Virus record (IMG/VR): IMGVR_UViG_3300015371_000014
Coordinates: 16,354 to 80,353 of that record
DNA length: 64,000 bases
Strand: one strand, 5' to 3'
Source: a virus
Shown here: one piece after another, positions 1 through 64,000 of the stretch
How the letters are laid out: each line of letters opens with the position of its first letter
Position numbering within the stretch: position 1 is the stretch's first letter
The notes under the pieces: model-generated
The model's input: only the letters and a program-made list of their open reading frames with translations
Database searches by the model: none
What the model was told of the DNA's origin: nothing
Program-made: the position numbers and the translations under genes

Positions 1-162
1 AGACGTAGAAATCGTCTGCTCCCCCGACAACACTGCCGATCTCGGGATGCGCTGCTACGCCACACAGAAGTTGGTGGGCGGGGAGAGGAAGAGCTACTCG
101 ATAGTCTTTATGGATATCGATCAACTGGCGCAATACCGGGAGTACCTGGAGAGGGAGACATA

Positions 163-312
163 GTGACCCAGCACTGGCGTAAAGACAAAGAGGGGAACTA
201 TTGGGTGAAGACTATTGACGGCGAGCGACCAGCCACCCTGAACGAGATCGAGCAGATCAAGGAACAGCTTCGTCGCCCTGCCAATGATCCCCGTCAGCAG
301 AAAAAGATCTAG
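163..312 (+). CDS. hypothetical protein (49 aa)
   Basis: GTG overlaps the upstream TAG, GAGGGAG RBS, and its TAG overlaps the next GTG; read manually. Confidence 0.6.
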   Translation: MTQHWRKDKEGNYWVKTIDGERPATLNEIEQIKEQLRRPANDPRQQKKI

Positions 313-521
313 TGCTTGCTCAGCACAAAGTTCACAAGATCTCTCTGGAGGGATGGCAAATCACCAAAGAGGGCAAGATCCTGCTCGATATCCTTGTGGC
401 TTACAAAGATGCTCAGGATACCGGGTGTGGGATAAAGAAGCTGTTCCTTGTTCTTCTCCCTGATAAGCCAGATTCCCAGGACTGGATTGCGTTTGGCCTG
501 CCGGATCCCAACGAAAATTAG
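312..521 (+). CDS. hypothetical protein
   Basis: Translationally coupled to the upstream ORF (TAGTG). Confidence 0.65.
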   Translation: MLAQHKVHKISLEGWQITKEGKILLDILVAYKDAQDTGCGIKKLFLVLLPDKPDSQDWIAFGLPDPNEN

Positions 522-524
522 GGG

Positions 525-553
525 TTGACAAACTCCTGATCCTTTGATATAAA
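525..553 (+). promoter_or_regulatory. sigma70-type promoter for the tRNA-like cluster
   Basis: TTGACA-17 bp-TATAAA, ending 7 nt before the first tRNA-like element. Confidence 0.8.
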
Positions 554-560
554 TGTGCTA

Positions 561-649
561 GAGACGATAGCTCAACGGATGACTGTCAAAGACAGAGCGA
601 GAGCGACCGGGAAACCGGGAAGTGTGTGGGTTCAACTCCCTCCGTCTCA
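561..649 (+). ncRNA. tRNA-like RNA 1 (anticodon arm replaced by a GAAA tetraloop hairpin; hairpin inserted in the D-loop)
   Basis: Acceptor GAGACG/CGTCTC; TAGCTC..GAGC D-stem; CCGG-GAAA-CCGG; T-arm GTGGG-TTCAACT-CCCTC. Confidence 0.7.
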
Positions 650-734
650 CGGGACGTAGCTCACAGGTAAGAGCGCCCTGGATTGATGCTCCTTTTCAGG
701 GAGGTATGTGGGTTCAATTCCCACCGTCCCACCG
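650..734 (+). ncRNA. tRNA-like RNA 2 (enlarged anticodon loop, no assignable anticodon)
   Basis: GGGACG/CGTCCC acceptor; TAGCTCACAGGTAAGAGC D-arm; CCCTG/CAGGG stem around a 16-nt loop; perfect T-arm GTGGG-TTCAATT-CCCAC; ends ACCG. Confidence 0.75.
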
Positions 735-735
735 T

Positions 736-852
736 TTACTGCGAACCCTGTCGTAAGTTTCGTGCTTGGGTGCGCGACAGGAGCAGTGAAAAGTGGGAGT
801 CACTGGCCCCGCGAAACGAAAAGGGAGAGGGTTGGGCAACACGCCCTCTCCC
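736..852 (+). ncRNA. candidate pseudoknotted structured RNA
   Basis: CCTGTCG/CGACAGG stem whose loop GTTTCGTG pairs with downstream CGCGAAAC; CAGTGA/TCACTG and GGGAGAGGG/CCCTCTCCC stems. Confidence 0.5.
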
Positions 853-896
853 CCAGTACCCCATCGATAGATACCTTCATCCCAATCTCCTAGCCT

Positions 897-946
897 GACT
901 GGTGAGTAGTTGAAAGACTGCTCATCAGTCGTTTATACTTCTTTTA
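897..946 (+). terminator. probable intrinsic terminator
   Basis: 14-bp stem GACTGGTGAGTAGT/ACTGCTCATCAGTC followed by a T-rich tract. Confidence 0.55.
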
Positions 947-1020
947 GCTTCCCCTGCCGGGATAGCTTTAGAGGGGACGGGGAAGTGCTGGCGGGTAACT
1001 CACTCCGTCCCCTCCACTTC

Positions 1021-1049
1021 TTGACACCTGTCAATTTGGCACCTATGAT
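1021..1049 (+). promoter_or_regulatory. morphogenesis-operon promoter whose -35 is half of the 14-bp palindrome (1021-1034)
   Basis: TTGACA-17 bp-TATGAT; TTGACACCTGTCAA. Confidence 0.8.
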
Positions 1050-1222
1050 GCAATCTAAGTAGGTTGATAGGTGTCGCTGTGGTGACTCTTCACCAGTAAT
1101 CGCCACAACTCGCGACAGGTAAGCGGTCCCCCTCCGGATGCTGCCTTAGTCTCGAAACGATAGCCGCAACCATGATGCATACTGCATCGCGGAAGCATTG
1201 CTATAGAGAGACGAGGCAGAAC

Positions 1223-2650
1223 ATGACAGAACCCAACCAAAGGGAAGAAGGGGAATCTCACCCCTCTTTCCGTGTAGGGGTTCCGATGCAGGTGGCAAAG
1301 CTCAGTTCGGCTGAGCGAGCCAAGCTGGTTACGCTGGCCCACGAGCGTGCCCCTGATCCCACGGTGTTTGAGGATCAAGAGCCTTTTTTCTTCACGGCTC
1401 GTGCCTCAAACCAGACCGTGGACTCCTACTTCACCAGGATGAACGAAACCTCTCTCAACAACTACGCGCAGGACGCGACCGATCCTGGCGTCCAGTTCAT
1501 GGTCAGTCACGATGTGATGGAAGTCGGCTTTGGACGTTCCCTTGCTGGTCGGGTAACCGGACCCAAGGGCAATAAAGAATGCCTGATTGACTTCTATACG
1601 ATCCCTGGCCTCCGCGCTGGGAACGTCTCCTCAGATGAATTCATCAACGGCTCCAGGGCTGGCATCTATGCGGATGTCTCGATTGGGTTCAATCCCAAGG
1701 CGATGATCTGCAATATTTGCGGCAATGACTGGATGCGCCGTTGGATGGATATGTGGGACGACAGCGTTGACTCCTGCACTCACTGGCCGGGAATGGAATA
1801 CGAAATTGAGAAGGGACGTAAGAACACAAAAGTGACCTGCGTCCTTGACGTGCAAGACGCACGTCTCAATGAAGTGTCCCTGGTCTACGATGGCGCAACC
1901 CCTGGGGCTGGTATTGCCGCAGTGGACATGGCGCGAATGATGAGTGCTAGGGGACAATTGAATCCAGTGGAGCGCCAAGCTCTGGAAAACATCTATCGGG
2001 TCCGGATTGCCGCTCCTCCTGGTCTGTATGGGGGAGTCGAGCTAGGAGATGTGAGGTACAGCGTCGTGACGAAAACCACTAATAACACTGAGACTCAGCG
2101 CACCGTTGAGGCCGAAGAGAACGAGGTTGACCCACAGCCGGTTCCTGAGGCTCGCAAGGCGGTAGTCGAGTTTGTTGAGGATCGGGCAGAGGCTACGCCT
2201 GAGGAAAACGCTTCGCCACTGGAGATGGTGCGGCGGAAATTCGCAGACCGTGGGCTGAACCTCGATGGAGAGCCTCACGAGATCATTGATGCCCTGGCGG
2301 AAAAGGCTCTGGCCCAACGTCAGCAAATCAAGGATCTGGAAAAGGAAGCTGGTTATGGGCGCGAAGCTCGTACCGCTCTCTTGACCGCCCTGGACGAAGA
2401 GGTGGTCCGCGCTTTTGGTGGCGCTAACGCCGAAGAGAGCCAGAAGCGATACCGCCGCATGGTTGCCGATCTCGACATGAGTGAGATTCAGGCAGTCATC
2501 GATGAACTAGGAGAGCGAGCCGTCGCCAGAATTGGCAAGGGCGGTCAGAAGGCTCTTCTTGATCTCAAAGCAAACGGGAAAGAGCAACCCGAAGTCCCGG
2601 CTGATCGCAAGCCCCGACCTCGCGGCGAAACTCCTTCGCACCTGATCTAA
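1223..2650 (+). CDS. prohead protease/scaffold fusion
   Basis: First gene of the head module; MVSHD, DVSIGF and EVSLVYDGA motifs of HK97-type proteases with a CxxC insertion; helical charged C-terminus; start at 1223 chosen from GAGG RBS (track start 1172). Confidence 0.75.
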   Translation: MTEPNQREEGESHPSFRVGVPMQVAKLSSAERAKLVTLAHERAPDPTVFEDQEPFFFTARASNQTVDSYFTRMNETSLNNYAQDATDPGVQFMVSHDVMEVGFGRSLAGRVTGPKGNKECLIDFYTIPGLRAGNVSSDEFINGSRAGIYADVSIGFNPKAMICNICGNDWMRRWMDMWDDSVDSCTHWPGMEYEIEKGRKNTKVTCVLDVQDARLNEVSLVYDGATPGAGIAAVDMARMMSARGQLNPVERQALENIYRVRIAAPPGLYGGVELGDVRYSVVTKTTNNTETQRTVEAEENEVDPQPVPEARKAVVEFVEDRAEATPEENASPLEMVRRKFADRGLNLDGEPHEIIDALAEKALAQRQQIKDLEKEAGYGREARTALLTALDEEVVRAFGGANAEESQKRYRRMVADLDMSEIQAVIDELGERAVARIGKGGQKALLDLKANGKEQPEVPADRKPRPRGETPSHLI

Positions 2651-2662
2651 GGAGCTATTACT

Positions 2663-3103
2663 ATGGCGAACCCGCGTAAGGTAATCGTCCACGATGACAT
2701 CGGTTTTCGTGGCCTCACCTTCCTCATCGATGGTTCCACCATCGTCTGGAGCGCTACCGCAAAAAATGGATCGGCTTCGGCTGGTCTGGCTGTGGCTCTG
2801 GTCGCTGGCACCACGATGACGGTGGAACTCGTGACCACGAACCAATCGGTTCTGGGCCGTCTCGACAATGTGGCGCAGGACGGTTCCTGCACCGTGCAGA
2901 TTGAAGGCCAGTGCTACCTCCCACAGGCAACTGGTGGTGATGTGGTCCGTGGCGGCAAGTGTGTCGGCGGTCTGGGTCCATCTTCGGCGCGTGGATATAT
3001 CAAGGAACCGGATACGACAAGCGCAGCCTCCGCGCTGCCTGCACGTCACTTGGTTCTGGATGACACGACCGCTACGGCGATCAGCGTCTTCCTCAGCCCG
3101 TAA
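2663..3103 (+). CDS. capsid decoration/cement protein
   Basis: Small Gly/Ala/Val-rich beta protein between protease and capsid genes; AGGAG RBS. Confidence 0.6.
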   Translation: MANPRKVIVHDDIGFRGLTFLIDGSTIVWSATAKNGSASAGLAVALVAGTTMTVELVTTNQSVLGRLDNVAQDGSCTVQIEGQCYLPQATGGDVVRGGKCVGGLGPSSARGYIKEPDTTSAASALPARHLVLDDTTATAISVFLSP

Positions 3104-3132
3104 GAGCCGCGTGGCAGCGGTGGAGGAATACT

Positions 3133-4365
3133 ATGGACAAGGTTAAGCAACCGGCTACTGAGACGATGCGGCTCCGTCCTGCGGAGTGTCTGGAGCGTCT
3201 GCCGGAACTGTATCGGGAGGCTGCGCGTGAGAACATTACGCTCAGTCACTTCCTCGAAAACGAAGACCCCAGCCATGAGTGGGAGAACACTGAGGATCGC
3301 AAGATTCGCGCCTTTGGCCGTGTGCTGCGAGCGTCAGGGTTCCGCTTCAAGAGCGATCCCGCTGAAGGTATCTGGGCCGACTCCTTGGAGAAGGTCTACG
3401 AGGATCCTGTTGGACGAGCGCTACTCCCTGAGTGGGCGCGTTCCGTGTGGCGGCGAACCCTCAACAACGGCTATCAGCCTCAGGTGCGGTCCATCTTCGG
3501 TTCCGGCGATGACCTCGTCGGTGGGTTGATGCGGCCCTACACCGATAAGCCAGGGATTGCTGAGCAACTCCTCACCCCGGCTGTGCGCCTCTCCGATCTG
3601 GTGGCGATGACGACTCCGGTCGATTCGGATACCTATCGCAGCGCCTACCTGGATGAGCCATCGGCACCCAACGTGCGCCTCAGCAGGGTGCAGGAAAAGT
3701 CGGACATCCCTCGCTCCTCGATCACCGTGTCTGAACACGTCATCCGACTGTTCAAGTACGGGCGCGGAATCGAGATCAGCTATGAGGCTGGTCGGCGGAT
3801 CCGGATTGACAAGATTGCGTTCTGGCTCGCTCGTGCAGCCCTCCAGGTGGAAGCTGACCGGGTGGCACAGGCGATTGACGTGGCAATCAACGGTGACGGC
3901 AATGCCAGCACCGCAGCCACCAACTACAACCAGTCCGCGCTTGACACGGGTGCCGTCCTGACGGTGAAGGGCTACTTGGCATTCAAGTCCAAGTGGAAGC
4001 AGCCGTATCGCATGACGCACATCTTCGCTCGCGAGACAGAACTGACGAACCTGCAGTTGCTGCAATTCCCGAACAACAACCCGTTTATGTTCCAGGGCGA
4101 TACCCTGGCCGGGTTCGGTGGCATCACCCCGATGCAGGATCTCCTGTCGGGGAACGTCATCTTCGGACAGACCGATCAGGTTCCCGCTGGTGTGTATCTG
4201 GGTATTGACGCTCGCGTCGGCCTGGAGCGCATTACGGAGATCGGTTCGGACATTCAGGAAACCACGCGGTTCATCGAGCGCCAGACGGAAGCTCTCTTCT
4301 TCACGGAGAACGATGGCTTCGGCGTCCTCGACAACCTCGCGGCCAAGACCCTGACGATGGCCTAA
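3133..4365 (+). CDS. major capsid protein
   Basis: 410 aa, position, HK97-like RVQEKSDIP..KYGRGIEISYE segment; strong RBS and downstream terminator. Confidence 0.85.
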   Translation: MDKVKQPATETMRLRPAECLERLPELYREAARENITLSHFLENEDPSHEWENTEDRKIRAFGRVLRASGFRFKSDPAEGIWADSLEKVYEDPVGRALLPEWARSVWRRTLNNGYQPQVRSIFGSGDDLVGGLMRPYTDKPGIAEQLLTPAVRLSDLVAMTTPVDSDTYRSAYLDEPSAPNVRLSRVQEKSDIPRSSITVSEHVIRLFKYGRGIEISYEAGRRIRIDKIAFWLARAALQVEADRVAQAIDVAINGDGNASTAATNYNQSALDTGAVLTVKGYLAFKSKWKQPYRMTHIFARETELTNLQLLQFPNNNPFMFQGDTLAGFGGITPMQDLLSGNVIFGQTDQVPAGVYLGIDARVGLERITEIGSDIQETTRFIERQTEALFFTENDGFGVLDNLAAKTLTMA

Positions 4366-4390
4366 GAGAGGGGGCTTCGGCTCCTTTTCC
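4366..4390 (+). terminator. terminator after the capsid gene
   Basis: GAGAGGGGGC-TTCG-GCTCCTTTTC (cUUCGg tetraloop). Confidence 0.7.
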
Positions 4391-4416
4391 GCGAGCGCAA
4401 AACATAGGAGCGCATC

Positions 4417-4662
4417 ATGGCTAGGGAAATGACGATTGTCTGTTTGGAAAAGGGCGAATGGGAACCGGGTCTTACTGCCGATCAACATGGGTGTGATCGG
4501 GCGATGCATGCGGTTGGTGGTCTTGATCTGAATCGAGAGTCACCACTGACCTACGTCGATATCGAGCTTGGACCCGGTTCTAGTGGACCTGTCTTGACAA
4601 GAACCGAATCCCTAGCCATGAAGCTCCTAACAGGATTCTGTAAGATCAAGGAGACAGAGTAA
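4417..4662 (+). CDS. hypothetical protein
   Basis: AGGAG RBS, coupled to the next gene. Confidence 0.6.
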   Translation: MAREMTIVCLEKGEWEPGLTADQHGCDRAMHAVGGLDLNRESPLTYVDIELGPGSSGPVLTRTESLAMKLLTGFCKIKETE

Positions 4663-5177
4663 TGCCACAAGCAGATTACATCTACGTCCGCTCTGGACGT
4701 AGCGACAACCGGGTAGCCCTGTCGGAAGTTGATGAGGCTCACCCTGGCGGGACGGCGTTTGTTGCCCAGGGGATGACGCGTAAGGTTGGCTACACCCCGT
4801 TCGTGGCTGATCAGATCCGCCAGGGATTCCTGGTCGAGGTCAACGACGCCGCTGGCAAGAAGCAGGCCGACGAATTCGCCAAGACTGTCATGTCGGGCGA
4901 AGAGAGAGAAGCCATGGGCGAACCCCAAGCAGACACCTTTGATCCCCTGGTTGGCAAGTCCGATTCTGAGCTTGCCCAGATGGCGAAAGACCGCAACATC
5001 AAGATCGAGCAGGGCATGCGGAAGTCTGATCTCGTGTCAGCTATCGCGGCTCACGACAACGCCGAAGCGGCCAAGAACGAATCCCTGCGGAATCAACGGG
5101 ACGAGATCGCTGCTGAGCAAGAAGAGAAGCAGGACACGAAGACCACCAAGGTCACCGCTCCTGGCAAGGATCGATAA
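4662..5177 (+). CDS. Rho-N/HeH-like domain protein
   Basis: LVGKSDSELAQMAKDRNIK..MRKSDLVSAI helix-extension-helix motif. Confidence 0.65.
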   Translation: MPQADYIYVRSGRSDNRVALSEVDEAHPGGTAFVAQGMTRKVGYTPFVADQIRQGFLVEVNDAAGKKQADEFAKTVMSGEEREAMGEPQADTFDPLVGKSDSELAQMAKDRNIKIEQGMRKSDLVSAIAAHDNAEAAKNESLRNQRDEIAAEQEEKQDTKTTKVTAPGKDR

Positions 5178-5599
5178 TGCCGCTTCTCCCCTCCGACCGC
5201 TATGAGGATATTCGCCTCAAGCTCGATCCTACCCTGGATGGAGAAGAGGCAATTCCCAATGAAGTCCTGACATCAGACATGGTGTTAGGAGAAGCAGAGC
5301 GCTGGATTCTTAAAGTGGACCCAACGGCTGCTTCGCGAGTCGGAGGGGAGTTGCAGGCTGTCTATCGAGCCATCATTTGCTACGCCGCAGCTGTCTTGTC
5401 CCCTTCTGTTCCGCAAGCAAAGCAGGTCAATATGGCGGGGCACAGCGTCACCACTGACTATGCTGAAACCCCGTCAGAGCGTACGGCTCGTCTCTATGCA
5501 GAGGCCACGGCGGCAGTCGCCTATTACCTGCCAGCTATCCTCCAGACCACCGTTACTACCATGACGTACTTCACCACGGTGAGTGGTAGACGTGCCTAG
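5177..5599 (+). CDS. head-tail connector/adaptor
   Basis: Size, helical character, position after capsid. Confidence 0.55.
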   Translation: MPLLPSDRYEDIRLKLDPTLDGEEAIPNEVLTSDMVLGEAERWILKVDPTAASRVGGELQAVYRAIICYAAAVLSPSVPQAKQVNMAGHSVTTDYAETPSERTARLYAEATAAVAYYLPAILQTTVTTMTYFTTVSGRRA

Positions 5600-6233
5600 T
5601 ATTTCCTTCTATCCGCGTCGCTATATGCGGGGATTGGCCTCTGGCGATCTCCGCGAAGATGGCGCGATCTGGCGTGATGACGGATATGGGTTCACGCTCT
5701 TAACTGTCACCAAAGCGTCAGTACGCCATCGCCTCAACCAACCCGCACCGGATGATCCCCAGGAAGCGACCGCAGCTAATGCAGAGTTTGTCGAGGTTCA
5801 CTTTCCCTGGGACTCTCCGGTACGGATTGGGGATAAATACGTGCAGGACGGTCGGTCCTGGGTGATCGGACTCACCAACATTACGGATTCCTACAGCACC
5901 TTTGCGCGGTGTTACGCGGCCCGTCCTATTGCCGCCACGCCGCGCCAGTGGGTGTCCTTCCGTCGCTACCTTCAGCCTGAGCAACAGTGGATCATTCTCG
6001 CGCCCCAACTGGTGCAGCTTGCCTGGAGTAAGAACCAACCAGACCGACTGGGTGGCGTAGCGATTCGCCAGTACGGATACATCTTTGCCCCAGAGGATAT
6101 GCCACCCCTTGATGTGCAACAGGGAGACACGTTCTACCTTGATGGAATGAGCGCCGTGGTGACCTGGGCCGCTCCCTCGACTGGCTCTCGCCGCGAAGCG
6201 CTGTTTGCCATCAACGTTGGGGAGGGTGTCTGA
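5583..6233 (+). CDS. head closure/neck protein (putative)
   Basis: Position; two IGD/QGD-type beta repeats; start may be GTG 5592. Confidence 0.5.
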   Translation: MVDVPSISFYPRRYMRGLASGDLREDGAIWRDDGYGFTLLTVTKASVRHRLNQPAPDDPQEATAANAEFVEVHFPWDSPVRIGDKYVQDGRSWVIGLTNITDSYSTFARCYAARPIAATPRQWVSFRRYLQPEQQWIILAPQLVQLAWSKNQPDRLGGVAIRQYGYIFAPEDMPPLDVQQGDTFYLDGMSAVVTWAAPSTGSRREALFAINVGEGV

Positions 6234-6619
6234 TGCCCTGGCCGCTACGCGAGGTTCCGAATCCTTTCTATGGCCCTGACGCACGTCCCTGGAATGATCT
6301 TTCCCCAGGATCCTACTGGACGATCCCAGCCGACAAAGAAGGCTATTTTGTTCGGCCCCTCTCACCAGAGTTTCATGCTTCGGGTCGAGACTTCGCGATC
6401 TTCATTACCTTGCCAGGGGGAGCGGAGTGGTGTCCAGACATGATCTCTTCTGAGAGTGGTCATGGTTGGACGGTTACAGGAGAACTCCCAAAGATCACTG
6501 CTCATCCAAGCGTGCATCAGATCGGTCGTTATCACGGATTCGTTACAGATGGCGTGCTAACCGACGATCTGGAAGGGCGCACCTACGATGACAGGAGTTT
6601 GACAGATGTCAATCTTTGA
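6233..6619 (+). CDS. DUF6527-like protein
   Basis: WTVTGELPKITAHPSV..YHGFVTDG motif. Confidence 0.5.
   Translation: MPWPLREVPNPFYGPDARPWNDLSPGSYWTIPADKEGYFVRPLSPEFHASGRDFAIFITLPGGAEWCPDMISSESGHGWTVTGELPKITAHPSVHQIGRYHGFVTDGVLTDDLEGRTYDDRSLTDVNL
6599..6612. repeat. 14-bp palindrome, 1 mismatch
   Basis: TTGACAGATGTCAA over the peptidase start codon. Confidence 0.75.
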
Positions 6620-7364
6620 AGCTGGTGGACTAGGGCGACTCCCTCCCACGGATGACAAGCACCTCCGGATGTTCAGTCTAACCCCTGAGACGATGCCCTC
6701 TGAACCAACGCCCGTCGTGATCGGTATCAACTGGTACGAGCGGTTCGATAACTACTTTCAAGACGACAAGGGCCACTACTGGATCTCTCGCTCAGGGATG
6801 GATCTGGGGCGTATTCGTGGCGGTCACTGTATCTGCGTGGCTTCGCCCCACATCATAGACCGCTGGTGGCCTTTCTATGACCAGGGTTCTGAGGGAGCCT
6901 GCGTTGGCTTTGGTTGGTCGCGCTACGCCTCACTAATGAACAGGGTGCGCTATGACGGCTTCAAGCTCTACCACGAAGCACAAAAGATCGATGAGTGGGC
7001 TGGCGAAAACTATAGCGGAACCTCTGTTCGCGCTGGTGGTGATGTCCTGCGTACTCTGGGCGCTTGGAAAGTGCTGCGAGGAAAGACGCAAGACTACCCC
7101 GACGCTGAAGCTGGCATCGTTCAGTACCGCTGGGCCACCACCATCGAGCAAGTTGCACAATGCCTCTCACCGCACGACGACGGTCACAGGATTCTGAGTG
7201 ACGGGTTTCTCGTTCTGCTCAACTCCTGGGGACCACGCTATCCTGCCAAGGTGAGGATGGATCTTGACACTGCATATCGCGTTCTCTTCAAAGAAGAGGG
7301 TGATGTGAGCATGGCGACTGATCGCCCTGCTTTGCCAAATACCGCGAGAGGATTTCTTGTATGA
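6606..7364 (+). CDS. papain-like (C1A) cysteine peptidase with rearranged motif order
   Basis: DQGSEGACVGF, GGHCI and NSWG motifs all present. Confidence 0.8.
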   Translation: MSIFEAGGLGRLPPTDDKHLRMFSLTPETMPSEPTPVVIGINWYERFDNYFQDDKGHYWISRSGMDLGRIRGGHCICVASPHIIDRWWPFYDQGSEGACVGFGWSRYASLMNRVRYDGFKLYHEAQKIDEWAGENYSGTSVRAGGDVLRTLGAWKVLRGKTQDYPDAEAGIVQYRWATTIEQVAQCLSPHDDGHRILSDGFLVLLNSWGPRYPAKVRMDLDTAYRVLFKEEGDVSMATDRPALPNTARGFLV

Positions 7365-7774
7365 ATCGTCGTGCCGTTCTTGCTGCCTCATTGGTAGCGC
7401 TGACAGAGATGGGATTCCTGAAGAAGGTTGCTGCCAGCCAAACCTGTACCACCGGCAACTGCTCTGGCAATCAGACCTGTTGCGATGGTTGGACGTGCCA
7501 GCCTACTGGCAATGGGAACTCCCACGTCTGCGTCTCTGAGGATATCAGCAACATTCCTTGTGAGGAACATGATCAGTGTCCCGATGATGGGGTCTGTCAT
7601 GAAGGGCAGTGCTGCATTGCCTACAACCAGTACATCGTGGTGGACGGTGCGCCGGAAATTACCATCATCTATGTGCCGATCACAATCACGGTACCAATCA
7701 CGACTCCCGCACCAGCACCAGCCCCGGTTCCCCATCACAAGCGGAAGCGCCGACACCGACGCAATAGGCACTAG
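7361..7774 (+). CDS. Tat-signal, Cys-rich protein with a basic tail
   Basis: MNRRAVLAA twin-Arg leader, 11 Cys, C-terminal HHKRKRRHRRNRH. Confidence 0.65.
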   Translation: MNRRAVLAASLVALTEMGFLKKVAASQTCTTGNCSGNQTCCDGWTCQPTGNGNSHVCVSEDISNIPCEEHDQCPDDGVCHEGQCCIAYNQYIVVDGAPEITIIYVPITITVPITTPAPAPAPVPHHKRKRRHRRNRH

Positions 7775-7808
7775 AACGCAAATACAGCCCCGTAGAGGCG
7801 CGTTCTGG
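7771..7808 (+). repeat. dispersed hairpin motif (CTAGAACGCAAA family)
   Basis: CTAGAACGC-AAATACAGCCCCGTAGAGGC-GCGTTCTGG; related copies near 33.28, 37.8, 55.5, 57.4, 60.23 and 63.2 kb. Confidence 0.65.
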
Positions 7809-7833
7809 CTGAAAAGGTAGAAGGGACAAGGGT

Positions 7834-8223
7834 ATGGCTGGGAAAGCCAGTTTTGGCAACGTACGGTTCACCTGGATCCGACCTCCCTCCGGAATGGGGG
7901 ATGAGTGTCGGAGACGAGCCGATGCGCTCCAGCCTGCCCTTGCCGCACGCATGACCGCCATGGCGGCAGATCTCGTCAGTTATATGCAGGCGAACGCTCC
8001 CTGGAATGATCGTACTGGGGATGCACGAGCGGGACTGAGTTCCAATGTTCGCCAGTCTGGGAAGGGAGGTGTGACGGTTTCGGCCTTTCACACTGTTCCT
8101 TATGGTGGCTTTCTGGAAACAGGAACTTCCAAGATGTCTGCCTATCCGATCATCGGTCCTGCCCTGGAAGCCCACTATGCGGAAGCACGCAAGCTGATGG
8201 CTGATATTGCTGGGAGTGGGTAG
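7834..8223 (+). CDS. HK97 gp10-like neck protein
   Basis: APWNDRTGDARAGL..HTVPYGGFLETGTSKMSAYPII motif. Confidence 0.8.
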   Translation: MAGKASFGNVRFTWIRPPSGMGDECRRRADALQPALAARMTAMAADLVSYMQANAPWNDRTGDARAGLSSNVRQSGKGGVTVSAFHTVPYGGFLETGTSKMSAYPIIGPALEAHYAEARKLMADIAGSG

Positions 8224-8729
8224 TGGCCTATCTAGAAACTCCCTTACAACGCAAGATCATTGAACTCCTCAACACTGACGCATTACTGACCTCTGCGTTC
8301 TTCGGTGGGATTTATCCCAGACTTCCCCGTGCAGGCAAAGGGGCCACCGCAACGCCTAATGCGTTCTATACCGATGCAGAAAACCCACTTCAATCTGGTA
8401 AACTGAAGCCAACCATCGCTGTGTTAGACGGCGATGACGTACCGGCTCCCGCTGGGGAAGTGCTGGGTGGGTACCAGTCATTCCCCTGGGTATACGCATA
8501 CGTCATCCCAGATGTAACGGGCGAAACGGCACTCGGGCACTTAGAACGTGTCCTGCGTACCAAGTTTCGGCGGGATCTCTCCTATCCCGTCTATGACGTA
8601 ACTGGGACGCAGATCATTGTTCTGAATCGCTCAGGGCTATTGGATGGCGAAGACGTTGGCTATCCGGATCGTCTCTGGACGAGATGGAGACTGCAAGCCT
8701 TAAGTATTCGCGTCCTCTCGCAGTTATAG
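8223..8729 (+). CDS. tail terminator (putative)
   Basis: Position after gp10-like gene; size. Confidence 0.55.
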   Translation: MAYLETPLQRKIIELLNTDALLTSAFFGGIYPRLPRAGKGATATPNAFYTDAENPLQSGKLKPTIAVLDGDDVPAPAGEVLGGYQSFPWVYAYVIPDVTGETALGHLERVLRTKFRRDLSYPVYDVTGTQIIVLNRSGLLDGEDVGYPDRLWTRWRLQALSIRVLSQL

Positions 8730-8740
8730 GAGCTAACACG

Positions 8741-9097
8741 ATGCCCAATACCAAAAAGGCGGATGCCTACTCCGCAGCGGAGATGAAGGAACACCGCCGC
8801 CGCCTAACCGCCAATGAGCGGCTAGAGGCTGGGGTCTGCTACGACCCGGCTCGCTGGCCGAACGAGTTCTTCCGGTGCAGTGAAACCGAACAGGCGTCAG
8901 CCCGTGGTGAGGTTTCGGTGTCCTGGGACGGCACGGTCGTGCAGGATCTCGCTTCCGGCAAGATCGAACTTCAGGACAGCACAGTTACCATTCGCCCTGA
9001 CACCACCGTCGTTCCGGTGACGCACGTTGCTGGTACCTCTGGCGCAGTCGCGCCGGTTGGGAACGTCAACGTGACGACCGAAGGGGCGCACCCGTAA
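8741..9097 (+). CDS. hypothetical protein
   Basis: AGGAG RBS before ATG 8741. Confidence 0.65.
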   Translation: MPNTKKADAYSAAEMKEHRRRLTANERLEAGVCYDPARWPNEFFRCSETEQASARGEVSVSWDGTVVQDLASGKIELQDSTVTIRPDTTVVPVTHVAGTSGAVAPVGNVNVTTEGAHP

Positions 9098-9504
9098 TGA
9101 CCGCGATCCACATTGACGACACGGTGGATATCGAGTACGTGGGCGACCCTCCCGTCATCGATGAAATCATGCGGTATCGGATGGCGGTAGGGGAACTTCC
9201 CCTGGACGCTGCGGCAGTACTGCGCGGGGCTGAAATGGATCGCTGCACCGCATTTCCAGAAGTGGACGTGCGGGTGATTGATCCAGAGTATTTCGGGACC
9301 AGTCGTCAGTACACCTTTGGACCGCACACCTTCGTCACTGCTGTCGAGCGGCAGGATGTGGACAAGATCCTGGGAAGTTCCTCTGGTCATCAGTTCCGTA
9401 TCGTTGGTGATCCAATGAACGATGTCGTTCTTCCTCGCCAGCCATTCCGGTTCGTGAATGATCTGGAAGTCAACCCAGCGCAGCTTCGGGCTGCGATCAG
9501 GTAA
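9097..9504 (+). CDS. hypothetical protein
   Basis: TAATG coupling at both ends. Confidence 0.65.
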   Translation: MTAIHIDDTVDIEYVGDPPVIDEIMRYRMAVGELPLDAAAVLRGAEMDRCTAFPEVDVRVIDPEYFGTSRQYTFGPHTFVTAVERQDVDKILGSSSGHQFRIVGDPMNDVVLPRQPFRFVNDLEVNPAQLRAAIR

Positions 9505-9716
9505 TGACTGGTCGTGGCTGGAAGAGGTGTCGTACCTCTGACAAGCCGAACGCTCTGAGGTTCGATATTCTGGAGGGTCGTTTTATCAGGTTGCGTGATC
9601 GCAGCGCAGACTGTCCGGTGCGGGGCAGGGCGTACGTGGTCATCGACATTCTGACTGGCAGGACGGTTCCAGAGCAGACGGATTACCGGGCGAAGGAATC
9701 GAACGGCCAAACCTAG
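9504..9716 (+). CDS. hypothetical protein
   Basis: Coupled start; fills the gap before the tail tube gene. Confidence 0.5.
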   Translation: MTGRGWKRCRTSDKPNALRFDILEGRFIRLRDRSADCPVRGRAYVVIDILTGRTVPEQTDYRAKESNGQT

Positions 9717-9725
9717 GAGAGAACG

Positions 9726-10259
9726 ATGCCGAACTATGGTGAAATTCCACGAGGTCTAGATGACCTCAAGGTCTACGTTCTGACCGCTGACACACCGGGT
9801 AGCTCCGTGGATGTCCCTGGCGCACAGGCGCTGGAATGGTCAGTTGAATCGGACTCCGACGAGCTACGCGGTGACAACTCCGCTATCGCCCTTGTCCGTA
9901 ACCCGAAGACGGTTTCTGGCACCATCCGCATCGCCAAGATCAACCTTGCCGCCATCGCGGCCATGGTCGGTGGTACGGTCGCGACCTCTGGCACGACCCC
10001 CAACGAGATCAAGGCGTTGGATGAGACTTCCGCCGCCCCGGCCCGGTACTTCCAGGTCGTTGGTCAGGCGGGTTCTCAGGATGCCAACGGCTCAGCCTAC
10101 CGGGTCACCATCTACAAATGCTTGGTGACAGGAGGTCCAAACGAGACGCTGACCATCGATGAGTGGTCTACGCCGGAATTCGAATTCGAAGCGATTGCCA
10201 ACCTCTCCGGTAACCTGCTGAAGAGACAGAACTACGAGACTGGCGTCGCCGTCACATAA
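9726..10259 (+). CDS. major tail (tube) protein
   Basis: GLDDLKVY..ELRGDN..YRVTIYKC..EFEFEA, siphovirus tube pattern; upstream of chaperones and tape measure. Confidence 0.8.
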   Translation: MPNYGEIPRGLDDLKVYVLTADTPGSSVDVPGAQALEWSVESDSDELRGDNSAIALVRNPKTVSGTIRIAKINLAAIAAMVGGTVATSGTTPNEIKALDETSAAPARYFQVVGQAGSQDANGSAYRVTIYKCLVTGGPNETLTIDEWSTPEFEFEAIANLSGNLLKRQNYETGVAVT

Positions 10260-10331
10260 CCCTGGCTCTGATCGGCGGGGTGGTCCCGTCGCGAGCGCAT
10301 ATCGCGGGAAACCGCAAGGAGCGCATCTCTC

Positions 10332-10931
10332 ATGTCCGACGTTATTCAGATCAACCCGTCTCTGGGTGCCAACGGCGCACAGCCTGAGGCCCCAGAGAAG
10401 GCCCCCTACATCGATGTCGTGGTGGAAACGGTGAATTCTGCCGATGACATCAGCTACCTGACGATGGGACCAAAGAAACTTTCGGGTTCCATCTTCGCGG
10501 GGAGAACGGCGGAAGAAGCCTATCCGGTTATCCCCTTCAAGCTCGTGCAAACCTCAATCCGCGAACAGCAGCAGTTGATGGCGGATGTCCGCATCATCAA
10601 CCTGACTGACCGCACCATCCTCGACATGCAGCCCCACAAGGTGCGCGAGCTTATCGACCGGCTCTTCTTCAACACCAACACCTCTCCGGTCAAAGTCACC
10701 GGCAAACAGCGCACCAACCAGAACCTCGATAGGCTGAAGGAGATCTGCTACGCCTATGGCTGCGCCGGTTTCGTCAGTCCGAAGCTGGTCTTGAGCCAGA
10801 CCGAAGAGGATCTGGAGAACGACATTCTCTGGGTAGGCCGTATTGCGCTCGCAGACCTGCACGAGTTCTGGCGCATTTGTGAAGGAGCAGACGACCTCGC
10901 AGCGCGACGGTTGGAAGGGTTTTCTGAGTAA
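10332..10931 (+). CDS. tail assembly chaperone (gpG-like)
   Basis: Between tube and tape measure genes; GGGTTTT near the 3' end. Confidence 0.7.
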   Translation: MSDVIQINPSLGANGAQPEAPEKAPYIDVVVETVNSADDISYLTMGPKKLSGSIFAGRTAEEAYPVIPFKLVQTSIREQQQLMADVRIINLTDRTILDMQPHKVRELIDRLFFNTNTSPVKVTGKQRTNQNLDRLKEICYAYGCAGFVSPKLVLSQTEEDLENDILWVGRIALADLHEFWRICEGADDLAARRLEGFSE

Positions 10932-11316
10932 TCGCTACGAGCTATTCCTGCTCTGCGAACGCTGCAAGATCTTTTCCAATATGTCGCCATCCACGGCTGC
11001 GGGACTGTATCTCCAGTTCCCGCCCTGGATATGCCTGGAGATCGACAAGGGACTCGCTCAATACGTGCGCTGGTATGAAGGGCGCATGGAGGCCACAGAG
11101 AAGTCTGGCAAGTACAAGACCAGACCGAAATTCAAGACCCTGGCTGATGTCCTGGGGATTAACGAGCAGAAGGCTCGCGGTGGAATGAGTGGAGCCGATC
11201 TGAAAGACGTTTCCGGCGATTACAAACAAGCCGTGATCGCCGCCGCGAGACAGGGTCTTCCGGCACCGGATATCAACGAATTCTTAGCAAAGCGCAATCA
11301 ACCGCTAGAGAGTTGA
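10918..11316 (+). CDS. tail assembly chaperone extension (gpT-like), probably reached by frameshift
   Basis: Open in the +1 frame across the end of gpG; no RBS before its internal ATG. Confidence 0.6.
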   Translation, partial: GFLSNRYELFLLCERCKIFSNMSPSTAAGLYLQFPPWICLEIDKGLAQYVRWYEGRMEATEKSGKYKTRPKFKTLADVLGINEQKARGGMSGADLKDVSGDYKQAVIAAARQGLPAPDINEFLAKRNQPLES

Positions 11317-11326
11317 CAGGTGTCAA
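11313..11326. repeat. 14-bp palindrome
   Basis: TTGACAGGTGTCAA immediately before the tape measure ATG. Confidence 0.9.
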
Positions 11327-14300
11327 ATGTGGCTCGACGGAGGCGGGGCTAGTCTAGGAACAGCCGAAGGCCGTATCACCATTGATGTGTCTCAGGCGCA
11401 GTCTGCCCTGGGATCTCTGGGGAGCGACCTGAGCGCGTTCGATTCGAAAGCCGCCTCTGTCGGGTCCACCACCAATCAATTCACCCAGTCCACCGTTGGC
11501 CTAGCCCAGGGCATGCAGAATGTCGGGCGTGCTACCGCTGCCCTGGGTGCTGGTATCTCTGCTCCCTTCATTCTGGCAACCAATTCCGCAATGGACATGG
11601 AACAGCAGATGGCGAACGTCAATGCTGTGATGGACATCAATGCGGAGCAATACCAACAACTCTCCGATCTGGCCCAACAACTTGGTAAAGACACGGCATT
11701 TACCGGCACGCAGGCTGCTCAAGGCATTGAGGAGCTAGGTAAGGCCGGTATCGACTTTGAAGACATCATGGCCGGGGCGGCAGCTGCCGCTGTGGACCTT
11801 GCTGCCGCTGGTGGGGTCGATGTGCCAAAAGCTGCCGATACGATGGCAGCGGCCATGCAAGCCTTTGATGTTTCGGGGTCGGATGCAGCACGCGTGGCTG
11901 ACGTGCTGGCCGGTGCTGCCAACGCTTCCCTCTCTGATGTCAACCAGTTAGGAATCGGCCTGGGTCAGGTCGGTGGTGTGGCCGATGCGGCAGGAATGTC
12001 GCTGGAAGAAACTGCCACCTTCATGGCCGTAATGGCGAACAACGGTATCCGTGGTTCTGACGCTGCCACCTCGATGAAGAACGCCATCCTGTCAATGTTG
12101 GCCCCCACCGACAAAGCTCAGGAAATCATGGACAACATGGGCGTTTCGGTTCTGGATGCTTCTCATAACTTCAAGGGTCTGGAGGGTGTCTCGCGAGACT
12201 TCTTTGAGGTCTGGAAAGACTCCGGTCAGACCATGGAGCAGTTCCTCGATCCCCTCACCAAGGTGCTAGGCCGGGATGCCGTCCGCTCCATTCTGTTCGG
12301 TATGAAGGCGATTCAGGACGAGCAAGATGGACTTGATTCTGGTTGGAGTCAGATGGAGGATCAGGTCACCAAGGTTGGCTCAGCGCATGAGATTGCTGCT
12401 GAGCGGATGGACTCCACCGCTGGCTCAATCGAGAAACTCAAAGGCTCCCTGGACGTGCTTGGCGCGGCCATGGGTCAGATGAACCTGGATATCATCCGTG
12501 GTCCCATTGACGCCCTGACAGAATTCGTCAACAAAGTGGCAGAGCTTCCCCCGCCCCTGCTGGGGCTGGTTGGCACCATTGGCACCATTACCGGAGCGGT
12601 CGTCACCCTGGGTGGCGCATTCCTGGTCGTTGGCGGCTACGTCTTGGAGGCTGTGGCTCGCTTCGGAGCCATGGGGATCTCGCTCGGAGAGATTGCTGGC
12701 ATCGTCGCCAGGATCGTGGTTGGTCTTGGCCTGTTCGGTGTGGCTGTCGCTGCCGTGGCTCTGGCAATCAATACGAACTTCCTGGGTGCCCGTGATGCTA
12801 TCGAGGCAGTCGGCAACGCCATCCAAGACCTGATCGATAAATTCAACCTCTTCTTCAACATCGGCAAGGCAGAGGCAGGGGACCAAGGTCCACAAGGGAA
12901 GGGGTTCTTCTCCGAACTCGCCAAGAACATCTCTGCGGTTGGTCGAGCTATCGATGCTACCACTGGACTCGATGTCTCTGGCTTCTTCGATCAAATCGCT
13001 GAAGGCGCGGATGTGCTTGATCGGTGGCGGGTGGGTCTGTCTCACGCTGCCGACATGATGAAGATCTACACCGATGACTCCAAGCGCATGACGGGAGCCG
13101 GGAAGACCATCGAGGCTCTGGGAAAGACCATCGATAAGATCTTCGGCACGGATGTCTCTGGTGCATTCCGCACTGCTGCTATTGGCGCGGATGCCTTTGG
13201 TCAGGCAATGCAGATCTTTGCTGCTGATGGTACCCTGGAGGGACTCCCCCGCCTCCTAGAATCCGTCTCTATCGCCCTTGAAGCGATGTTTGGCGACAAT
13301 GCGTTCTCTGATGCTCTGAGCGAGATGTCTGCCAATGTCAAGAGCGTCCAAGACGCGTACCAGAGCGCTTTGAGTAACGGACTGAATCCGTTTGAAGCCG
13401 CTATGCGAGGCTTGGGGGTTGCGGCCCAGATCGCGGGGTTTAATGGTCTTGCTGATGCTATCGATCATGGCACGAACACCCTGATCGATTTCGGTAATGC
13501 CTTTCAGACTGCCCAGCAAGCGATTGCTCAAAAGGGAATCACTGGTCTGCCGAATGCCATCCTGGCGCTCAATGACGCCATGGAGCAGACCATTGGAATT
13601 GGCCTACCTGACTTCCTAATCACTGCTGCTGATGCTATGGCGGCATTCCAGACCGCGATGAGTAATGGTCTGGAGCAGGGACTCAATCCGTTCCAAGCCG
13701 CGCTCAAGGGTGTGGGCGCGGCAATTGGTTCTGTCTTCGGTCCTGAAGCTCGCGCCAACTTCTTCGCCTTTGTGGACGTGATGGGCCAGCTTGGTGACGC
13801 TGTTCAAGGGCTTGTCTCACAGGGCGTGGATCGCGTTGGACAGATGTTCTCTGAGATCGGTACTGCGCTCTCTCAGGGAGATCTGTCAGGTGCGCTTGAT
13901 GCAGTCAAGAGTCTTCTCGCTGATATCGGCACAGAACTCCAGAAGGCTGGTCAAGCGGCCCTGGAATGGGCAATCAATATCGGCGTCCCTGAACTGACTG
14001 GATGGGCGAAAGATCAAGCTGGCAGGGTCGGGGAGTGGATCAAAGAGAAGTTAGGACTGGCGGCTGGATTTGCCGGTCAAGTTCTGGGTCAAGTTCAGGG
14101 TTGGATTATCGAGGTTGGTCTGCCGCAACTCGATGGTGCTGTACGAGATCTTGTTGGCACGATCAGACAAGAGCTTGATAAGTTCATCCCTAAGGCTGGC
14201 GAGGTTCTTGGGAACGTCGCTGGCTGGGTGATCGAAGTTGGTATTCCTGCAATCAAGGCCGCAGCTGGGGAAGCGGGATCGATTAAGGATCAGGTGATTG

Positions 14301-17300
14301 CCTGGGTCGGTGAGCAGATCGTCTTCCCTGATATCTCTGAACTTCCCGATATCCACACCAAGGTAGAAGCATTCGCCAACGATCTGGGTCAGAACCTTGC
14401 TCAGCTTCTCGCTGACGCCATGGCAACGATTCGAGCCGCACTCTTTGGGGGTGGCGCTGCCGGTGGCGGTACGGGTGGTGGACTGACGAATATTGCCAAG
14501 GGAGAAAACGCGGGACTCTTCAATGGGGTTGAGGCTGATGCTAGGCAACTCGCTGGCACCATTATCGATGGCTTCCTCCGTGGCTTGGCAGCTGGGTTTG
14601 CTGAAGGCGTTGGACAGGATAATGTTGCCACCTTTATTTCTTCCGGCGATTTCGAACCCCTGAAGGCACAGATCCTGAAGGCGCTGGGAGACTTCGCCAG
14701 GACTATCCCTGGCGATCTCGAAGAACTCGTAAACAACACCAAGACAGAGCTTGGCAACATCGTGGCCGGGTTGCTGGATATCGGTTCCTGGTTGGCTGAG
14801 TCAGATGCCCATGGTCCCGTGGGTCTTGGTGGCGCTCCCGGCCAGGGCCTTTCTCGGGGTGCGGTCGATATCCAGCAACCCTTAGAGGAAATGTTCGCAG
14901 GCATCGTGGACGCGGTGAAGACCGCCGCTGCTGGTCTGGGGGATAAGATCCTGGCGGTCTTGCCGGATCCCTTCGCCGGAATTGGCTCATTCCTACAAGA
15001 GAAGGCTGATGGCGCAGCAATCCTTATTCAGGGTGCTTCAGACACTGTCACCAAGGCCCTGAATGATCTCTTGTTGGGTATTCAGGAAGTCTTTGGAACA
15101 GCGAGTGGTGGTGGTGGTGGTGGGGCTGCTCCGAATGCTGTCCCCATTGGGAAGGGTGTCACTGAAAATGTTATGGGCCAGTATGCCGATGGGGCCGTCC
15201 AGGGTGTGGACGAAGGCGCAACCACCCTCCAAGACCGGGTCGGAGCGGCAGCAGCGGCAGCAATTGACCTTACTGGAAACTTCCTCCCGATTGGCCCACT
15301 CCTAGAGAGCGCTCTTCAATCCACTGGTGCGGAAGCGGCTCCAGCCGTTGAAGATGGGTTCTCGCCATTTATCGATGGGGCGACGGCTGCAACGGCCACC
15401 CAGATCGAAACAGCAGGATCTCAGATCACGCAGGCAGCGGCTGATGCCGCACCCGGTTCTGTGGAGGGCATTGGCGCAACGCTTGACTCTGCTCTGGCGA
15501 CGGCAGTTGATGGCATCACCCTTCAGGCCCTCGCAGAGGCGATTGGAGCCAAGATCGGTGATGCGGTAGTGGCTGGTCTAGCTTCTGCCTCTGGGGGAGA
15601 GGCACAGGCTGGTCTTTCTGCTGGGGCAGGAGCTTCCGCTAACATCGGTACTCAGATCGCCAGCGCCCTTGTTTCCTCGATTCAGGGAGCCGACTTCTCT
15701 GCGGTCGGCACCGCGATCTCTGGCAAGATCTCCGAAGCACTCTCCGCTGGATTTAGTCAGGCCGAAGCAACTGGCCCCTCCACGGCTGGTATCGATATCG
15801 GCTCTCAGATCGCCCTTGCTCTGGCCGGGGCAATCACGAACTCTGACTTCACGGTTGTCTCTCAGGCGATTCAACAGAAGATCGGCCAGAGCCTCTCTGG
15901 TGGCACGGGAGGTACTCAACAGACCACCGATACCTCTGCTGCCGCAGGAGAGGGTGCAACGATTGGAGCTTCGATTGCCGCCACGCTGGCGAACTCCATC
16001 CTGGGATCTGACTTCTCCGTGGTGGGACAGGCGATCAACCAGAAGATCTCCGAAGCGGTTACCGCCGCCACAACTGGAGGAGCGACCGCTGGTCTTGGTG
16101 GCGCTCCTGGTCAGGGTGGTGGTGGCGGGGGTGACGTTGCTGCTGGGATCGTTGCCAACATCATCAGTCAATTCCAATCCGCGAACTACACCCCCATCGG
16201 CGTGGCACTGGCAAACGGTATCAGTGCTGCGGTCCAGGGCACCCTAGGGAACGTCCAGGGATCTATCGGTACGGCCATTGGTCAGGTGATCGAGTCAGCC
16301 TCTGCTGCTGCCGAATCCGCCAACAGCGTTGGGGTGATCTTCGATGAGGCCCTGGCAGGAGGCATTACCTCAAGCTCTGGCGTGATCGACATGGCCGGAA
16401 CTGCCGCAATGACTACTGCGGTGACTTCCGCCACAGCCATTGCCTCTGCTTCTCAAACAGTCGGTACGGCATTCACGACGGCTGTAGGAGCCGGGATTGG
16501 TGCTGGGACTGGCACGCTGACCAGCGCGGCCAGTGCGGCCATGACTTCCACCACATCCGCCGCCACCGGCATCGCCAGTGCGGCGGGGACAGTCGGTGAG
16601 GCATTCGATACCGCTGTTGGAGCAGGGATCGGTGGTGGTGCTGGAACGGTGATTGCGGCTGCTGAAGCGGTGATCAATTCTGCTGTGGCGGCAGCAAGTG
16701 CCATCGCGACCTCCGCTGGGGGATCGATTGGTGCGGCCCTCGATCAAGGTATCGCTTCTGGTATCGGTCAGAACGCTGGTGTCGTTACCGCCGCAGCGGA
16801 AGCGGTTGTGAACGCAGCGGTGGCCGCAGCGGCTGGAGCCGCAGAAACCGGATCCCCATCGAAGGTGATGATTCGCGAGATCGGCATCCCGATGGGTGAA
16901 GGTATCGCGGTTGGTCTTAATAAGGCTGGACCCAAAGTCGAGAGTTCGATGAAAAAGCTCGTCAGGAGGGTCGTTGATAGCATTAAGGACATATCACCCG
17001 TTATCGACGAAATCAACGCGCTAGGGGCGCGTTTTGAGCCTCTGGCGGGCCTCTCCAGTATTGGTAGTGACCTGACAGGTATTGCCTCCTCGATCCAGGG
17101 CAAGATCGACTCCGTGAAAGACTCGATGAAGTCGATCATGGATGCGGCCAAGGATTCCCTGCGGGAGGGCAAGAAGAAGATCAAGGATGACTCCACGGCG
17201 TTTGGGGACTCCGCGACCTCTGGCTTCTCTGATGTCCTCAAAGCCAAGAAAGACATGCTCAAGGCGGCGAAGAAAGACACCCTGTCCGGTGTTCTCGATC

Positions 17301-19075
17301 TCCAGAGCATCTCTGAGGATATTGGTGGCTTGCGGGATGCCGCGAATCAGATTGGGACGTTCGGAGGGATCAACGATTTCGAAGAGCAGATCACCGGCAT
17401 GGCGGATACGCTGGAGACGGAGCAACAGAACGCCATCCAAGATGCCCTCCATCTCTTTGACAGCCTGGATCAGCAACTCGAGAAATCCAAGAAGCGACAT
17501 CGGAGCAAGGGTCGCGAATCCGGTAAGGAGATCGGGGATGGCCTTTCAGAAGGCATGGCTGACTCAACTTCTTCTATCGAGAGCGCCACTCAGGCCCTGG
17601 GAGACACAGCGGTTACCAGCCTGAATGCCAACCTCTCCCGCCTCCCAGAGATGGCGCAGGCTATTGGAGAAGCGACCGGACAAGGGTTGTCTACTGGGAT
17701 GGAAAGCGCCATGCCAGCTGTTGGCAACACGGCGCAGGATCTGGGTGATTCTGTTTCGAGCGGTATGGACGCCGCCTCCCCTGGGATGACAACCTCCGCG
17801 AGTGACGCCACTCAGCAATTCATCGATGCGGTGAACAAGAACCTCTCCAGTGCCGTGCCGGGAGCGGAGAAGATCGGCAGCGACCTGGGCACTGCAGTTT
17901 CGGATGGCACCACCAAAGAGATTGCCACGAGCGATATCTCTAGCTCGATCAATACGTTCGTGAATTCCCTGATCCAGTCAGCCCAGTCTCGCGTTGGTCA
18001 GGTGACGAACACCGGAACGCAAGTCGGGAATGCGTTTGCGGATGGCGTGTCAGCCGCTGACCCAACCAGCGAAGGCAAGAGCCTGATCGATGAGGCCACC
18101 CGTGGCATTACCAGTGGTATTCCGAATGCCACCAGTACGGCTGAGAACGCAGGCCAGGATATCGGTGGGGCAGTTACCAACGGGGTTGAGGATGCCTGTA
18201 AGCCCACCAATACCGCTGCGGCTGATCTCACTAACTCCTGTATCCCCCAGGGTATTGATAGCGGCGTTGGTACGGCTACCCAGTCTGCGAAGAAAGCTGG
18301 CGACTCGATTACGGATTCCCTGAAGCAAGGTCTTGATGGCAAGAAGGGTCAGGTCCAGAACGCCTTTGACTCTGCCGGTAAAGACTTCGGGGCCAAGCTG
18401 GCATCCTCGATCACCAGCAAGACAACAGAGAATAAGAATGCGGTGACTGGCCTCACTGGAGCGATTGGTGGGATCAACGCCAGTGGCGAAGGAAACAAGG
18501 TTGGTTCCAGCTTCGGTCAGGGTCTGGCGGATGGCATTCGGAGCAAGAAGGCCGACATCGAGAGCGCAGCCAGGGAAGTGGTGAAGAATGCTGAGGATGC
18601 TGCCAATGATGAATCGAAATCCAAATCCCCCTCGCTGGTCTGGATGGAGCTTGGCCTCAATCTGATGGCGGGTCTGGAGAATGGTATCAACGATGGAGCC
18701 AGGGGTGTTGAGGCAGCGATTGTTTCCTCGACGCGAAGCTTCGCTGATGCCATGAACAGCACCAGCCTGAACGCTGCCACAAACAACTTCAATAACCGCA
18801 TGGACGATGTGGTTCTCACGACCAAGAAGGCCCTGAAAGACATCGAGGCATCGACAGAGAACTCAAGCCTGCGAGACTTCTTCGATGCTGAATCGCGTAA
18901 GAAGCAAGCGTTGAGCAGTCCTGCGGCTCCTGTTGCTGCACCCAGCAAGAGCGAGAAGCCAAGTGTGGCAATTGGCACGATCTCGATTGATGCCAGCAGC
19001 CCGGTGGGACAAGCTATCCTGAATGCGACAGATCTCCTGCAGGCCACGACGGGCCAGTACACAAGGAAGTTCTAG
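11327..19075 (+). CDS. tape measure protein (2582 aa)
   Basis: TP901-type core (LGKDTAFTGTQAAQGIEELGKAG..GIRGSDAATSMK), hydrophobic segments, Ala/Gly repeats, SPSK/SPSL motifs. Confidence 0.95.
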   Translation: MWLDGGGASLGTAEGRITIDVSQAQSALGSLGSDLSAFDSKAASVGSTTNQFTQSTVGLAQGMQNVGRATAALGAGISAPFILATNSAMDMEQQMANVNAVMDINAEQYQQLSDLAQQLGKDTAFTGTQAAQGIEELGKAGIDFEDIMAGAAAAAVDLAAAGGVDVPKAADTMAAAMQAFDVSGSDAARVADVLAGAANASLSDVNQLGIGLGQVGGVADAAGMSLEETATFMAVMANNGIRGSDAATSMKNAILSMLAPTDKAQEIMDNMGVSVLDASHNFKGLEGVSRDFFEVWKDSGQTMEQFLDPLTKVLGRDAVRSILFGMKAIQDEQDGLDSGWSQMEDQVTKVGSAHEIAAERMDSTAGSIEKLKGSLDVLGAAMGQMNLDIIRGPIDALTEFVNKVAELPPPLLGLVGTIGTITGAVVTLGGAFLVVGGYVLEAVARFGAMGISLGEIAGIVARIVVGLGLFGVAVAAVALAINTNFLGARDAIEAVGNAIQDLIDKFNLFFNIGKAEAGDQGPQGKGFFSELAKNISAVGRAIDATTGLDVSGFFDQIAEGADVLDRWRVGLSHAADMMKIYTDDSKRMTGAGKTIEALGKTIDKIFGTDVSGAFRTAAIGADAFGQAMQIFAADGTLEGLPRLLESVSIALEAMFGDNAFSDALSEMSANVKSVQDAYQSALSNGLNPFEAAMRGLGVAAQIAGFNGLADAIDHGTNTLIDFGNAFQTAQQAIAQKGITGLPNAILALNDAMEQTIGIGLPDFLITAADAMAAFQTAMSNGLEQGLNPFQAALKGVGAAIGSVFGPEARANFFAFVDVMGQLGDAVQGLVSQGVDRVGQMFSEIGTALSQGDLSGALDAVKSLLADIGTELQKAGQAALEWAINIGVPELTGWAKDQAGRVGEWIKEKLGLAAGFAGQVLGQVQGWIIEVGLPQLDGAVRDLVGTIRQELDKFIPKAGEVLGNVAGWVIEVGIPAIKAAAGEAGSIKDQVIAWVGEQIVFPDISELPDIHTKVEAFANDLGQNLAQLLADAMATIRAALFGGGAAGGGTGGGLTNIAKGENAGLFNGVEADARQLAGTIIDGFLRGLAAGFAEGVGQDNVATFISSGDFEPLKAQILKALGDFARTIPGDLEELVNNTKTELGNIVAGLLDIGSWLAESDAHGPVGLGGAPGQGLSRGAVDIQQPLEEMFAGIVDAVKTAAAGLGDKILAVLPDPFAGIGSFLQEKADGAAILIQGASDTVTKALNDLLLGIQEVFGTASGGGGGGAAPNAVPIGKGVTENVMGQYADGAVQGVDEGATTLQDRVGAAAAAAIDLTGNFLPIGPLLESALQSTGAEAAPAVEDGFSPFIDGATAATATQIETAGSQITQAAADAAPGSVEGIGATLDSALATAVDGITLQALAEAIGAKIGDAVVAGLASASGGEAQAGLSAGAGASANIGTQIASALVSSIQGADFSAVGTAISGKISEALSAGFSQAEATGPSTAGIDIGSQIALALAGAITNSDFTVVSQAIQQKIGQSLSGGTGGTQQTTDTSAAAGEGATIGASIAATLANSILGSDFSVVGQAINQKISEAVTAATTGGATAGLGGAPGQGGGGGGDVAAGIVANIISQFQSANYTPIGVALANGISAAVQGTLGNVQGSIGTAIGQVIESASAAAESANSVGVIFDEALAGGITSSSGVIDMAGTAAMTTAVTSATAIASASQTVGTAFTTAVGAGIGAGTGTLTSAASAAMTSTTSAATGIASAAGTVGEAFDTAVGAGIGGGAGTVIAAAEAVINSAVAAASAIATSAGGSIGAALDQGIASGIGQNAGVVTAAAEAVVNAAVAAAAGAAETGSPSKVMIREIGIPMGEGIAVGLNKAGPKVESSMKKLVRRVVDSIKDISPVIDEINALGARFEPLAGLSSIGSDLTGIASSIQGKIDSVKDSMKSIMDAAKDSLREGKKKIKDDSTAFGDSATSGFSDVLKAKKDMLKAAKKDTLSGVLDLQSISEDIGGLRDAANQIGTFGGINDFEEQITGMADTLETEQQNAIQDALHLFDSLDQQLEKSKKRHRSKGRESGKEIGDGLSEGMADSTSSIESATQALGDTAVTSLNANLSRLPEMAQAIGEATGQGLSTGMESAMPAVGNTAQDLGDSVSSGMDAASPGMTTSASDATQQFIDAVNKNLSSAVPGAEKIGSDLGTAVSDGTTKEIATSDISSSINTFVNSLIQSAQSRVGQVTNTGTQVGNAFADGVSAADPTSEGKSLIDEATRGITSGIPNATSTAENAGQDIGGAVTNGVEDACKPTNTAAADLTNSCIPQGIDSGVGTATQSAKKAGDSITDSLKQGLDGKKGQVQNAFDSAGKDFGAKLASSITSKTTENKNAVTGLTGAIGGINASGEGNKVGSSFGQGLADGIRSKKADIESAAREVVKNAEDAANDESKSKSPSLVWMELGLNLMAGLENGINDGARGVEAAIVSSTRSFADAMNSTSLNAATNNFNNRMDDVVLTTKKALKDIEASTENSSLRDFFDAESRKKQALSSPAAPVAAPSKSEKPSVAIGTISIDASSPVGQAILNATDLLQATTGQYTRKF

Positions 19076-22000
19076 TGGCGCGGTACATCGTCGGCAAAAA
19101 GATCAACGACTTCTCTGGGGCCAGTGATGGTGCGTATGGGACGAATGCGTTCCATGCCCAGTATGCCGGGAAGGTTCGCACTCCTGGTCGTGTCGTTGGT
19201 GCGGGAGGATGGCTGGGTGGAGACGGCGTTGCCGTTAACCGGGCCAAGCTTGCTGTGTATTCGGGAGAGATGGCCTGGGATCCGCAGAATTCTTTGACCC
19301 CTCTGGCATGGTTCAAAGCTGATGCAATCACTGGGTTAGTGGATAACGATCCCGTGGCATCCTGGGCAAACCTTGGCTCATCGGGAGCCGCCGCCACGAA
19401 TGGAACCGGCGCACAGCGCCCTCTCTATAAAACCAACATCCTCGATGGGAAGCCGGTTGTCCGCTTTGATGGTTCGAATGACATCCTGACCGCGACCGGC
19501 GTCAACATCCCCGCCATCGCTTCGATCTTTGCGGTGTTCAAGACGCCCTCTAGTGGGGCGTCAGAGAAGGTTGTTTACGCAAGCACCGGAAACAATCACT
19601 CCCTCAGCCTCTTCCAGGTGAGTGCTTCTGACGCCACGATGGTTCAGCTTCCTTTTGCTCCTCAGTACTCCACTATCGAAGCACTCAGTACCTGGGAGAT
19701 TCATTCCAATATCTACAACACCACCGTCTCACGGGGCGCTCGTAATACTGTCAACTCTGCCAACTTTAGTTTGGGTACCTCTGGGGTTACAGCGGCGAAC
19801 CTGAGCATTGGCGCGGCGATTGGTGGTTCTCTTCCTGCCGGGATCGATCTGGCGGAACTGATCATCTTTAACACCGCTGTCGATCTCCCTACTCAGTACT
19901 CTATTGAAGGGTACCTTGCCTGGAAATGGGGCCTAGAGGGATTACTCCGCGCCGATCATTATTATAAAATCCTTCCGCCTATCACAGGTCAGGACGATCC
20001 TGTCAACGAGGATCCCTACAAACTCCTCCTAGAAACCAGCGAGTTCTCCATCCAGAACATCTGGAATGGCGAGCTTACGGGTGGAAAGAACTACGAAGCA
20101 GAAAGCAATCTTCCCTGGACCCCTGCAGAGATCTCCGCCACCCGTATGAAGTACTGGTTTGCGGCAGACAAATTGACAGGTGTCAGCAGCGGAGCGGGGA
20201 TTCCTCAACTCACAGACTTCTCAGGCAATGGAAACCACGCCACGCAGGCCACAGGAGCCAATCAGGCGACCTACCTCTCGAATGCTATCAACGGCCTCCC
20301 AGGGGCCAATTTTGATGGTGTGAATGACTATTACAACCTCCTTGGTCCGTCCTCGATCTCGATGAGTCAATCGATCTTCGTGGTCATCAAGGCTTCGGAT
20401 CAACCAATCGATCAAGCACTGATGACCTTTGCCGATAACAATGGTGGCCTTGGTTTTTATATCAATAGCACTGGGTTCCCTGCCCTCTACAAACAGGGAA
20501 CTGGGAATATCCTGGTGAGTGGGAACGCCGCTCCCGATAACGTGTTTTGTATTCTTGCCGCTAACTTTGTCCAAGGTGCTGCTGCAATCTATGTCAATGG
20601 TAACGGTTGGGGCGGAACGCACTCGATCACTCTTAGCGCTCCTGCGAATGGGTATCTGATTGGATGGTCTGACAACAACTCTCCTACAGGGCCGATTGCC
20701 GAAATCATCATTTTGCAAGAACCCTATCTCAAAGACACCGCTGAGCATTACCGGATTGAGGGCTATCTCTCTGCCAAGTACGGCATTGCCCTTCGTACTA
20801 ATCATCCCTATTACAACAACCCTCCCAAGCTGCGTGGTCCGGTGGTGCTTGAGGGGCAAGATCTCTTCGTCTCTGTCGCGGCAGCGGATGGTTTCTTTCG
20901 CGCTCCTGCCCGGTATGAAGCTGGCCGGAAGATGTGGATCCAGCCCACGTCGGATATCGATGCTCCTGATCCATGGGATTCTCCCTTTGAACACACCACT
21001 GAGAGTCTGTATGAAGTAGAGAACTTCATGTATGCCGTGGTGGAAGAGAATCGCCCTCCCGTTGTGACTTCAATGTCTCCTGGTAATGGGTCAGTGGTCA
21101 ACACGAACAAGCCAACGTTTTCTTTCTCGACCACTGACCCTGATCGCACTGATGGGTTTTTGGATTACATCAAGCGCAGCGTGATTCGTGTCTTTGAGAA
21201 GTTCAAAGACGGACTCAGTTATGCGGGTCAGATCTCCTATACCCCATCAATCATTCCTTCTGCTGGGTATACGCCAGAAGCGACGAGTTCAACTACATGG
21301 CCCATGTTCGTGCCATCGCGAGATCTCGCTAACCGGATGACCTCGCAACTTCAGAGCCTCTCGATCAATCAAGCCGATCTGACGGCGGTTGCTCTCTGGG
21401 GAGATCAGTCAGGGAATGGGAATACCGCGATCCAGAATACCGCTGGCAACAAGCCCACGTATCGCACAGGTCAGATCGCTGGCTTAGGAGCAGTTGACTT
21501 CGATCACCTCACCGCTGATTACATGAACATGGCGACGGTATCTGCCTCTTCAAGAGATGAGGCAATCTTCGCTGTGGTGAGAGTAGATAGTCTTAGCGGT
21601 ACGCTCTTCCGCATCATTCTTGGCCCCAGTGCAGTTGGTGGTCGTTTTCTGGGTATTGACACCACCGGGCATTTGCAGTGGGGGAAGTGGGGGACAACCG
21701 GGGTTATCTCAACCCCAACAATCACGACGGGTCAATGGGTCATTGTTCATGCGGTTGTCACACCTAACACGATCAGGTTAGGTATCAATGGGACAGTTGA
21801 TAACTTTATCGAATCCACCGCACTCACATCCTCACTAACGACAATTCTTGGGGCAGGAGTCATCGGCAGCGGGGTTGAGCAGTATTTCGATGGCATGATG
21901 GCTGACGTGATCCGCATGCCAGCCTCTGATCTTCGCCCTGGTGACGAGGAGAGAATCGTTGCCTACCTTGCTCATGGGTACGGACTGACCGCAAACCTTC

Positions 22001-25000
22001 CTGCTGCCCATCCTTACAAAACGATCTCTCCCGGCCTCCGCATGACCTTCATGCCCCCTGTTGCTGGAGCCAATACCACGCGCTATGAAGAGTGGAGAAC
22101 GAGTGAAGGATCTCCTGTAAACGGCGCGGTGGGAACCTGGACGGACAAAGGTACTCCTGCGGTTAACGCCTCTCAATCTACGACGGCAAACAAGCCTACC
22201 CTTGGCTCGAACAAGGTCAATGGGTATACCTCTGTTTCTTTTGATGGCGTCAATGACTATATGACCTCCGCGCTCTCCTCCTCTGTGCTTGACAGGGCGG
22301 TCTTTGCGGTGGTCAGGATGAAGGATCTTAGCTCCGTTCCCGCGCTTATGGGTACGAGTGGTGCTGGTGGATTGATTTATTACCTGGGAACCACTGGCAC
22401 GGTGAGGATCAACAAAAACACTGTTGGCGATATCGGAGCAGGATCGGTCAACCTTGTTCCTCTCTCAGAGTGGACGATTGTCCATTGGATCGTGAGAGCG
22501 ACCTCATGGGAAGTAGGAGTCAATGGGCGCAGGGAATTTGGCACCCATGCCCAAACACTTACCGCAGGACTCACTTCAACCATTGGTTCTGGCACCACGG
22601 GTGCTGGCAACTTCTTCAATGGCGACATTGCCACCATTATCTCCCTGCCTGCGTCTGACCTGGGAGTGAATGGCGTAGATCGAATGAATGGCTTCCTGGC
22701 CCATAAGTACGGGCTTGAAGCGAAACTGCCAGATGATCACCCATTCCGTTACGACGCCCCTGGGGATCCCGTAGAGCATCACTGGACCGTTGAAGTGATG
22801 GATGAGGTTGGGGGAGCTACGGGCACAGGGTATGGCGCTCGTACTGCTGATAGTGACCTTCCTGATGGTACGACAGAGTTCTATCCCTATCTTGGCCCGT
22901 GGGGACAAACGTCATTTCCGGTGCAGGACTCAAAGCTCTATTTACGGACACCCTATAACTTCAACATGACGATGCGGAATGATCTTGGCTCTGGCGCGGC
23001 GAATGCCCTGAGGGATCTTCGTATCCGCACCCTGAAAAAGAACACTTCCGGAGAGTACGAGGTCGAGCAGGATCCAGGGTGGTTCGATTACGAATTCTGG
23101 TCTGGTAGCACCGTCTCTCCTGGGGGCGCGGTCAACTTCTATTGGTGGATGGCGAATCTTCAACCTCTAGCAATGGGGGCTGATTACCGGGTGGAATTTA
23201 TGCTACGAGACAAATCCCTCAGGGAAAGTCCGTGGCAGAGTGCGATTAACTTCCACACGAACTACATCCCTGACCAGGGAACGATCTCTTCGCCGGTTTC
23301 ACCCACAGCGGTCACCGGATTCCCTCTTGTCCTGGGAACAGTGGATGATGCCGACGATACGGCAATTGCATGGTTTAGCGAGCTTTCCAGTCAACTTCTT
23401 GTCTACTCAACTGTGGGCAGCCTTGGCTCTGGGAACGGTCAATTCAATGCCCCGATGCAGATTGCCAGCGACGGCTCAGGAAATATCTATGTGGCTGATA
23501 GCGCGAATGGTCGCTATCAGAAGGTGGATTACGTCTCAGGGTATATCAGCCAGAACACCCTCCCTCTTGTTGGGGTTTCGGGTATTGATATTGACACAGC
23601 AACAGGGGATGTCTTTATCGCCCAGCCTAACGGGACCGTGAGCGAGATCATTCGCTACAACTCAGCCGGAACTCAACTCGCTGTTCACGGCAATATCGCC
23701 TACAGACCGTTGATGATTGAAATTGGCTCGATTTCTGGCAGTGGGAACAAGGGTTTGTTCTACGCCAAGGATCGGCAAAGAACGTTGTGGGTCAGTGACA
23801 TCAATACCGCAGGAACTGTGGGCGGGGGAACGACGATCACCTCTGGGATCGGTGACTCCATGCTTACAAGTGGATGGGGTGTCTATGCTGGGGCCTGGGT
23901 CTGGGTGGCGGATAATGCCCAAGCCTCCCTGAAGGGGTTCTGGAACTACGGTACGTTGGCCTATGAGATTTCGGACTACCTTCGTATTCTGTCGCCCATT
24001 GGTATTGCGGAGGAGCCGTTGACACGCAATGTCTGGGTTACTGACAACCTCTCTCATACCATCATGGAGTACTCAAAAGAGGGAGAGTTCCTGCGCCAGT
24101 GGGGAGGGTATGGCAGCGCTTCAGGCAAGCTCAATGATCCCATGAGCTTGGACTGGCTTCTGTACAACTACGGCATGGTTATCGTGTCTGATTCAAGCAA
24201 TAACCGGGTTCAGACGCTTTCTATTCTGGGCGGGAGCTTCGATGCTGTGTCCAAGGGGTACTGTGCAGAGGTTGCTATCCAGGGGCCAATGACGGTCACA
24301 AACCAAGATTTCAACACCAGTGCCAGTGGGTGGGTAAATGAGGTTTCAGGCACTATTACTGCCTCTTCTCCAGCTATCAACACCCTTTCCCCTTACGATG
24401 GGACTGGTCACCTGAGATCCACGATCACCGCTGCTACCGTGACTGCTGTGGATAAGAGCGTTTATGCCGCTGTCAGGATGAACTCTGGTATTGGCTTCCC
24501 GGTGGTGCCAGGAAATGTCTATGGTGTCAAGGCGAAATTCCGCCGCAGCAACACGTCCTGGTACGGCAGATTGGCGATTCGCTGGATACGCGCAGATGGC
24601 ACGTACGAACAGCAGAGCTTCGGAGAGATCGTTCGTCCTACAGCGAATGTGTGGACTGAGGCATCCGTTTCTGATGTCTGCCCTCTGAATGCCACGGTCG
24701 GAGTCATTGTCCTGCTTGGCGCTCCTGACAAGGTAAGTCCTACAGTACCAGTAGATCTCGACTGGGATATGGTGAAGATCGATGACGGGGTGCGCTTCCT
24801 TCGCCCCATGACCTATATCGCTGGCGACAGCTTTAGTTACCAAATGGTCAGTGGAGATATGACTGCTAAAGGCGCATACACCCTCCAGATGCGTGGCAGG
24901 GATAACAATAGTGCCGGTCCCTGGTCTGATCCGATTTCAATCAATTACGTTGACGGTCCTGCGGCAACGCTTTTGACACCTGTCAGCGGTCAGGTCTTCA

Positions 25001-25224
25001 ACACAGCCACTCCGTACTTCAACTGGATCCTCACCGCAGGAGAGCAGTGGGAGTTCAGAGTCGAGGTTTTGGATGCGGTGACCGGGGCTACGGTCTATGA
25101 CTCTGGCTGGATCCAAAGTGTCTCTGCGAGAACCTTCCAGGTACCAGTGGGGTATTTAGTTGATGGTGGGTCATACTTCGGTCGGTTGTCGATAGGCAAC
25201 GGCCAGATTCAGGTTCTGGTGTAG
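19075..25224 (+). CDS. large tail/receptor-binding protein: 4 LamG/concanavalin-like modules, NHL repeats, CBM-like and Ig-like domains
   Basis: Repeated W.D.SGNGN.A.Q..FDG.ND..EGYLA.KYG..HPY modules; GSGNGQFNAP..IYVADSAN and GKLNDP..VSDSSNNRVQ NHL motifs. Confidence 0.8.
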   Translation: MARYIVGKKINDFSGASDGAYGTNAFHAQYAGKVRTPGRVVGAGGWLGGDGVAVNRAKLAVYSGEMAWDPQNSLTPLAWFKADAITGLVDNDPVASWANLGSSGAAATNGTGAQRPLYKTNILDGKPVVRFDGSNDILTATGVNIPAIASIFAVFKTPSSGASEKVVYASTGNNHSLSLFQVSASDATMVQLPFAPQYSTIEALSTWEIHSNIYNTTVSRGARNTVNSANFSLGTSGVTAANLSIGAAIGGSLPAGIDLAELIIFNTAVDLPTQYSIEGYLAWKWGLEGLLRADHYYKILPPITGQDDPVNEDPYKLLLETSEFSIQNIWNGELTGGKNYEAESNLPWTPAEISATRMKYWFAADKLTGVSSGAGIPQLTDFSGNGNHATQATGANQATYLSNAINGLPGANFDGVNDYYNLLGPSSISMSQSIFVVIKASDQPIDQALMTFADNNGGLGFYINSTGFPALYKQGTGNILVSGNAAPDNVFCILAANFVQGAAAIYVNGNGWGGTHSITLSAPANGYLIGWSDNNSPTGPIAEIIILQEPYLKDTAEHYRIEGYLSAKYGIALRTNHPYYNNPPKLRGPVVLEGQDLFVSVAAADGFFRAPARYEAGRKMWIQPTSDIDAPDPWDSPFEHTTESLYEVENFMYAVVEENRPPVVTSMSPGNGSVVNTNKPTFSFSTTDPDRTDGFLDYIKRSVIRVFEKFKDGLSYAGQISYTPSIIPSAGYTPEATSSTTWPMFVPSRDLANRMTSQLQSLSINQADLTAVALWGDQSGNGNTAIQNTAGNKPTYRTGQIAGLGAVDFDHLTADYMNMATVSASSRDEAIFAVVRVDSLSGTLFRIILGPSAVGGRFLGIDTTGHLQWGKWGTTGVISTPTITTGQWVIVHAVVTPNTIRLGINGTVDNFIESTALTSSLTTILGAGVIGSGVEQYFDGMMADVIRMPASDLRPGDEERIVAYLAHGYGLTANLPAAHPYKTISPGLRMTFMPPVAGANTTRYEEWRTSEGSPVNGAVGTWTDKGTPAVNASQSTTANKPTLGSNKVNGYTSVSFDGVNDYMTSALSSSVLDRAVFAVVRMKDLSSVPALMGTSGAGGLIYYLGTTGTVRINKNTVGDIGAGSVNLVPLSEWTIVHWIVRATSWEVGVNGRREFGTHAQTLTAGLTSTIGSGTTGAGNFFNGDIATIISLPASDLGVNGVDRMNGFLAHKYGLEAKLPDDHPFRYDAPGDPVEHHWTVEVMDEVGGATGTGYGARTADSDLPDGTTEFYPYLGPWGQTSFPVQDSKLYLRTPYNFNMTMRNDLGSGAANALRDLRIRTLKKNTSGEYEVEQDPGWFDYEFWSGSTVSPGGAVNFYWWMANLQPLAMGADYRVEFMLRDKSLRESPWQSAINFHTNYIPDQGTISSPVSPTAVTGFPLVLGTVDDADDTAIAWFSELSSQLLVYSTVGSLGSGNGQFNAPMQIASDGSGNIYVADSANGRYQKVDYVSGYISQNTLPLVGVSGIDIDTATGDVFIAQPNGTVSEIIRYNSAGTQLAVHGNIAYRPLMIEIGSISGSGNKGLFYAKDRQRTLWVSDINTAGTVGGGTTITSGIGDSMLTSGWGVYAGAWVWVADNAQASLKGFWNYGTLAYEISDYLRILSPIGIAEEPLTRNVWVTDNLSHTIMEYSKEGEFLRQWGGYGSASGKLNDPMSLDWLLYNYGMVIVSDSSNNRVQTLSILGGSFDAVSKGYCAEVAIQGPMTVTNQDFNTSASGWVNEVSGTITASSPAINTLSPYDGTGHLRSTITAATVTAVDKSVYAAVRMNSGIGFPVVPGNVYGVKAKFRRSNTSWYGRLAIRWIRADGTYEQQSFGEIVRPTANVWTEASVSDVCPLNATVGVIVLLGAPDKVSPTVPVDLDWDMVKIDDGVRFLRPMTYIAGDSFSYQMVSGDMTAKGAYTLQMRGRDNNSAGPWSDPISINYVDGPAATLLTPVSGQVFNTATPYFNWILTAGEQWEFRVEVLDAVTGATVYDSGWIQSVSARTFQVPVGYLVDGGSYFGRLSIGNGQIQVLV
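20173..20186. repeat. 14-bp palindrome, 1 mismatch (intragenic)
   Basis: TTGACAGGTGTCAG. Confidence 0.75.
24973..24986. repeat. 14-bp palindrome, 1 mismatch (intragenic)
   Basis: TTGACACCTGTCAG. Confidence 0.75.
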
Positions 25225-25233
25225 GAGACAGGC

Positions 25234-25995
25234 ATGGCAACAGTTCCCTTTACGGTTGACTTCACTGCCCCAGGTGCTTTGTCGTCCTTGACAGCCACCA
25301 ATACCTCGCTGGCGTTTGATCCCCCAGGAACAGGATCAACGCATAGCCTGATCTGGACTCCAGTCACAACTGCGCCAGAGAACCTGATCCGGATCGAAGT
25401 CTGGAGTGAAGATGCGTTTGAGGCCAGGAAGGTCGCGCAGTTTACCGATCCTGCTGTTACGTCGCTCCTGTATTACTTTCCACGGGTTGGTATCCCGATT
25501 ACCTATAAAGTATTCCAGATCATTCGGTCGGGAGCCGCTACCTTAATTGGCCTCTCTGCTCAGGCCACGATTACCGCGACCAGTAAGTGCCTCAGCCTTG
25601 TTTCTGTGGTCAACCCTGTAGCCCACCGGATTGCCCTGCAAGCCTGGAGTGATTTCGGAGAGACACTGCAACAAAACCAGGAATGGGGAATCCCAGCTGG
25701 AGGTCAGGACTACTTTGAGGTTGGAGGATCGCTGCGAGGTACGGACATCAACATCGCAGCAGAACTCTTCAATCGTACGGATGGGTCAGGGATCACTGCC
25801 CTGGATGAGAAGCTGGCCCTAGAGGCACTCTTCAAGGCTATTCCGCCAGAGACGGTCTGCTTACGTCATCCCCGTGGCGGGAAGTGGTTTGGCCGGTTCA
25901 ACGGCAGCTGGAGCTTCCCGTATATCTATGGCGGGGAGCGATATCGCGCCAGTGGTGGGTTCAGGAAAACCTCCTTTGTGGAGGGGAATCTATGA
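25234..25995 (+). CDS. minor tail protein
   Basis: Position; beta-rich; C-terminal CLRHPRGGKWFG pattern. Confidence 0.6.
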   Translation: MATVPFTVDFTAPGALSSLTATNTSLAFDPPGTGSTHSLIWTPVTTAPENLIRIEVWSEDAFEARKVAQFTDPAVTSLLYYFPRVGIPITYKVFQIIRSGAATLIGLSAQATITATSKCLSLVSVVNPVAHRIALQAWSDFGETLQQNQEWGIPAGGQDYFEVGGSLRGTDINIAAELFNRTDGSGITALDEKLALEALFKAIPPETVCLRHPRGGKWFGRFNGSWSFPYIYGGERYRASGGFRKTSFVEGNL

Positions 25996-27956
25996 CCCTC
26001 ATCCCGTCCGCGACAAACCTCGTTCACAACCCTCGCCCCACGTCTGCCACCTATATTTCGGTGACTGGCGGATCGGTTCCGTTTGTCACTGATCGCTCGT
26101 ATTCAGGCACTGGATCAATCTTTGCCACCATCAACAATGGCGCAACACTCCAGTGGCAAATCGCTACTGCTGGTGACTCCGATATCACATCACTCCCAAG
26201 TGGCGGGACGTATTACGGAGCTTTCCATGTTTCTGGCCCCTTCTCAGGAGCGAACATCCTCGCCTGGATTCGGCTGACCTACACGGATGCCACCACGACT
26301 GACGGCGCAACCGTTGCGGTGACGAGTACCTCGACGCGGTTTGAACGCGTGACCTTACCATCCGTTGCCGCCACTCCTGGCAAGACCGTCAATTTCATCG
26401 AGATTCGCGTCTTCAATAACAGTGGCGCATCCTTCTCGGGATATATTGGTGGGGCGGATGTTCGTAGAAATCAGGCTATCGATGGGTTTGTCCATGGTAG
26501 TGGTGGGGCAAATTACTCCTGGGTAGGGACCGTAAACAACTCTCCCTCCCTGCGTGCTGCGTTCAACACGACGCCGATCATCGGCTCTGGGGGATCGATC
26601 TACCCTAGTATCAAAATCTATGTGGTAGATCGTCAGAATAACATCATCAGGGATATCACCTCTCATTATGTGGATGGTGATATCGGGTATGACATGGATG
26701 CAGAAACCTGGAAAGGGACGTGCCGCATCATTCTGGATGACCCCAGCCTGATCACTCCTCTGGGGGTGGAGTTCCTGCGTGTGGTGATGAGGCTTGACTA
26801 TCCTGATGGAACCTCTCAAGAGGGATCGTTAGGGCAGTTTATGGTGGATCTTCCCTCAGAGCGGTGGAGTTCAGGACGCGATCAGTGGACCTATCAAGGG
26901 AAGGATCTCCTGGCCTTCCTGGCGCAGCACCAGGGGGCAATCTCTACCTCTGGGGGTGGCCTTACCGCACGCGGTGGCATGGCCTTTGCGGCTGGGGTTT
27001 CATACCAAGCGGCCCTGGATTATATCTTCTTCACCGTGGTGGGTTTGGCACGATGGCAAGTATCGCTTCCCGCTATTCCGCAGACGTTTCCCTCTGATTT
27101 TGCCTGGGAACGCGGCACCTCGATGCTGAGGATTGTGACGGATATTCTCCTGGCGGTAGGGATGCAAGCCCCATGGGTTAATCCTCTAGGGGTGATCACC
27201 TCTGCCCCAGCCGGAACAAATCCCGCCATCATCGCCCCGTCGATCACGCTGGCAACCGGACCAAACTCTCCGATTCGCTGGCCGTTCCAGGTGGACCCTG
27301 ATGTCGGTGGTATTGCCAACCGGGTCCAGGTCATCTCTTCGATACACGTTATCAATCACACCTGGGTGCCGGGATATATCGTTGGTGTTCCTGATGGCAC
27401 GCTTCCAATGGCGGGGAGTGTGTTCGGGACGGCCTACGAAGAGTCGGTGATTGAGGCAGAGAAGAGAAAGAAAAAGAAGCACGGCAAAGGAAGGAAGCCA
27501 CCCCCGCCACCCCCTGGGGTACCAGAGGAGTCGCCAACAGATTCCGGTCCAGACATCCCTGGGTACTGGCTAGAGGGTGATGATCCGGTCTTCGGTATCG
27601 CGGTGAATAACGACCCATCCCACCCAATCTCCACCGTACGCCTGGGGAGGGTGATTGACCTTCCGGATATCAACGTGCCTCAGGTGGCAAGTCAGGCAGA
27701 GGCTGATGCTCTCGCGAATCAAGCGCTGATCAAGGCATCGTCTCTCCCAATGCGAGCCAGGGTTACCACAATCCCGATGCTGCGGGGCCTGAATGAAGTG
27801 TATGAACTCGACATGACCGATGCGGATGGCACGCCGATTGACTCTGGGCAGGGAAGATATTTCTGCCGGGGCTGGACGATCCAGTTAGGTCTACCATGGG
27901 ATATGGTTCACACCCTCTCCAGAGTGATTGACTTCGCCAGTACCCCGTACTTCTAG
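25992..27956 (+). CDS. tail tip/baseplate hub-like protein with an N-terminal CBM-like domain
   Basis: GAGGGG RBS and ATGA overlap at 25992; SLGQFMV..YQGKDLL..IANRVQV hub-like pattern. Confidence 0.65.
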   Translation: MTLIPSATNLVHNPRPTSATYISVTGGSVPFVTDRSYSGTGSIFATINNGATLQWQIATAGDSDITSLPSGGTYYGAFHVSGPFSGANILAWIRLTYTDATTTDGATVAVTSTSTRFERVTLPSVAATPGKTVNFIEIRVFNNSGASFSGYIGGADVRRNQAIDGFVHGSGGANYSWVGTVNNSPSLRAAFNTTPIIGSGGSIYPSIKIYVVDRQNNIIRDITSHYVDGDIGYDMDAETWKGTCRIILDDPSLITPLGVEFLRVVMRLDYPDGTSQEGSLGQFMVDLPSERWSSGRDQWTYQGKDLLAFLAQHQGAISTSGGGLTARGGMAFAAGVSYQAALDYIFFTVVGLARWQVSLPAIPQTFPSDFAWERGTSMLRIVTDILLAVGMQAPWVNPLGVITSAPAGTNPAIIAPSITLATGPNSPIRWPFQVDPDVGGIANRVQVISSIHVINHTWVPGYIVGVPDGTLPMAGSVFGTAYEESVIEAEKRKKKKHGKGRKPPPPPPGVPEESPTDSGPDIPGYWLEGDDPVFGIAVNNDPSHPISTVRLGRVIDLPDINVPQVASQAEADALANQALIKASSLPMRARVTTIPMLRGLNEVYELDMTDADGTPIDSGQGRYFCRGWTIQLGLPWDMVHTLSRVIDFASTPYF

Positions 27957-27966
27957 GGAGTTATCA

Positions 27967-28971
27967 GTGGTTGCAAGGGACATCAAATCCGGTCACCCTC
28001 GTACCTTGAATACGCATCAGGAGATGCAGTCCAGGGATGTGCAGAGGGCGCAAGCAAATCAGGTTCCTCCAGTCGAGAGATCTGGATTGCATCTGGATAC
28101 CGTGGTTGGGGTCAACGCTGATGGCGATGTGATGCTGGATCGCTTCACGAACGATCAGGGCGTAGGTCAGTTCTTTTCCTGCCTCAATCATACCGCCCCG
28201 ATCATTGGCGACAACGTCATCTATGGCTATGTGGATGATGCGCCCTTTGTCCTGGGGAAGATGCCCGATTTCAACCAGCACTGGAGAGTACCGGCGCGAG
28301 GGCTGAGAGACACCTTCGATTACGACGATTTCGAGGGATACATTATCAGCGGAGCAAGTCTCTTTTCGAAGTTCTACTGGGTACTCTCCTCGACCGCAAA
28401 CTCTGTCTTCGTGACCCCTACCGCAGCGTTTCCAGAACACCCCGGCGAGATCGATATGAACATCAACACAGCCGGGGTGGTGGGGAACTATTCTGTGATG
28501 TACGCCGGAGCCTTGACGTGGGCCATGGCGAACTATCATCAGTTTGAGTGGATGGTATGGGCGAGTAACGTAACGAATGGTGTCTGTCAGTGCCTTGCCG
28601 GTTTGACTGACCATTCAGTGAACTTTACCAACTGCTTTCTCTTCACGAATCAATACAACGCCACTACGGGAGCGAATAGATGGGTTGCCCTGTGCAACAT
28701 TGGTGGCGTTGGTCAGTACACCCTTGACCTTGGCATTGACTTCATCAGTACCCACTATTACATCTTGAACGTTCGAAACCTGGATGGAGTTCGCTGGGTG
28801 GCGACGATTGTAAACACGACGAATGGAGATATGTCCGTTCAACCAATCAAGTTTGTCCCAACCGTCTACATGGTTCCTGTTATGAGGAACTACCAGCTTG
28901 CTGCCAGTGCGCTCACCAAAGACTACATCGTTGACTACTTCGCGTGGTCAAAGAGGGATCTTGCTCGATGA
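27967..28971 (+). CDS. minor tail/tip protein
   Basis: GGGAG RBS; N-terminal OB-like PIIGDNV..PFVLGK; beta-sandwich C-terminus. Confidence 0.55.
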   Translation: MVARDIKSGHPRTLNTHQEMQSRDVQRAQANQVPPVERSGLHLDTVVGVNADGDVMLDRFTNDQGVGQFFSCLNHTAPIIGDNVIYGYVDDAPFVLGKMPDFNQHWRVPARGLRDTFDYDDFEGYIISGASLFSKFYWVLSSTANSVFVTPTAAFPEHPGEIDMNINTAGVVGNYSVMYAGALTWAMANYHQFEWMVWASNVTNGVCQCLAGLTDHSVNFTNCFLFTNQYNATTGANRWVALCNIGGVGQYTLDLGIDFISTHYYILNVRNLDGVRWVATIVNTTNGDMSVQPIKFVPTVYMVPVMRNYQLAASALTKDYIVDYFAWSKRDLAR

Positions 28972-29339
28972 TCTACACAATGCCTAAGAACACCTCGATT
29001 CAGGATCTCTTTGCTCGTGACAGCAGTAACGCCGAAACGATTCTCACGCGTCTGGCAGAAGGACTGACGAGTCGAGGGTATGTCCTGGGTAGTCTGGGGG
29101 TGTACCTCTGTGGCATCGGAGATATCTGTGTCGATGCTGATCGAGATCCCAGCCAGGATTGGATAACGTACGTCCCTCCAGCGCAATCAAGTAAGGAAAT
29201 CACTGAATCCACCAAGGTTTCGCGAGCCTTAGCAGGGCTAGAACGAGCAAGGGCAGGTACTCTTACCCCGGCAGGGATGCAGGAAGCGGTCGCCTTCTTG
29301 CTAGAAGCAGAACTCAGACGCAGGGGAATTGCGACATGA
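28968..29339 (+). CDS. hypothetical protein
   Basis: ATGA overlap with the upstream gene. Confidence 0.6.
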   Translation: MIYTMPKNTSIQDLFARDSSNAETILTRLAEGLTSRGYVLGSLGVYLCGIGDICVDADRDPSQDWITYVPPAQSSKEITESTKVSRALAGLERARAGTLTPAGMQEAVAFLLEAELRRRGIAT

Positions 29340-29363
29340 GACAAGACTGCCAGAGAGGGAGCC

Positions 29364-29846
29364 ATGTACGTACTCAATCCCCTGCTGCTCAAAACAGTGG
29401 CAGCGGTGATCATTACGATGACAGCCCTGCAAGACGTAGGAATTACGTCTGGCCCATCCGACAATATCTGGTATCTCATCTTTGTTACACTTGCCGGGGC
29501 GGCGACAGGCTTAAGCAGTGTGACCTACCGGGAGATGCGCCACGGTCGGGATCGATCAGAGAAGCAAGTTGACGAACTCTCGCCAGCACTCAACAAAGCG
29601 ACGGGGTCACTGAATGAACTCACAGCTGGTACCCGTGAATACCGAACGCTTTTGGCGGATATTGTCAGCGGTCTACAACGTCTCGATAACTCCGTTCGAG
29701 AGATCGCGGCAGCGCTTCGCACAAATCGTGAGCTTGTGGAGGATGCCCGACGAGACATTGAGACACTCTCCCGCCGCATGGACGACATTATCCGCCTTCA
29801 AGGAGGAAATCCCGACGAGCGACCCTCCCCCCGAAGACGCCCATGA
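29364..29846 (+). CDS. membrane protein with coiled coil (lysis module)
   Basis: Two hydrophobic segments then heptad repeats; GAGGGAG RBS. Confidence 0.65.
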   Translation: MYVLNPLLLKTVAAVIITMTALQDVGITSGPSDNIWYLIFVTLAGAATGLSSVTYREMRHGRDRSEKQVDELSPALNKATGSLNELTAGTREYRTLLADIVSGLQRLDNSVREIAAALRTNRELVEDARRDIETLSRRMDDIIRLQGGNPDERPSPRRRP

Positions 29847-30033
29847 GATCGAGAGCGCCATCGTGTCTCTAGAGGAGAGGGCGAAGAAAATCGCAGAGGC
29901 GATTCACGACGCAAACGAGGCAGAGAAGAAAGCTCACGAGGAGTTAGACAAGCTCCCCACAGATCTGGCACGGTTACGGGAAAAGCTTCGCAGTGTGGGA
30001 TCTTTCCCTATCGCAGACCAGCTGGAGAGGTAA
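29743..30033 (+). CDS. coiled-coil protein overlapping the upstream gene (start uncertain)
   Basis: Protein-like helical sequence filling 29846-30033 in the +1 frame. Confidence 0.45.
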   Translation: MPDETLRHSPAAWTTLSAFKEEIPTSDPPPEDAHEIESAIVSLEERAKKIAEAIHDANEAEKKAHEELDKLPTDLARLREKLRSVGSFPIADQLER

Positions 30034-30034
30034 C

Positions 30035-30517
30035 GTGTTTCTCTTTCCCTCTCTAAGCGAACCCGACTGGGTTGCCAGTCTTACCAATTACCTCGCTTCC
30101 CTGGCAGGATGGGGAGTCGTGGTGATCTGTGCGATGACCCTGATCGTGATGCTCAGTCGCCCTTTCGTCTTAGGTCAGCCTATGACACGGGTGCAGAGGG
30201 TGACTATCGAACTCTTTATTGCCTTCAACATGCTGATCTGGAGAACGATCATCCTTGCCAGGGTGTTGCATCGTACGGATATGCCCCAGCCCTGGAGGTT
30301 GATCTTCTGGACTATCGTGCTGCTCTTCTGTTGGAAATTCTTCTTCTTCGCCCTCTGGCGTACCTGGATCGAACCAGCCAGTAGGGGTATGTGGGTGATC
30401 TTCGTGGCGAATGATCGCACGGGAAGAGCGCGTTCGATCCTTGCTGTCTCCGCGATCATGTTCGTGGCGGTTTTCTGTATCTCCCTGATCCTTCGTATCA
30501 TAGGAGTGTGGCGATGA
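30035..30517 (+). CDS. 4-TM membrane protein
   Basis: GGAGAGG RBS and GTG; four hydrophobic helices. Confidence 0.65.
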   Translation: MFLFPSLSEPDWVASLTNYLASLAGWGVVVICAMTLIVMLSRPFVLGQPMTRVQRVTIELFIAFNMLIWRTIILARVLHRTDMPQPWRLIFWTIVLLFCWKFFFFALWRTWIEPASRGMWVIFVANDRTGRARSILAVSAIMFVAVFCISLILRIIGVWR

Positions 30518-30849
30518 GAATTGTCGGTATCCTGATCGGTCTGTGTCTCTTGATGGCTGTCCCGGTCATGGCGCAAGAGCAACCAGGATCCAGCGGAAAT
30601 CCCATCGTGACCTATGATGGGCATCAGATCGAGATTGAGCCAGAGAAGGGTCCGGTGCAGACCTGTGTAGTGGAAGTCACCACGGTGGAGAATCTGGATA
30701 CCAAGAATATCCTCACCAAGATCCTGGTGATTGGTCACACCGATAACGGCTGGGAGGTGATGGGACTCGCCACAGACAATGTCACTGGCAAGACGCAAGG
30801 CACAGACATCAACGATTGCGGCCACAATGTGTGGGATGAGGATCAGTAA
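30514..30849 (+). CDS. secreted protein
   Basis: Signal peptide ending VMA|QE. Confidence 0.65.
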   Translation: MRIVGILIGLCLLMAVPVMAQEQPGSSGNPIVTYDGHQIEIEPEKGPVQTCVVEVTTVENLDTKNILTKILVIGHTDNGWEVMGLATDNVTGKTQGTDINDCGHNVWDEDQ

Positions 30850-32870
30850 TGGCAAAGATTCTTCCCAAGGATCCGTTGACACCTGTCAATCCGGTTATCC
30901 AGCCAGACCCTCCCCCTCCCTCTGATACCACCTTCCCCAAGGGCAATATCACCACCAAGAACCCTATCAACAACACCGCGTACGGGATTCCCTGGACTCA
31001 GGTATCGCGCTGGTTCGAGTTCTTTAAATCCGCAGCGGCAGAGTTTGGCATCTCCCCACTTGATCTTGCGGCTATGTCTGTGATTGAGAGTAACTCCCAG
31101 CACTACACCACTGGCAAGACCACTGGCACCAAGGCCCAAGTCTTGATCAGGGGTAATGATGGCTCTGGGGTACCCTCTGTTGGAATGATGCAAGTCAAGC
31201 CTCTGTACCATCAGAGTCGTGTCCCCGATGCGGACGCCTATACCCCGCAGGGAAACCTCCGTATGGCGGCAGCGATTCTGGGTCAGGAAGCGCAGCGGCT
31301 GGGGTCGGTGGATCAGGCCATCCTGAAAGCGTATTTCCCAAAGGATGATCCCAATGGCACCACGCAAGCTGAATACCTTGAGACGAAAAGGAACCTTGTC
31401 AAAGAAATACAGGCTGCTAGCACTCCGACGCCTCCTCCACAACCGCAGCCTACAGACCCTTACCGGGTTCTGTTCGGCGGCGACTACCCGAAGGTTACAT
31501 ATGGGTTCCTCAGTGACGAGGGATACCCCTACTACGAGTTTGGAGTAGGCCATGGAACTACGAAGGCAACGCAACATACGGGTGACGATGTCCCCGTCCC
31601 GTTTGGAACAACGCTCTACGCCCCAGCAAGCGGTGTTGTCGAGTGTGTCGGAGAGCGCGGAACTCCCCATTGGGGCCAAGCTTGCGGAGCCTACACAGAC
31701 ACCGGAGATGCCGGTCCCGATGGCAAGATCATCGGCGTCGGGAATATCACCATTTATCTTGACTCCGGACATAAACTCACTCTTGGACATTGCCGAACCT
31801 GTGACTGGAGCGTGGGTAGCCGGATCGAGAAAGGAGCCAAAATTGGCTCGTCTGGTGGTCAGAACGGCGCTCACACGCACGTTGAAATATCGGTCGAGCG
31901 AGATGGAACGTACTGGCTCATAGATCCTTTCAAGGGTCTGCAAGCCGCCATGAGCGGCGGGGTGATCGACACCCGGCCCATGGTCTTGTTCGCTGGCGCA
32001 ACCCGCTCCGTGCCTCTCAGCGTGCCGTACCGGCAGGTACTCCTCCCACCCTCCCAGAAGAACCAGCGCCCTGGCATCAGGATGACGCCGAAGAAGTTCA
32101 TCCAGCACGAGACAGACAACACCAATCCTGGTATGGGCGCTGCCGCTCATCTGCGCTTTCTCCAGAATGGCGCTCGTGACGATAACGGAAACCCGCAGCA
32201 GCTTGGGTTCCACTTTGCCGTGGATGATGTCGAGGTCATCCAGATGATCCCTCTCAATGAGGCCACATGGCATGGGGGAGATGGGGGCCAGGGACTTTGT
32301 AATCTGCAGACCGTGGCCTGTGAGCTTTGCGTAGAAGACAACAACGTCAATAAAGTTCAGGCACGCAAGAATGCCGAAGAAGTCGCCGCTGCGGTGATGA
32401 CGGCGATGGGGATACATGAGATCGAGCAGCACTCCTGGTGCTGTGCGAACGCGGGATTAGGAGCCGGAAGTGGGTGCCACACCAATTGCCCCAGATTTAT
32501 CAGAGCCGATAACTACTGGCCGACCTTCCTCGTCAATACCCAGAAGTGGCTTAACTCAGGCGGAACAGGAACTACTCCAACCTACGCTAACCCTGCTCTT
32601 CCTCCTGAATTTACAGGCGATGATGTCACCGTCAACAATGTCCGCTTCCTCGCCCTGCAGCGAAACTTCGTCGCCAAACAAGATGGCGTCCCGGCTCTCC
32701 AGTACGCTGATCTAAAATCCAATCCTGTTCGCGCTCCTCTGATGAAGGGCGAGAAGTTCACCGCACTGTATCTGATCGTGGTCAACAAAGAGCAGTGGCT
32801 GGTGAGTCAGTTTGGTTCGCGCATCCCTGCTAACCTATGCGAGCCTGCCGTGACGGTCGTAGGGAGCTAA
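30849..32870 (+). CDS. endolysin: SLT transglycosylase + M23 peptidase + amidase_2
   Basis: IES..GMMQV (SLT); HTGDD..HTHVE (M23); IQHETDN..FHFAVDD..WHGGDG..ELC..H..CP (amidase). Confidence 0.9.
   Translation: MAKILPKDPLTPVNPVIQPDPPPPSDTTFPKGNITTKNPINNTAYGIPWTQVSRWFEFFKSAAAEFGISPLDLAAMSVIESNSQHYTTGKTTGTKAQVLIRGNDGSGVPSVGMMQVKPLYHQSRVPDADAYTPQGNLRMAAAILGQEAQRLGSVDQAILKAYFPKDDPNGTTQAEYLETKRNLVKEIQAASTPTPPPQPQPTDPYRVLFGGDYPKVTYGFLSDEGYPYYEFGVGHGTTKATQHTGDDVPVPFGTTLYAPASGVVECVGERGTPHWGQACGAYTDTGDAGPDGKIIGVGNITIYLDSGHKLTLGHCRTCDWSVGSRIEKGAKIGSSGGQNGAHTHVEISVERDGTYWLIDPFKGLQAAMSGGVIDTRPMVLFAGATRSVPLSVPYRQVLLPPSQKNQRPGIRMTPKKFIQHETDNTNPGMGAAAHLRFLQNGARDDNGNPQQLGFHFAVDDVEVIQMIPLNEATWHGGDGGQGLCNLQTVACELCVEDNNVNKVQARKNAEEVAAAVMTAMGIHEIEQHSWCCANAGLGAGSGCHTNCPRFIRADNYWPTFLVNTQKWLNSGGTGTTPTYANPALPPEFTGDDVTVNNVRFLALQRNFVAKQDGVPALQYADLKSNPVRAPLMKGEKFTALYLIVVNKEQWLVSQFGSRIPANLCEPAVTVVGS
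30876..30889. repeat. 14-bp palindrome (5' end of endolysin gene)
   Basis: TTGACACCTGTCAA. Confidence 0.9.
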
Positions 32871-32880
32871 GGAGGTTACG

Positions 32881-33213
32881 ATGGATTCGATTCTTAACCC
32901 AGGGTCCACGCCGATTCAGGCGGGATTCCTGCGTGGCATCTTCGCCGGTCTGTTGCTGGGAGCCGCTGAAGGACTCCGCGAGTACGTCTTCGAGGGATTC
33001 ACGGTCGATCAGTCAGTAGCAAGGGGCGTCATGGTGGCAATCCCGGTCTGGCTTGGCCTGCTGGGATATGGCGCGAGTGACCAAGCTCGTGCGAATTCTG
33101 GGAAGTCTGCCCCTGCGGACGTGCCGGTCCAGATCGTGTCGCAAGAGAAGAACATCACCCCAGCGGTGGTGGCACAGGGTCTTTCTACGCCGAATGCCAC
33201 GACGCAAATCTAG
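32881..33213 (+). CDS. holin-like membrane protein
   Basis: AGGAGG RBS, 2 hydrophobic helices, follows endolysin. Confidence 0.55.
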   Translation: MDSILNPGSTPIQAGFLRGIFAGLLLGAAEGLREYVFEGFTVDQSVARGVMVAIPVWLGLLGYGASDQARANSGKSAPADVPVQIVSQEKNITPAVVAQGLSTPNATTQI

Positions 33214-33218
33214 GCACG

Positions 33219-33262
33219 CAGAGAGGGGCCGGATGCCGATATGGACCTAGCCCCTCTTTTGC
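33219..33262 (+). terminator. terminator ending the late operon
   Basis: AGAGGGGC..GCCCCTCT followed by TTT, at the convergence of the two genome arms. Confidence 0.55.
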
Positions 33263-33398
33263 CCTCTCGCCCCAGGAAGGGGCTGTATTTCGCTTCTAGG
33301 GGTATGTATGAGTTACCCGGTGAGTTACCAGACTGAGCTTACGCGTCCGTATATCGAGATTGCCACCGGGAAGCTGGTGTATCTGGCAGAGGGAGACG

Positions 33399-33842
33399 CT
33401 AGCGCGGGGATTCTGTCGGGCCGGGTTCGTCAGCTTGAGCCGGGAGAATCCCCTCCTGCATGGCAAGCTTCTGATCTATCTGGCGAAGATGCCCCGTCCG
33501 TTCCTGAAGGCCCCGTAGTTTGAGGAGATAGGCCGTGCCGAACTTCTGGTCATCGCCATTATCTTCTCTGATGTAACAACGGCCTAGATCTTCCTTGACC
33601 TCAACGAATTTCTCTATGCTGCCCAGGGTGATGCCCTGGTTGAGGAGCGTAGTAAAGAAGTCAAGCTCCATCATCGTGGCCCACTGCAAGATGCGGTGCC
33701 ATGCGTAGATCGTGCGCTCCTCATCCCCCTGATCCCGCTCTCCAACATTCTTGATCGCGGTCAGGATCTCGTTGATCTTTTCGGAGATCTCTAGCGAGAG
33801 CGCGGTGATGTCTTGGAGAGTGATGATCTTCTCTGGCTCCAC
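33399..33842 (-). CDS. hypothetical protein
   Basis: Last ORF of the - arm; protein-like composition. Confidence 0.55.
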   Translation of the reverse strand: MEPEKIITLQDITALSLEISEKINEILTAIKNVGERDQGDEERTIYAWHRILQWATMMELDFFTTLLNQGITLGSIEKFVEVKEDLGRCYIREDNGDDQKFGTAYLLKLRGLQERTGHLRQIDQKLAMQEGILPAQADEPGPTESPR

Positions 33843-33957
33843 GAGTCTCTCTCTTTCACAATGGCGCGGGACAACGCCTGACGATCTCCCCCTGCCAGCG
33901 CTACGGCTTCCTCGCGGTCGATGATGCCACAGAGAAAGAAGTCTGCCGCGATCTCGA

Positions 33958-34362
33958 CTACTCCTGCGCTTCTGACAACTGACGGAAATAGCTCCGCAAG
34001 TCGCCGGGTACGAGATCGGGGAAGTTCAGGCTCTTCTCTGGGTGTTCGTGCCACCGTTCTCCCCGTAGTCTGACCTGATCTTGCCATAGCTTCAGCTTGT
34101 AGATCTCCATGATCGCGTAGTTGATGTCGTCCTCAACCTCCTCGATCCGCTGGGCGATCATCTCAGGGAGAGAGAAGACTTCAAAACGCTGTGTCTGCGG
34201 CCCCTCAGTGTACTGCTGTGCGCCGACACCCAGGATACGGGAGCGGCATTCGTGAACGACCTGTTCGAGCGTTTCTTTGAACTGGAGTTCTGGGAGGGAT
34301 CCGGTATAGGAGCTTTCCCGCAGGGTTATCTCAACTAAGTTTGCCAGTCGCTGTGAGTTCAA
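33958..34362 (-). CDS. MazG-like/all-alpha NTP pyrophosphatase-like protein
   Basis: GAQQY..QRFE..EEVEDDINYA acidic helix motif. Confidence 0.4.
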   Translation of the reverse strand: MNSQRLANLVEITLRESSYTGSLPELQFKETLEQVVHECRSRILGVGAQQYTEGPQTQRFEVFSLPEMIAQRIEEVEDDINYAIMEIYKLKLWQDQVRLRGERWHEHPEKSLNFPDLVPGDLRSYFRQLSEAQE

Positions 34363-34364
34363 GG

Positions 34365-34496
34365 TTACTCCTCGTCGTCTTTCTTAGGTTTCTCAAACAG
34401 CCCCGCGATCAGCACAATGATGCATACCAGGAACACCATGGCGAGGGCATCTTGCTGCGAGAATGGCTGATCGAGGAAGATAAACAGTTCGGTCAT
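34365..34496 (-). CDS. small membrane protein (43 aa)
   Basis: MTELFIFLDQPFSQQDALAMVFLVCIIVLIAGLFEKPKKDDEE, read manually; ATGA overlap. Confidence 0.6.
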   Translation of the reverse strand: MTELFIFLDQPFSQQDALAMVFLVCIIVLIAGLFEKPKKDDEE

Positions 34497-34831
34497 CGCT
34501 CATGGAGGACGCCCTGAATGACATCCATCATTTTCTCTGGCACTGCCCAGACATCGAGGTCGAGGTAGTTGTGATCGAAGTACCAGCGAGCGCGATGCTT
34601 ACAGACCGGATCTTCATGCTCTGCCGCTGGGCAGTCGCAGGTAATGACGGGTTTCGATCTCCTGCTAGGGTACACCTCCAGATGATAGAACCGACCGATC
34701 AAGGAACCCGATGTCGCTACCCACTCTCCGGTGTAGGGAGATTGATAGACCCTTACTCCATCGTACAGGGCGCGAGTGAGCGCTTCCTGCCATCTCTCCG
34801 GAGTGTCTGGCTTGGTCGGCTTCTCGGTCAT
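34493..34831 (-). CDS. SWIM zinc-finger protein
   Basis: CDCPA....CKH motif. Confidence 0.7.
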   Translation of the reverse strand: MTEKPTKPDTPERWQEALTRALYDGVRVYQSPYTGEWVATSGSLIGRFYHLEVYPSRRSKPVITCDCPAAEHEDPVCKHRARWYFDHNYLDLDVWAVPEKMMDVIQGVLHER

Positions 34832-35307
34832 TCTTGACCCCATGCCATCACGGCACCACGGAACGGATAGTTGTCGGAAAAGTCTTGCAGTCTAGATTCG
34901 TCCCCATCCCACAGGTTGACCCTGCCAGTGACGACATCGATATAGCCAACGTACCAGGAGTTCCCGTGATCGTAACCGTCCACCCACTTCTCTTGATAGA
35001 TGCAGATGCCAAGGTTGCCAAGCATGTTCGGCCAGATCCACCATTCGGGATTGAGCCGGGGATCGTAGAGAGCTTGGCGCATCCAGCCGATGGTTGGTGT
35101 AACCCATTCATCTTGATCGCGACGGTAGATCAGGGTGGGCGGGAAAGTCTCATCCTTCGCTGTCCAACGATGACCCTGATCGAACTCCATATTGGGATCG
35201 TACGTCGGGGCTGGGAGTTCGGCCATCTGGCCTGTGTTCTCGATCTCTTCGTCGGCCAGTTGAAATGCTTGCTTGGCAGCTTCGGGACGAACGATGTGTC
35301 GTGTCAT
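34828..35307 (-). CDS. hypothetical protein
   Basis: ATGA coupling at both ends. Confidence 0.65.
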   Translation of the reverse strand: MTRHIVRPEAAKQAFQLADEEIENTGQMAELPAPTYDPNMEFDQGHRWTAKDETFPPTLIYRRDQDEWVTPTIGWMRQALYDPRLNPEWWIWPNMLGNLGICIYQEKWVDGYDHGNSWYVGYIDVVTGRVNLWDGDESRLQDFSDNYPFRGAVMAWGQE

Positions 35308-36014
35308 GGTGATCCCCTGCCGTTCTTGACGAATGCCTCTGCTACGAGGGGCCAGTGCCGAAAGAAAGCATCTTCCATCTGTAGGGCGAGTTCCTCGATT
35401 TCTGCCATAGGATAGGTAGCGAAGGTGTTCCTGGTGTCATTGACTCGCAAGGAGAGGAAGTGCATCAGAGAGCGAGGATTGAAGGTGACGTGCATCCTGG
35501 TATAGATAGCCACCGGCAGGACGGTACGTGCAACCTCGTTGGCAATTCCCTCGCCAATCATGGTCTTGTAGCTGTCCCACGCATGGCGATAGGAAACACC
35601 CTGGCACACGCCCACGAGATGGTGGTGATACTCAGGCGTTTCTCCCTGCTCCATTGCGGGACGGGCGGATGTGCCGGTGTTGACGAGTCCTCGTTCAGGA
35701 CGTGGCACCCAGAAGATTGGTTCGAGTTCGGTGTAGCGGCCAGACATCTCATTGATGCTAACGCCGATGCGGTGCCGCACAAGCTCCCGTGCCACGAATA
35801 TGGGGATGTGTAACCGAAACTGAAGCCAGCCCTGCTCAAAGGGAGAGCCGTGGCGATGCTTCATTAGGTAGTTGAGGAGTCCAGCTACCCGATTCTCGTC
35901 TCGCTGCTCGACATTACCCAATGACACCCATGCTGCTTGAGCAATCGTTAGGTCACTCCCAGCATGATTGAGCAGGGTAGCGGTGATGTCGGAGGTCAGA
36001 ATGACACCTGTCAA
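35304..36014 (-). CDS. thyX: flavin-dependent thymidylate synthase
   Basis: HGSPFE, RELVRHR, NEMSGRY, ARTVLP, NPRSLMHFLSLR; start TTG 36014 after GAGGGGG. Confidence 0.95.
   Translation of the reverse strand: MTGVILTSDITATLLNHAGSDLTIAQAAWVSLGNVEQRDENRVAGLLNYLMKHRHGSPFEQGWLQFRLHIPIFVARELVRHRIGVSINEMSGRYTELEPIFWVPRPERGLVNTGTSARPAMEQGETPEYHHHLVGVCQGVSYRHAWDSYKTMIGEGIANEVARTVLPVAIYTRMHVTFNPRSLMHFLSLRVNDTRNTFATYPMAEIEELALQMEDAFFRHWPLVAEAFVKNGRGSP
36001..36014. repeat. 14-bp palindrome, 1 mismatch (thyX start)
   Basis: ATGACACCTGTCAA. Confidence 0.8.
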
Positions 36015-36418
36015 CGCGTTATCCCCCTCAGAAGCGCAGCCTTGACTTGTGGATTCGCAGCCTTGAGATCGATCATCTCTCCACCGGCTGGGACTAACCA
36101 CACGTCACCGACGTAGCGGGTGAAACTCGTATCTTCTTCCACCTTGGTTTTGAGTTGGCGGGTAATAACACGGAGGTTCCACTCTGACTGGGGTGGTGGA
36201 AGGAAATTCTGGAGTGCGAGCATCAACGCGTTAGCCCTGGCCTTTCCATCCTCTGTCCAGATTTCTGGCTCCCACAGATCTGCGATGCGGATGTTCGTCT
36301 TGTGCCGACCATCCATACCGTTGTCGGTTAGCACCACAATCGTGTCAGCGTCGTGGACACGAATCAGACTGGCGCGAAAATGCCACAGATACTCGCGGTC
36401 CCACTCTTTCGCATTCAC
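36011..36418 (-). CDS. thermonuclease (SNase-like)
   Basis: RVHDADTI..IRIADLWEPE..FTRYVGDV. Confidence 0.75.
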   Translation of the reverse strand: MNAKEWDREYLWHFRASLIRVHDADTIVVLTDNGMDGRHKTNIRIADLWEPEIWTEDGKARANALMLALQNFLPPPQSEWNLRVITRQLKTKVEEDTSFTRYVGDVWLVPAGGEMIDLKAANPQVKAALLRGITR

Positions 36419-36780
36419 GTCACTTCCTCCACATGCTTGTTGTAGCCAAGACCAGAGTCAGCCCACTTTCGTTGCAGGTTGATCTGGTGCTTGTCATACA
36501 GGCATTGCGCTACGTCAATCCCTGTAGCATCAGCGATGGCGTAGAGGAGCATCAGGTTATCCGCGATCTCCATGGCGAGCTTCGTTGTATGGACATCGCT
36601 TTCCCAGGGAATACGGTTCCAGGCTGCAAAGGCTTGGTCGAGTTCCTGGCGTTCCTCTTGCATATGGTTGATGATGCGCTGTGGTTCAGCCATCTGTTGT
36701 GGGAATGTTTCCCGGCACCATGCCTGAATCTCTTGGATCAGAGCTTTGTTGAACCAGTCTATTTTTATCAGGTCATTCAT
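36415..36780 (-). CDS. dATP/dGTP pyrophosphohydrolase-like (MazG/DUF550)
   Basis: W..ETFP..HMQEE..EL..EIAD..KHQINLQRKW. Confidence 0.75.
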   Translation of the reverse strand: MNDLIKIDWFNKALIQEIQAWCRETFPQQMAEPQRIINHMQEERQELDQAFAAWNRIPWESDVHTTKLAMEIADNLMLLYAIADATGIDVAQCLYDKHQINLQRKWADSGLGYNKHVEEVT

Positions 36781-36985
36781 CGTCCCACTCCATACCCTCA
36801 ACGACGTGCCAGACATCTCCCTCCGAAACAGAGTATCCGTGGATCACGCAGTCGTTAATCTGATTGCAAAGAAAGGCTTCGATAGTACCCCTTGCCTCTC
36901 CCCTCATCAGGCCGTGCAAGACATCCATCTCATCAGTCTCATCGGTGACCTTGACCTTGATCATAAGGACGTGTTCCCTGGACAT
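36773..36985 (-). CDS. hypothetical protein
   Basis: Operon packing. Confidence 0.55.
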   Translation of the reverse strand: MSREHVLMIKVKVTDETDEMDVLHGLMRGEARGTIEAFLCNQINDCVIHGYSVSEGDVWHVVEGMEWDDE

Positions 36986-37206
36986 CACCCTTCCCCTCTC
37001 CATATGCGCTCATACACCTCAATGGTGATCGGAAGAAGATTGGTGACAGAGAGGAACTCATTCACCATAGTGATAAAGTCGTCCCGGCTTTCGTAGTCCT
37101 GAACAGACACTCCCTTCCCACCTGGGCATATCGCAATCCACTTTGGGGATGGACACATCTTGATAGCATCGGGGAGCTTCTCTGGTGGAGTCATAATCCC
37201 TTTCAA
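36985..37206 (-). CDS. hypothetical protein
   Basis: Operon packing. Confidence 0.55.
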   Translation of the reverse strand: MKGIMTPPEKLPDAIKMCPSPKWIAICPGGKGVSVQDYESRDDFITMVNEFLSVTNLLPITIEVYERIWRGEG

Positions 37207-37208
37207 CG

Positions 37209-37469
37209 CTACCCCTCTCCGATCTGTTCGAGGAATCTCTGCACCGCTTTGAAGCGTGTCTCAGCCTTACCCTCCACGGTAGGATCTTTAGGGTTGTAGG
37301 CTCGCCAGCGCTTATCGGCTTGACATTCCGCCGCGCAGAGGATGTTGGTCTTGGAGCGTGCTTTGTCTTCTTTGCTACGGTAGACCAGATAGGTGTTGGT
37401 GACGTACGCCGCTGGAACGTAATAGAAGTTGTCCTCGACCTTTCTCCCGCGCAGACCAACGTTCGCCAT
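37209..37469 (-). CDS. hypothetical protein
   Basis: GGAGG RBS; TAATG coupling. Confidence 0.65.
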   Translation of the reverse strand: MANVGLRGRKVEDNFYYVPAAYVTNTYLVYRSKEDKARSKTNILCAAECQADKRWRAYNPKDPTVEGKAETRFKAVQRFLEQIGEG

Positions 37470-37777
37470 TAAAACCTCCTCCCTCTCTTTCGTCCTGGCC
37501 GGTTGTGCTTCTTTCCGCTTTTTTTCCTGGCAACACTACGCAAGGCATACATGGTTCGCTGATCGACAAAGACGGAGGTGATCTCGCGTGGGGATCGATG
37601 CTTGCGCTTGATGTCCAGGTAGTCGGCAATGGAGATTGGCGCGTTGTTCTCGATACCCTCTGCGATGCCGCGACCGAACGCCTCTCCTGCCGGGACATGC
37701 TCAGAGTTGGATGATTGTTCTCCTCGCGCTAAAACGCGCTTCTTCGCTTTCTCCATCAGTTCATCGAGTTCTGACAC
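37469..37777 (-). CDS. hypothetical protein with a basic tail
   Basis: AAGGA RBS; GTG start lies inside the palindrome. Confidence 0.6.
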   Translation of the reverse strand: MSELDELMEKAKKRVLARGEQSSNSEHVPAGEAFGRGIAEGIENNAPISIADYLDIKRKHRSPREITSVFVDQRTMYALRSVARKKSGKKHNRPGRKRGRRF

Positions 37778-37784
37778 CTGTCAA
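37771..37784. repeat. 14-bp palindrome, 1 mismatch (gene start)
   Basis: CTGACACCTGTCAA. Confidence 0.8.
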
Positions 37785-37799
37785 TTCCTTCCGTGCCTC

Positions 37800-38225
37800 C
37801 TAGGGGCCTTTTTGCGCGTTTGGGGGGCATATGGCGGCAACGTAGTGTTGCGCTCCTGCCATCGTGACTTCCTTGGATATTCCCTCAGGGCCAGGAAGGG
37901 CTGGCTTGTACACCCCACAGGTCGAGAGATACCCATACACATAGCCAGTGACGTAGTACGGTTTGGTTGGCTCTGGGATCGGTTCAAAGCTGAGTGGGGT
38001 AGGGGTGACCAGGAACTCTATCGATACCGGCGTGGCGTGAGTCCGTATCGGAATCGGCACCACCGGCTCTGCGGTGACACGAAAGATCATGATCGCCCCT
38101 ACCGCTAGCATTACCGCGATCATCAGGAACGCCAGAATGATCAGCAGTCTGTCTTGTATCTCAGAACGGGGGGTAGGGGAGAAACTCTTCGGGTTCGTTC
38201 TGTTTTTGGGTGTCTCCAGTGACAT
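37800..38225 (-). CDS. membrane-anchored Pro-rich protein
   Basis: One TM helix and PT repeats. Confidence 0.6.
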   Translation of the reverse strand: MSLETPKNRTNPKSFSPTPRSEIQDRLLIILAFLMIAVMLAVGAIMIFRVTAEPVVPIPIRTHATPVSIEFLVTPTPLSFEPIPEPTKPYYVTGYVYGYLSTCGVYKPALPGPEGISKEVTMAGAQHYVAAICPPNAQKGP

Positions 38226-38637
38226 CGTACTCCCCTAGCTGCAAGGCGAGATAACGGAAGTTGGCTGGCGAGAACCCCGTTGAGCTAGGGGTGATGAACA
38301 TCACCAGGGCCAGGGCGCCGATAGGACAGTGATCGTATCCCAGGATGGTGCCAACGTCTCCAGCGGTGATCCCGAACCGGCTAACGTGTGAAACAACCTG
38401 AGTGCCTACCGGCAGATCCTTCAGGCATCCCTTGCCCTGCGTCTCGTCATAGGACATGTCAAAGACGATGACGGCACGATTCCCCATGTCGGGATTGAAG
38501 TGGAACTGCACCTCCGCGTTGTCAAGCGTGGAGAGTGCCTCGTTGACTGCCAGGAAGAACTTATCTTCGCTGTCTACCGCATTCTCTGGGTAGTTGTAGC
38601 TCTGCCGCACGACCATGGTTTGCTTGACGGTTTTCAC
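38161..38637 (-). CDS. hypothetical protein
   Basis: GGAGG RBS downstream of promoter. Confidence 0.65.
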   Translation of the reverse strand: MKTVKQTMVVRQSYNYPENAVDSEDKFFLAVNEALSTLDNAEVQFHFNPDMGNRAVIVFDMSYDETQGKGCLKDLPVGTQVVSHVSRFGITAGDVGTILGYDHCPIGALALVMFITPSSTGFSPANFRYLALQLGEYDVTGDTQKQNEPEEFLPYPPF

Positions 38638-38675
38638 TGATTCCTCCTTGAGACTCCCTCGCTGCTAATGGAACA

Positions 38676-38704
38676 ACCTTACCACAACGTCTACTCTTTG
38701 TCAA
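38676..38704 (-). promoter_or_regulatory. sigma70-type promoter (GTTGTGG-TAAGGT class)
   Basis: TTGACA-17 bp-TAAGGT with extended TG. Confidence 0.75.
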
Positions 38705-39029
38705 GCACCTCCTCGTCATCCTGTAACCAGACCAGGAACTCCCATTCTTCCTGCTTGATCTTGCCTTGCTCGATCCAGTCGGCCAGATAACCGATGGCTG
38801 GTCCCGCATTCACGATACTGAGTCTGGCGATGCTGGGCATCTTGGGGGAGTGTTTATCCATCAGTCGCTGCATCTGCCTGACACAGGACGCGGCCAGCTT
38901 GCGGCGTACCTCCTGCCGTTCGGCCCGACTCAGTACACCTTCCCCAGCGCCTCCTGTTTCAGGCTCTCCTGGGGCCGCACGGTCTTGACGATCTTGATCC
39001 ACTCCGGACTTCCCTTGTGAACGAGCCAT
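38691..39029 (-). CDS. hypothetical protein
   Basis: Operon packing; start uncertain. Confidence 0.45.
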   Translation of the reverse strand: MARSQGKSGVDQDRQDRAAPGEPETGGAGEGVLSRAERQEVRRKLAASCVRQMQRLMDKHSPKMPSIARLSIVNAGPAIGYLADWIEQGKIKQEEWEFLVWLQDDEEVLDKE

Positions 39030-39364
39030 GTCTTTCGATGCTCCACCTTCTGCAAGTCAACCGCGATGGCGTACTGCTCCTTGGTAATCTTCGCGGTCAT
39101 GCGTGTGCTGAGGTTTGCCCCGAAATCCAGTGCGGCAGAACCAAATCCTCGCCCTGGCATGACCTTGACCGTAACGGCGATATCAGGGAACCGGCGTTGC
39201 AGGCGCTGTCGCCATATATCCGCAAACTTGATCGCACTGACCAGGGGGTCACACCCCTCAGGACATGGTTCCATATCCCACAGAAGTTCCTGGGGCAGGG
39301 TGATCGTGGCCGTTCGCTGTTCCAGTGGCTTGAGATGCTCTGAGAGATCGATGACCTTTCCCAC
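38930..39364 (-). CDS. hypothetical protein
   Basis: AAGGAG RBS and GTG 39364. Confidence 0.55.
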   Translation of the reverse strand: MGKVIDLSEHLKPLEQRTATITLPQELLWDMEPCPEGCDPLVSAIKFADIWRQRLQRRFPDIAVTVKVMPGRGFGSAALDFGANLSTRMTAKITKEQYAIAVDLQKVEHRKTWLVHKGSPEWIKIVKTVRPQESLKQEALGKVY

Positions 39365-39698
39365 GTTTTCGCTCCTTCTTGCTTCCACGCTGCTTGTACG
39401 GTGGGTCGCAGAGTTCGTCCAGGGTGAAGTGGGCGACGAAAGTCTTGTTCTCCTTCGTTGGCTTCCACGCCTCAACGTCATAGTAGAGGGCGACCGAATT
39501 ACCAATATGAACACTGTAACCAATCACCCTGAGATTGATTTCTTCTGCCCAGGCGAAGATTCCTTCTCCCCTCCTCCGTGTTGTACGAACCTTATCGCCA
39601 ATGATGTAGTGAAACTCCAGGGTGAGCGTTTCCTTAGGTGCTGTTAATTCTTTCCTCTGGGCGGCTAACAATGAGCTTTCCTTCCGCAATATGGTCAA
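39258..39698 (-). CDS. hypothetical protein
   Basis: YIIGDKV SH3-like motif; ends uncertain. Confidence 0.45.
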   Translation of the reverse strand: MTILRKESSLLAAQRKELTAPKETLTLEFHYIIGDKVRTTRRRGEGIFAWAEEINLRVIGYSVHIGNSVALYYDVEAWKPTKENKTFVAHFTLDELCDPPYKQRGSKKERKRGKGHRSLRASQATGTANGHDHPAPGTSVGYGTMS

Positions 39699-39981
39699 TC
39701 AGCTGACCAACTGATCCCTGACCCGCTGTGTCTCCTGACTTCAGGAAGAGCTTATGAGCGGCAGCGATCTCCATCGCTTTTTCCCAGAGTCCTGGGGTGA
39801 CGTAGATCACTCGCTGTTCCTTGTTGCCGACTGACTTCGGTACGTAGCCGATGATCTGCGAGACACGCTGCCGACTCACTCCGTACTTACGGGCAATGGC
39901 GGAACGAGTCCACCCCTGATCAATCAGCCCTAGCCATGTCCGTTCAACGTTAGGATCCTCGATCTTTCTCTCGATTGGCAT
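39634..39981 (-). CDS. HTH DNA-binding protein (sigma region 4-like helix)
   Basis: GWTRSAIARKYGVSRQRVSQII; GGAGG RBS. Confidence 0.8.
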   Translation of the reverse strand: MPIERKIEDPNVERTWLGLIDQGWTRSAIARKYGVSRQRVSQIIGYVPKSVGNKEQRVIYVTPGLWEKAMEIAAAHKLFLKSGDTAGQGSVGQLIDHIAEGKLIVSRPEERINST

Positions 39982-39990
39982 AGTCCCTCC

Positions 39991-40320
39991 TCATGCCAGT
40001 AGTTCCAACATTCTGGCCCAGTCATCAGGGTTGGGACGCAAGACGTAGACGAAAACGCCGAACCAGTGTGCGTTCTGGTGCCACCTCAATTGGGCGGCAC
40101 TAAGCTCAGATCCCTTCTTCATGGTCTTGAGTTCGATCAGGCGATACTGATCACCACGGAACATCAGTAGATCGGGGATGCCCTTCTTGTTGCCGATCAT
40201 GTTCCGGATATGCTCCACCATCCATCCGTAGTGACCAGCCGACTGAATCACGGCTTGTTGCCACTGTCCCTCTGTGTACTTCTCCAGGTTGACGGGGCAC
40301 TCTAGGGTGACTGGTGGCAT
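39991..40320 (-). CDS. VRR-NUC nuclease
   Basis: E..Q..GIPDL..IELK..LSAAQ..W. Confidence 0.85.
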   Translation of the reverse strand: MPPVTLECPVNLEKYTEGQWQQAVIQSAGHYGWMVEHIRNMIGNKKGIPDLLMFRGDQYRLIELKTMKKGSELSAAQLRWHQNAHWFGVFVYVLRPNPDDWARMLELLA

Positions 40321-40541
40321 GGTTCCCTCAGAAGACTTTCTTGCCGCCAGAGATCGTGTCTGGAATAGGAGATCTTATTTGGGGGAGGGCACCCCTGGCG
40401 AGGAGGGAACTTGACCACGACGATCATGTACTGCCCTTCTCCACGCACCTCAACCACCGTGCCGATATGGCCGCGCCGGTATTCAGGGTAGGTATGGTCA
40501 AGGGGAGCGACTTCATCCCCGACGCTATACGTCTTCTCCAC
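40302..40541 (-). CDS. hypothetical SH3/KOW-like protein
   Basis: YSVGDEV..GHIGTVVEV. Confidence 0.55.
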   Translation of the reverse strand: MEKTYSVGDEVAPLDHTYPEYRRGHIGTVVEVRGEGQYMIVVVKFPPRQGCPPPNKISYSRHDLWRQESLLREPCHQSP

Positions 40542-40830
40542 GAGCCATCTTCTCCCGCTTCTCTTTGATCTTCTCTCCGATCTCCCTCACACTGACCTCG
40601 ACCGCATTGAGTTGCTTCTTGATTTTGACGGCCCGTTTGTGCTTGTTCGGGGTGAGATCGTAATGCTCAGTCGCTTTGCCCAGATCCTGCACCCATTCGG
40701 GTTTGAGGGCGAGGTACCAGCGAGCATTCCAAAGCTCGTCATGCGTGTCGCACATCAGGTACGACGACTGATCGTACGGCCACTCCTTCGTGTGTTCGCA
40801 TGCCGTCAAGTTCGAGATATAACAGGGCAT
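40525..40830 (-). CDS. DUF4031-like protein
   Basis: LMCDTHDEL..LKPEWVQ..HYDLT..RAV. Confidence 0.6.
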   Translation of the reverse strand: MPCYISNLTACEHTKEWPYDQSSYLMCDTHDELWNARWYLALKPEWVQDLGKATEHYDLTPNKHKRAVKIKKQLNAVEVSVREIGEKIKEKREKMARGEDV

Positions 40831-40839
40831 TGTTTCTCC

Positions 40840-41091
40840 TTAGCGCGGATCGAGGTTGAGTGCGGCCATGATTGCCGCATCGATCACCGTAGCCAGGAAG
40901 TCAGCTTCGCGAAGCCTCTTCCTGGCTTGCTCCGCATTCGTTTCATTTCGGACTGCTACCCAGCGCAGGACGTTGGCAGCAGCGGTGTCTGCTTCGTCTC
41001 GTGCCTGCCGGTAATCTTGCTGGAGTCGATAGACCACATCCTCCACGATCAGGTGCTTTCTCTCTACGTCCAGGGTGTTGACAGTATCCAT
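40840..41091 (-). CDS. hypothetical protein
   Basis: GGGAG RBS. Confidence 0.6.
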   Translation of the reverse strand: MDTVNTLDVERKHLIVEDVVYRLQQDYRQARDEADTAAANVLRWVAVRNETNAEQARKRLREADFLATVIDAAIMAALNLDPR

Positions 41092-41104
41092 GAGACTCCC
41101 TTTC

Positions 41105-41362
41105 TTAGGCCCTTATGCCAAGAGCGGTAGCTTGCTCTGTGGTGAGTTCAATCTCGTCCATGACGGCGATTGACCACCCTTCAATCACTTTCTTGATTGA
41201 CAAGGCTCCATACGCTCGTCTGATGTAGATCGCTGTCCTGCCGGTTTTTGTCCTTTCCTTACTCCAGACGCATTCATACCCGTTATCGATCAGGGATCTA
41301 ACCATTGCCTCATAGGATGCAATCGCCTCCCTGGAACGAGTTTCTCTACTTGCTGCCAACAC
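41105..41362 (-). CDS. hypothetical protein
   Basis: Downstream of promoter 41406-41434; start estimated. Confidence 0.5.
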   Translation of the reverse strand: MLAASRETRSREAIASYEAMVRSLIDNGYECVWSKERTKTGRTAIYIRRAYGALSIKKVIEGWSIAVMDEIELTTEQATALGIRA

Positions 41363-41405
41363 GACTCCCTCTACGACATGGGATTCCGACTTCCCATCTG
41401 GTCGT

Positions 41406-41434
41406 ACCTTACCACAACTATGGTGCTTTGTCAA
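41406..41434 (-). promoter_or_regulatory. sigma70-type promoter (GTTGTGG-TAAGGT class)
   Basis: TTGACA-17 bp-TAAGGT. Confidence 0.75.
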
Positions 41435-41682
41435 GAGTATCTGTTGCGTCTCTGGAGGAATTGTCGCTTCTCCTCCAGAGAGGAAAACACCCTGTTTCCG
41501 GCTCGCTGGTTGCAGTGGAAGCAAGACGCGACGAGATTGCTGCGAGCATTGCCGCCACCACGAGAGCCAGGGATAACGTGGTCTACCGTGGTGGCGAATC
41601 TCCCGCAATAGATACAGGTGTAATTGTGTTCCTTGAGGACGGATCGATGAACGGTCTTACCAGGACGGATCCTCCGACCCAC
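41431..41682 (-). CDS. HNH endonuclease
   Basis: CIYCG..TVDHVIP.SRGG..NLVASCFHCN; GAGGAG RBS and GTG 41682. Confidence 0.85.
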   Translation of the reverse strand: MGRRIRPGKTVHRSVLKEHNYTCIYCGRFATTVDHVIPGSRGGGNARSNLVASCFHCNQRAGNRVFSSLEEKRQFLQRRNRYS

Positions 41683-43633
41683 TGTCGTTCTCCTCATCAA
41701 AGAGCGTCCCAGCCGGAACCATCGTTCGGGGTGTGATGAGGAGGTGTTCTGGCAAGGGGATATACGGGTCAGAACCGATAGGTGATGACTCACGGTGACC
41801 GGCATAGCGGAAGCGGCCAGTAGCTCGATCAAAGAGGAACTCACAGATCCCGACTTCGCCTGTGATGCCCTCTTTGCGGTGCTTGGCGATTTCCACCAGG
41901 GTCTTCCCCTTGTCTTCACCGAACATGACGCGGTTGATGGTAACAAAGACATCCGCCTTGTTGTACCAGTGCATCGCGCCAGCTGCCTCCATCGGAGAGG
42001 GGTTGCGATCCATGGTTTTGGCGGTGTCTGGCTTACGGGGGTGGATCACGATGATGGCGGAACAGTTCCGTCGCTTGCACCACTGGCGAATCGTGGAGAG
42101 GGACTGAGAGATATATTCCTCCACCGTCGCCCCTTTATTACGGGCAGACTCGCACTCATTCCAGGGATCGATGACCAGCACATTCATGCCTGACTTGATC
42201 ACCGCTGGCTCTGCCTGCGCGAGGATCTTCGGTATCGTCAGCGCGGCGAATCCCTGCGCGTTGTTCTCCTCCGCGTAGATCTCGAAGAACTTATCCCCAA
42301 CCCAGTCGGCTGCGATCTCCACCGCTTCCCAGGAGGGACGCTTCTCTGCGCTGGGGAGGAAGGGCGCATCGAGAATGATCTGCACGAACTTGCCCAGCAT
42401 CTCCCCTTCCTCGCCCATCTCTGGTGAGTACAACCCGACCCGCCAGTCGTTGATGCGAGCGAGGTTAGTGAGGAAATGGTTCAACCAGGAGGTCTTACCT
42501 CTGCCAGGGTATCCAGAGACGATGTAGAGCTTGCCAAGCTCAGGCCGGAAATAGTGATCAAATTCCTCCCAGCCAGAGCTAACCCCAGGAGCATATCCGT
42601 GGTCGTAGATCCGTCGTAGAGCTTCCTTCTGTTCACTGAGGGGCCTGAGGCCAGGGGTTGGGGCCGGGATGGCGTGACTGAGGATGTGATCGAGCTTCTT
42701 CGCTCCGTCTCGTACCAGTACCTCATTCGCATCCTTCGCACCCCATTTGTTCCAGTGGACTTGCCAACACTTCATTGGTCCTAGCGTTTCGATCAGATAG
42801 CTAGCGAGCGCCTTACCCTCGATGTCAGCGTCTGTGGCAATGATGACTCGATCAGCATCTTCGAAGAGCTTCCTGGCCTCAGGGGTTTCGAACGCCGCAC
42901 CCTTCTTGCCGATCTCTGCCACCTTGCCGGTAGCTTTCTTGCCCTCATAGATCTGACCCGGTGCGCCATCAGGAGAAGAGACGGCTTTCCAGCCTGCGAT
43001 GTGACAGGCGATGACATCGAACTCCCCCTCCGTGATCACGATCACCTTACTGCCTTGACACCTGTCAATATTGAACAGGGTGCGGGCAGCGCCCCTGGTC
43101 TGGCGGAACTCCTTCGGCAAAGTACGGGACTTGACATTGACCAGCTTGCCATCGAGGTAGTACGGGATGTGAACCGTCCTGGCAATCTCTCCGTTCTCCA
43201 TCTTCTTGGCAGTGGAAGTAATCCCGAACTCAACCGCGACCTTAGTCGGGATTGCTCGCTCCTCCTCCAGCCACGTTTCGGCCCAATCCTCTAACGTGTT
43301 CGAAGGGAGGACTGCGGCGGGATAGGCTTGTGGCGCAAATTCAGCCCCTCTGGCGCGTGTTTGCACGCGAATAGGGTTAGGATCCATCTTGGCCTCCCGG
43401 CCTAGCTTGTGAGCCTCAGATTTAAGGGAACCGGAATAGCCGCAGCGATGGCAGTTCCAGACGCCATCCTCGATGTTGACGCTCAGATCCCGGTGATTCC
43501 GATTGCTCCAGCTGTGGCTCTCAGAACACTCCGGACAACGCGTCTTGATATCCCTTCCGGAATAGGAAGAGGCGGGGAACTCAATCCCCACCTCCGCGAA
43601 CGTGACACCAATCTCCGCTTCGATTGATGACAT
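41657..43633 (-). CDS. T7 gp4/Twinkle-like primase-helicase
   Basis: CPEC..CHRC zinc domain; TEGEFD, DAD and KDANE TOPRIM motifs; GYPGRGKT Walker A; VIDPWN; HPRK. Confidence 0.93.
   Translation of the reverse strand: MSSIEAEIGVTFAEVGIEFPASSYSGRDIKTRCPECSESHSWSNRNHRDLSVNIEDGVWNCHRCGYSGSLKSEAHKLGREAKMDPNPIRVQTRARGAEFAPQAYPAAVLPSNTLEDWAETWLEEERAIPTKVAVEFGITSTAKKMENGEIARTVHIPYYLDGKLVNVKSRTLPKEFRQTRGAARTLFNIDRCQGSKVIVITEGEFDVIACHIAGWKAVSSPDGAPGQIYEGKKATGKVAEIGKKGAAFETPEARKLFEDADRVIIATDADIEGKALASYLIETLGPMKCWQVHWNKWGAKDANEVLVRDGAKKLDHILSHAIPAPTPGLRPLSEQKEALRRIYDHGYAPGVSSGWEEFDHYFRPELGKLYIVSGYPGRGKTSWLNHFLTNLARINDWRVGLYSPEMGEEGEMLGKFVQIILDAPFLPSAEKRPSWEAVEIAADWVGDKFFEIYAEENNAQGFAALTIPKILAQAEPAVIKSGMNVLVIDPWNECESARNKGATVEEYISQSLSTIRQWCKRRNCSAIIVIHPRKPDTAKTMDRNPSPMEAAGAMHWYNKADVFVTINRVMFGEDKGKTLVEIAKHRKEGITGEVGICEFLFDRATGRFRYAGHRESSPIGSDPYIPLPEHLLITPRTMVPAGTLFDEENDSGSEDPSW
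43055..43068. repeat. 14-bp palindrome (intragenic)
   Basis: TTGACACCTGTCAA. Confidence 0.9.
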
Positions 43634-43644
43634 CGTATTCCTCT

Positions 43645-44508
43645 CTAGTTTCCGTTGACCTTCGGGTGCGCCCAGCGCTCTTTCTTGATCCAGCTAGACA
43701 ACTGGGGGATGAACTTATCTTCTGTTCTCTCCTCCAACCACACCTCCAACCAGCGTTGATGACCCTGCCAGATCGCGTGCTGCTCCTGTTGAGTCAGTTC
43801 GGGTCCGTTACTAAAGAGTTCCTCCCACGCTTCCATCGCCCACTGGCGAGCTTGTGGCGTCTGGCCTCGATCCTTGGGGTGGTTCTTGATCAGGGCATCG
43901 AGGAACTTCAGGTGGTCTTGATGGTCTTTCCACCAGGGGGAGAGATAGGGCGTGCTGGGGAGGAGATCGCCGTTACCGCGCCGTGTCGGTTCGGGCTGGG
44001 GCTGTGGTGTCTCCCAAGGGTCGGGGACGGGTTCCGCATCGAAGATCTGCTGTGCGGCTCTGTAGACGTTTTCATCCCGTTGGCTCTGGATGATCGGCAC
44101 GTCTGGCCGGGGCTTCTCGACAGGCTTCTCTGGTGCTTCCGGCAGGAACGGCATGATGTAGTACTCATCAGGCTTCCCGGCACGCGGCACCACTTTGAGA
44201 AAGCCAAGCTCGCGCAGCTTCTGGATGGCTGCGACACAGGCGTCTTCTTTGAAGTTGAACTCCTCTCCTCCAGCCGCCCGATGAGCGACTGTTGCTACAA
44301 GGTTCTTGGTGACCTTCCCGCCATTGCCCAGAGAGCAGAGGGCGAGGTAGGTGCGGAGAACGGTGCTTGGTTGTTTGAGGAGAAGATCGAGAACGGGGTG
44401 ATAGAGAACAGTAAAGCCAACTGAGGGGGGATTCTTGACGACCGCGTCGTCTGTGGGTTGATTTTTAGGGGTGGATGTGTTAGGGTCCACTTGCGTATGC
44501 CTCCTCAC
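43645..44508 (-). CDS. replication initiator/replisome organiser-like protein
   Basis: N-terminal wHTH-like AIQKLRELGFL; C-terminal KFIPQLSSWIKKERW; upstream of the helicase. Confidence 0.6.
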   Translation of the reverse strand: MRRHTQVDPNTSTPKNQPTDDAVVKNPPSVGFTVLYHPVLDLLLKQPSTVLRTYLALCSLGNGGKVTKNLVATVAHRAAGGEEFNFKEDACVAAIQKLRELGFLKVVPRAGKPDEYYIMPFLPEAPEKPVEKPRPDVPIIQSQRDENVYRAAQQIFDAEPVPDPWETPQPQPEPTRRGNGDLLPSTPYLSPWWKDHQDHLKFLDALIKNHPKDRGQTPQARQWAMEAWEELFSNGPELTQQEQHAIWQGHQRWLEVWLEERTEDKFIPQLSSWIKKERWAHPKVNGN

Positions 44509-44602
44509 AGGCTATCGCGTCTGCGGACGGAAGGGGAGCGGGATAGGCACCGCTCCCTATTCTTTTGCCCGTCCTGCAAGTATATCCTATCGTGTCAATG
44601 CT

Positions 44603-45901
44603 TTAGAACGGTGCTTCCTCCTCGTCTTCATTGGCGAAGAAGGTTTCGGTCAGGGAATCCGTTGCGCCCTCGACGTATGCCTTGACATCGTCTGGCATCT
44701 CGTCGTCTTCCTCTTCCTCCTCGACCACGGTGAAATCCTTGAAGGACACATCGGCGGCATCATGAACCGTTGTCTCATCGGGCATGCCAGCCTCTTCCCA
44801 TTCCTCTGTTGCGGCGTCGTAGGCAGCGATCTCTTCCACGACCGGGCTGGTGCCCAACAGATCGAGGATGTACTTCAGGGTGTCCTTGGCTTCCTTCTGG
44901 TCGTCGGTCAGCTTCTTGACGTGGCTGAACTCAACGCTTGCCATGGTGAGCAGCTGAACGATGTTGTTGAGCCGGTCTTCCTTGGTGACCTTGCTCTGGC
45001 GCGTTTTCTTCTCAGGCGTGGCAAGCTCGCGTGGCTCATCTCCACCCGTAAGTTCGAATCCCTGCTCCTCATTGATCAGGTCCGCGCTGCTCTCAAGCTC
45101 CGCATCATCGTAAGGAAGCTCGCCCTTGTCATCGAAGAGGGATGAGGGAAGGTCGTTTTCCAGGGACTGCACAACGTTGAACTTGCGAGCCTCGATAACC
45201 TCGTCGGAGGTAATGCGGCCATTCTGATCGAGGATTGCCAGCAGGCGAGCCGTCCCAGCAGGCCCAAGACGAGAGGCATGCTTGGCGCTCCATGGCTTCA
45301 TCTTGTCCTGCTCAACCGCCTTGAACAGGCGCGGGTGCAGCTTCTGGCCGATGTCGCGCAGCGCACGCACTGTCTCCAGAGGGGTACCGGAAGCCGCCGC
45401 AATGGTCTGCTCCGTGTAACCCTGCTCCATTAGATCCTTGACCGTCCGCGCATCACCCGTGACGTTCTCACCGCGCTTGTAGTTCATGCTCAGAGAGCGG
45501 AGCTTCAGGTCGCGCTGGGTCTTGCGAGGGTTGATCACTGCCGGGATAGAGGAGAACCCATTCGCTCCCTCTGCGTGCAGCATATTGAAGGTCTTGAGCC
45601 GTCGTCGCCCCTCGACCACCACGTAGCGATCTCCGACCGCCTCAACCACGATGGGAACTTCTAGTCCGTTGGCGCGAACGTCATCCACGAAGCTCTCCGT
45701 GGGGTAGTCGCCAATATCCTCCCAGCCATCGATGTCACCCAGAGCGATCAGGCGGGACTGGAATGCCTTTGGGGTAACCTGTGCGGTGGTCAGAACCGGA
45801 AACGATGGCCCATCGGCCTCGCCGCCATTCCCATTCGCCGCGACCTTTGGCTGCGCGACTTCCGCCTCTGCCTCTACCGTTTGCTTCTTCACTCGTGGCA
45901 C
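44603..45901 (-). CDS. ParB/Srx-family protein with HTH and long acidic tail
   Basis: VRANGLEVPIVV..YVVVEGRRRL; GYTEQTIAAASG HTH. Confidence 0.85.
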   Translation of the reverse strand: MPRVKKQTVEAEAEVAQPKVAANGNGGEADGPSFPVLTTAQVTPKAFQSRLIALGDIDGWEDIGDYPTESFVDDVRANGLEVPIVVEAVGDRYVVVEGRRRLKTFNMLHAEGANGFSSIPAVINPRKTQRDLKLRSLSMNYKRGENVTGDARTVKDLMEQGYTEQTIAAASGTPLETVRALRDIGQKLHPRLFKAVEQDKMKPWSAKHASRLGPAGTARLLAILDQNGRITSDEVIEARKFNVVQSLENDLPSSLFDDKGELPYDDAELESSADLINEEQGFELTGGDEPRELATPEKKTRQSKVTKEDRLNNIVQLLTMASVEFSHVKKLTDDQKEAKDTLKYILDLLGTSPVVEEIAAYDAATEEWEEAGMPDETTVHDAADVSFKDFTVVEEEEEDDEMPDDVKAYVEGATDSLTETFFANEDEEEAPF

Positions 45902-45951
45902 TGGATCCTCCTGGTTTCTCTCTGCCGGGGAACTCCCCCGACCACACTTAC

Positions 45952-45980
45952 AAGATAGCAGACCTTACACCCTCTGTCAA
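45952..45980 (-). promoter_or_regulatory. promoter of the parB-like/replication operon
   Basis: TTGACA-17 bp-TATCTT with extended TG. Confidence 0.7.
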
Positions 45981-45999
45981 GGGTTTTTCTGTACCAATT

Positions 46000-46013
46000 T
46001 TGACAGGTGTCAA
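46000..46013. repeat. 14-bp palindrome, 19 bp upstream of a -35
   Basis: TTGACAGGTGTCAA. Confidence 0.9.
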
Positions 46014-46017
46014 CTCC

Positions 46018-46359
46018 CTATCCTCCGCACGCCCACCACACGCTGCCAAGGTGAGCGGCGGTCCAATAGATCTGGGTCACGCCATCGGCATACGCCACGC
46101 TGCCCCATGTTGCATCGTTGATTTGTAGTAATCCCACATCGGTCCCGCCATACGGATTCGGGTGAACAGCTGTCGGATCTCCTCTACTCTCACAGAAGAT
46201 CAACCACATGATGGTGTCCACACACCCCTGGTCACCACAGGCGTCTTCTACGTAAGGTCGCCACTGTTCCACGGCGGATGAGTACTGTGCGTTTGCTGCC
46301 GCCCCACTGAGTGTCAAGCCCATCAGGGCGATGCTTGCTGCGAGTACAAACCGCTTCAT
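46018..46359 (-). CDS. secreted lytic transglycosylase (SLT/lysozyme-like)
   Basis: Signal peptide; CESRGDPTA..GLLQINDATW. Confidence 0.75.
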   Translation of the reverse strand: MKRFVLAASIALMGLTLSGAAANAQYSSAVEQWRPYVEDACGDQGCVDTIMWLIFCESRGDPTAVHPNPYGGTDVGLLQINDATWGSVAYADGVTQIYWTAAHLGSVWWACGG

Positions 46360-46379
46360 ACCACGTCCCTTCTCTCTTG

Positions 46380-46700
46380 TTACGGTCTTCGTCCTGGCCT
46401 ATCTGTGTTGGTGATCTTCTCTACCTCATAGAAGTGGAGCTTTCCATCCATCGTTTCTTCACAGATAGCACTCGCCACTACGCCCAAATAGACGTTGGTG
46501 TCTTCGTCGTTGTAGGTGGCGATCTCCCGCAGTAGGTCTTGTCGATCCTCACGGGAGAGACGAAAAAACAGTCCCACGATGACATCCCGAATTTCGTGGT
46601 TCACAAGGTTCTGGATCTTGACCCGAATGAGGTTCCCCTGTCGGGCGTAGCGAAGCTCAGCGTTATCCTTGTAGCCGATAACCGCCATGGGATTGGTCAT
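46380..46700 (-). CDS. hypothetical protein
   Basis: TGATG coupling. Confidence 0.55.
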   Translation of the reverse strand: MTNPMAVIGYKDNAELRYARQGNLIRVKIQNLVNHEIRDVIVGLFFRLSREDRQDLLREIATYNDEDTNVYLGVVASAICEETMDGKLHFYEVEKITNTDRPGRRP

Positions 46701-47305
46701 CAGTAGCTCTCCAGCATCCTCTCCACGACCTCTGGGGCTAGCAACGTGGCCCACTTCCCATGCGCGATCATCATGACAGGATTGGCCGCGTTCAGGTTCA
46801 CGATCCAAGTCTTCTTGTTGGTCTTGTCGTAGACAATCTCCCTGGCAAGCCCGTGGTCAACTCGCCACAGGAATCGCTCGTAGCTGATCACGAAGACCGC
46901 ATCGGTAAAGACCTGGGCGATCAGGATCGGGAGTCCATTCTCCCTGCGCCACAAATGGAGTGGTCCTAACTCCTCGTCTTTGAGAATCACCCCCATCCTG
47001 GGAGTCTTCGCTGACTGGTTGGAAAACTTCACTTCAACCACAAACACCGGCACATGGAGGTAGGCATCGATCACCAGGATATCGGGACACTTCCCCTCGC
47101 CCTCTCGCTCTCGATGCGCCTGAAAGTGACTGGCGAACTCTTCTCCTTCCTCGTACGCCGTGCCATCTGAGGTACCCAGAGGTTCAGCCCTGTGCGTGCC
47201 GGTTGAGGACACCCACCAGGACACGAGTTGCTCTGCCTGTGACCCCATCCCGTGCCGGTAGGTGAAGTCCTGCCCACGGGGAGCGGGGATTCTAGAACGG
47301 CTCAT
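46700..47305 (-). CDS. PD-(D/E)xK nuclease, AccI-family-like
   Basis: G..AEQ, GKCPDILV, VEVKFS, LKDEEL..W..PILIAQVFTD. Confidence 0.6.
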   Translation of the reverse strand: MSRSRIPAPRGQDFTYRHGMGSQAEQLVSWWVSSTGTHRAEPLGTSDGTAYEEGEEFASHFQAHREREGEGKCPDILVIDAYLHVPVFVVEVKFSNQSAKTPRMGVILKDEELGPLHLWRRENGLPILIAQVFTDAVFVISYERFLWRVDHGLAREIVYDKTNKKTWIVNLNAANPVMMIAHGKWATLLAPEVVERMLESY

Positions 47306-47642
47306 CGTACGTGCCAACCGCATATTCGGTGACTACAGCACCAGAGCCGGGAGGGCCGAAGTCAGGAACGTACGGTTCACAATCATCATCCCTGTTGTCG
47401 TAATCAAACATCGCCCTGGAGAGAGCTTTGGTGTATGCCAGTAAGCGATCAAGTGTCTGACTCATCTCCTCTCGATCATCGGTATTCAGTTCTTGGATGG
47501 CCTTCCCATCCACCATCAACACCAGACAGTCAGCCTCTTCCACAAGCTCTAGAGGTATCCCGGCCTCTACCTCCAAGAGTTGAACCTTCTTGTCCAGGGC
47601 GACAAGCCAATCGGGAGTCTGATCCGTGTCGAGATTATTCAA
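47292..47642 (-). CDS. hypothetical acidic protein
   Basis: GGAGG RBS; ends YDEPF. Confidence 0.55.
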   Translation of the reverse strand: MNNLDTDQTPDWLVALDKKVQLLEVEAGIPLELVEEADCLVLMVDGKAIQELNTDDREEMSQTLDRLLAYTKALSRAMFDYDNRDDDCEPYVPDFGPPGSGAVVTEYAVGTYDEPF

Positions 47643-47898
47643 GTCCGACCTCCTCCGGAGCGTTTGTCTTATCGAAAATGCGGCCCACCGAAACGATAAC
47701 CTCGCCTACTCTGGCGTACAGGGTGCCGCACCCTTCACAGCGCACTGCCCTGCCATTCCCCAGCCGATACCCATGACCTCCTGGGCACGGACACTGCACG
47801 ACCACAGACTTAGGGCGATTTTTCCCATCGATGCGGACGTTGTGAAGCTCTGGCTGGAGTCCATTGGACACCATGTTTATGTAGAACGCTTCGGACAA
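47635..47898 (-). CDS. zinc-ribbon protein
   Basis: CPCPGGH..CEGCG. Confidence 0.55.
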   Translation of the reverse strand: MSEAFYINMVSNGLQPELHNVRIDGKNRPKSVVVQCPCPGGHGYRLGNGRAVRCEGCGTLYARVGEVIVSVGRIFDKTNAPEEVGLE

Positions 47899-48095
47899 TG
47901 GGGTGCCTTTCGTTTCTTCTTCGGGTAATCAAGCTCCTGGTCGGCTTCTCTCATGAGGCTCCAGAGGTCTTGCAGATCGTTGAGCCTATCCTCTTCCTCC
48001 TTCGCTTGATCGAGCAGACGTTCCGCTGCCCTCCGAAATCCTTCCACATTCTGCTTGGCGTTGTGGATATCGACCGCGAGTTCGAGGAGGTTCAT
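47877..48095 (-). CDS. hypothetical coiled-coil protein
   Basis: ATGA overlap. Confidence 0.55.
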   Translation of the reverse strand: MNLLELAVDIHNAKQNVEGFRRAAERLLDQAKEEEDRLNDLQDLWSLMREADQELDYPKKKRKAPHCPKRST

Positions 48096-48352
48096 AGTCC
48101 TTTGTCGCTATAGAGCGCCCACCCAGAAAGCTTTCCAGCTTCAGCGATGTCGCCACGCTCATATGCTTCAAGGGCTTCTTTCTGAAGCTCCGCGCCTGCG
48201 AAGAGCTTGTAATCCCCTGTCTTGTAGACACCGAACGCATCGCGCACTTTCCACCAGCCGGTTGACAACATCACTATTGTGAAGCGATTGAAGCGCGTTT
48301 TTGTTGTTAGTGGAATTTGCCGTGCTTCCGGCGTCTCAATAAATACCGCCAT
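48092..48352 (-). CDS. hypothetical protein
   Basis: GGAGG RBS. Confidence 0.65.
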   Translation of the reverse strand: MAVFIETPEARQIPLTTKTRFNRFTIVMLSTGWWKVRDAFGVYKTGDYKLFAGAELQKEALEAYERGDIAEAGKLSGWALYSDKGL

Positions 48353-48362
48353 CGATACCTCC

Positions 48363-48770
48363 TCACTCCTTCTCCAGATTCACCACGGGGAGGTCGTACT
48401 CAAAACACATGTAGTCCACGGCTTCGTCGAGTCTCTTGAAGGGTTTCGGTACCAGGATCTTGACTGGTCGCTCGATGTACACCCGCCACTCGATATGATT
48501 CGGCTGGTCGTTGGTGCGAATGATCCTGGCTGTGAGTCCGTCTTTGAAGCTATACCTCCAGTCACCGTTACCTAGCTTCTTCCGATAGTCCGGTGGCATC
48601 CGCTTGAATTCCCGCTTAGCCGCACTCATCTCCCGAATCCTCTCCGGTACCTCTCCGTGCAGAGACGGAATGATCACCGTCTCGTCCTCCCTGTCCCTCA
48701 GGCCCAGCTTGTTGTGACCCAGGACGCGACTTCCCATGCGATTCAGCCCATCTTCCCAGAAATCCGACAC
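48363..48770 (-). CDS. hypothetical protein
   Basis: GGAGG RBS and GTG 48770. Confidence 0.6.
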   Translation of the reverse strand: MSDFWEDGLNRMGSRVLGHNKLGLRDREDETVIIPSLHGEVPERIREMSAAKREFKRMPPDYRKKLGNGDWRYSFKDGLTARIIRTNDQPNHIEWRVYIERPVKILVPKPFKRLDEAVDYMCFEYDLPVVNLEKE

Positions 48771-48873
48771 TGTATCCTCCTTTGCCCGTTCCCTTGCAGT
48801 AAGGGCATTCCGATTGTCCCTCTGGTAGGGACGGCAACCAACCGTCCCCACCACACGCATGGCAGTAGCTCAC
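48616..48873 (-). CDS. DnaJ-type zinc-finger protein
   Basis: CHACGGDG..CPYCKGTG. Confidence 0.55.
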   Translation of the reverse strand: MSYCHACGGDGWLPSLPEGQSECPYCKGTGKGGYSVGFLGRWAESHGKSRPGSQQAGPEGQGGRDGDHSVSARRGTGEDSGDECG

Positions 48874-49652
48874 TTCTTCTCCAACTTCACTGGTAGTCCG
48901 GAACGACGAGCTTGCTCCAGGGCAGGTTCGTGGCGACCATCTTCCGTGTCTTCGATCACATCGAGTCGGTGGATAGGCAGCACCATGAAGATGCCCTCTG
49001 TGTAGAGAGGATCAATCCCCTTGGGCTTCTTTCGTCCGACATAGGTGGTATCACCAAGCTCCCGCTCCACCGTACGGGGAGGATCAGAGGGGTCCAGGGA
49101 GTTCGTGCCTGACTTGATGTCATCCCACCACAGCGAGACACACATCTCCCGCGTGTTATTACGGAACTTGTGGTCGCTCTCCCACGGGTATCCGTCGTGC
49201 TTCTCCGTCTCGCAGAGGCAGCGGAAGGGATGCACCTCTGGGTACTCGTTCGCCTCTTCGATGAGGGCGTCGTAGTACTCAGCGCAGTTGTCAATGATCG
49301 CTCGCTCATGCACCAGGATGATCTTGCTGGCGGGAGAGAGAAGTTCCAGGCGAGCATCCCGCTTGATGCGACGGCTCAGTCCTGACCGCCTCACTTCCTC
49401 GAAGAAGTCGGCCACGTTTGGGTAGTACTTCTTTCCCACCCGGTCATAGACATCGAACACGCCGGGGAACCCTGGTCGCTCTAGGATCGAGACACCGCGC
49501 TCTGGAATGAGCATGTCTGGGGGGCAGGGGATCGGAGGATCCACCAGGAATTTCTCCAGGGGATCTCCCCGCGTCCCCATCAGGGTCCGCATATACACGC
49601 CACCAGGCTCTCGCTCGCCGCATCCGCGCTCGCCAACCTCTGTTGCATCCAT
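48870..49652 (-). CDS. hypothetical phage protein
   Basis: 260-aa ORF after promoter, AAGGAG RBS, ERGCG.R.PGGVY motif. Confidence 0.7.
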   Translation of the reverse strand: MDATEVGERGCGEREPGGVYMRTLMGTRGDPLEKFLVDPPIPCPPDMLIPERGVSILERPGFPGVFDVYDRVGKKYYPNVADFFEEVRRSGLSRRIKRDARLELLSPASKIILVHERAIIDNCAEYYDALIEEANEYPEVHPFRCLCETEKHDGYPWESDHKFRNNTREMCVSLWWDDIKSGTNSLDPSDPPRTVERELGDTTYVGRKKPKGIDPLYTEGIFMVLPIHRLDVIEDTEDGRHEPALEQARRSGLPVKLEKK

Positions 49653-49703
49653 GTCCTGACTCCTTCTCGTGAGGTGGAGTTCCGATTCCCCACCAACACG
49701 ATC

Positions 49704-49732
49704 ATCCTAGCAGAACCATTACTCTTTGTCAA
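49704..49732 (-). promoter_or_regulatory. sigma70-type promoter
   Basis: TTGACA-17 bp-TAGGAT with extended TG. Confidence 0.75.
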
Positions 49733-49737
49733 TAGTC

Positions 49738-49751
49738 TTGACAGGTGTCAA
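49738..49751. repeat. 14-bp palindrome, 5 bp upstream of a -35
   Basis: TTGACAGGTGTCAA. Confidence 0.9.
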
Positions 49752-49830
49752 TTCATCGAGAGGATCAGCATGGCAGCGAGGGCCAGGAAGACGACCACGA
49801 ACCCCCAACACATCCCCGCTACCCAGGGGT

Positions 49831-50172
49831 TCATCTCTTTACCACCTTTGCCCTGATGATGACTTGCTGACTGTACTCAGCTGACTTCGCGATGGCATCT
49901 GGGGTTTCTACGGTGCCACGGAACACCACCGTGGCATGGATCTCATCGCCCTGAATGGTGGCTGAGTAGACGAAAGAGTCGAGATCGAAGCCTGTCAATG
50001 TCTCTGGAGGAACGTAATCCTTCATCGCCTGAGCCATCCGACTCCGGTAGACCCCGATTGGTGTCTGGCGAATCCTGGCAATCTCCTCCCTCTCCTCTTG
50101 CTTGAGACTGTCGCGAGGGGCGCTCTTCTTGGTGGCTTTCTCCTCTGATGCCTTGCGTGGCGTCATGAGCAA
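49831..50172 (-). CDS. hypothetical protein
   Basis: Operon packing. Confidence 0.55.
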   Translation of the reverse strand: MLMTPRKASEEKATKKSAPRDSLKQEEREEIARIRQTPIGVYRSRMAQAMKDYVPPETLTGFDLDSFVYSATIQGDEIHATVVFRGTVETPDAIAKSAEYSQQVIIRAKVVKR

Positions 50173-50672
50173 GACACGTCGAGACTGGCGATCTCGCTGA
50201 TGGTATCGGTGAGAGCATCTTGAAACTCTTCGTCGCCATCTTCACCCTCATCGAAGTCATCACGATCCGGGATGTCCACGTTCTCGATATCGTCAGCCCA
50301 TGCTTCCATGGCCTCAATCCGTTCTTGCATCAGAGTGCCAACATCGCCGTCTCGCAGGGAGTCTGGCATGTTGTCCAACTTGTCCTGGGTTTCCTGAGCG
50401 ACATCTCTGGCACGCTGTGCCCAGTCATCCCGCTCAACCGTAAGATCCTCAGCGGTTTCCACGGAGCATCGCCCCATGTCGTCTTGGATCCCGTACACAT
50501 CCTGCCAGAATTCCGACATGGTCAGCTGGGAGCGGGTTGGGTAGGTCTTGGAGCAACGACGGACACCTCGCCCTGACACCATATTGCTCCACCAGTAATA
50601 GGTGTCGCCAACCTTGACATCGCACTCTGGTTTGGGCTTCTGCGCTCGCTGAACCTTGTGAACCTTGGGCAT
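50163..50672 (-). CDS. hypothetical protein (acidic helical C-terminus)
   Basis: AAGGAG RBS; TAATG coupling. Confidence 0.7.
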   Translation of the reverse strand: MPKVHKVQRAQKPKPECDVKVGDTYYWWSNMVSGRGVRRCSKTYPTRSQLTMSEFWQDVYGIQDDMGRCSVETAEDLTVERDDWAQRARDVAQETQDKLDNMPDSLRDGDVGTLMQERIEAMEAWADDIENVDIPDRDDFDEGEDGDEEFQDALTDTISEIASLDVSCS

Positions 50673-51106
50673 TATGCTGTCTCCTTCTTCCGGTAGATTC
50701 CGTACACGCATCTCGTCCCGCCCTGTGACGGGTCATAGGTGTCGTGGACCACGCCATCGATCACCGCTACGCAGTGCTTACTCACTCTGGCAACGATACG
50801 TCCCTTCGGTAGCTCCTCCTCTCTCAGGTGAACCTTGCACCCGACACCAACTTTCACCAGGGGAATCCACTCCCAACCCAGGTGTTCCATGACGTAATCG
50901 CGAGTTTTGCGACTCACCCCCTTTCTCGCATTGCCATGACTCCTGCCATCAACCTGATTCAGTACCTTCGTGGCTGCGTTGAGCAGGTTGTACATCACCG
51001 TGTAAGGTGTTTCAGTGGCGATGGCGAATGATCTCGCGACGCAGTCTCTGACTTCCCCCTCAAATCCTGCCTCTGCCCGACCTCCGTCGTCATACACGAA
51101 ATTCAC
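50672..51106 (-). CDS. putative papain-fold Cys/His/Asp protein
   Basis: DCVARSFAIA..KHCVAVIDGVVHDTYD. Confidence 0.5.
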   Translation of the reverse strand: MNFVYDDGGRAEAGFEGEVRDCVARSFAIATETPYTVMYNLLNAATKVLNQVDGRSHGNARKGVSRKTRDYVMEHLGWEWIPLVKVGVGCKVHLREEELPKGRIVARVSKHCVAVIDGVVHDTYDPSQGGTRCVYGIYRKKETA

Positions 51107-51369
51107 GCTGGTACCCCATCTTTCACTGCGCCTACGACACACCAACGAGACACATTGACGATGACGATCTCAAAGCTCTCGACCTCGCGATTCATCGTGT
51201 GGACCCTGCCACCCCATCCCTTGACGAGGATCCTGGGCAGCTTGGACAGAGCCATCGCTTGAAGCTCCGCTGCATCGAAGTCAGGGAACTCATCCTTCCA
51301 TTCGTCATAGATGGGAAAGGGGTATCCGTTTTCTCCCTGCACCTGGAGAATGAAATTCTTCTGGCTCAC
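51103..51369 (-). CDS. hypothetical protein
   Basis: GGGGAG RBS after promoter. Confidence 0.6.
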   Translation of the reverse strand: MSQKNFILQVQGENGYPFPIYDEWKDEFPDFDAAELQAMALSKLPRILVKGWGGRVHTMNREVESFEIVIVNVSRWCVVGAVKDGVPA

Positions 51370-51417
51370 GAACTGACTCCCCTCTGCGAGTGAGGCTTCC
51401 GAAACCTCATTGGTGCA

Positions 51418-51446
51418 ACCTTACCACAACCTCCATCCTGTGTCAA
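51418..51446 (-). promoter_or_regulatory. sigma70-type promoter (GTTGTGG-TAAGGT class)
   Basis: TTGACA-17 bp-TAAGGT. Confidence 0.75.
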
Positions 51447-51946
51447 GTATGAGAAACGAGGCTGATTGCTCAGCCCCGCCTCCCAGAACATAGGTTATCG
51501 TTCACGAGTTGCCCTAGGTGTTCGAGAAGACCCCGGTTACATGGTGCCCACCTTTCGTTTCAAAAACCCGAATCTCGCTCTGAAAAAATATTTGGATTTG
51601 GCCGGTTTTCATGGACCGGGAATCCAGTGGAACGAATGTATCATAGGTGACAGGCTGTGTCAAGGGGGTAAAAACGCTACTGGCCCAACCGAAGTCAGGC
51701 CAGTAAACGCTCGGAAACCTTGGAGAGGGGGAATCAGCGCCTTGCGGGGTTGCTCACGGGGCGAGCATGCTTGGCTTTGGAAACCTCTCCTCAGCGTTTT
51801 TGACAGGGAGTCTCACTTCTCTGCCAACCGAAATGTAGCACGGATGTGCTGATCTGTCAAGAGGGGGCGGGGCGGCTAGTGGAAGGATCCAGCCGCCCCA
51901 GCAGGAGTCGGGATGATCAGGGTCCGATGGTGTAATAAACCCCTGA

Positions 51947-52315
51947 TCACTGTGTGATTTTACCACAATCCTGGTCTTCGATCACGATCTTCCGTCTGGC
52001 CTGAGCTTCATCCCAGGTCATGCCTGTTTTGGGCGCAACATAGCAGTCCCAGAATCCCTTTCCATTCGAGTGTTCCTGCCGAAAGATATAGCGGCCATCG
52101 GGATCGTTTTGGCGATACAGGATCCAGTCTCCGAACTCGATGGGAATCTGCTTCTTGGCATCGACATCTCCCACCACCCTGGTTTCGATTTGGAACCCCT
52201 GCCCATCATAGGTGATTTTGTGAACGATCATATCGGCAACGCTCCAGGTTTCCTTGAACTCCACCGCACAGAGGGCGAGGTTGCGTTGCCAGACAAGGGT
52301 TTCGATTGCGGACAT
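51947..52315 (-). CDS. hypothetical protein
   Basis: GGAGG RBS; TGATG coupling. Confidence 0.65.
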   Translation of the reverse strand: MSAIETLVWQRNLALCAVEFKETWSVADMIVHKITYDGQGFQIETRVVGDVDAKKQIPIEFGDWILYRQNDPDGRYIFRQEHSNGKGFWDCYVAPKTGMTWDEAQARRKIVIEDQDCGKITQ

Positions 52316-52902
52316 CAGGCGAGTACCTCCGCACGACGTTTGACAGTGTCGTGAGCTTGCTGCCGGGGAGATCGATATTCTGTTTCTTCCTCCTCGATCC
52401 CATCTTGGATCTTCTTGCTTGCAGGCGATCTCAGGTCGCGATCTGTCAGGGGGATCGAGAAATACTCAACCGGAGCATGACAGTATCCCCTGGAAGGCTC
52501 AAAAACGGCCCCTGGAGGCACGAGATCTTCGAAGCGGTATCTTGGGTCATGATCGGGGGAGAAATCGCGTCTACGGGCCTCTATTTCTTTCCTAGGGCCT
52601 TTCCGGGTGATTTCAATGGCAGCGGTGACGTATCCCCAGAGGATCATGGCGATATTTGGCTCGATGGGCTGTCGCCGCATCAGGTTTTGCATCATCACCA
52701 GCGTGTCGAGATCTTCGGCGTCGTAGCACTCATTCACCAGCCGCAGCCAGTCTTCGATCAGGTCCGCATCGTGCCATCTCGCCACGTATCGATTGATTTC
52801 GGCAGACCCTCGTTTGCGTCCGTGGCTCCCCTGGGTCTGGTTCGATTCCTGGGAAATCCTTCTGGGGGCTTCTGCTGGGTTCGCCATGCTGTTGAGAGCC
52901 AC
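52315..52902 (-). CDS. hypothetical protein
   Basis: GGAGG RBS and GTG 52902. Confidence 0.6.
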   Translation of the reverse strand: MALNSMANPAEAPRRISQESNQTQGSHGRKRGSAEINRYVARWHDADLIEDWLRLVNECYDAEDLDTLVMMQNLMRRQPIEPNIAMILWGYVTAAIEITRKGPRKEIEARRRDFSPDHDPRYRFEDLVPPGAVFEPSRGYCHAPVEYFSIPLTDRDLRSPASKKIQDGIEEEETEYRSPRQQAHDTVKRRAEVLA

Positions 52903-52955
52903 TGATTCCTCCCGCTGCGCTTGGCCCGGTTCCGATCCCTGGCCTTGAGGCAACC

Positions 52956-52984
52956 AAACTACCACATCCTAGACAAAACGTCAA
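52956..52984 (-). promoter_or_regulatory. sigma70-type promoter
   Basis: TTGACG-17 bp-TAGTTT with TGTGG extension. Confidence 0.55.
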
Positions 52985-53307
52985 CCCTCTGCTCGCGTGC
53001 GCGAAGGTGTTTATTCGCCATTATGCTCATTTCAAAAAACCTTCCTTTTCCCAGATACCCACCAGATACGTTAAAGCTACGATGCTGAGAGGAGTACGGT
53101 ATTCTTCTTTCTCCATCGTTACTCCATCTCCTATCCCGTACTTGCTAGTAAGATAAACAAACTAACGTGAGTTAGTTATTCCAGCGCACGTATGCGCCCA
53201 CGCCTGATACCTTACTGTTAATCGCGTGCGAATTCAGATAGCGCGTACGCGTACGCATATGAACATGTTGCTCACTGAGCAGAACCATGCTTACCACTGA
53301 GCAGGAG

Positions 53308-53321
53308 TTGACAGGTGTCAA
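53308..53321. repeat. 14-bp palindrome over the HNH start codon
   Basis: TTGACAGGTGTCAA. Confidence 0.9.
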
Positions 53322-53626
53322 ATTTCATCCCCTCCTATTACCGCACGAAATCCTGGTACACCATACGAGCCAAAACCCTCAAGCGAGATGGCTACAAGTG
53401 CGTGTACTGTGGAGATAAAGCGGCCACTGCGGACCATGTTTTACCCCGTTCTAAGGGCGGGAAAAACACCCTGGACAACTTAGTGGCAGCTTGTCTGCGG
53501 TGCAATGAAATAGCAGGAGGCCGGGAATTCCCCAACCTCGCTGCCAAAAAAGCCTTTATTCTTAGAGTGGCGAAAAGAACCCCCGTCTATGGGCGGGGAA
53601 AATCTACTCCCCGTAAGAGATCGTGA
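53315..53626 (+). CDS. HNH endonuclease
   Basis: LKRDGYKCVYCG..DHVLPRSKGG..NLVAACLRCN; AGGAG RBS. Confidence 0.9.
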   Translation: MSNFIPSYYRTKSWYTIRAKTLKRDGYKCVYCGDKAATADHVLPRSKGGKNTLDNLVAACLRCNEIAGGREFPNLAAKKAFILRVAKRTPVYGRGKSTPRKRS

Positions 53627-54836
53627 TGGATTTGACCCCCGGCACCTTGACCGGATTTTCCAGCCCCGGCACGGTTAGCTCGATTTCCAGACCCTCTTCC
53701 ATATGTCGCCATTCCGATTTGGACCCCCCGGCATCTTCGCGGATTTTGACCCCCGGCATAGTGGCCGGATTTTCTACCCCTGCCAGTGTCGGTGGATTTT
53801 GACTCCCATCCATCTCTGTGGAATTTCCACCCCCGCCTAGATCGGTGGATTTTTGACCCCCACTGACCTCCGTGGATTTTTCCCACTCCCCTGAGATTTC
53901 GTGGATTTTTTCTTGAGTGGGGGTCGTTTCCTCCGATTTTTCCTTGCGAAATACCGAAATATCCCGATTTTTGGCAATAAAATTAGGCGGAAATTCCCCT
54001 GAGAACTCTGCCAGAGCTTGCCCAACCCTGTTGCGGTAGATCGGCTTCTCATACAGATCGACCAGGAGATGGTCTATGGCACGCTTGTTCGCCCTCTCTG
54101 GTAAGCGGGAGTCCACTAATGTCTTTTCGCACCACTCCAGGGTGTGTTCCCTGTTCCATAGCGTTTCCTGCCAATCCGCTTTCTGCATGGCGATGCGTTC
54201 CCGTACGTCATTGAGCCTCCTGAGGGTGTCTTTGGGGTTGTGATTGGTTGATTCTTGCTCAAGAATATGGCGTGCCAGGAAGAGAGGATAGAGAGAGGAG
54301 ATCACCTGGAGGAAGTTATCGCCCTTGGCATAGTTCTCTTGCTGTTTTGGTTCTGGTCCCAGGGCGATAAACCACTTATCACGATGCGTCCCAATTAATC
54401 TTCTCGCCATGGATTTGGTGAGGAAAAGAATGCGATTATCGATGACTCTTTGCCAGACAGGGCCGATGGTGATGTCGTTTCTTAGTTCGGGAAGGAGGCA
54501 GCCCAAGAATTGGGTTTTGGGGTGAGCGAGAGAGCGCATGATCATTGAAAGCTCGACCAGGAGGATCCGATTCCCCTGCTCTGCGATGACTTCCTGTGAC
54601 CATCCATGAATGTTGTCCAGGCCGAACAGCGTTCGCCCACTGGGAGCTACGATACTTACTACTACTATGCTGTCATAGGGGTCTGGAGTTCCCGCTACGG
54701 CCAGTCTGCCTGAGAAAAAGATGGAGTCAAGGTCATCCGTCCTTACTTTCTCAGGTAGGGACGCTACGACCTCGTCTCTGTATAGCTGCTTGGTTGTCTC
54801 GTGGGTCACGAATCCTCCTGCTAGCACAATTGACAC
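53604..54836 (-). CDS. degenerate Pol-beta superfamily (RlaP/YcgL-like) nucleotidyltransferase with a repeat-derived C-terminus
   Basis: FFSGRLAVAGTPDPYDS..VAPSGRTLFGL resembles GSxAYG...SDxD...AP...LLGL but lacks the GS and DxD residues. Confidence 0.45.
   Translation of the reverse strand: MSIVLAGGFVTHETTKQLYRDEVVASLPEKVRTDDLDSIFFSGRLAVAGTPDPYDSIVVVSIVAPSGRTLFGLDNIHGWSQEVIAEQGNRILLVELSMIMRSLAHPKTQFLGCLLPELRNDITIGPVWQRVIDNRILFLTKSMARRLIGTHRDKWFIALGPEPKQQENYAKGDNFLQVISSLYPLFLARHILEQESTNHNPKDTLRRLNDVRERIAMQKADWQETLWNREHTLEWCEKTLVDSRLPERANKRAIDHLLVDLYEKPIYRNRVGQALAEFSGEFPPNFIAKNRDISVFRKEKSEETTPTQEKIHEISGEWEKSTEVSGGQKSTDLGGGGNSTEMDGSQNPPTLAGVENPATMPGVKIREDAGGSKSEWRHMEEGLEIELTVPGLENPVKVPGVKSITISYGE
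53625..53945. repeat. degenerate tandem array, about 12 units of 25-34 bp (mostly 26-27)
   Basis: Core SGATTTT-n-CCCC recurring at 53628, 53653, 53681, 53715, 53741, 53767, 53794, 53820, 53847, 53874, 53903 and 53934. Confidence 0.75.
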
Positions 54837-54843
54837 CTGTCAA
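54830..54843. repeat. 14-bp palindrome over a GTG start
   Basis: TTGACACCTGTCAA. Confidence 0.9.
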
Positions 54844-54858
54844 TTTTTGTGCCTCTCA

Positions 54859-54887
54859 AGACTAGCAGAAGGACTGTGCTTTGTCAA
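54859..54887 (-). promoter_or_regulatory. sigma70-type promoter flanked by two palindromes
   Basis: TTGACA-17 bp-TAGTCT with extended TG. Confidence 0.7.
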
Positions 54888-54905
54888 TTGGATAGCCAGC
54901 ACGTT

Positions 54906-54919
54906 TTGACAGGTGTCAA
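54906..54919. repeat. 14-bp palindrome
   Basis: TTGACAGGTGTCAA. Confidence 0.9.
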
Positions 54920-54920
54920 T

Positions 54921-55029
54921 AATTTTCCACGGTTTTTTGGTTCCGTTCGAAGCCGCCCAAAAATTTCCACGGTTTTGGCCTCGCGTTCGAATGACTATAA
55001 ATTCCCACGGTTTTGAAGTCCCGTTCGAA
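54921..55029. repeat. three 31-bp direct repeats, period 38-40 bp
   Basis: AAWTTYCCACGGTTTT-N7-CGTTCGAA at 54921, 54961 and 54999. Confidence 0.85.
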
Positions 55030-55170
55030 GGGTAGCGCTATCTAAGTTCCCGGCACTTTCCGCCCCGCGCCCGCTCGCCCGCGCCCGCGCACCGAATCCC
55101 AACCGTTCCGATATTGTCCATAGACTTGGTGGGGTTGTGCCATTGTCCATAAAGTCGGTCGGGAATGCAG

Positions 55171-55253
55171 GGCTACATATCCCGCGAAACCGTGTCTCTT
55201 TAGAACACACGTTCTAAGCGACATATCCCAGTGTACCAGACTACATATCCCAG
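55171..55253. repeat. left cluster of ACATATCCC repeats
   Basis: GGCTACATATCCC, GCGACATATCCCA, CAGACTACATATCCCAG. Confidence 0.8.
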
Positions 55254-55780
55254 TTTTTTTCGGTTTCAGAACATCCGTTCTGATTTCCCAAAACCCGAAC
55301 ATGCGTTCTTTCTGAGCGGGAGTGACACTGTATCCAAAATCGTCGCCAGAACACGCGTTCCAAAAACCATGCCGGCCTAGGCTTGACAATAAAATGTGTT
55401 CAATTGAGTTATTACGGCAAAACCCTGATAACCATGCGGAAAACGACGAAAATCTGAAATAGGTAGTAGAGGCCATGAAACGGGATAGAAACGCGCTATG
55501 GTGCCTTATTTTGCGTTCTAGGGGCATCCTGGTATGTGTCGGGATACGCGGTTTTGACGTTTCCCGACAATGGCATGCGGAAATCTCCGCGTTGCCGGGA
55601 AACCCTGTCAAAATCAGACCGCCAAAACTGGTTTCGTGCTGCACACGTTGCCATACCATGCTGACAGTGTGTGGAATGACTCCCCATGCTGCAGAGAATC
55701 CCTGCAGCGCATTGTGAGAGGGTTTCCGCGTACGCGATACCTATAAGAGTGGAGAAAACGAAATCCGTCTCTATTCGGGG

Positions 55781-55809
55781 TTGACACATCCGTACCATTG
55801 CTGTAAGGT
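55781..55809 (+). promoter_or_regulatory. promoter of the early island operon
   Basis: TTGACA-17 bp-TAAGGT. Confidence 0.75.
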
Positions 55810-55810
55810 A

Positions 55811-56160
55811 CTTCCCAGCGGAGCCAACATTCCCAGAGGCTCCCAAAACCGGGAAGCGACAATGAAATCTAGCGCGGGAAGAAACCGGAGAAGTGATCTC
55901 CCGCATATGTCAGCTAGACACTTCAAACGTCAATGAATCCCGGTCTAGCGGAAGTGATCTCTGCTAGCCAGTCAGACTGAGGTAGTACCGCCATTCATAT
56001 GGGGAATGCCGAACGTGCTAACTGAACGTTGCGACAACGTACAGGACGCTAAGTCGGGAGGAACCACGGTACAGGACGTAGGGAAAACTACCTCAGCGTA
56101 ACGGTTCTGGAGATTCCAGACGGTAGCGGGACAACGCGCTACCGTCTGGAGTTTTGGAAC
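55811..56160 (+). ncRNA. highly structured leader or ncRNA candidate
   Basis: Multiple stems including CTGAGGTAGT/ACTACCTCAG and a roughly 24-bp terminal hairpin; duplicated GAAGTGATCTC and GTACAGGACG. Confidence 0.5.
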
Positions 56161-56177
56161 ACACGAAAGGGAAAACA

Positions 56178-57395
56178 ATGGAACCAACCTGCACGCGTTG
56201 CGGTTCAACGGATGACGTTCGCGTTTCCGGTTATTGCTTTGACTGCATACGGCAGGGTCGCAAGAATCGGGAAGTCAACGAAACGACAACGGAAGCACTA
56301 GAGAGAATGGGACGAAAGGAAGAAACCATGTCTGACACGTTCAAAATCGAAAATGGCGGACCTGGTTTTTACCGTTGCTACCTAAATGGAGACTACGTAG
56401 GTTCCATCGTGCAGGATTCGGAAGCTATCCGATACGACGATGGCAAGATGCACAAATCATGGTATCTCCGCTCCAGGTTGCTGGGATACAACGTGCATTG
56501 TGACCGCTATTTCGCTGACATCCGGAAAATGGCGAAAGGCTATTTCGTTCGCGAACGTGCGGAGTCAACGGTAGTTGGGAAGGAAGAAACCATGTCTGAG
56601 GATTTTCCGGCAATCAACTACACACTAACCGTGAATTTTGTTGACGGTTCGCACGTTGACCAATATTTCGAAATCATGCAATCGGCAGAGGCTGCAGGTA
56701 GGCGTTGGTTGGATTTCGGTAGTAATTACTATCCCGACGCGGTGTCTTTCACGGTATCAAATCGTGAGGGTTTCCCGGTTTTCGGACTAGCGAAAGACAC
56801 CCCGTACGTGTGTAACCAGTGTCAAGGTCCGGTTGACGCTGGGTACGCGGAGTCAACCTATATCGTTGACGGGAACGTTTCGATTTGTCGCGATTGTGCG
56901 GCAAAGGAAGAAACGGAAACCGTGTCTGGTTTTGAGGTAGACATCTACGAAAATGCCGACTGGCACACGCGAACCTTTCCGGAATGGTCCGAGTGCCGCG
57001 CCTATGCGACCCATTTTGTCAAGCGTGGTGCCCATGTTGTGATATGGGATGGAAACGACGAAATCTACAATTCGTCTGTTTCGCAGTGTGTGCCGAAAGA
57101 ATCCCCAGCGGTACAAAAACTCGCTGATCTCCGTACCACACTCGACAAAATAAAATGGGAAGTTTTCGGCACGCTGGTTACCGCGTGTGACGTGGGGTGT
57201 CATCCTAATTCAAAATCTCCGCTTGCAACCTACGTCAATGATGCGTTGCAAGCCTACGGAACCGCTGAAGCATGGCTACGTAGGATGGAGTCTGGCGATA
57301 GTGACCCTGGAGTCACCGCTAAGGACGTTGAAACGGAGTTAGAGCGTTACGATGATGCACTAGAGAGGATCCGCCTAGCGCATACATACCGCTAG
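56178..57395 (+). CDS. modular hypothetical protein with internal in-frame starts
   Basis: AAGGG RBS; KEETMS repeats; CxxC pairs. Confidence 0.65.
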   Translation: MEPTCTRCGSTDDVRVSGYCFDCIRQGRKNREVNETTTEALERMGRKEETMSDTFKIENGGPGFYRCYLNGDYVGSIVQDSEAIRYDDGKMHKSWYLRSRLLGYNVHCDRYFADIRKMAKGYFVRERAESTVVGKEETMSEDFPAINYTLTVNFVDGSHVDQYFEIMQSAEAAGRRWLDFGSNYYPDAVSFTVSNREGFPVFGLAKDTPYVCNQCQGPVDAGYAESTYIVDGNVSICRDCAAKEETETVSGFEVDIYENADWHTRTFPEWSECRAYATHFVKRGAHVVIWDGNDEIYNSSVSQCVPKESPAVQKLADLRTTLDKIKWEVFGTLVTACDVGCHPNSKSPLATYVNDALQAYGTAEAWLRRMESGDSDPGVTAKDVETELERYDDALERIRLAHTYR

Positions 57396-57452
57396 AACGC
57401 AAAAACAGGCACCGTAGACGCACGTTCGGAAACGAAACGGAGTCTCACCGCT

Positions 57453-57647
57453 ATGCAGCCTTACACGTTCCTGCAGACGCTGAAATCGTGCGAACGTTCC
57501 GGCATTCTACTCCCGCGAACCGCGCTAAGCCATGAAACGCGGCTAGCGTGCTATGCGGCGGAAATCATCGTTTCTAGGCCACCAGTACAAGAAACCAAAA
57601 CCGATACCCTTATCGGATTTGAATATCCAACCCTGAAAGGAAAATAA
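57453..57647 (+). CDS. hypothetical protein
   Basis: GGAG RBS. Confidence 0.5.
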   Translation: MQPYTFLQTLKSCERSGILLPRTALSHETRLACYAAEIIVSRPPVQETKTDTLIGFEYPTLKGK

Positions 57648-57648
57648 C

Positions 57649-57951
57649 ATGGCACGGTATGCATGGGTGATAACCCGAGATCATTACGCGGAGAAATACA
57701 ACCCTGAAGACAACGAAACCGGGGTTATGGGACCGCGAAGTATCACCCCAGCCCAAATCGAACGATTAGAACGCGGGGAAGGTATTACGTTCAAAATGAG
57801 GGATGACGATAAGGAATTAGTTTACACCGGAAAAATCATCGGAGATTTTGACGGTTTTGAACCGCTAGACGATTTCGGCATGCCGAATTTTGGCTGTACC
57901 GAAATCTGCTACCCAGGTTCAAAACTCTATGGGAATGGAAAGGCACTCTAA
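57649..57951 (+). CDS. hypothetical phage protein
   Basis: GAAAGGA RBS; FKMRDDD..Y.G..FEPLDDFGMPNFGCTEI motif. Confidence 0.75.
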   Translation: MARYAWVITRDHYAEKYNPEDNETGVMGPRSITPAQIERLERGEGITFKMRDDDKELVYTGKIIGDFDGFEPLDDFGMPNFGCTEICYPGSKLYGNGKAL

Positions 57952-58340
57952 TGAAAACCGCGCCAGACGGCTATTCACGGAAACGACGCTGCAGAGTGCC
58001 GGGAGCGTTTCGGCACAACCCTGCCGACTGTTATTCCCGCCGCTTCCGCTATCGCAGTATGACGATAGCGGAAGCACGCGCTATCACCTGGAACACTCCC
58101 CTCTGGGTACTGTTTCAGGACGGAGAAATCATGTCGGTTCGCCTAAACGGATCCGTCAAAACATGGGTCCGAGATCAGAACCGCGTAGAGGTACCGCTGA
58201 AGTTTGGTGCCCATGCCAGAGGACAATTCCGGAGCGTTAGTCAATCAGACGGAACCATGTCTGATTTGATTGTCCTGTTAGACGCAAGCGGAAACCGAAC
58301 CGATAACGAAACCTACGCTGTCACACAAGAGATTTATTAG
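57951..58340 (+). CDS. hypothetical phage protein
   Basis: TAATG coupling; RLNGSVKTW.R...VEVPLKFG. Confidence 0.7.
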   Translation: MKTAPDGYSRKRRCRVPGAFRHNPADCYSRRFRYRSMTIAEARAITWNTPLWVLFQDGEIMSVRLNGSVKTWVRDQNRVEVPLKFGAHARGQFRSVSQSDGTMSDLIVLLDASGNRTDNETYAVTQEIY

Positions 58341-58353
58341 AAAGGAAAATCCC

Positions 58354-58833
58354 ATGGCATACATTGACGCTGGAAAATCCGCATTCTCCCGCACGGGGTT
58401 GACGCCACTCCGAGAACGCGTCAACACAATGATTGAACGGTTTCTGATGCGCGACATTCCAAAGGATAAACACTGCGGTACCGTTGTTGTCAACCTTTCC
58501 GGCAGAATCCCGCATGCTAGCCGCTGTTTCAATCATCGTAACCGGCATGGCATGCTAGAACCGATTTACTGCTATCAGCAACATACCGCACGGCTGAAAG
58601 TCGCCCATATCTCAGCGGCGGGATATGTTGACTTTTTTGATGGTGAGGTAGACAGCGACCCAACGCAAGATTTTTGGGCGCATAGCATGCTCTATCCCAG
58701 TGAGGTAGAAAGGTTGATTTCCGCCTATGCGGAATGGCAAGAAAACGAAAGGAAGCAAAACCAGGAAAGACTGCAGAGAGAATGGCTGTCGCGTGGTAAG
58801 GAAAACCGCGCTAACGCGTTAGGAAGGAAGTAA
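58354..58833 (+). CDS. hypothetical protein
   Basis: GAAAGGA RBS. Confidence 0.65.
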   Translation: MAYIDAGKSAFSRTGLTPLRERVNTMIERFLMRDIPKDKHCGTVVVNLSGRIPHASRCFNHRNRHGMLEPIYCYQQHTARLKVAHISAAGYVDFFDGEVDSDPTQDFWAHSMLYPSEVERLISAYAEWQENERKQNQERLQREWLSRGKENRANALGRK

Positions 58834-58834
58834 C

Positions 58835-59017
58835 GTGCATCTTATCGGATGGTGGATTGACGAATTGCGCGGGGTTTCGATCTACGTACACGGCGTAGAT
58901 CTCACAGAGGAAAGGGTTTTCTTTCAGGACGAAAATGGGGAGTATGGGGAAGTACCGCTGTCCGTTTTCGAGCATGTCGTTGATACCGAACGTCTCACGT
59001 ACGTAGGAAGGAAATAA
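58835..59017 (+). CDS. hypothetical protein
   Basis: AGGAAG RBS. Confidence 0.55.
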   Translation: MHLIGWWIDELRGVSIYVHGVDLTEERVFFQDENGEYGEVPLSVFEHVVDTERLTYVGRK

Positions 59018-59019
59018 CC

Positions 59020-59226
59020 ATGGCCTACACCACAACAAACTTCAAAACCAAAAAGGCATTCAAGGACGCTGTAGCCAGTGGAAAGGAAATCAGGCTGTTT
59101 TCTCCCGGCATGTTTCCACCTAACCAGAATGGTAGAGAAACGGTAGAGGGACCGCATTTTCCGGAACCGCATCGATGGTATGCCAGTGTGACCGTGGAAA
59201 ACGGGGTTGTCAAAACCGTCAAATAA
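59020..59226 (+). CDS. hypothetical phage protein
   Basis: NFKTKKA.KDAV..VEGPHFPEPHRWYA motif; AAGGA RBS. Confidence 0.75.
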   Translation: MAYTTTNFKTKKAFKDAVASGKEIRLFSPGMFPPNQNGRETVEGPHFPEPHRWYASVTVENGVVKTVK

Positions 59227-59245
59227 CCAGAGGGGAGTCTCACCC

Positions 59246-60037
59246 ATGAAAATTCTTACCCTCGCTGCCGCCAATACCAAAATGGCGAAAGGCGACTATT
59301 TAGATATCGTCGCTGCCATCCTGCATTTAGCTCCGTCTAACGCGTCGGGATACAACGTGTGCATTCATGCCTCTCCAGGTTGTGAGCATGCATGCTTGAA
59401 TCTTTCAGGACGTGGCATTTTTGCGATGGTGCAGGAAGCACGAATCCGCAAAACGCGGTTACTTTTCGAGAATCCGGAAGTCTTCACGTACATGCTGCTA
59501 GCGGATATCGATGCGCTGCAGCGAAAGGCTGCCACCCAGCGCAAGCGGTGCGCTATCCGCCTAAACGGTACCTCTGATTTCCCTTTCCATACCTTCCCGG
59601 TTCACCACAACGGGGTTGACTTTCCCAGTGTCATGCATGCATTCCCAGAGGTACAGTTTTATGACTACACCAAAGTACCGCATACGATCAGACACGAAAT
59701 CCCAAACAACTATCACCTCACGTTTTCCCTGTCAGAATCCAACGACAAACACGCGCTAGAGGCCTTACAGCGCGGTTTCAATGTCGCGGTAGTCCTCGAC
59801 GTTGCCGAAACGGAATCCCTGCCGGAAACATGGGGGGGATATCCCGTCTTAGACGGTACCAAACATGATTTCCGGTTTTTGGATCCGGCAGGATATATCG
59901 TCGGTCTGAAACCGAAAGGAAAACGCGCAAAGTGTGATAGCTCCGGTTTCGTTCGCAGCCCTGCCGATACCTTTCACCCCGAACGCAAGCTAACTCTCGC
60001 CATTCAACAACGAAAGGAACTCCCCAGCCATGTCTAA
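59246..60037 (+). CDS. GP88-family protein
   Basis: NVC...SPGCEHACL..GRG, IRLNGTSD, FYDYTK, NYHLTFS, HDFRFLDP..VGLK.KG. Confidence 0.75.
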   Translation: MKILTLAAANTKMAKGDYLDIVAAILHLAPSNASGYNVCIHASPGCEHACLNLSGRGIFAMVQEARIRKTRLLFENPEVFTYMLLADIDALQRKAATQRKRCAIRLNGTSDFPFHTFPVHHNGVDFPSVMHAFPEVQFYDYTKVPHTIRHEIPNNYHLTFSLSESNDKHALEALQRGFNVAVVLDVAETESLPETWGGYPVLDGTKHDFRFLDPAGYIVGLKPKGKRAKCDSSGFVRSPADTFHPERKLTLAIQQRKELPSHV

Positions 60038-60254
60038 GAATGAAATCTTTCCCTATGGGACATACCGATTCAAAAACAGTAACGATATCGTGCGGCTATG
60101 CGCGAATCCCGATTCCAGAGAATTCGTCAATATCCGGACAGCCTCTGGTTACGTCTACACCATGCGGGCTGAAACGATTCGGTACCATATCGAAATCGGT
60201 ACCCTGGAGCGCTGGAACGTAGATGCCTCTAGAACGCAAAATAAGGCACCGTAG
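60030..60254 (+). CDS. hypothetical protein
   Basis: GAAAGGA RBS. Confidence 0.55.
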   Translation: MSKNEIFPYGTYRFKNSNDIVRLCANPDSREFVNIRTASGYVYTMRAETIRYHIEIGTLERWNVDASRTQNKAP

Positions 60255-60362
60255 AGGCACGAAACCCCGCTAGAGGACTAACTACCCTCTAGCGGTTCAA
60301 CCCCGCCTTAGAGCGCCTAAAATCGCGTCGGACCTGTCACCTGTCAAAACGAAAGGAAGGGT

Positions 60363-60602
60363 ATGCGATTCGTCAATAAACGTTTCAAGAGCAATTGCCA
60401 CTACGAAACGTCAACCCTCAGCACAGTACGAGTACTGGCACACTGGCGAGATTTCTACCTCCGGAATGGGTGGCGCTTTGACGGTATGTACCGCTGGAGT
60501 CAAACATTCTGGGGACACTCACTGCTATGTCGAGTGTTGATTTTTACCCATCCCGAAACCGGGAAGCACGATACCGTCTATGTAGCGGTACAGCCCTGGT
60601 AA
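60363..60602 (+). CDS. hypothetical protein
   Basis: GAAAGGA RBS. Confidence 0.55.
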   Translation: MRFVNKRFKSNCHYETSTLSTVRVLAHWRDFYLRNGWRFDGMYRWSQTFWGHSLLCRVLIFTHPETGKHDTVYVAVQPW

Positions 60603-60617
60603 CGAAAGGAAACCCCC

Positions 60618-61055
60618 ATGTTTGGCTATGGAATCTCGAAACGCGGTACCGTGCGGAGAAAGGGTAAAGCCAAAACCGGCCGATTTATGCGGAAGTGTAT
60701 CGGTATCGGTTTCGGGGTTGGTATCGGGATAGCCGTTATCAATGCGTCGGCAGCGGACAGGATAGGACCGCGTTTCCCCTTACCAGAACCATTCACGGTA
60801 GGCACAGAACACACGGTAACGCTGAAATCCAAAACCCTAGAATGCGTCAATCTGTACACATGGGAAGATGGAACCGTGGTCGCAGCCTGCCGAAATCCGC
60901 ACGGAAAAACCAAAACCCTCGACTACGATGCAGCCTCAGATACCTGGAAACCCTGGAAAGGCTGCTACCCAAAACTCCCCATAGACACCCAAAAACGTGT
61001 CAAGAACCTGCAGCGCTGCTACGGACAGAGCATCGTCTCTCAGCACGATTTCTAA
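60618..61055 (+). CDS. secreted/membrane-anchored protein
   Basis: Basic N-terminus, hydrophobic helix, ASA cleavage-like site. Confidence 0.6.
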   Translation: MFGYGISKRGTVRRKGKAKTGRFMRKCIGIGFGVGIGIAVINASAADRIGPRFPLPEPFTVGTEHTVTLKSKTLECVNLYTWEDGTVVAACRNPHGKTKTLDYDAASDTWKPWKGCYPKLPIDTQKRVKNLQRCYGQSIVSQHDF

Positions 61056-61080
61056 CCAGAGGAAGAAAGGAACCAAAACC

Positions 61081-61434
61081 ATGAATAACCCCGTCCTCTC
61101 CCGTCTGATTCGTGCCTCCCGTATCGCCATAACCCTTACAGCCCTCACGATCAGTACAGCCAGTGGCGAAACGGGAAGCAACGCAAGCGCACACATTGTA
61201 GGTCCGCACAACACACGGTTCCCCATTATCGGTACTGCAGCGTACAGCGCATCCTGCATCCTCAGTCACTACGTCTACGATGATGGCAGTATTGATGCAC
61301 TCTGTACTGAGGATGGGCAACGGTACCGCTATGATCCGGACGGACAGCCTTACCAGAACACCAGCGGTATCCCGATTAGACAGCCAGGATGGTATGCCAT
61401 AGGGGATAGCGGGAAGGGTATGAGAATGGGATAG
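61081..61434 (+). CDS. secreted protein, distant paralog of 60618-61055
   Basis: GAAAGGA RBS; signal-like helix; C..Y.YDDGSIDALC..YD. Confidence 0.55.
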   Translation: MNNPVLSRLIRASRIAITLTALTISTASGETGSNASAHIVGPHNTRFPIIGTAAYSASCILSHYVYDDGSIDALCTEDGQRYRYDPDGQPYQNTSGIPIRQPGWYAIGDSGKGMRMG

Positions 61435-61699
61435 AGAGGTAAGGAAGGTAGAGGTATGAGGGTACAGGATGGTGCTACACCATCCTGTACGTATCTTGTA
61501 TGCCATACTGTGAGACAGAGAGACATAATGTATTGGTTATCACATTCAGACTGCACCATCGTATATCTCACGCGTTCGAACGATAAACCAAAATAAGTCA
61601 CAAGCCTAATATACCTAAAGTACGTACATGCCAAAAAGAACGAAAGGCTCAAATCCTCACGGGAGCGCGATGAAGATAATAAGGTACAGTATGGGACAC

Positions 61700-61896
61700 G
61701 CGACATATCCCATGCGCCATAGTGCAGCGATGTCGCATACAACAACATAGACACCAGGGGACTAATAGTGTCTATGCATGTATCCTATCGTGCCGTTGTT
61801 GTTGCATACGACAACAACAACCCCATACCCCGTACGCCAGGATTTCCGTAGGCTACATATCCCTTTCGCGCTACGCGTGCAGACTACATATCCCAG
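61700..61896. repeat. right cluster of ACATATCCC repeats
   Basis: GCGACATATCCCA 61700, GGCTACATATCCC 61851, CAGACTACATATCCCAG 61880. Confidence 0.8.
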
Positions 61897-62065
61897 CGAG
61901 CGGAAACGGAGAGGTCGCGGAGAACACTAGAACATCTGTTCGGTGCGGCACCTTAGTGTATTTCCCCCACGATCAAAAAAATTTTGGGGTACACCCCCTA
62001 GAAAATCCCTGGACAGAGGTGGTATAACACTTGTACCAACCCTATCTTTAGGGGAAGGGAGTCTT

Positions 62066-62170
62066 ATGGAAGAGAGAGTTGGGATGGATATGGTTGCCAC
62101 AGTGGTGGTTGGGGTGAGTGTCGGACTCATTCTGTTTGTGTTGACGCAGTGGTTTCTGGATCAGCCGTGA
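62066..62170 (+). CDS. small membrane protein
   Basis: AAGGGAG RBS; single TM helix. Confidence 0.5.
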   Translation: MEERVGMDMVATVVVGVSVGLILFVLTQWFLDQP

Positions 62171-62184
62171 GGGAGAGGGAGGCG

Positions 62185-62451
62185 ATGACCGATAGTCTGG
62201 TTGGCGATCATTCCGTTATTGCGGAGGTGCCGCAGTCTTTACGAGAGAAGGTCGAGGTGCTTTGTGCGGAGATCGAGGCGTACTGTGATTACGCGGTGGC
62301 AGCGGCCTCTGATGATGGCAGCATGCAGGACGTGGCCCATGAGCTTGAGGCCATGCACGGGATCGCCAGGATGCTGACGGACCTACTCAAGGACCACGGG
62401 ATCACAGTAGTGGTGGATGATGATTGCCGGGGGTTTGAGGTTTATGGATGA
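62185..62451 (+). CDS. hypothetical protein
   Basis: GAGGGAGG RBS. Confidence 0.65.
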   Translation: MTDSLVGDHSVIAEVPQSLREKVEVLCAEIEAYCDYAVAAASDDGSMQDVAHELEAMHGIARMLTDLLKDHGITVVVDDDCRGFEVYG

Positions 62452-62641
62452 GAAGGAAGAGATCCAGGTCTTTGAGGATGCGCTCAATCTGAAGGAGCCG
62501 TGGGTGGCGACGGATGGCGAGTACTTCGCCCGTGGGGCAACGGAGGAGAATGCAAGGCGGGCGCTGAAACTCCTGAGAGAGATGCACCAGCTTCGCCAGA
62601 CTGGAACAACGTACACCTGGAGAAACGATGAACAAGGATAG
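62444..62641 (+). CDS. hypothetical protein
   Basis: Overlapping coupling. Confidence 0.55.
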   Translation: MDEKEEIQVFEDALNLKEPWVATDGEYFARGATEENARRALKLLREMHQLRQTGTTYTWRNDEQG

Positions 62642-63170
62642 CTTCATCAAGGCGCTCGCGAACGGCCACCACTCGTGGATGACGGATGGCGAACACCGCA
62701 ACGCGTATGAGGAGGGTGATCGGTGTGAGGAGTGTATTGCCTGGGCGGAAGAGGTCGCGCCGTTTATCTCACCCATGATCGAGGACTTCGTGGCGGAATG
62801 GATCACTGAGAGGTATAGGCACACGTTCGGTCATGACATCGTTGATGCGTGGCGGGAGGAGCGTCTTGGCAAAGTTCACAACCTGGATATTCACGGGGAA
62901 GGAGTATCGGGTCTTGACCAAAAAGGGTTGGCGGGCCGCGACCAAGAAAGAGGTCAAGAAGATCCTGCAGAAAATGGCGAGGGCGTGGGAATGATCATCG
63001 GTCCAGAGACAACACAGCGGATGGTGTCCCTGTTGCGGGAGGCGATCCGGATCGGCTGGGATGCCGGGTACGATCCAAAAGATATCGAAGCGTTCCTCCA
63101 AACAGCCCTTTCCACGTACGCGAAATTTAGCCCCCAAAACTACCCTCCAGACGACATCGAGAGGTCTTAG
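62628..63170 (+). CDS. hypothetical protein
   Basis: GGAG RBS; operon packing. Confidence 0.55.
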   Translation: MNKDSFIKALANGHHSWMTDGEHRNAYEEGDRCEECIAWAEEVAPFISPMIEDFVAEWITERYRHTFGHDIVDAWREERLGKVHNLDIHGEGVSGLDQKGLAGRDQERGQEDPAENGEGVGMIIGPETTQRMVSLLREAIRIGWDAGYDPKDIEAFLQTALSTYAKFSPQNYPPDDIERS

Positions 63171-63309
63171 TACCTTCACACCCCCAAACGCCTCACCACG
63201 GGGCTGTATTTGATCCACAGGGGCATTCCTCACCACGCCCCTGTGCAAACATCTCGGGGCTTATGAACTATTCCGGAGTAAAGAAAGTGATTACTGTTTT
63301 TACTCAAGC

Positions 63310-63338
63310 TTGACATTTCTGGGATCTACTGATACGGT
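63310..63338 (+). promoter_or_regulatory. sigma70-type promoter
   Basis: TTGACA-17 bp-TACGGT with extended TG. Confidence 0.6.
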
Positions 63339-63406
63339 TGTACCAATGGAGACAGGGAGTCTCTGCGGAAATTACGAGAGCGTAGCGGAGTTGGAAAGGA
63401 ACGGAT

Positions 63407-63535
63407 ATGGCACGGCGGTATGAACAGCGGACGTATATCGAACCAGCGCGGCGAGGGTTCTTTGGCACGATCTTCAACGTGCTGAAGTGGCTGATCATCA
63501 TCGGGATCATCCTGATCGTGATCGCGGCTCTATGA
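63407..63535 (+). CDS. small membrane protein (42 aa)
   Basis: GAAAGGA RBS; MARRYEQRTYIEPARRGFFGTIFNVLKWLIIIGIILIVIAAL, read manually. Confidence 0.6.
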   Translation: MARRYEQRTYIEPARRGFFGTIFNVLKWLIIIGIILIVIAAL

Positions 63536-63678
63536 GCGACAACACGAAGGGATTTCTCTTCGCGGTCGGGATCATCGTTTTCTCAACGGGGTTGGAACAC
63601 TTTGGCCTGATCACGCTGGGGGAACACCTCATCCTGATCGTGAACGCCTGGATACTACAGCTGCTGATAAAGGGGTGA
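63532..63678 (+). CDS. small membrane protein
   Basis: ATGA overlap; two hydrophobic segments. Confidence 0.55.
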   Translation: MSDNTKGFLFAVGIIVFSTGLEHFGLITLGEHLILIVNAWILQLLIKG

Positions 63679-63679
63679 T

Positions 63680-63901
63680 ATGGGAACTGATCTGAGTTTG
63701 AAGCTCGCTCCGCATAGGATTGGCGCGGTCAAGCTCTGGTTGGAGAACCTTCGTAGGCTCGATGTCCAGATCGAAACCATGATGCTGTCGGAAACGGCTC
63801 GTCGTGATCGGCCAGGGGACAAGGCGCTGATCAGTGAGCTACGGAAAGTAAGAAAGGATCTCGCCCGTGTCAGAGAGCGTATCGAACCGCTCACTCGCTG
63901 A
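63680..63901 (+). CDS. hypothetical coiled-coil protein
   Basis: AAGGGG RBS. Confidence 0.55.
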   Translation: MGTDLSLKLAPHRIGAVKLWLENLRRLDVQIETMMLSETARRDRPGDKALISELRKVRKDLARVRERIEPLTR

Positions 63902-64000
63902 CCTTCTTGCGGAGGCAATCCGGCTGGATGAGGAGGTCGAGAAGCTCTGTGACCGAATCACCATATTAGAGGAAGAGCGAAAACCCCTGGCCCTGAAATC

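Follow-up and report, generated by a model that had tools for sequence, protein, structure and literature searches.

Two abutting RNAs in the head-gene block of a soil phage keep the body of a tRNA and lack, in their predicted folds, the 7-nt anticodon loop without which decoding by either RNA is impossible. The pair most likely works through tRNA shape, as a substrate cut by tRNA-processing enzymes, rather than through decoding. More specifically, and with somewhat less than even confidence, positions 557-730 can be read as an accessory cassette in which two tRNA-derived relics are kept as self-excising RNase P/Z modules. This reading is favored because the tRNA bodies are intact, the lesions fall at tolerated places, RNA2 is in a better state than RNA1, a close relative dispenses with the cassette, and the 5' end expected for the downstream RNA matches the start predicted in that relative.

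Genomic setting and promoter

The phage genome of ~80 kb (IMG/VR record IMGVR_UViG_3300015371_000014) is complete at 80,353 bp, with 123-bp direct terminal repeats. The window, the 64,000-nt stretch of DNA analyzed here, covers bases 16354-80353 of that record, and positions below refer to it. The tRNA-like pair sits in a ~650-nt non-coding gap within the head-gene block, with the large terminase and portal genes close by upstream of the window and the head-maturation and major head protein genes downstream (Table 1). The 492-aa head-maturation protein has no match in Pfam. Residues C180, C183, C202, and H204 and the block VYDGATPGAGI are invariant across 17 relatives, and the C-terminal half is coiled. 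It probably represents an undescribed family in which protease and scaffold are fused.

The promoter ahead of the pair consists of a -35 TTGACA (525-530), a 17-bp spacer, and a -10 TATAAA (548-553), with an extended -10 TG at 545-546, and so bears out the strong promoter described in the initial annotation of this locus. Its absence from the promoter scan has a sole cause: the scan demanded T at the last -10 position, and the last base here is not T. A looser pattern, TTGACW-N15-19-TAnAWW, has only three sites in the 80-kb genome, this promoter being one of them. Transcription is predicted to start at A560/G561, where RNA1 begins; A560 lies 7 nt past the -10 element.

The next promoter heads the scaffold/protease and capsid genes. 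The palindrome that it overlaps, TTGACA-NN-TGTCAA, has 14 genome sites at up to one mismatch, against 0.13 expected; one copy (1021-1034) lies on the capsid-operon promoter, and the other 13 sites lie elsewhere. Within the RNA1 D-loop insert, ATGAC-TGTCAA (579-589) corresponds to the palindrome variant at 36001 with the 3 central bp removed. As far as the sequence match indicates, this element may be the source of the insert.

Table 1. Features of the tRNA-like locus and its surroundings, in window coordinates.
Feature	Position	Strand	Remarks
Near-consensus sigma-70 promoter	525-553	+	Read from sequence
Cassette, 174 nt	557-730	+	4-nt leader, RNA1, AC junction, RNA2 to last acceptor pair; absent from relative in run X6
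RNA1, tRNA body	560-650	+	Cloverleaf is MFE fold; full-length RF00005 match below cut-off
RNA1 acceptor stem	561-566/643-648		6 Watson-Crick pairs; outer A560.A649 mismatched
RNA1 D stem	570-573/601-604		D-loop GG at 577-578
RNA1 D-loop hairpin	583-587/591-595		Perfect 5 bp, spanning 583-595; inserted after G18-G19 in the variable part of the loop
RNA1 anticodon arm	607-610/615-618		4-bp stem, GAAA cap 611-614; 3 bases below normal arm length
RNA1 T arm	626-642		T-loop 631-637
RNA2, tRNA body	650-733	+	RF00005 40.8 bits; cloverleaf is MFE fold
RNA2 acceptor stem	651-656/725-730		Terminal mismatch C650.A731; tail ACC
RNA2 D arm	659-674
RNA2 anticodon stem	676-682/695-701		7 pairs; 12-nt loop 683-694
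RNA2 T arm	708-724		T-loop 713-719
Downstream structured RNA, ~200 nt	734-931	+	Fold z = -3.2
Next promoter, TTGACA-17-TATGAT	1021-1049	+	Overlaps genome-wide 14-bp palindrome
Head-maturation (protease/scaffold-like) gene, 492 aa	1172-2650	+	Synteny anchor for relatives
Major head protein	3133-4365		Downstream of tRNA-like pair

Two tRNA bodies without a decoding arm

RNA1 and RNA2 abut without a spacer and have C650 in common, which is the discriminator of RNA1 (in a 7-position reading) and position 1 of RNA2. Both have a 6-nt variable loop and an acceptor stem of six Watson-Crick pairs with a mismatched outer position. The bases of the elbow and core are kept in both: U8 (U568/U657), A14 (A574/A663), G18-G19 (577-578/666-667), G53-C61, and canonical T-loops with UUCRA and A58. 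Sequence and folds thus agree with the two abutting cloverleaves, canonical in D-stem and T-loop and with six Watson-Crick acceptor pairs, that had been noticed at the outset.

RNA1 is the more altered of the two. CCGG-GAAA-CCGG (607-618) stands in place of its anticodon arm, and an additional hairpin occupies the D-loop; both features, first noticed by eye, are present in the fold. The part of the D-loop that follows G18-G19 varies in length among natural tRNAs. RNA1 also has an extra A567 ahead of U8 and two stem mismatches, A606.G619 and U627.U641. Folded alone, its minimum-free-energy structure is the cloverleaf (z = -1.3), and it matches the Rfam tRNA model RF00005 over its full length with 23.1 bits (E = 7e-4 for the genome), below the 29-bit cut-off.

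All stems of RNA2 are perfect, and the cloverleaf is again the minimum-free-energy structure of the RNA folded alone (z = -2.9). Its score against RF00005 exceeds the same cut-off and requires an 18-nt insertion that is confined to the anticodon loop. The anticodon loop of 12-16 nt originally reported for RNA2 holds: it measures 12 nt on the 7-bp stem and 16 nt when only the canonical five pairs are counted. An alternative helix of 3 bp with a 7-nt loop, UUGAUGC (680-692), could form atop the 7-bp stem; it requires a 5-nt bulge and is absent from the predicted fold, and it is not regarded as a working anticodon arm.

A decoding tRNA presents a 5-bp anticodon stem and a 7-nt loop with U33 and purine 37, together with a 7-bp acceptor stem. 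Neither RNA1 nor RNA2 forms such an anticodon arm, and both acceptor stems have six pairs and a terminal mismatch. RF00005 has no match in the genome beyond these two, which leaves the phage with no other tRNA. The suggestion that the pair are non-decoding tRNA mimics with stems still paired accordingly agrees with the predicted structures, in which a 7-nt loop is missing, four stems and the elbow bases are kept, and two pairs differ in a compensatory manner between the copies.

Annotation programs had been expected to return undetermined or pseudo-tRNA calls. ARAGORN makes no call for RNA1. RNA2 is called as tRNA-Ser(gga), an artefact that arises when ARAGORN forces the long hairpin into a variable arm; at a relaxed threshold, the program makes 90 calls in 80 kb and is uninformative. 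The Rfam comparison proposed alongside likewise gave a divided result, with the tRNA model matching RNA2 and scoring RNA1 below threshold. Between 400 and 1300, the only other Rfam match is a weak one to YrlA, discussed below.

Paralogy and structural constraint

The odd features common to both RNAs, together with two compensatory pairs by which they differ, argue that RNA1 and RNA2 are paralogs under structural constraint. In a hand-checked alignment, 38 of the 40 stem cells pair, and both broken pairs are in RNA1. Divergence is ~15-20% where the two can be aligned. At pair 3-70, RNA1 has A-U where RNA2 has G-C; at pair 30-40, RNA1 has G-C where RNA2 has U-A. Shuffling is powerless as a control for pair counts with two sequences, and a substitution simulation was used instead. 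Under this neutral model, a crude one in which six substitutions fall at random on 40 stem bases, 0.6% of simulations yielded at least two compensated pairs.

The compensatory pairs could have arisen earlier, while the two RNAs still functioned as tRNAs. The shared non-canonical traits, namely the terminal mismatch and the 6-nt variable loop, argue that the odd state is old; it either predates the divergence of the copies or arose twice.

An optional cassette upstream of a structured RNA

Contigs of four public sequencing runs were compared with window positions 300-1300. No RNA dataset turned up among the public runs that contain the locus, and stretches left uncovered by the contigs carry no information. 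In a rhizosphere run (X4), 501-651 is unchanged. In a wastewater run (X6), which is labelled RNA-Seq and is probably DNA, a contig covers 731-917 with three differences (98% identity), and its upstream end, TGTTTGATATAAATGT, corresponds to the -10 region 541-556 with 14 of 16 bases identical. The same promoter would thus abut base 731 in the X6 relative, and 557-730 appears to be a precise indel that is dispensable or optional, as read from this single 203-nt contig and its 16-nt overhang. No microhomology is found at the indel edges. The geometry is that of a module: the predicted start is the first base of RNA1, the spacer between the two RNAs is zero, and the indel edge is the last acceptor pair of RNA2.

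The downstream RNA comprises two long hairpins, a C/U-rich single strand (~866-895), and a 16-bp terminator-like hairpin (896-931) with a U-rich tail. It is predicted to be co-transcribed with the pair. No Rfam family matches it, and a 24-mer from it has no match in viral contigs. One X6 difference, at 787, is an uncompensated change in the predicted first hairpin. A close relative has the downstream RNA and no pair, so that making this RNA does not require the pair; once present, the pair must be removed from it. The start predicted in the X6 relative falls within ~3 nt of the 5' end that the downstream RNA would have after 3' processing of RNA2.

A contig from another rhizosphere run (X1) aligns with 628-663, the junction of T arm, acceptor strands, and D arm, with six differences and no gap. 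It has the same zero-spacer geometry, and its sequence beyond the match does not resemble a normal anticodon arm. By its sequence, this contig may represent a related cassette in another phage.

The portal-to-protease slot in relatives

Relatives were found through the 492-aa head-maturation protein. The best protein identities are 50-55% (P0002-P0011), and the slot between portal and protease genes was read in relatives at 48% or below. A single-protein search of viral contigs gave no related locus, and an alignment-based search (A1) that covered viral, metagenome, and genome collections recovered no relative above 48% identity. The closest relative read at the slot is L002, a 79-kb record with 48% protein identity. 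Its positions 2013-2024, TTGACAAACTCC, are identical to window 525-536, which comprises the -35 element and its flank. In L002, the TTGACAAACTCC promoter core is followed by an unrelated 75-nt long hairpin and then by a small metalloprotease-like ORF. The L002 genome is devoid of tRNA and tRNA-like genes.

Other relatives carry tRNA genes upstream of the same gene. Among distant ones, the slot holds five real tRNAs in L021 and one in L031, and in the short contig L094 it holds a real tRNA-Tyr. In L117, the slot contains a 92-nt tRNA body (2018-2109), with ~390 nt between it and the syntenic head-maturation gene further downstream. ARAGORN misses this body, which came to light with a covariance model made from RNA1 and RNA2. 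The Rfam tRNA model gives the body 44.9 bits, and 35 inserted nt stand in for its whole anticodon arm. About 70 nt past the body, L117 positions 2163-2200, CUGAUGAGCGAAAGCGAAAC, resemble the core of a hammerhead ribozyme whose stem II has 2 bp; Rfam finds no hammerhead there at E <= 0.1.

Comparison of these sequences indicates that tRNA genes have landed repeatedly in the portal-to-protease slot and that some have lost decoding capacity. The initial annotation had named ordinary tRNA homologs combined with uncompensated decay as evidence against its reading; real tRNAs do occupy the slot in distant relatives, whereas decay of that kind is absent from the pair.

Seven of the 12 relatives found in bacterial assemblies are in Chloroflexota bins, which hints weakly at the bacteria that the wider group of phages infects. 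BLAST of window 480-1250 against GenBank phages gave no match. In viral contigs, the RNA1/RNA2 junction matched ordinary abutting tRNAs only, and the RNA1 GAAA arm had no match. The 3' half shared by the T arms and acceptor stems had no match in genome contigs, so that a donor host tRNA was not found. Across the searches of GenBank phages, viral contigs, and genome contigs, no conserved homolog of RNA1 or RNA2 was found.

Aberrant tRNA bodies in other phages

Two scans of IMG/VR viruses were aimed at tRNA bodies with enlarged central regions. The general pattern, a class-I D arm followed by 29-40 nt and a T-loop, gave at least 116 matches at 114 or more loci on phage contigs, representing about 110 distinct sequences or more. 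Among the matches listed, most have acceptor stems with 7/7 pairs and T stems with 5/5 pairs, both of which lie outside the pattern. A standard anticodon call is missing for 51 of the 116 matches listed: ARAGORN leaves 26 uncalled and gives the other 25 'anticodons' of two or four bases. A minority of the matches listed have ordinary anticodon arms with long variable regions.

Long arms capped by a tetraloop occur in L138, L228, L174, and L250. In L138, a cloverleaf located behind a TGnTATAAT promoter, a 10-bp helix with a GCAA cap makes up the anticodon arm. The arm tip GGUC-GCAA-GAUY is common to L138 and L228, the outer stems of which are different. In the pairs L232/L248 and L192/L227, acceptor and T arms are kept and the central arms are unrelated, while L153, L155, L157, and L158 form one conserved family. 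Seven loci (L150, L156, L189, L193, L211, L240, and L215) have a normal anticodon arm (e.g., GUU, UUU, UGG, or CCA) and combine a long hairpin-forming variable arm with a class-I-type D arm, which is unusual for such anticodons.

As recognized by pattern and fold, the aberrant bodies (L138-L253) are a heterogeneous set, and they show that the pair in the window is not a one-off. No description of anticodon-less phage tRNA mimics was found in the literature.

Possible roles of the pair

In the preferred reading, real tRNA genes would have landed between a promoter and its RNA. Any change that spoiled recognition by RNase P or RNase Z would then have left a long 5' extension on that RNA. Selection for clean excision, or punctuation, would hold the tRNA bodies in place, and changes in the anticodon arm would cost nothing. 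A single transcript would start at A560/G561, which is also the 5' end of RNA1. RNase P would cut at the RNA1/RNA2 junction (649-651), and RNase Z or an equivalent would cut just past the RNA2 acceptor stem (731-733). The downstream RNA would be released with a 5' end no more than ~3 nt from the start predicted in the relative without the cassette.

The distribution of changes is consistent with this scheme. As modelled, the pair appears to retain all that is needed for the L-shape and for recognition by end-processing enzymes. Established tRNA structure identifies places where the L-shape and processing tolerate change, and the changes are confined to such places: the tip of the anticodon arm, the variable D-loop portion, and acceptor position 1. 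RNA2, perfect and adjacent to the downstream RNA, and the distal, mismatched RNA1 form the gradient expected if only the 3' cut matters. The compensated pairs between the paralogs, the tRNAs in this slot of other phages, and a genome with no other tRNA, no TROVE gene, and, among 69 screened proteins, no tRNA-repair or tRNA-modification enzyme also speak for the scheme.

Several observations count against processing. RNA1 would be unneeded for maturation of the downstream RNA, yet every one of its stems is kept, which the scheme explains poorly. The structured additions, namely the GNRA cap, the perfect 5-bp D-loop hairpin, and two extra pairs, look more designed than drifted. The acceptor-plus-T stack of 11 bp, with its terminal mismatch, is one pair below the canonical RNase P/Z ruler. 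Moreover, when the 381-nt whole transcript is folded, the minimum-free-energy structure favors a junction hairpin (643-656) over the RNA1 acceptor stem.

The main rival, itself rather unlikely, is trans-acting mimicry. The two RNAs would be released, receive CCA, and bind a host factor that contacts the elbow or acceptor, acting as uncleavable competitors. That factor could be a defence enzyme or toxin directed at tRNAs, RNase P, the CCA-adding enzyme, or a modification enzyme. Alternatively, a stable tRNA scaffold would serve to display the enlarged loops (683-694 in RNA2 and 583-595 in RNA1). Full elbow and acceptor features beside closed or enlarged anticodon arms, insertions that are structured rather than random, a position behind the strongest-looking promoter of the genome, and the wider phage population of tRNA bodies with aberrant central arms all favor such a role. 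Nevertheless, a missing partner weighs against it, and a stoichiometric decoy must rival the entire cellular tRNA pool. A close relative does without the cassette, and L002, the closest complete relative, has no tRNA-like gene. The known anticodon nucleases read the anticodon loop, which is missing here. As for displayed loops, neither the RNA2 loop nor the RNA1 D-loop insert is complementary to the phage genome beyond chance level; 10-mers of the RNA2 loop occur about as often as chance predicts, and its complementarity is not significant.

A broader form of mimicry is doubtful at present: RNA1 and RNA2 could belong to a widespread, apparently undescribed class of phage RNAs that have an L-shaped body, a hypervariable or tetraloop-capped central arm, and often an encoded CCA, and that act in trans on host tRNA-binding machinery or immunity. 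If so, the YrlA-like permuted junction would hint at how tRNA-like domains of the Y-RNA type arise from tandem tRNA genes.

The two RNAs may also be plain pseudogenes, phage tRNA genes disabled so recently that they remain intact for lack of time and have no role. This is unlikely. The content of the slot does shift freely among relatives, from none to real tRNAs, tRNA-like bodies, and a precise indel; RNA1 scores below threshold and has an additional base along with its two mismatched stem positions; and neither RNA has a conserved homolog in the collections searched. On the other hand, all lesions avoid the conserved D- and T-loop bases and the stems of RNA2, and 38 of 40 stem cells still pair, with two pairs compensated, after ~15-20% divergence. 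Recently disabled genes would also not be expected to have derived oddities in common or insertions that form perfect helices, one with a GNRA-type tetraloop.

A Y RNA-like module, in which the RNA1 T arm, the acceptor-strand hairpin, and the RNA2 D arm would recruit host Ro (Rsr), is very improbable. The match to YrlA (RF02553), which covers 625-674 and model positions 30-81, reaches 22.2 bits against a 69-bit cut-off and leaves the Ro-binding stem unmatched, and no TROVE gene (PF05731) was found in the complete 80-kb genome by a search in which positive controls matched. The whole-transcript minimum-free-energy structure does contain the 643-656 hairpin, and 615-619 can pair with 677-681. 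Similar cloverleaves in tandem have facing acceptor strands that can pair in this way to give a permuted cloverleaf, and this accounts for the match; such a swapped fold is possible for any tandem of similar cloverleaves, and the resemblance is thus expected from paralogy alone. Membership among bacterial Y RNAs, one of the ideas first raised for this locus, is largely refuted.

Comparison with known systems

The nearest known relatives of the pair are phage tRNA genes, among them those proposed to evade anticodon nucleases via changes in the anticodon loop (PMC10264068). With these genes, it has in common the fold, the D- and T-loop bases, and the slot as occupied in distant relatives; RNA2 also scores above the cut-off of the tRNA model. 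Unlike them, the pair has no 7-nt anticodon loop, a mismatched first acceptor position, and a 6-nt variable loop, and RNA1 further differs in its D-loop hairpin and its score below the model cut-off.

Processing of a tRNA-like unit can define the end of a neighboring RNA. In mitochondrial tRNA punctuation, in MALAT1 mascRNA, and in the tRNA-like/pre-miRNA units of murine gammaherpesvirus 68, cuts by RNase P and/or RNase Z have this effect. Those systems are eukaryotic or organellar, whereas the pair is bacterial, tandem, promoter-driven, and located 5' of its partner RNA, and its processing is inferred only. In bacteria, the C4 RNA of P1/P7 and the CI RNA of P4 are phage small RNAs matured via tRNA-like features that host RNase P recognizes. 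They contain a partial acceptor/T mimic within a regulatory RNA, in contrast to the two complete cloverleaves that precede a separate RNA here.

YrlA resembles the pair in having a T arm and a D arm with elbow bases and no anticodon, and its permuted order is mimicked when the junction adopts the swapped fold. A pseudo-tRNA of Bacillus cereus, tRNA-Other, has a regulatory role (PMC3399842). Compared by description only, it is likewise tRNA-derived and non-translational and has a phenotype, and it differs in being chromosomal and single copy.

Other identities were considered and rejected. A tmRNA is not called by ARAGORN, and the only match to the tmRNA model is a 6.7-bit fragment at the T arm. 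An attP or tRNA-fragment integration site does not fit, as both cloverleaves are complete and the tyrosine integrase family PF00589 has no match. Pfam screens of the phage proteins gave no recombinase, the dedicated search having covered the tyrosine family. Among the 69 proteins screened, there are no tRNA-repair, CCA-adding, or tRNA-modification enzymes.

Significance

Phage tRNA genes are usually treated as decoders only, which supply codons or replace host tRNAs cut by defence systems. Here, the tRNA body is kept and decoding is abolished, twice in tandem, at a place where relatives carry real tRNAs. The locus is therefore a testable case for the use of tRNA shape alone in a phage, whether as punctuation or as mimicry, and the natural deletion allele provides a ready-made control. 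Because annotation pipelines drop such genes or assign them meaningless anticodons, the phenomenon may be common and overlooked.

Follow-up and report, generated by a model that had tools for sequence, protein, structure and literature searches.

An evenly spaced palindrome in a soil phage genome and an ArdK-like protein as its candidate reader

The genome of an uncultured soil phage (G000, an 80,353-bp IMG/VR record with a 123-bp terminal repeat) carries the 14-letter palindrome TTGACA-CC-TGTCAA about once per 4-5 kb, and the phage itself encodes a small KorA/ArdK-like helix-turn-helix (HTH) protein, P0083, that we favour as its reader. In the reading that we prefer, and whose chances we put at about even, the palindrome is the operator of a P0083 dimer, which acts as a repressor on the capsid-operon promoter and one early promoter at the least.

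The window analysed comprises 64,000 nucleotides (bases 16354-80353 of the record). Searching it for TTGACACCTGTCAA with at most one mismatch gave 14 copies, nine exact and five with one mismatch, at exactly the positions and on the strands listed in an initial annotation of this DNA; the expectation of far less than one copy that was stated there agrees with dinucleotide-preserving shuffles of the window (mean 0.02 copies, never more than one). The complete genome holds 17 copies, ten of them exact. Spacing is even both in G000 and in its relative G001 (CV 0.34-0.55; P from <0.01 to <2e-4). The arms are two-fold symmetric and TGTC is present on both strands, while the asymmetric centre follows no orientation rule, the sense strand of G000 reading CC at eight sites and GG at nine. 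These observations support the view that the motif is a selected, non-random site across the whole genome. The 55-62 kb island had been described as free of copies; it contains one with two mismatches at 60334, the only one in the right arm. The sites in the window and the two proteins considered as readers are the following.

1021-1034, + strand: exact site; the capsid-operon promoter has its left arm as -35
1044-1049: -10 of the capsid-operon promoter (TTGACA-N17-TATGAT)
1064-1077, - strand: degenerate site TTGATAGGTGTCGC, starting 14 nt past the capsid-promoter -10 and matching the capsid-promoter site of G001 in position
6599-6612, - strand: one-mismatch site with GA centre; the ATG (6606) of a 252-aa gene is the site centre, 8 nt past AGGAG
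11313-11326, - strand: exact site at the junction of a chaperone-like ORF and the tape measure gene; it includes the TGA that ends ORF 10843-11316 and is directly followed by the tape measure ATG
20173-20186, - strand: one-mismatch site within the gene of a 2049-aa tail protein, encoding LTGVS
24973-24986, + strand: one-mismatch site within the same gene, encoding LTPVS; the G001 ortholog has a site about 35 codons from this position
30876-30889, + strand: exact site, codons 10-14 (LTPVN) of a 673-aa lysin with SLT, M23 and amidase domains
36001-36014, + strand: one-mismatch site; read on the sense (-) strand, it includes the stop codon (TGA) of ORF 36011-36418 together with a possible GTG start of thyX
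37771-37784, + strand: one-mismatch site, centred on the GTG (37777) with which ORF 37469-37777 starts, behind GGAAGGAA
39634-39981, - strand: P0083, 115-aa KorA/ArdK-like HTH protein, favoured candidate reader
43055-43068, + strand: exact site within the primase-helicase gene, encoding IDRCQ
44603-45901, - strand: 432-aa ParB/KorB-like protein with EGRRR box and HTH, rival reader or partner
46000-46013, - strand: exact site ending 19 bp before the -35 (45980) of the ParB-like / rep / primase-helicase operon promoter
49738-49751, - strand: exact site ending 5 bp before the -35 (49732) from which a 260-aa gene is transcribed
53308-53321, - strand: exact site; its centre, read on the + strand, is the GTG start (53315) of the HNH endonuclease gene, 8 nt past AGGAG
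54830-54843, + strand: exact site, starting 15 nt past the -10 (TAGTCT) of a leftward promoter with its -35 at 54887, between that promoter and the RBS of a 410-aa gene
54906-54919, - strand: exact site ending 18 bp before the 54887 promoter's -35, its centre 76 bp from that of the 54830 site
60334-60347, + strand: two-mismatch copy CTGTCACCTGTCAA, 29 nt before ORF 60363-60602

Most of the placement described in the initial annotation was borne out. The capsid-operon promoter does have the left arm of the 1021 copy as its -35, the copies at 49738, 54906 and 46000 end 5, 18 and 19 bp before perfect -35 boxes, and all four read CC on the sense strand. Another six copies (6599, 11313, 36001, 37771, 53308 and 54830) lie on or beside starts, with GG or GA as their sense-strand centre, and four (20173, 24973, 30876 and 43055) lie within genes, that at 30876 belonging to the multi-domain lysin; the gene at 36001 is thyX. 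The start proposed at 54836 needs correction, the likely start of the 410-aa gene being a GTG behind AGGAGG, 24 nt past the 54830 copy. A GTG or ATG start codon forms the motif centre at six sites of G000 and at least three of G001, 7-8 nt past a Shine-Dalgarno sequence, and several such sites hold the TGA of the upstream gene in their left arm. Four G000 promoters have TGACA arms on or beside them, and at three promoters such arms are found at about +9; in G000 and G001 together, a site starts 14-15 nt past the -10 at three promoters. Of the 17 sites of G000, 12 are not at promoters.

The only close relative found, G001 (79 kb, syntenic, capsid protein 62% identical), holds 24 copies of the core GACACCTGTC with at most one mismatch, where about five are expected, and 17 copies of the 8-mer ACACCTGT, where 1.4 are expected. 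The scan of genome and relatives that had been proposed extended the array to 17 sites in G000 and to a conserved core in G001, the 20 other relatives scanned being at background level. G001 lacks the outer TT/AA: its arms are mostly GTGACA, TCGACA or CTGACA and vary at the outer positions, the centre CACCTG is the most constrained part, and arm positions G3 and C5 are kept in both phages. The 'double -35' appearance by which the motif had been characterised is therefore not the conserved feature. Three positions have a site in both phages: the terminase/portal junction, where the portal GTG is the site centre, the start of the tape measure gene and the promoter of the capsid operon. Most G001 sites lie far from its roughly 26 strong promoters, so that global promoter control, as initially suggested, cannot be the whole story. 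The G001 promoter of the P0083 ortholog has as its -35 one arm of TGTCA-N5-TGACA, a repeat that occurs three times in that genome (0.08 expected) and whose arm spacing would, judging from PMC9723621, be the one bound by ArdK.

P0083 appears to be a remote member of the KorA/ArdK family. Its HTH occupies residues 17-44, with a recognition helix opening S36-R37-Q38-R39-V40. ArdK was matched by P0083 in phmmer (7bca/7bbq; E 0.0045, residues 20-77) and in blastp (R7K ArdK; 30% identity over 60 aa, E 7e-5), and by the 40-sequence family profile A3 (E 4.5e-4, positions 8-75, covering the HTH and the following strand and helix); at the sequence level the match is weak and remote but consistent across the HTH and the strand-helix (dimerisation) segment. 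Against Pfam PF16509 KORA the score was 16.6 bits (E 0.009), below the gathering threshold of 26.7 bits. The AF2 model (pLDDT 90) has helices at 10-21, 26-33 and 37-44, an extended segment and a helix at 63-75; its best natural matches in Foldseek were ArdK and KorA, both weak (E 0.02-1), and VIA-align returned generic HTH matches only (Z about 5). An extra conserved C-terminal segment is present relative to ArdK. The helix GVSRQRVS of P0083 parallels GLSRQRVS of ArdK, and the Arg-Gln pair R37-Q38 is unchanged in the G001 ortholog and frequent across the family. The pair in ArdK is R45-Q46, which contacts the G of TTGACA and the G paired with its C; the HTH of ArdK binds TTGACA arms and is reported to be identical to the one with which sigma70 recognises the -35 box (PMC9723621). 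The operators of R7K ArdK are TTGACA[C/G]CTATTGACA, the first nine nucleotides of which are common with the CC strand of the phage motif. The protein had already been put forward as a candidate binder, and the ArdK match together with the same base-contacting Arg-Gln pair makes it a good one.

We infer that a P0083 dimer binds TTGACA-CC-TGTCAA (conserved core GACACCTGTC) with one recognition helix per TGACA arm, through the Arg-Gln pair, as R388 ArdK does with TTGACA. With the phage arms head-to-head and 7 bp apart from centre to centre, the geometry would be nearer to that of KorA (12-bp palindrome) than to that of ArdK (direct repeat). Bound P0083 would occupy the -35 and about +9 of the capsid-operon promoter, and at the 54887 leftward promoter an upstream position and about +9; since a protein bound there would hinder RNA polymerase, P0083 most likely acts as a repressor at these two promoters. 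The remaining evenly spaced junction and intragenic sites would bind P0083 too, and could serve as a roadblock, as a platform for the ParB-like protein, or as a copy-number-dependent sink tying late expression to replication.

Several observations fit P0083 as the reader less well. ArdK has been reported on direct repeats; head-to-head arms with a 2-bp spacer are a feature of the phage, where ArdK-type binding is suggested by analogy. The constrained CACCTG centre in G001 is unexplained by an Arg-Gln reading of the arms, and no known KorA/ArdK regulon shows such even spacing with mostly non-promoter sites. ArdK is only a distant homolog, with KORA below its cut-off and fold matches weak or generic. 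Another relative, G002, has an HTH homolog (TRQAV helix) and lacks the palindrome array. The ParB-like protein is as well conserved as P0083.

That second protein gives rise to the main alternative, which we regard as possible but clearly less probable: the palindromes would be parS/OB-like loading sites for a partner-less ParB/KorB-like protein (44603-45901), a putative CTP clamp that would spread from the evenly spaced sites across the genome, and the ArdK-like HTH would bind TTGACA at promoters, perhaps as a clamp lock like KorA for KorB. The protein matches PHROG ParB-like families (E down to 6.5e-11) and aligns to Spo0J 1vz0 (E 4e-7) including EGRRR and HTH, and both the N-domain box VVEGRRRLK and the HTH are kept in G001, so that the KorB analogy drawn in the initial annotation has a conserved protein behind it. 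A ParA partner (PF13614) gave no match in G000 or G001, where 14 of 14 control genomes matched. Even spacing suits genome coverage better than classical operators, and sites 5-19 bp before a -35, together with distant and intragenic ones, parallel the OB sites of KorB in RK2, of which the proximal ones lie 4-10 bp upstream of promoters and others are distal (PMC11790492). In G000 the operon that encodes the protein has a site 19 bp before its promoter's -35, but in G001 the site nearest to the ParB-like gene is about 285 bp upstream. Moreover, its HTH has no residue-level link to the TGACA arms, whereas the ArdK-like protein has one, and G002 and G007 have ParB-like homologs and no array. A combination of the two proteins is less probable still: RK2-type long-range silencing would tile the viral genome, with the ParB-like clamp at palindromes every 3-5 kb and the ArdK-like lock, reading the same TGACA half-site, at TTGACA promoters; the 17-24 sites on each new genome copy could then form a replication-coupled sink that releases the capsid promoter late.

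The other explanations that we weighed are all improbable. A host-encoded DNA-binding protein might read the site, the phage exploiting a host regulator, in line with a core common to two related phages with probably related hosts. However, a phage protein of matching predicted specificity exists, the outer positions differ between G000 and G001 in step with changes in the phage HTH helix, and in two genomes holding the nearest capsid homologs the 12-mer occurs at chance level (1-2 copies per 8 Mb). We give marginally less weight to some other DNA or RNA transaction, be it an mRNA signal for translation starts or stop-start coupling, a preferred priming or nicking site or a recombination hotspot. 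The start codons at motif centres behind Shine-Dalgarno sequences and the TGA in the left arm would fit such a role, and the even spacing, with TGTC on both strands, could serve replication. At half of the sites, though, the sense strand reads CC and offers no start codon, many lie deep within genes, an RNA hairpin would have at most 5 bp with a 4-nt loop, and two-fold symmetry with eight against nine orientations suggests that a dimer reads double-stranded DNA. Where junctions leave no spacer, economy would account for the overlaid start codons. Least probable by far is the role initially offered as an alternative, that of decoys titrating region 4 of host sigma70. Both arms are perfect -35 hexamers in G000, but free sigma binds -35 DNA poorly, and the arms in G001 are mostly not TTGACA while the centre is kept, which argues against such decoys.

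Knowledge of dispersed dyad repeats in phages goes back at least to the Cluster O mycobacteriophages, where they came with neither reader nor function. In the present phage, one such array can be linked to a candidate protein and its contact residues through a homolog whose DNA complexes have been solved, and it has conserved operator positions at two promoters, which makes the question directly testable. Should the ParB-like protein take part, clamp-and-lock control of the KorA/KorB kind would reach beyond plasmids into phages.

The stoperators of Cluster A mycobacteriophages and the C1 operators of P1 are many copies of one repressor site per phage genome, asymmetric, some on promoters and others within operons; Cluster A stoperators are oriented with transcription and serve lysogenic immunity. 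The stoperator analogy proposed initially fails for the present phage on symmetry and orientation, its site being two-fold symmetric and found in eight against nine orientations, and no integrase, resolvase or ParA was detected in G000 or G001 by profile searches (PF00589, PF00239, PF13614). Cluster A stoperators are also discussed in PMC4351075.

A further comparison is with ArdK of IncW/IncN plasmids (R388), a KorA-family protein (PDB 7BBQ, 7BCA, 7BCB; PMC9723621). Both are small proteins with an N-terminal tri-helical HTH, ArdK a dimeric repressor and the phage protein a putative one; both have an SRQRVS recognition helix whose Arg-Gln pair reads, or would read, the G and C of TTGACA, and in both cases the sites overlap or adjoin -35 boxes and open with TTGACA[C/G]CT. 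ArdK, however, binds direct repeats (TTGACA-N4-TTGACA) at five plasmid promoters (PMC9723621), whereas the phage has a head-to-head inverted repeat with a 2-bp spacer in 17-24 copies, mostly away from promoters. With the KorA-KorB system of RK2 the phage shares a small KorA-family HTH protein encoded together with a ParB-family protein (PMC11790492), and one short palindrome dispersed over the replicon, at some places near promoters and at others distant. RK2 differs in having two operators (OA and OB) and a ParA (IncC), where we found one dispersed motif and no ParA, and the replicon here is a phage. Finally, Cluster O siphophages, which have a ParB-like gene and DNA-binding proteins, carry dozens of copies of the 17-bp dyad TGTTCGG-N3-CCGAACA, of unknown function, about a third of them intragenic and few near promoters, with an asymmetric centre that follows no orientation rule (PMC4351075). 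The phage array resembles these repeats in its many dyad-symmetric copies genome-wide, both inter- and intragenic, in the behaviour of its centre and in the presence of a ParB-like gene and DNA-binding proteins; it differs in motif sequence and host, in having a candidate reader derived from a solved homolog, and in the even spacing and conserved promoter-proximal positions seen in G000 and G001.

The motif TTGACACCTGTCAA was found 14 times in the window when at most one mismatch was allowed, against a mean of 0.02 in dinucleotide-preserving shuffles, and the copies agree in coordinates and strand with the fourteen of the initial annotation. What had been said of their placement (at promoters, at start codons and within genes) was borne out, small corrections apart, when the positions were checked. 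The window covers bases 16354-80353 of the IMG/VR record of this phage (G000), whose whole genome of 80,353 bp contains 17 copies; ten of these are exact, and a further copy has two mismatches. The genome has a 123-bp terminal repeat and is organised as follows:

Left part: terminase, portal and a ParB-N/methyltransferase-like protein
Long rightward structural operon: with genes for the major capsid protein, the tape measure (2582 aa), a tail protein of 2049 aa and a lysin with three domains, among others
Leftward block: thyX, VRR-NUC nuclease, the 115-aa HTH protein P0083 (39634-39981, minus strand), primase-helicase, a Rep-like protein, a ParB-like protein (44603-45901, minus strand) and an HNH endonuclease

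Profiles for integrase, resolvase and ParA, which all or nearly all control genomes matched, gave no match in G000 or in its relative G001. This was the one close relative found when IMG/VR was searched with a capsid alignment (79,344 bp, GC 62%, capsid 62% identical, syntenic), next to many genomes at 30-42%; a search with the capsid protein alone yielded no relative. Capsid homologs with 56-75% identity (P0002-P0020) are encoded on metagenome contigs of 54-79 kb, and a metagenome scan gave no close long contig among the matches listed. Among named genomes, the closest match to the capsid protein (40% identical) is encoded on a contig of Kouleothrix aurantiaca, no more than a faint hint as to the host. 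The sequence is present in rhizosphere metagenomes, in four runs as short low-depth contigs that are nearly all at least 99% alike, with no difference above the listing threshold, which makes these runs uninformative; RNA data sets containing the stretch were not listed.

In G001 the palindrome takes the form GTGACACCTGTCAC. The 8-mer ACACCTGT occurs there 17 times (about 1.4 expected) and GACACCTGTC, with at most one mismatch, 24 times (about 5 expected). The mismatches sit at the outer motif positions, the arms reading GTGACA, TCGACA or CTGACA. Since the outer TT/AA of the G000 motif is lost and the CC centre is invariant, the conserved object is GACA-CC-TGTC rather than two paired -35 hexamers. 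The observation of the initial annotation is confirmed, and its interpretation is supported in part: a selected genome-wide site and a good HTH candidate remain, whereas the 'double -35' is not a conserved property. Very likely the motif serves as a protein-binding site under selection. The 8-mer ACACCTGT is at background in 20 more distant relatives (capsids 30-42% identical), a de novo repeat search of the full sequences of five distant relatives revealed no comparable palindrome array, and the exact 14-mer gave only single chance matches across IMG/VR, among the matches listed. A literature search on the motif string found no phage report among the 20 of 101 papers listed; a study of binding motifs for human transcription factors (PMC5449588) contains TGACAGGTGTCA, which was taken as coincidence. 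The sequence (T)TTGACACCGTGTCA resembles the phage motif.

The sites are spaced more evenly than random placement allows in both phages. For the 17 sites of G000 the coefficient of variation (CV) of the spacing is 0.55 (P 0.009 versus random placement), and after merging the 76-bp pair it is 0.37-0.48 (P at most 0.002). For the 24 sites of G001 it is 0.34, with gaps between 1290 and 5545 bp, and none of 5000 simulations was as regular. No strand or orientation bias was found in either genome. Three site positions are common to both phages, although the proteins concerned are only 30-60% identical:

Terminase/portal junction: the portal GTG is the site centre in G000 and G001
Start of the tape measure gene: site in G000 and G001
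Capsid-operon promoter: site in G000 and G001

By our own arithmetic, in which approximate matches in aligned proteins were counted, some six of the 17 sites in G000 are matched by one in G001 that lies no more than about 150 bp from the syntenic position, where about 1.5 would be expected. Intragenic sites turn over between the two phages; of 21 cases, 14 are read in the coding frame xT(G/P)Vx and 6 as D(T/R)C, and the frame reading the left-arm TGA has a single instance, a G001 site with this arm mutated to TCGA. At spacer-less junctions the motif is overlaid on coding sequence. Its central GTG or ATG is the start codon at six G000 sites, 7-8 nt past the Shine-Dalgarno sequence, which is why the sense strand shows GG or GA at these sites, and at several junction sites the left-arm TGA is the stop codon of the upstream gene. 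Two genes at 6233-7364, one for a DUF6527-like protein of 128 aa and one for a protein of 252 aa without any family match, lack a counterpart in the structural operon of G001, which is otherwise syntenic; a G000 motif copy lies exactly at their junction.

Twelve promoters of G000 are near the sigma70 consensus (TTGACA-N17-TAnnnT). The capsid promoter has a site as its -35, three further sites end upstream of -35 boxes at distances of 5, 18 and 19 bp, and one lies between a promoter and the RBS. In three cases, found across the two phages, a site starts 14-15 nt past the -10 hexamer:

1064-1077: degenerate copy behind the G000 capsid promoter
54830: copy behind P54887, the leftward G000 promoter with its -35 at 54887
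G001 capsid promoter (TAGACA-N18-TAGTAT): site behind its -10

This is a repressor position that is kept between both phages, and from position only we infer repression at the capsid promoter and at P54887. Most of the 24 sites in G001 lie hundreds to thousands of bp from the approximately 26 strong promoters, and no association of sites with terminator-like hairpins was seen.

Several other elements were observed. Downstream of many promoters (window 38650-51900, G001 and the more distant relative G002) the 5'-UTR forms a short hairpin that is rich in GC and has a loop of the CGGAA type (e.g. GGGGAATCGGAACTCCAC in G000 and GGGAGCCCGGAGACGGGCTCCC, 10 times, in G002), a leader element common to the phage group. 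G001 has dense back-to-back divergent consensus promoters (TTGACA-N17-tatGGTAnTAT) at 28200-35700 of L209, and the -35 boxes of two pairs form TTGTCAAGNCTTGACAA. The non-coding stretch between the divergent promoters 54887 (minus strand) and 55781 (plus strand) contains four clustered GAAC-N4-GTTC palindromes (AGAACAnnCGTTCT; 55203-55362), a type that is also present at 61930 and occurs 8 times in the genome (1.2 expected). They resemble LexA boxes of the Gram-positive type or the operators of a second phage regulator; the cluster is absent from G001. Beside the 54906 site, three iteron-like repeats (TTCCACGGTTTT and CGTTCGAA, separated by 6-8 nt; 54927-55030) may be an origin or the array of another protein. 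The commonest 8-mers of the genome contain GATC (e.g. CGATCACC, 23 times), both G000 and G001 frequently have two GATC sites at a fixed spacing, and in G000 the gene for the ParB-N/methyltransferase-like protein adjoins the terminase gene. The terminal repeat of another distant relative, G003, is filled with the 9-bp tandem repeat CATCCTGTC (L308 80-210 and L311, the two ends of the record).

The favoured candidate for reading the palindrome is P0083, to which we give an even chance. A family search gave weak matches to several HTH families, including HTH_23, Sigma70_r4 and KORA, and the best natural match among solved structures was ArdK of plasmid R388 (7bca/7bbq), the alignment covering the HTH and the next strand and helix (GVSRQRVS versus GLSRQRVS). 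A full HMMER search returned about 170 cluster representatives; an alignment of 40 sequences (A3) shows, besides a conserved HTH, a segment of strand and helix and a C-terminal motif specific to the family, and its profile again matches ArdK (E 4.5e-4). With the ArdK ORF of plasmid R7K, which spans the record origin and was located by its helix, P0083 shares 30% identity over 60 residues (blastp, E 7e-5); hhalign of A3 with two annotated R7K genes (trw korA and a 100-aa ORF) gave no match. The AF2 model is confident (pLDDT 90), and its best natural Foldseek matches were ArdK and KorA entries, albeit weak (E 0.02-1); VIA-align returned generic HTH matches only. A word-based protein search retrieved only P0083 itself, tblastn against cultured phages and against plasmids gave no match, and a scan with HTH alignment A2 found G001 only (A3 and A4 were too variable for scanning). 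Phylogenetic profiling did not narrow down the reader, as too many proteins are exclusive to G000 and G001.

Residues R37 and Q38 of P0083, the equivalents of ArdK R45 and Q46, are invariant between G000 and G001, and the arm positions G3 and C5 are kept in both phages. ArdK contacts the G of TTGACA through Q46, and through R45 the G that pairs with the C (PMC9723621). The R7K ArdK operators read TTGACA[C/G]CTATTGACA, the first nine letters being those of the CC strand of the phage motif. The element TGTCA-N5-TGACA occurs three times in G001 (0.08 expected), twice at back-to-back divergent -35 pairs and once on the -35 of the promoter directly preceding the HTH ortholog, which suggests autoregulation in the manner of ArdK. 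In G002 (L293-L295), about 18 near-identical promoters (ACACTTGACAAC...CCCCATGATTCA) with 5'-UTR hairpins are all on one strand, and two tandem copies stand directly upstream of an HTH-protein homolog (two HTH units, TRQAV helix).

The 432-aa ParB-like protein has to be taken seriously as a rival reader or as a partner, because the array appears analogous to the distribution of OB sites of RK2 KorB. Its EGRRR box and its HTH are intact and are conserved in G001, and according to the profile search it is without ParA in both phages. RK2 KorB loads as a CTP clamp at OB sites, whose distance upstream of promoters is 4-10 bp or reaches >1 kb, and at the promoters KorA locks the clamp (PMC11790492). 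That the ParB-like protein itself reads the palindrome seems to us possible, though less likely than reading by P0083.

ArdK, a dimer of the KorA family, acts as repressor at five promoters of R388; its TTGACA arms form a direct repeat beside or on the -35, and its recognition motif is, according to the authors, identical to that of the sigma70 HTH reading the -35 (PMC9723621). Repression by ArdK extends to inverted repeats whose spacer is 3 or 4 bp long, the TGxCA elements by implication being kept 10 bp apart (PMC9723621). In contrast, the arms of the dispersed phage site stand head-to-head, 7 bp centre to centre, outside the geometries shown for ArdK and nearer to KorA on its 12-bp palindrome, and the invariant CC centre is unaccounted for by arm contacts. 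We know of no KorA/ArdK protein with an even tiling of a genome. An object of the same kind, with a different sequence, is found in Cluster O mycobacteriophages, in which a dyad repeat of 17 bp is present in more than 30 copies all over the genome (about one third inside genes, few near promoters, asymmetric centre, function unknown) and which also encode a ParB-like protein (PMC4351075). The phage array adds to this precedent its conservation in a diverged relative, the evenness of its spacing, an operator position conserved at two promoters and a residue-level link to a plasmid repressor with known structure.
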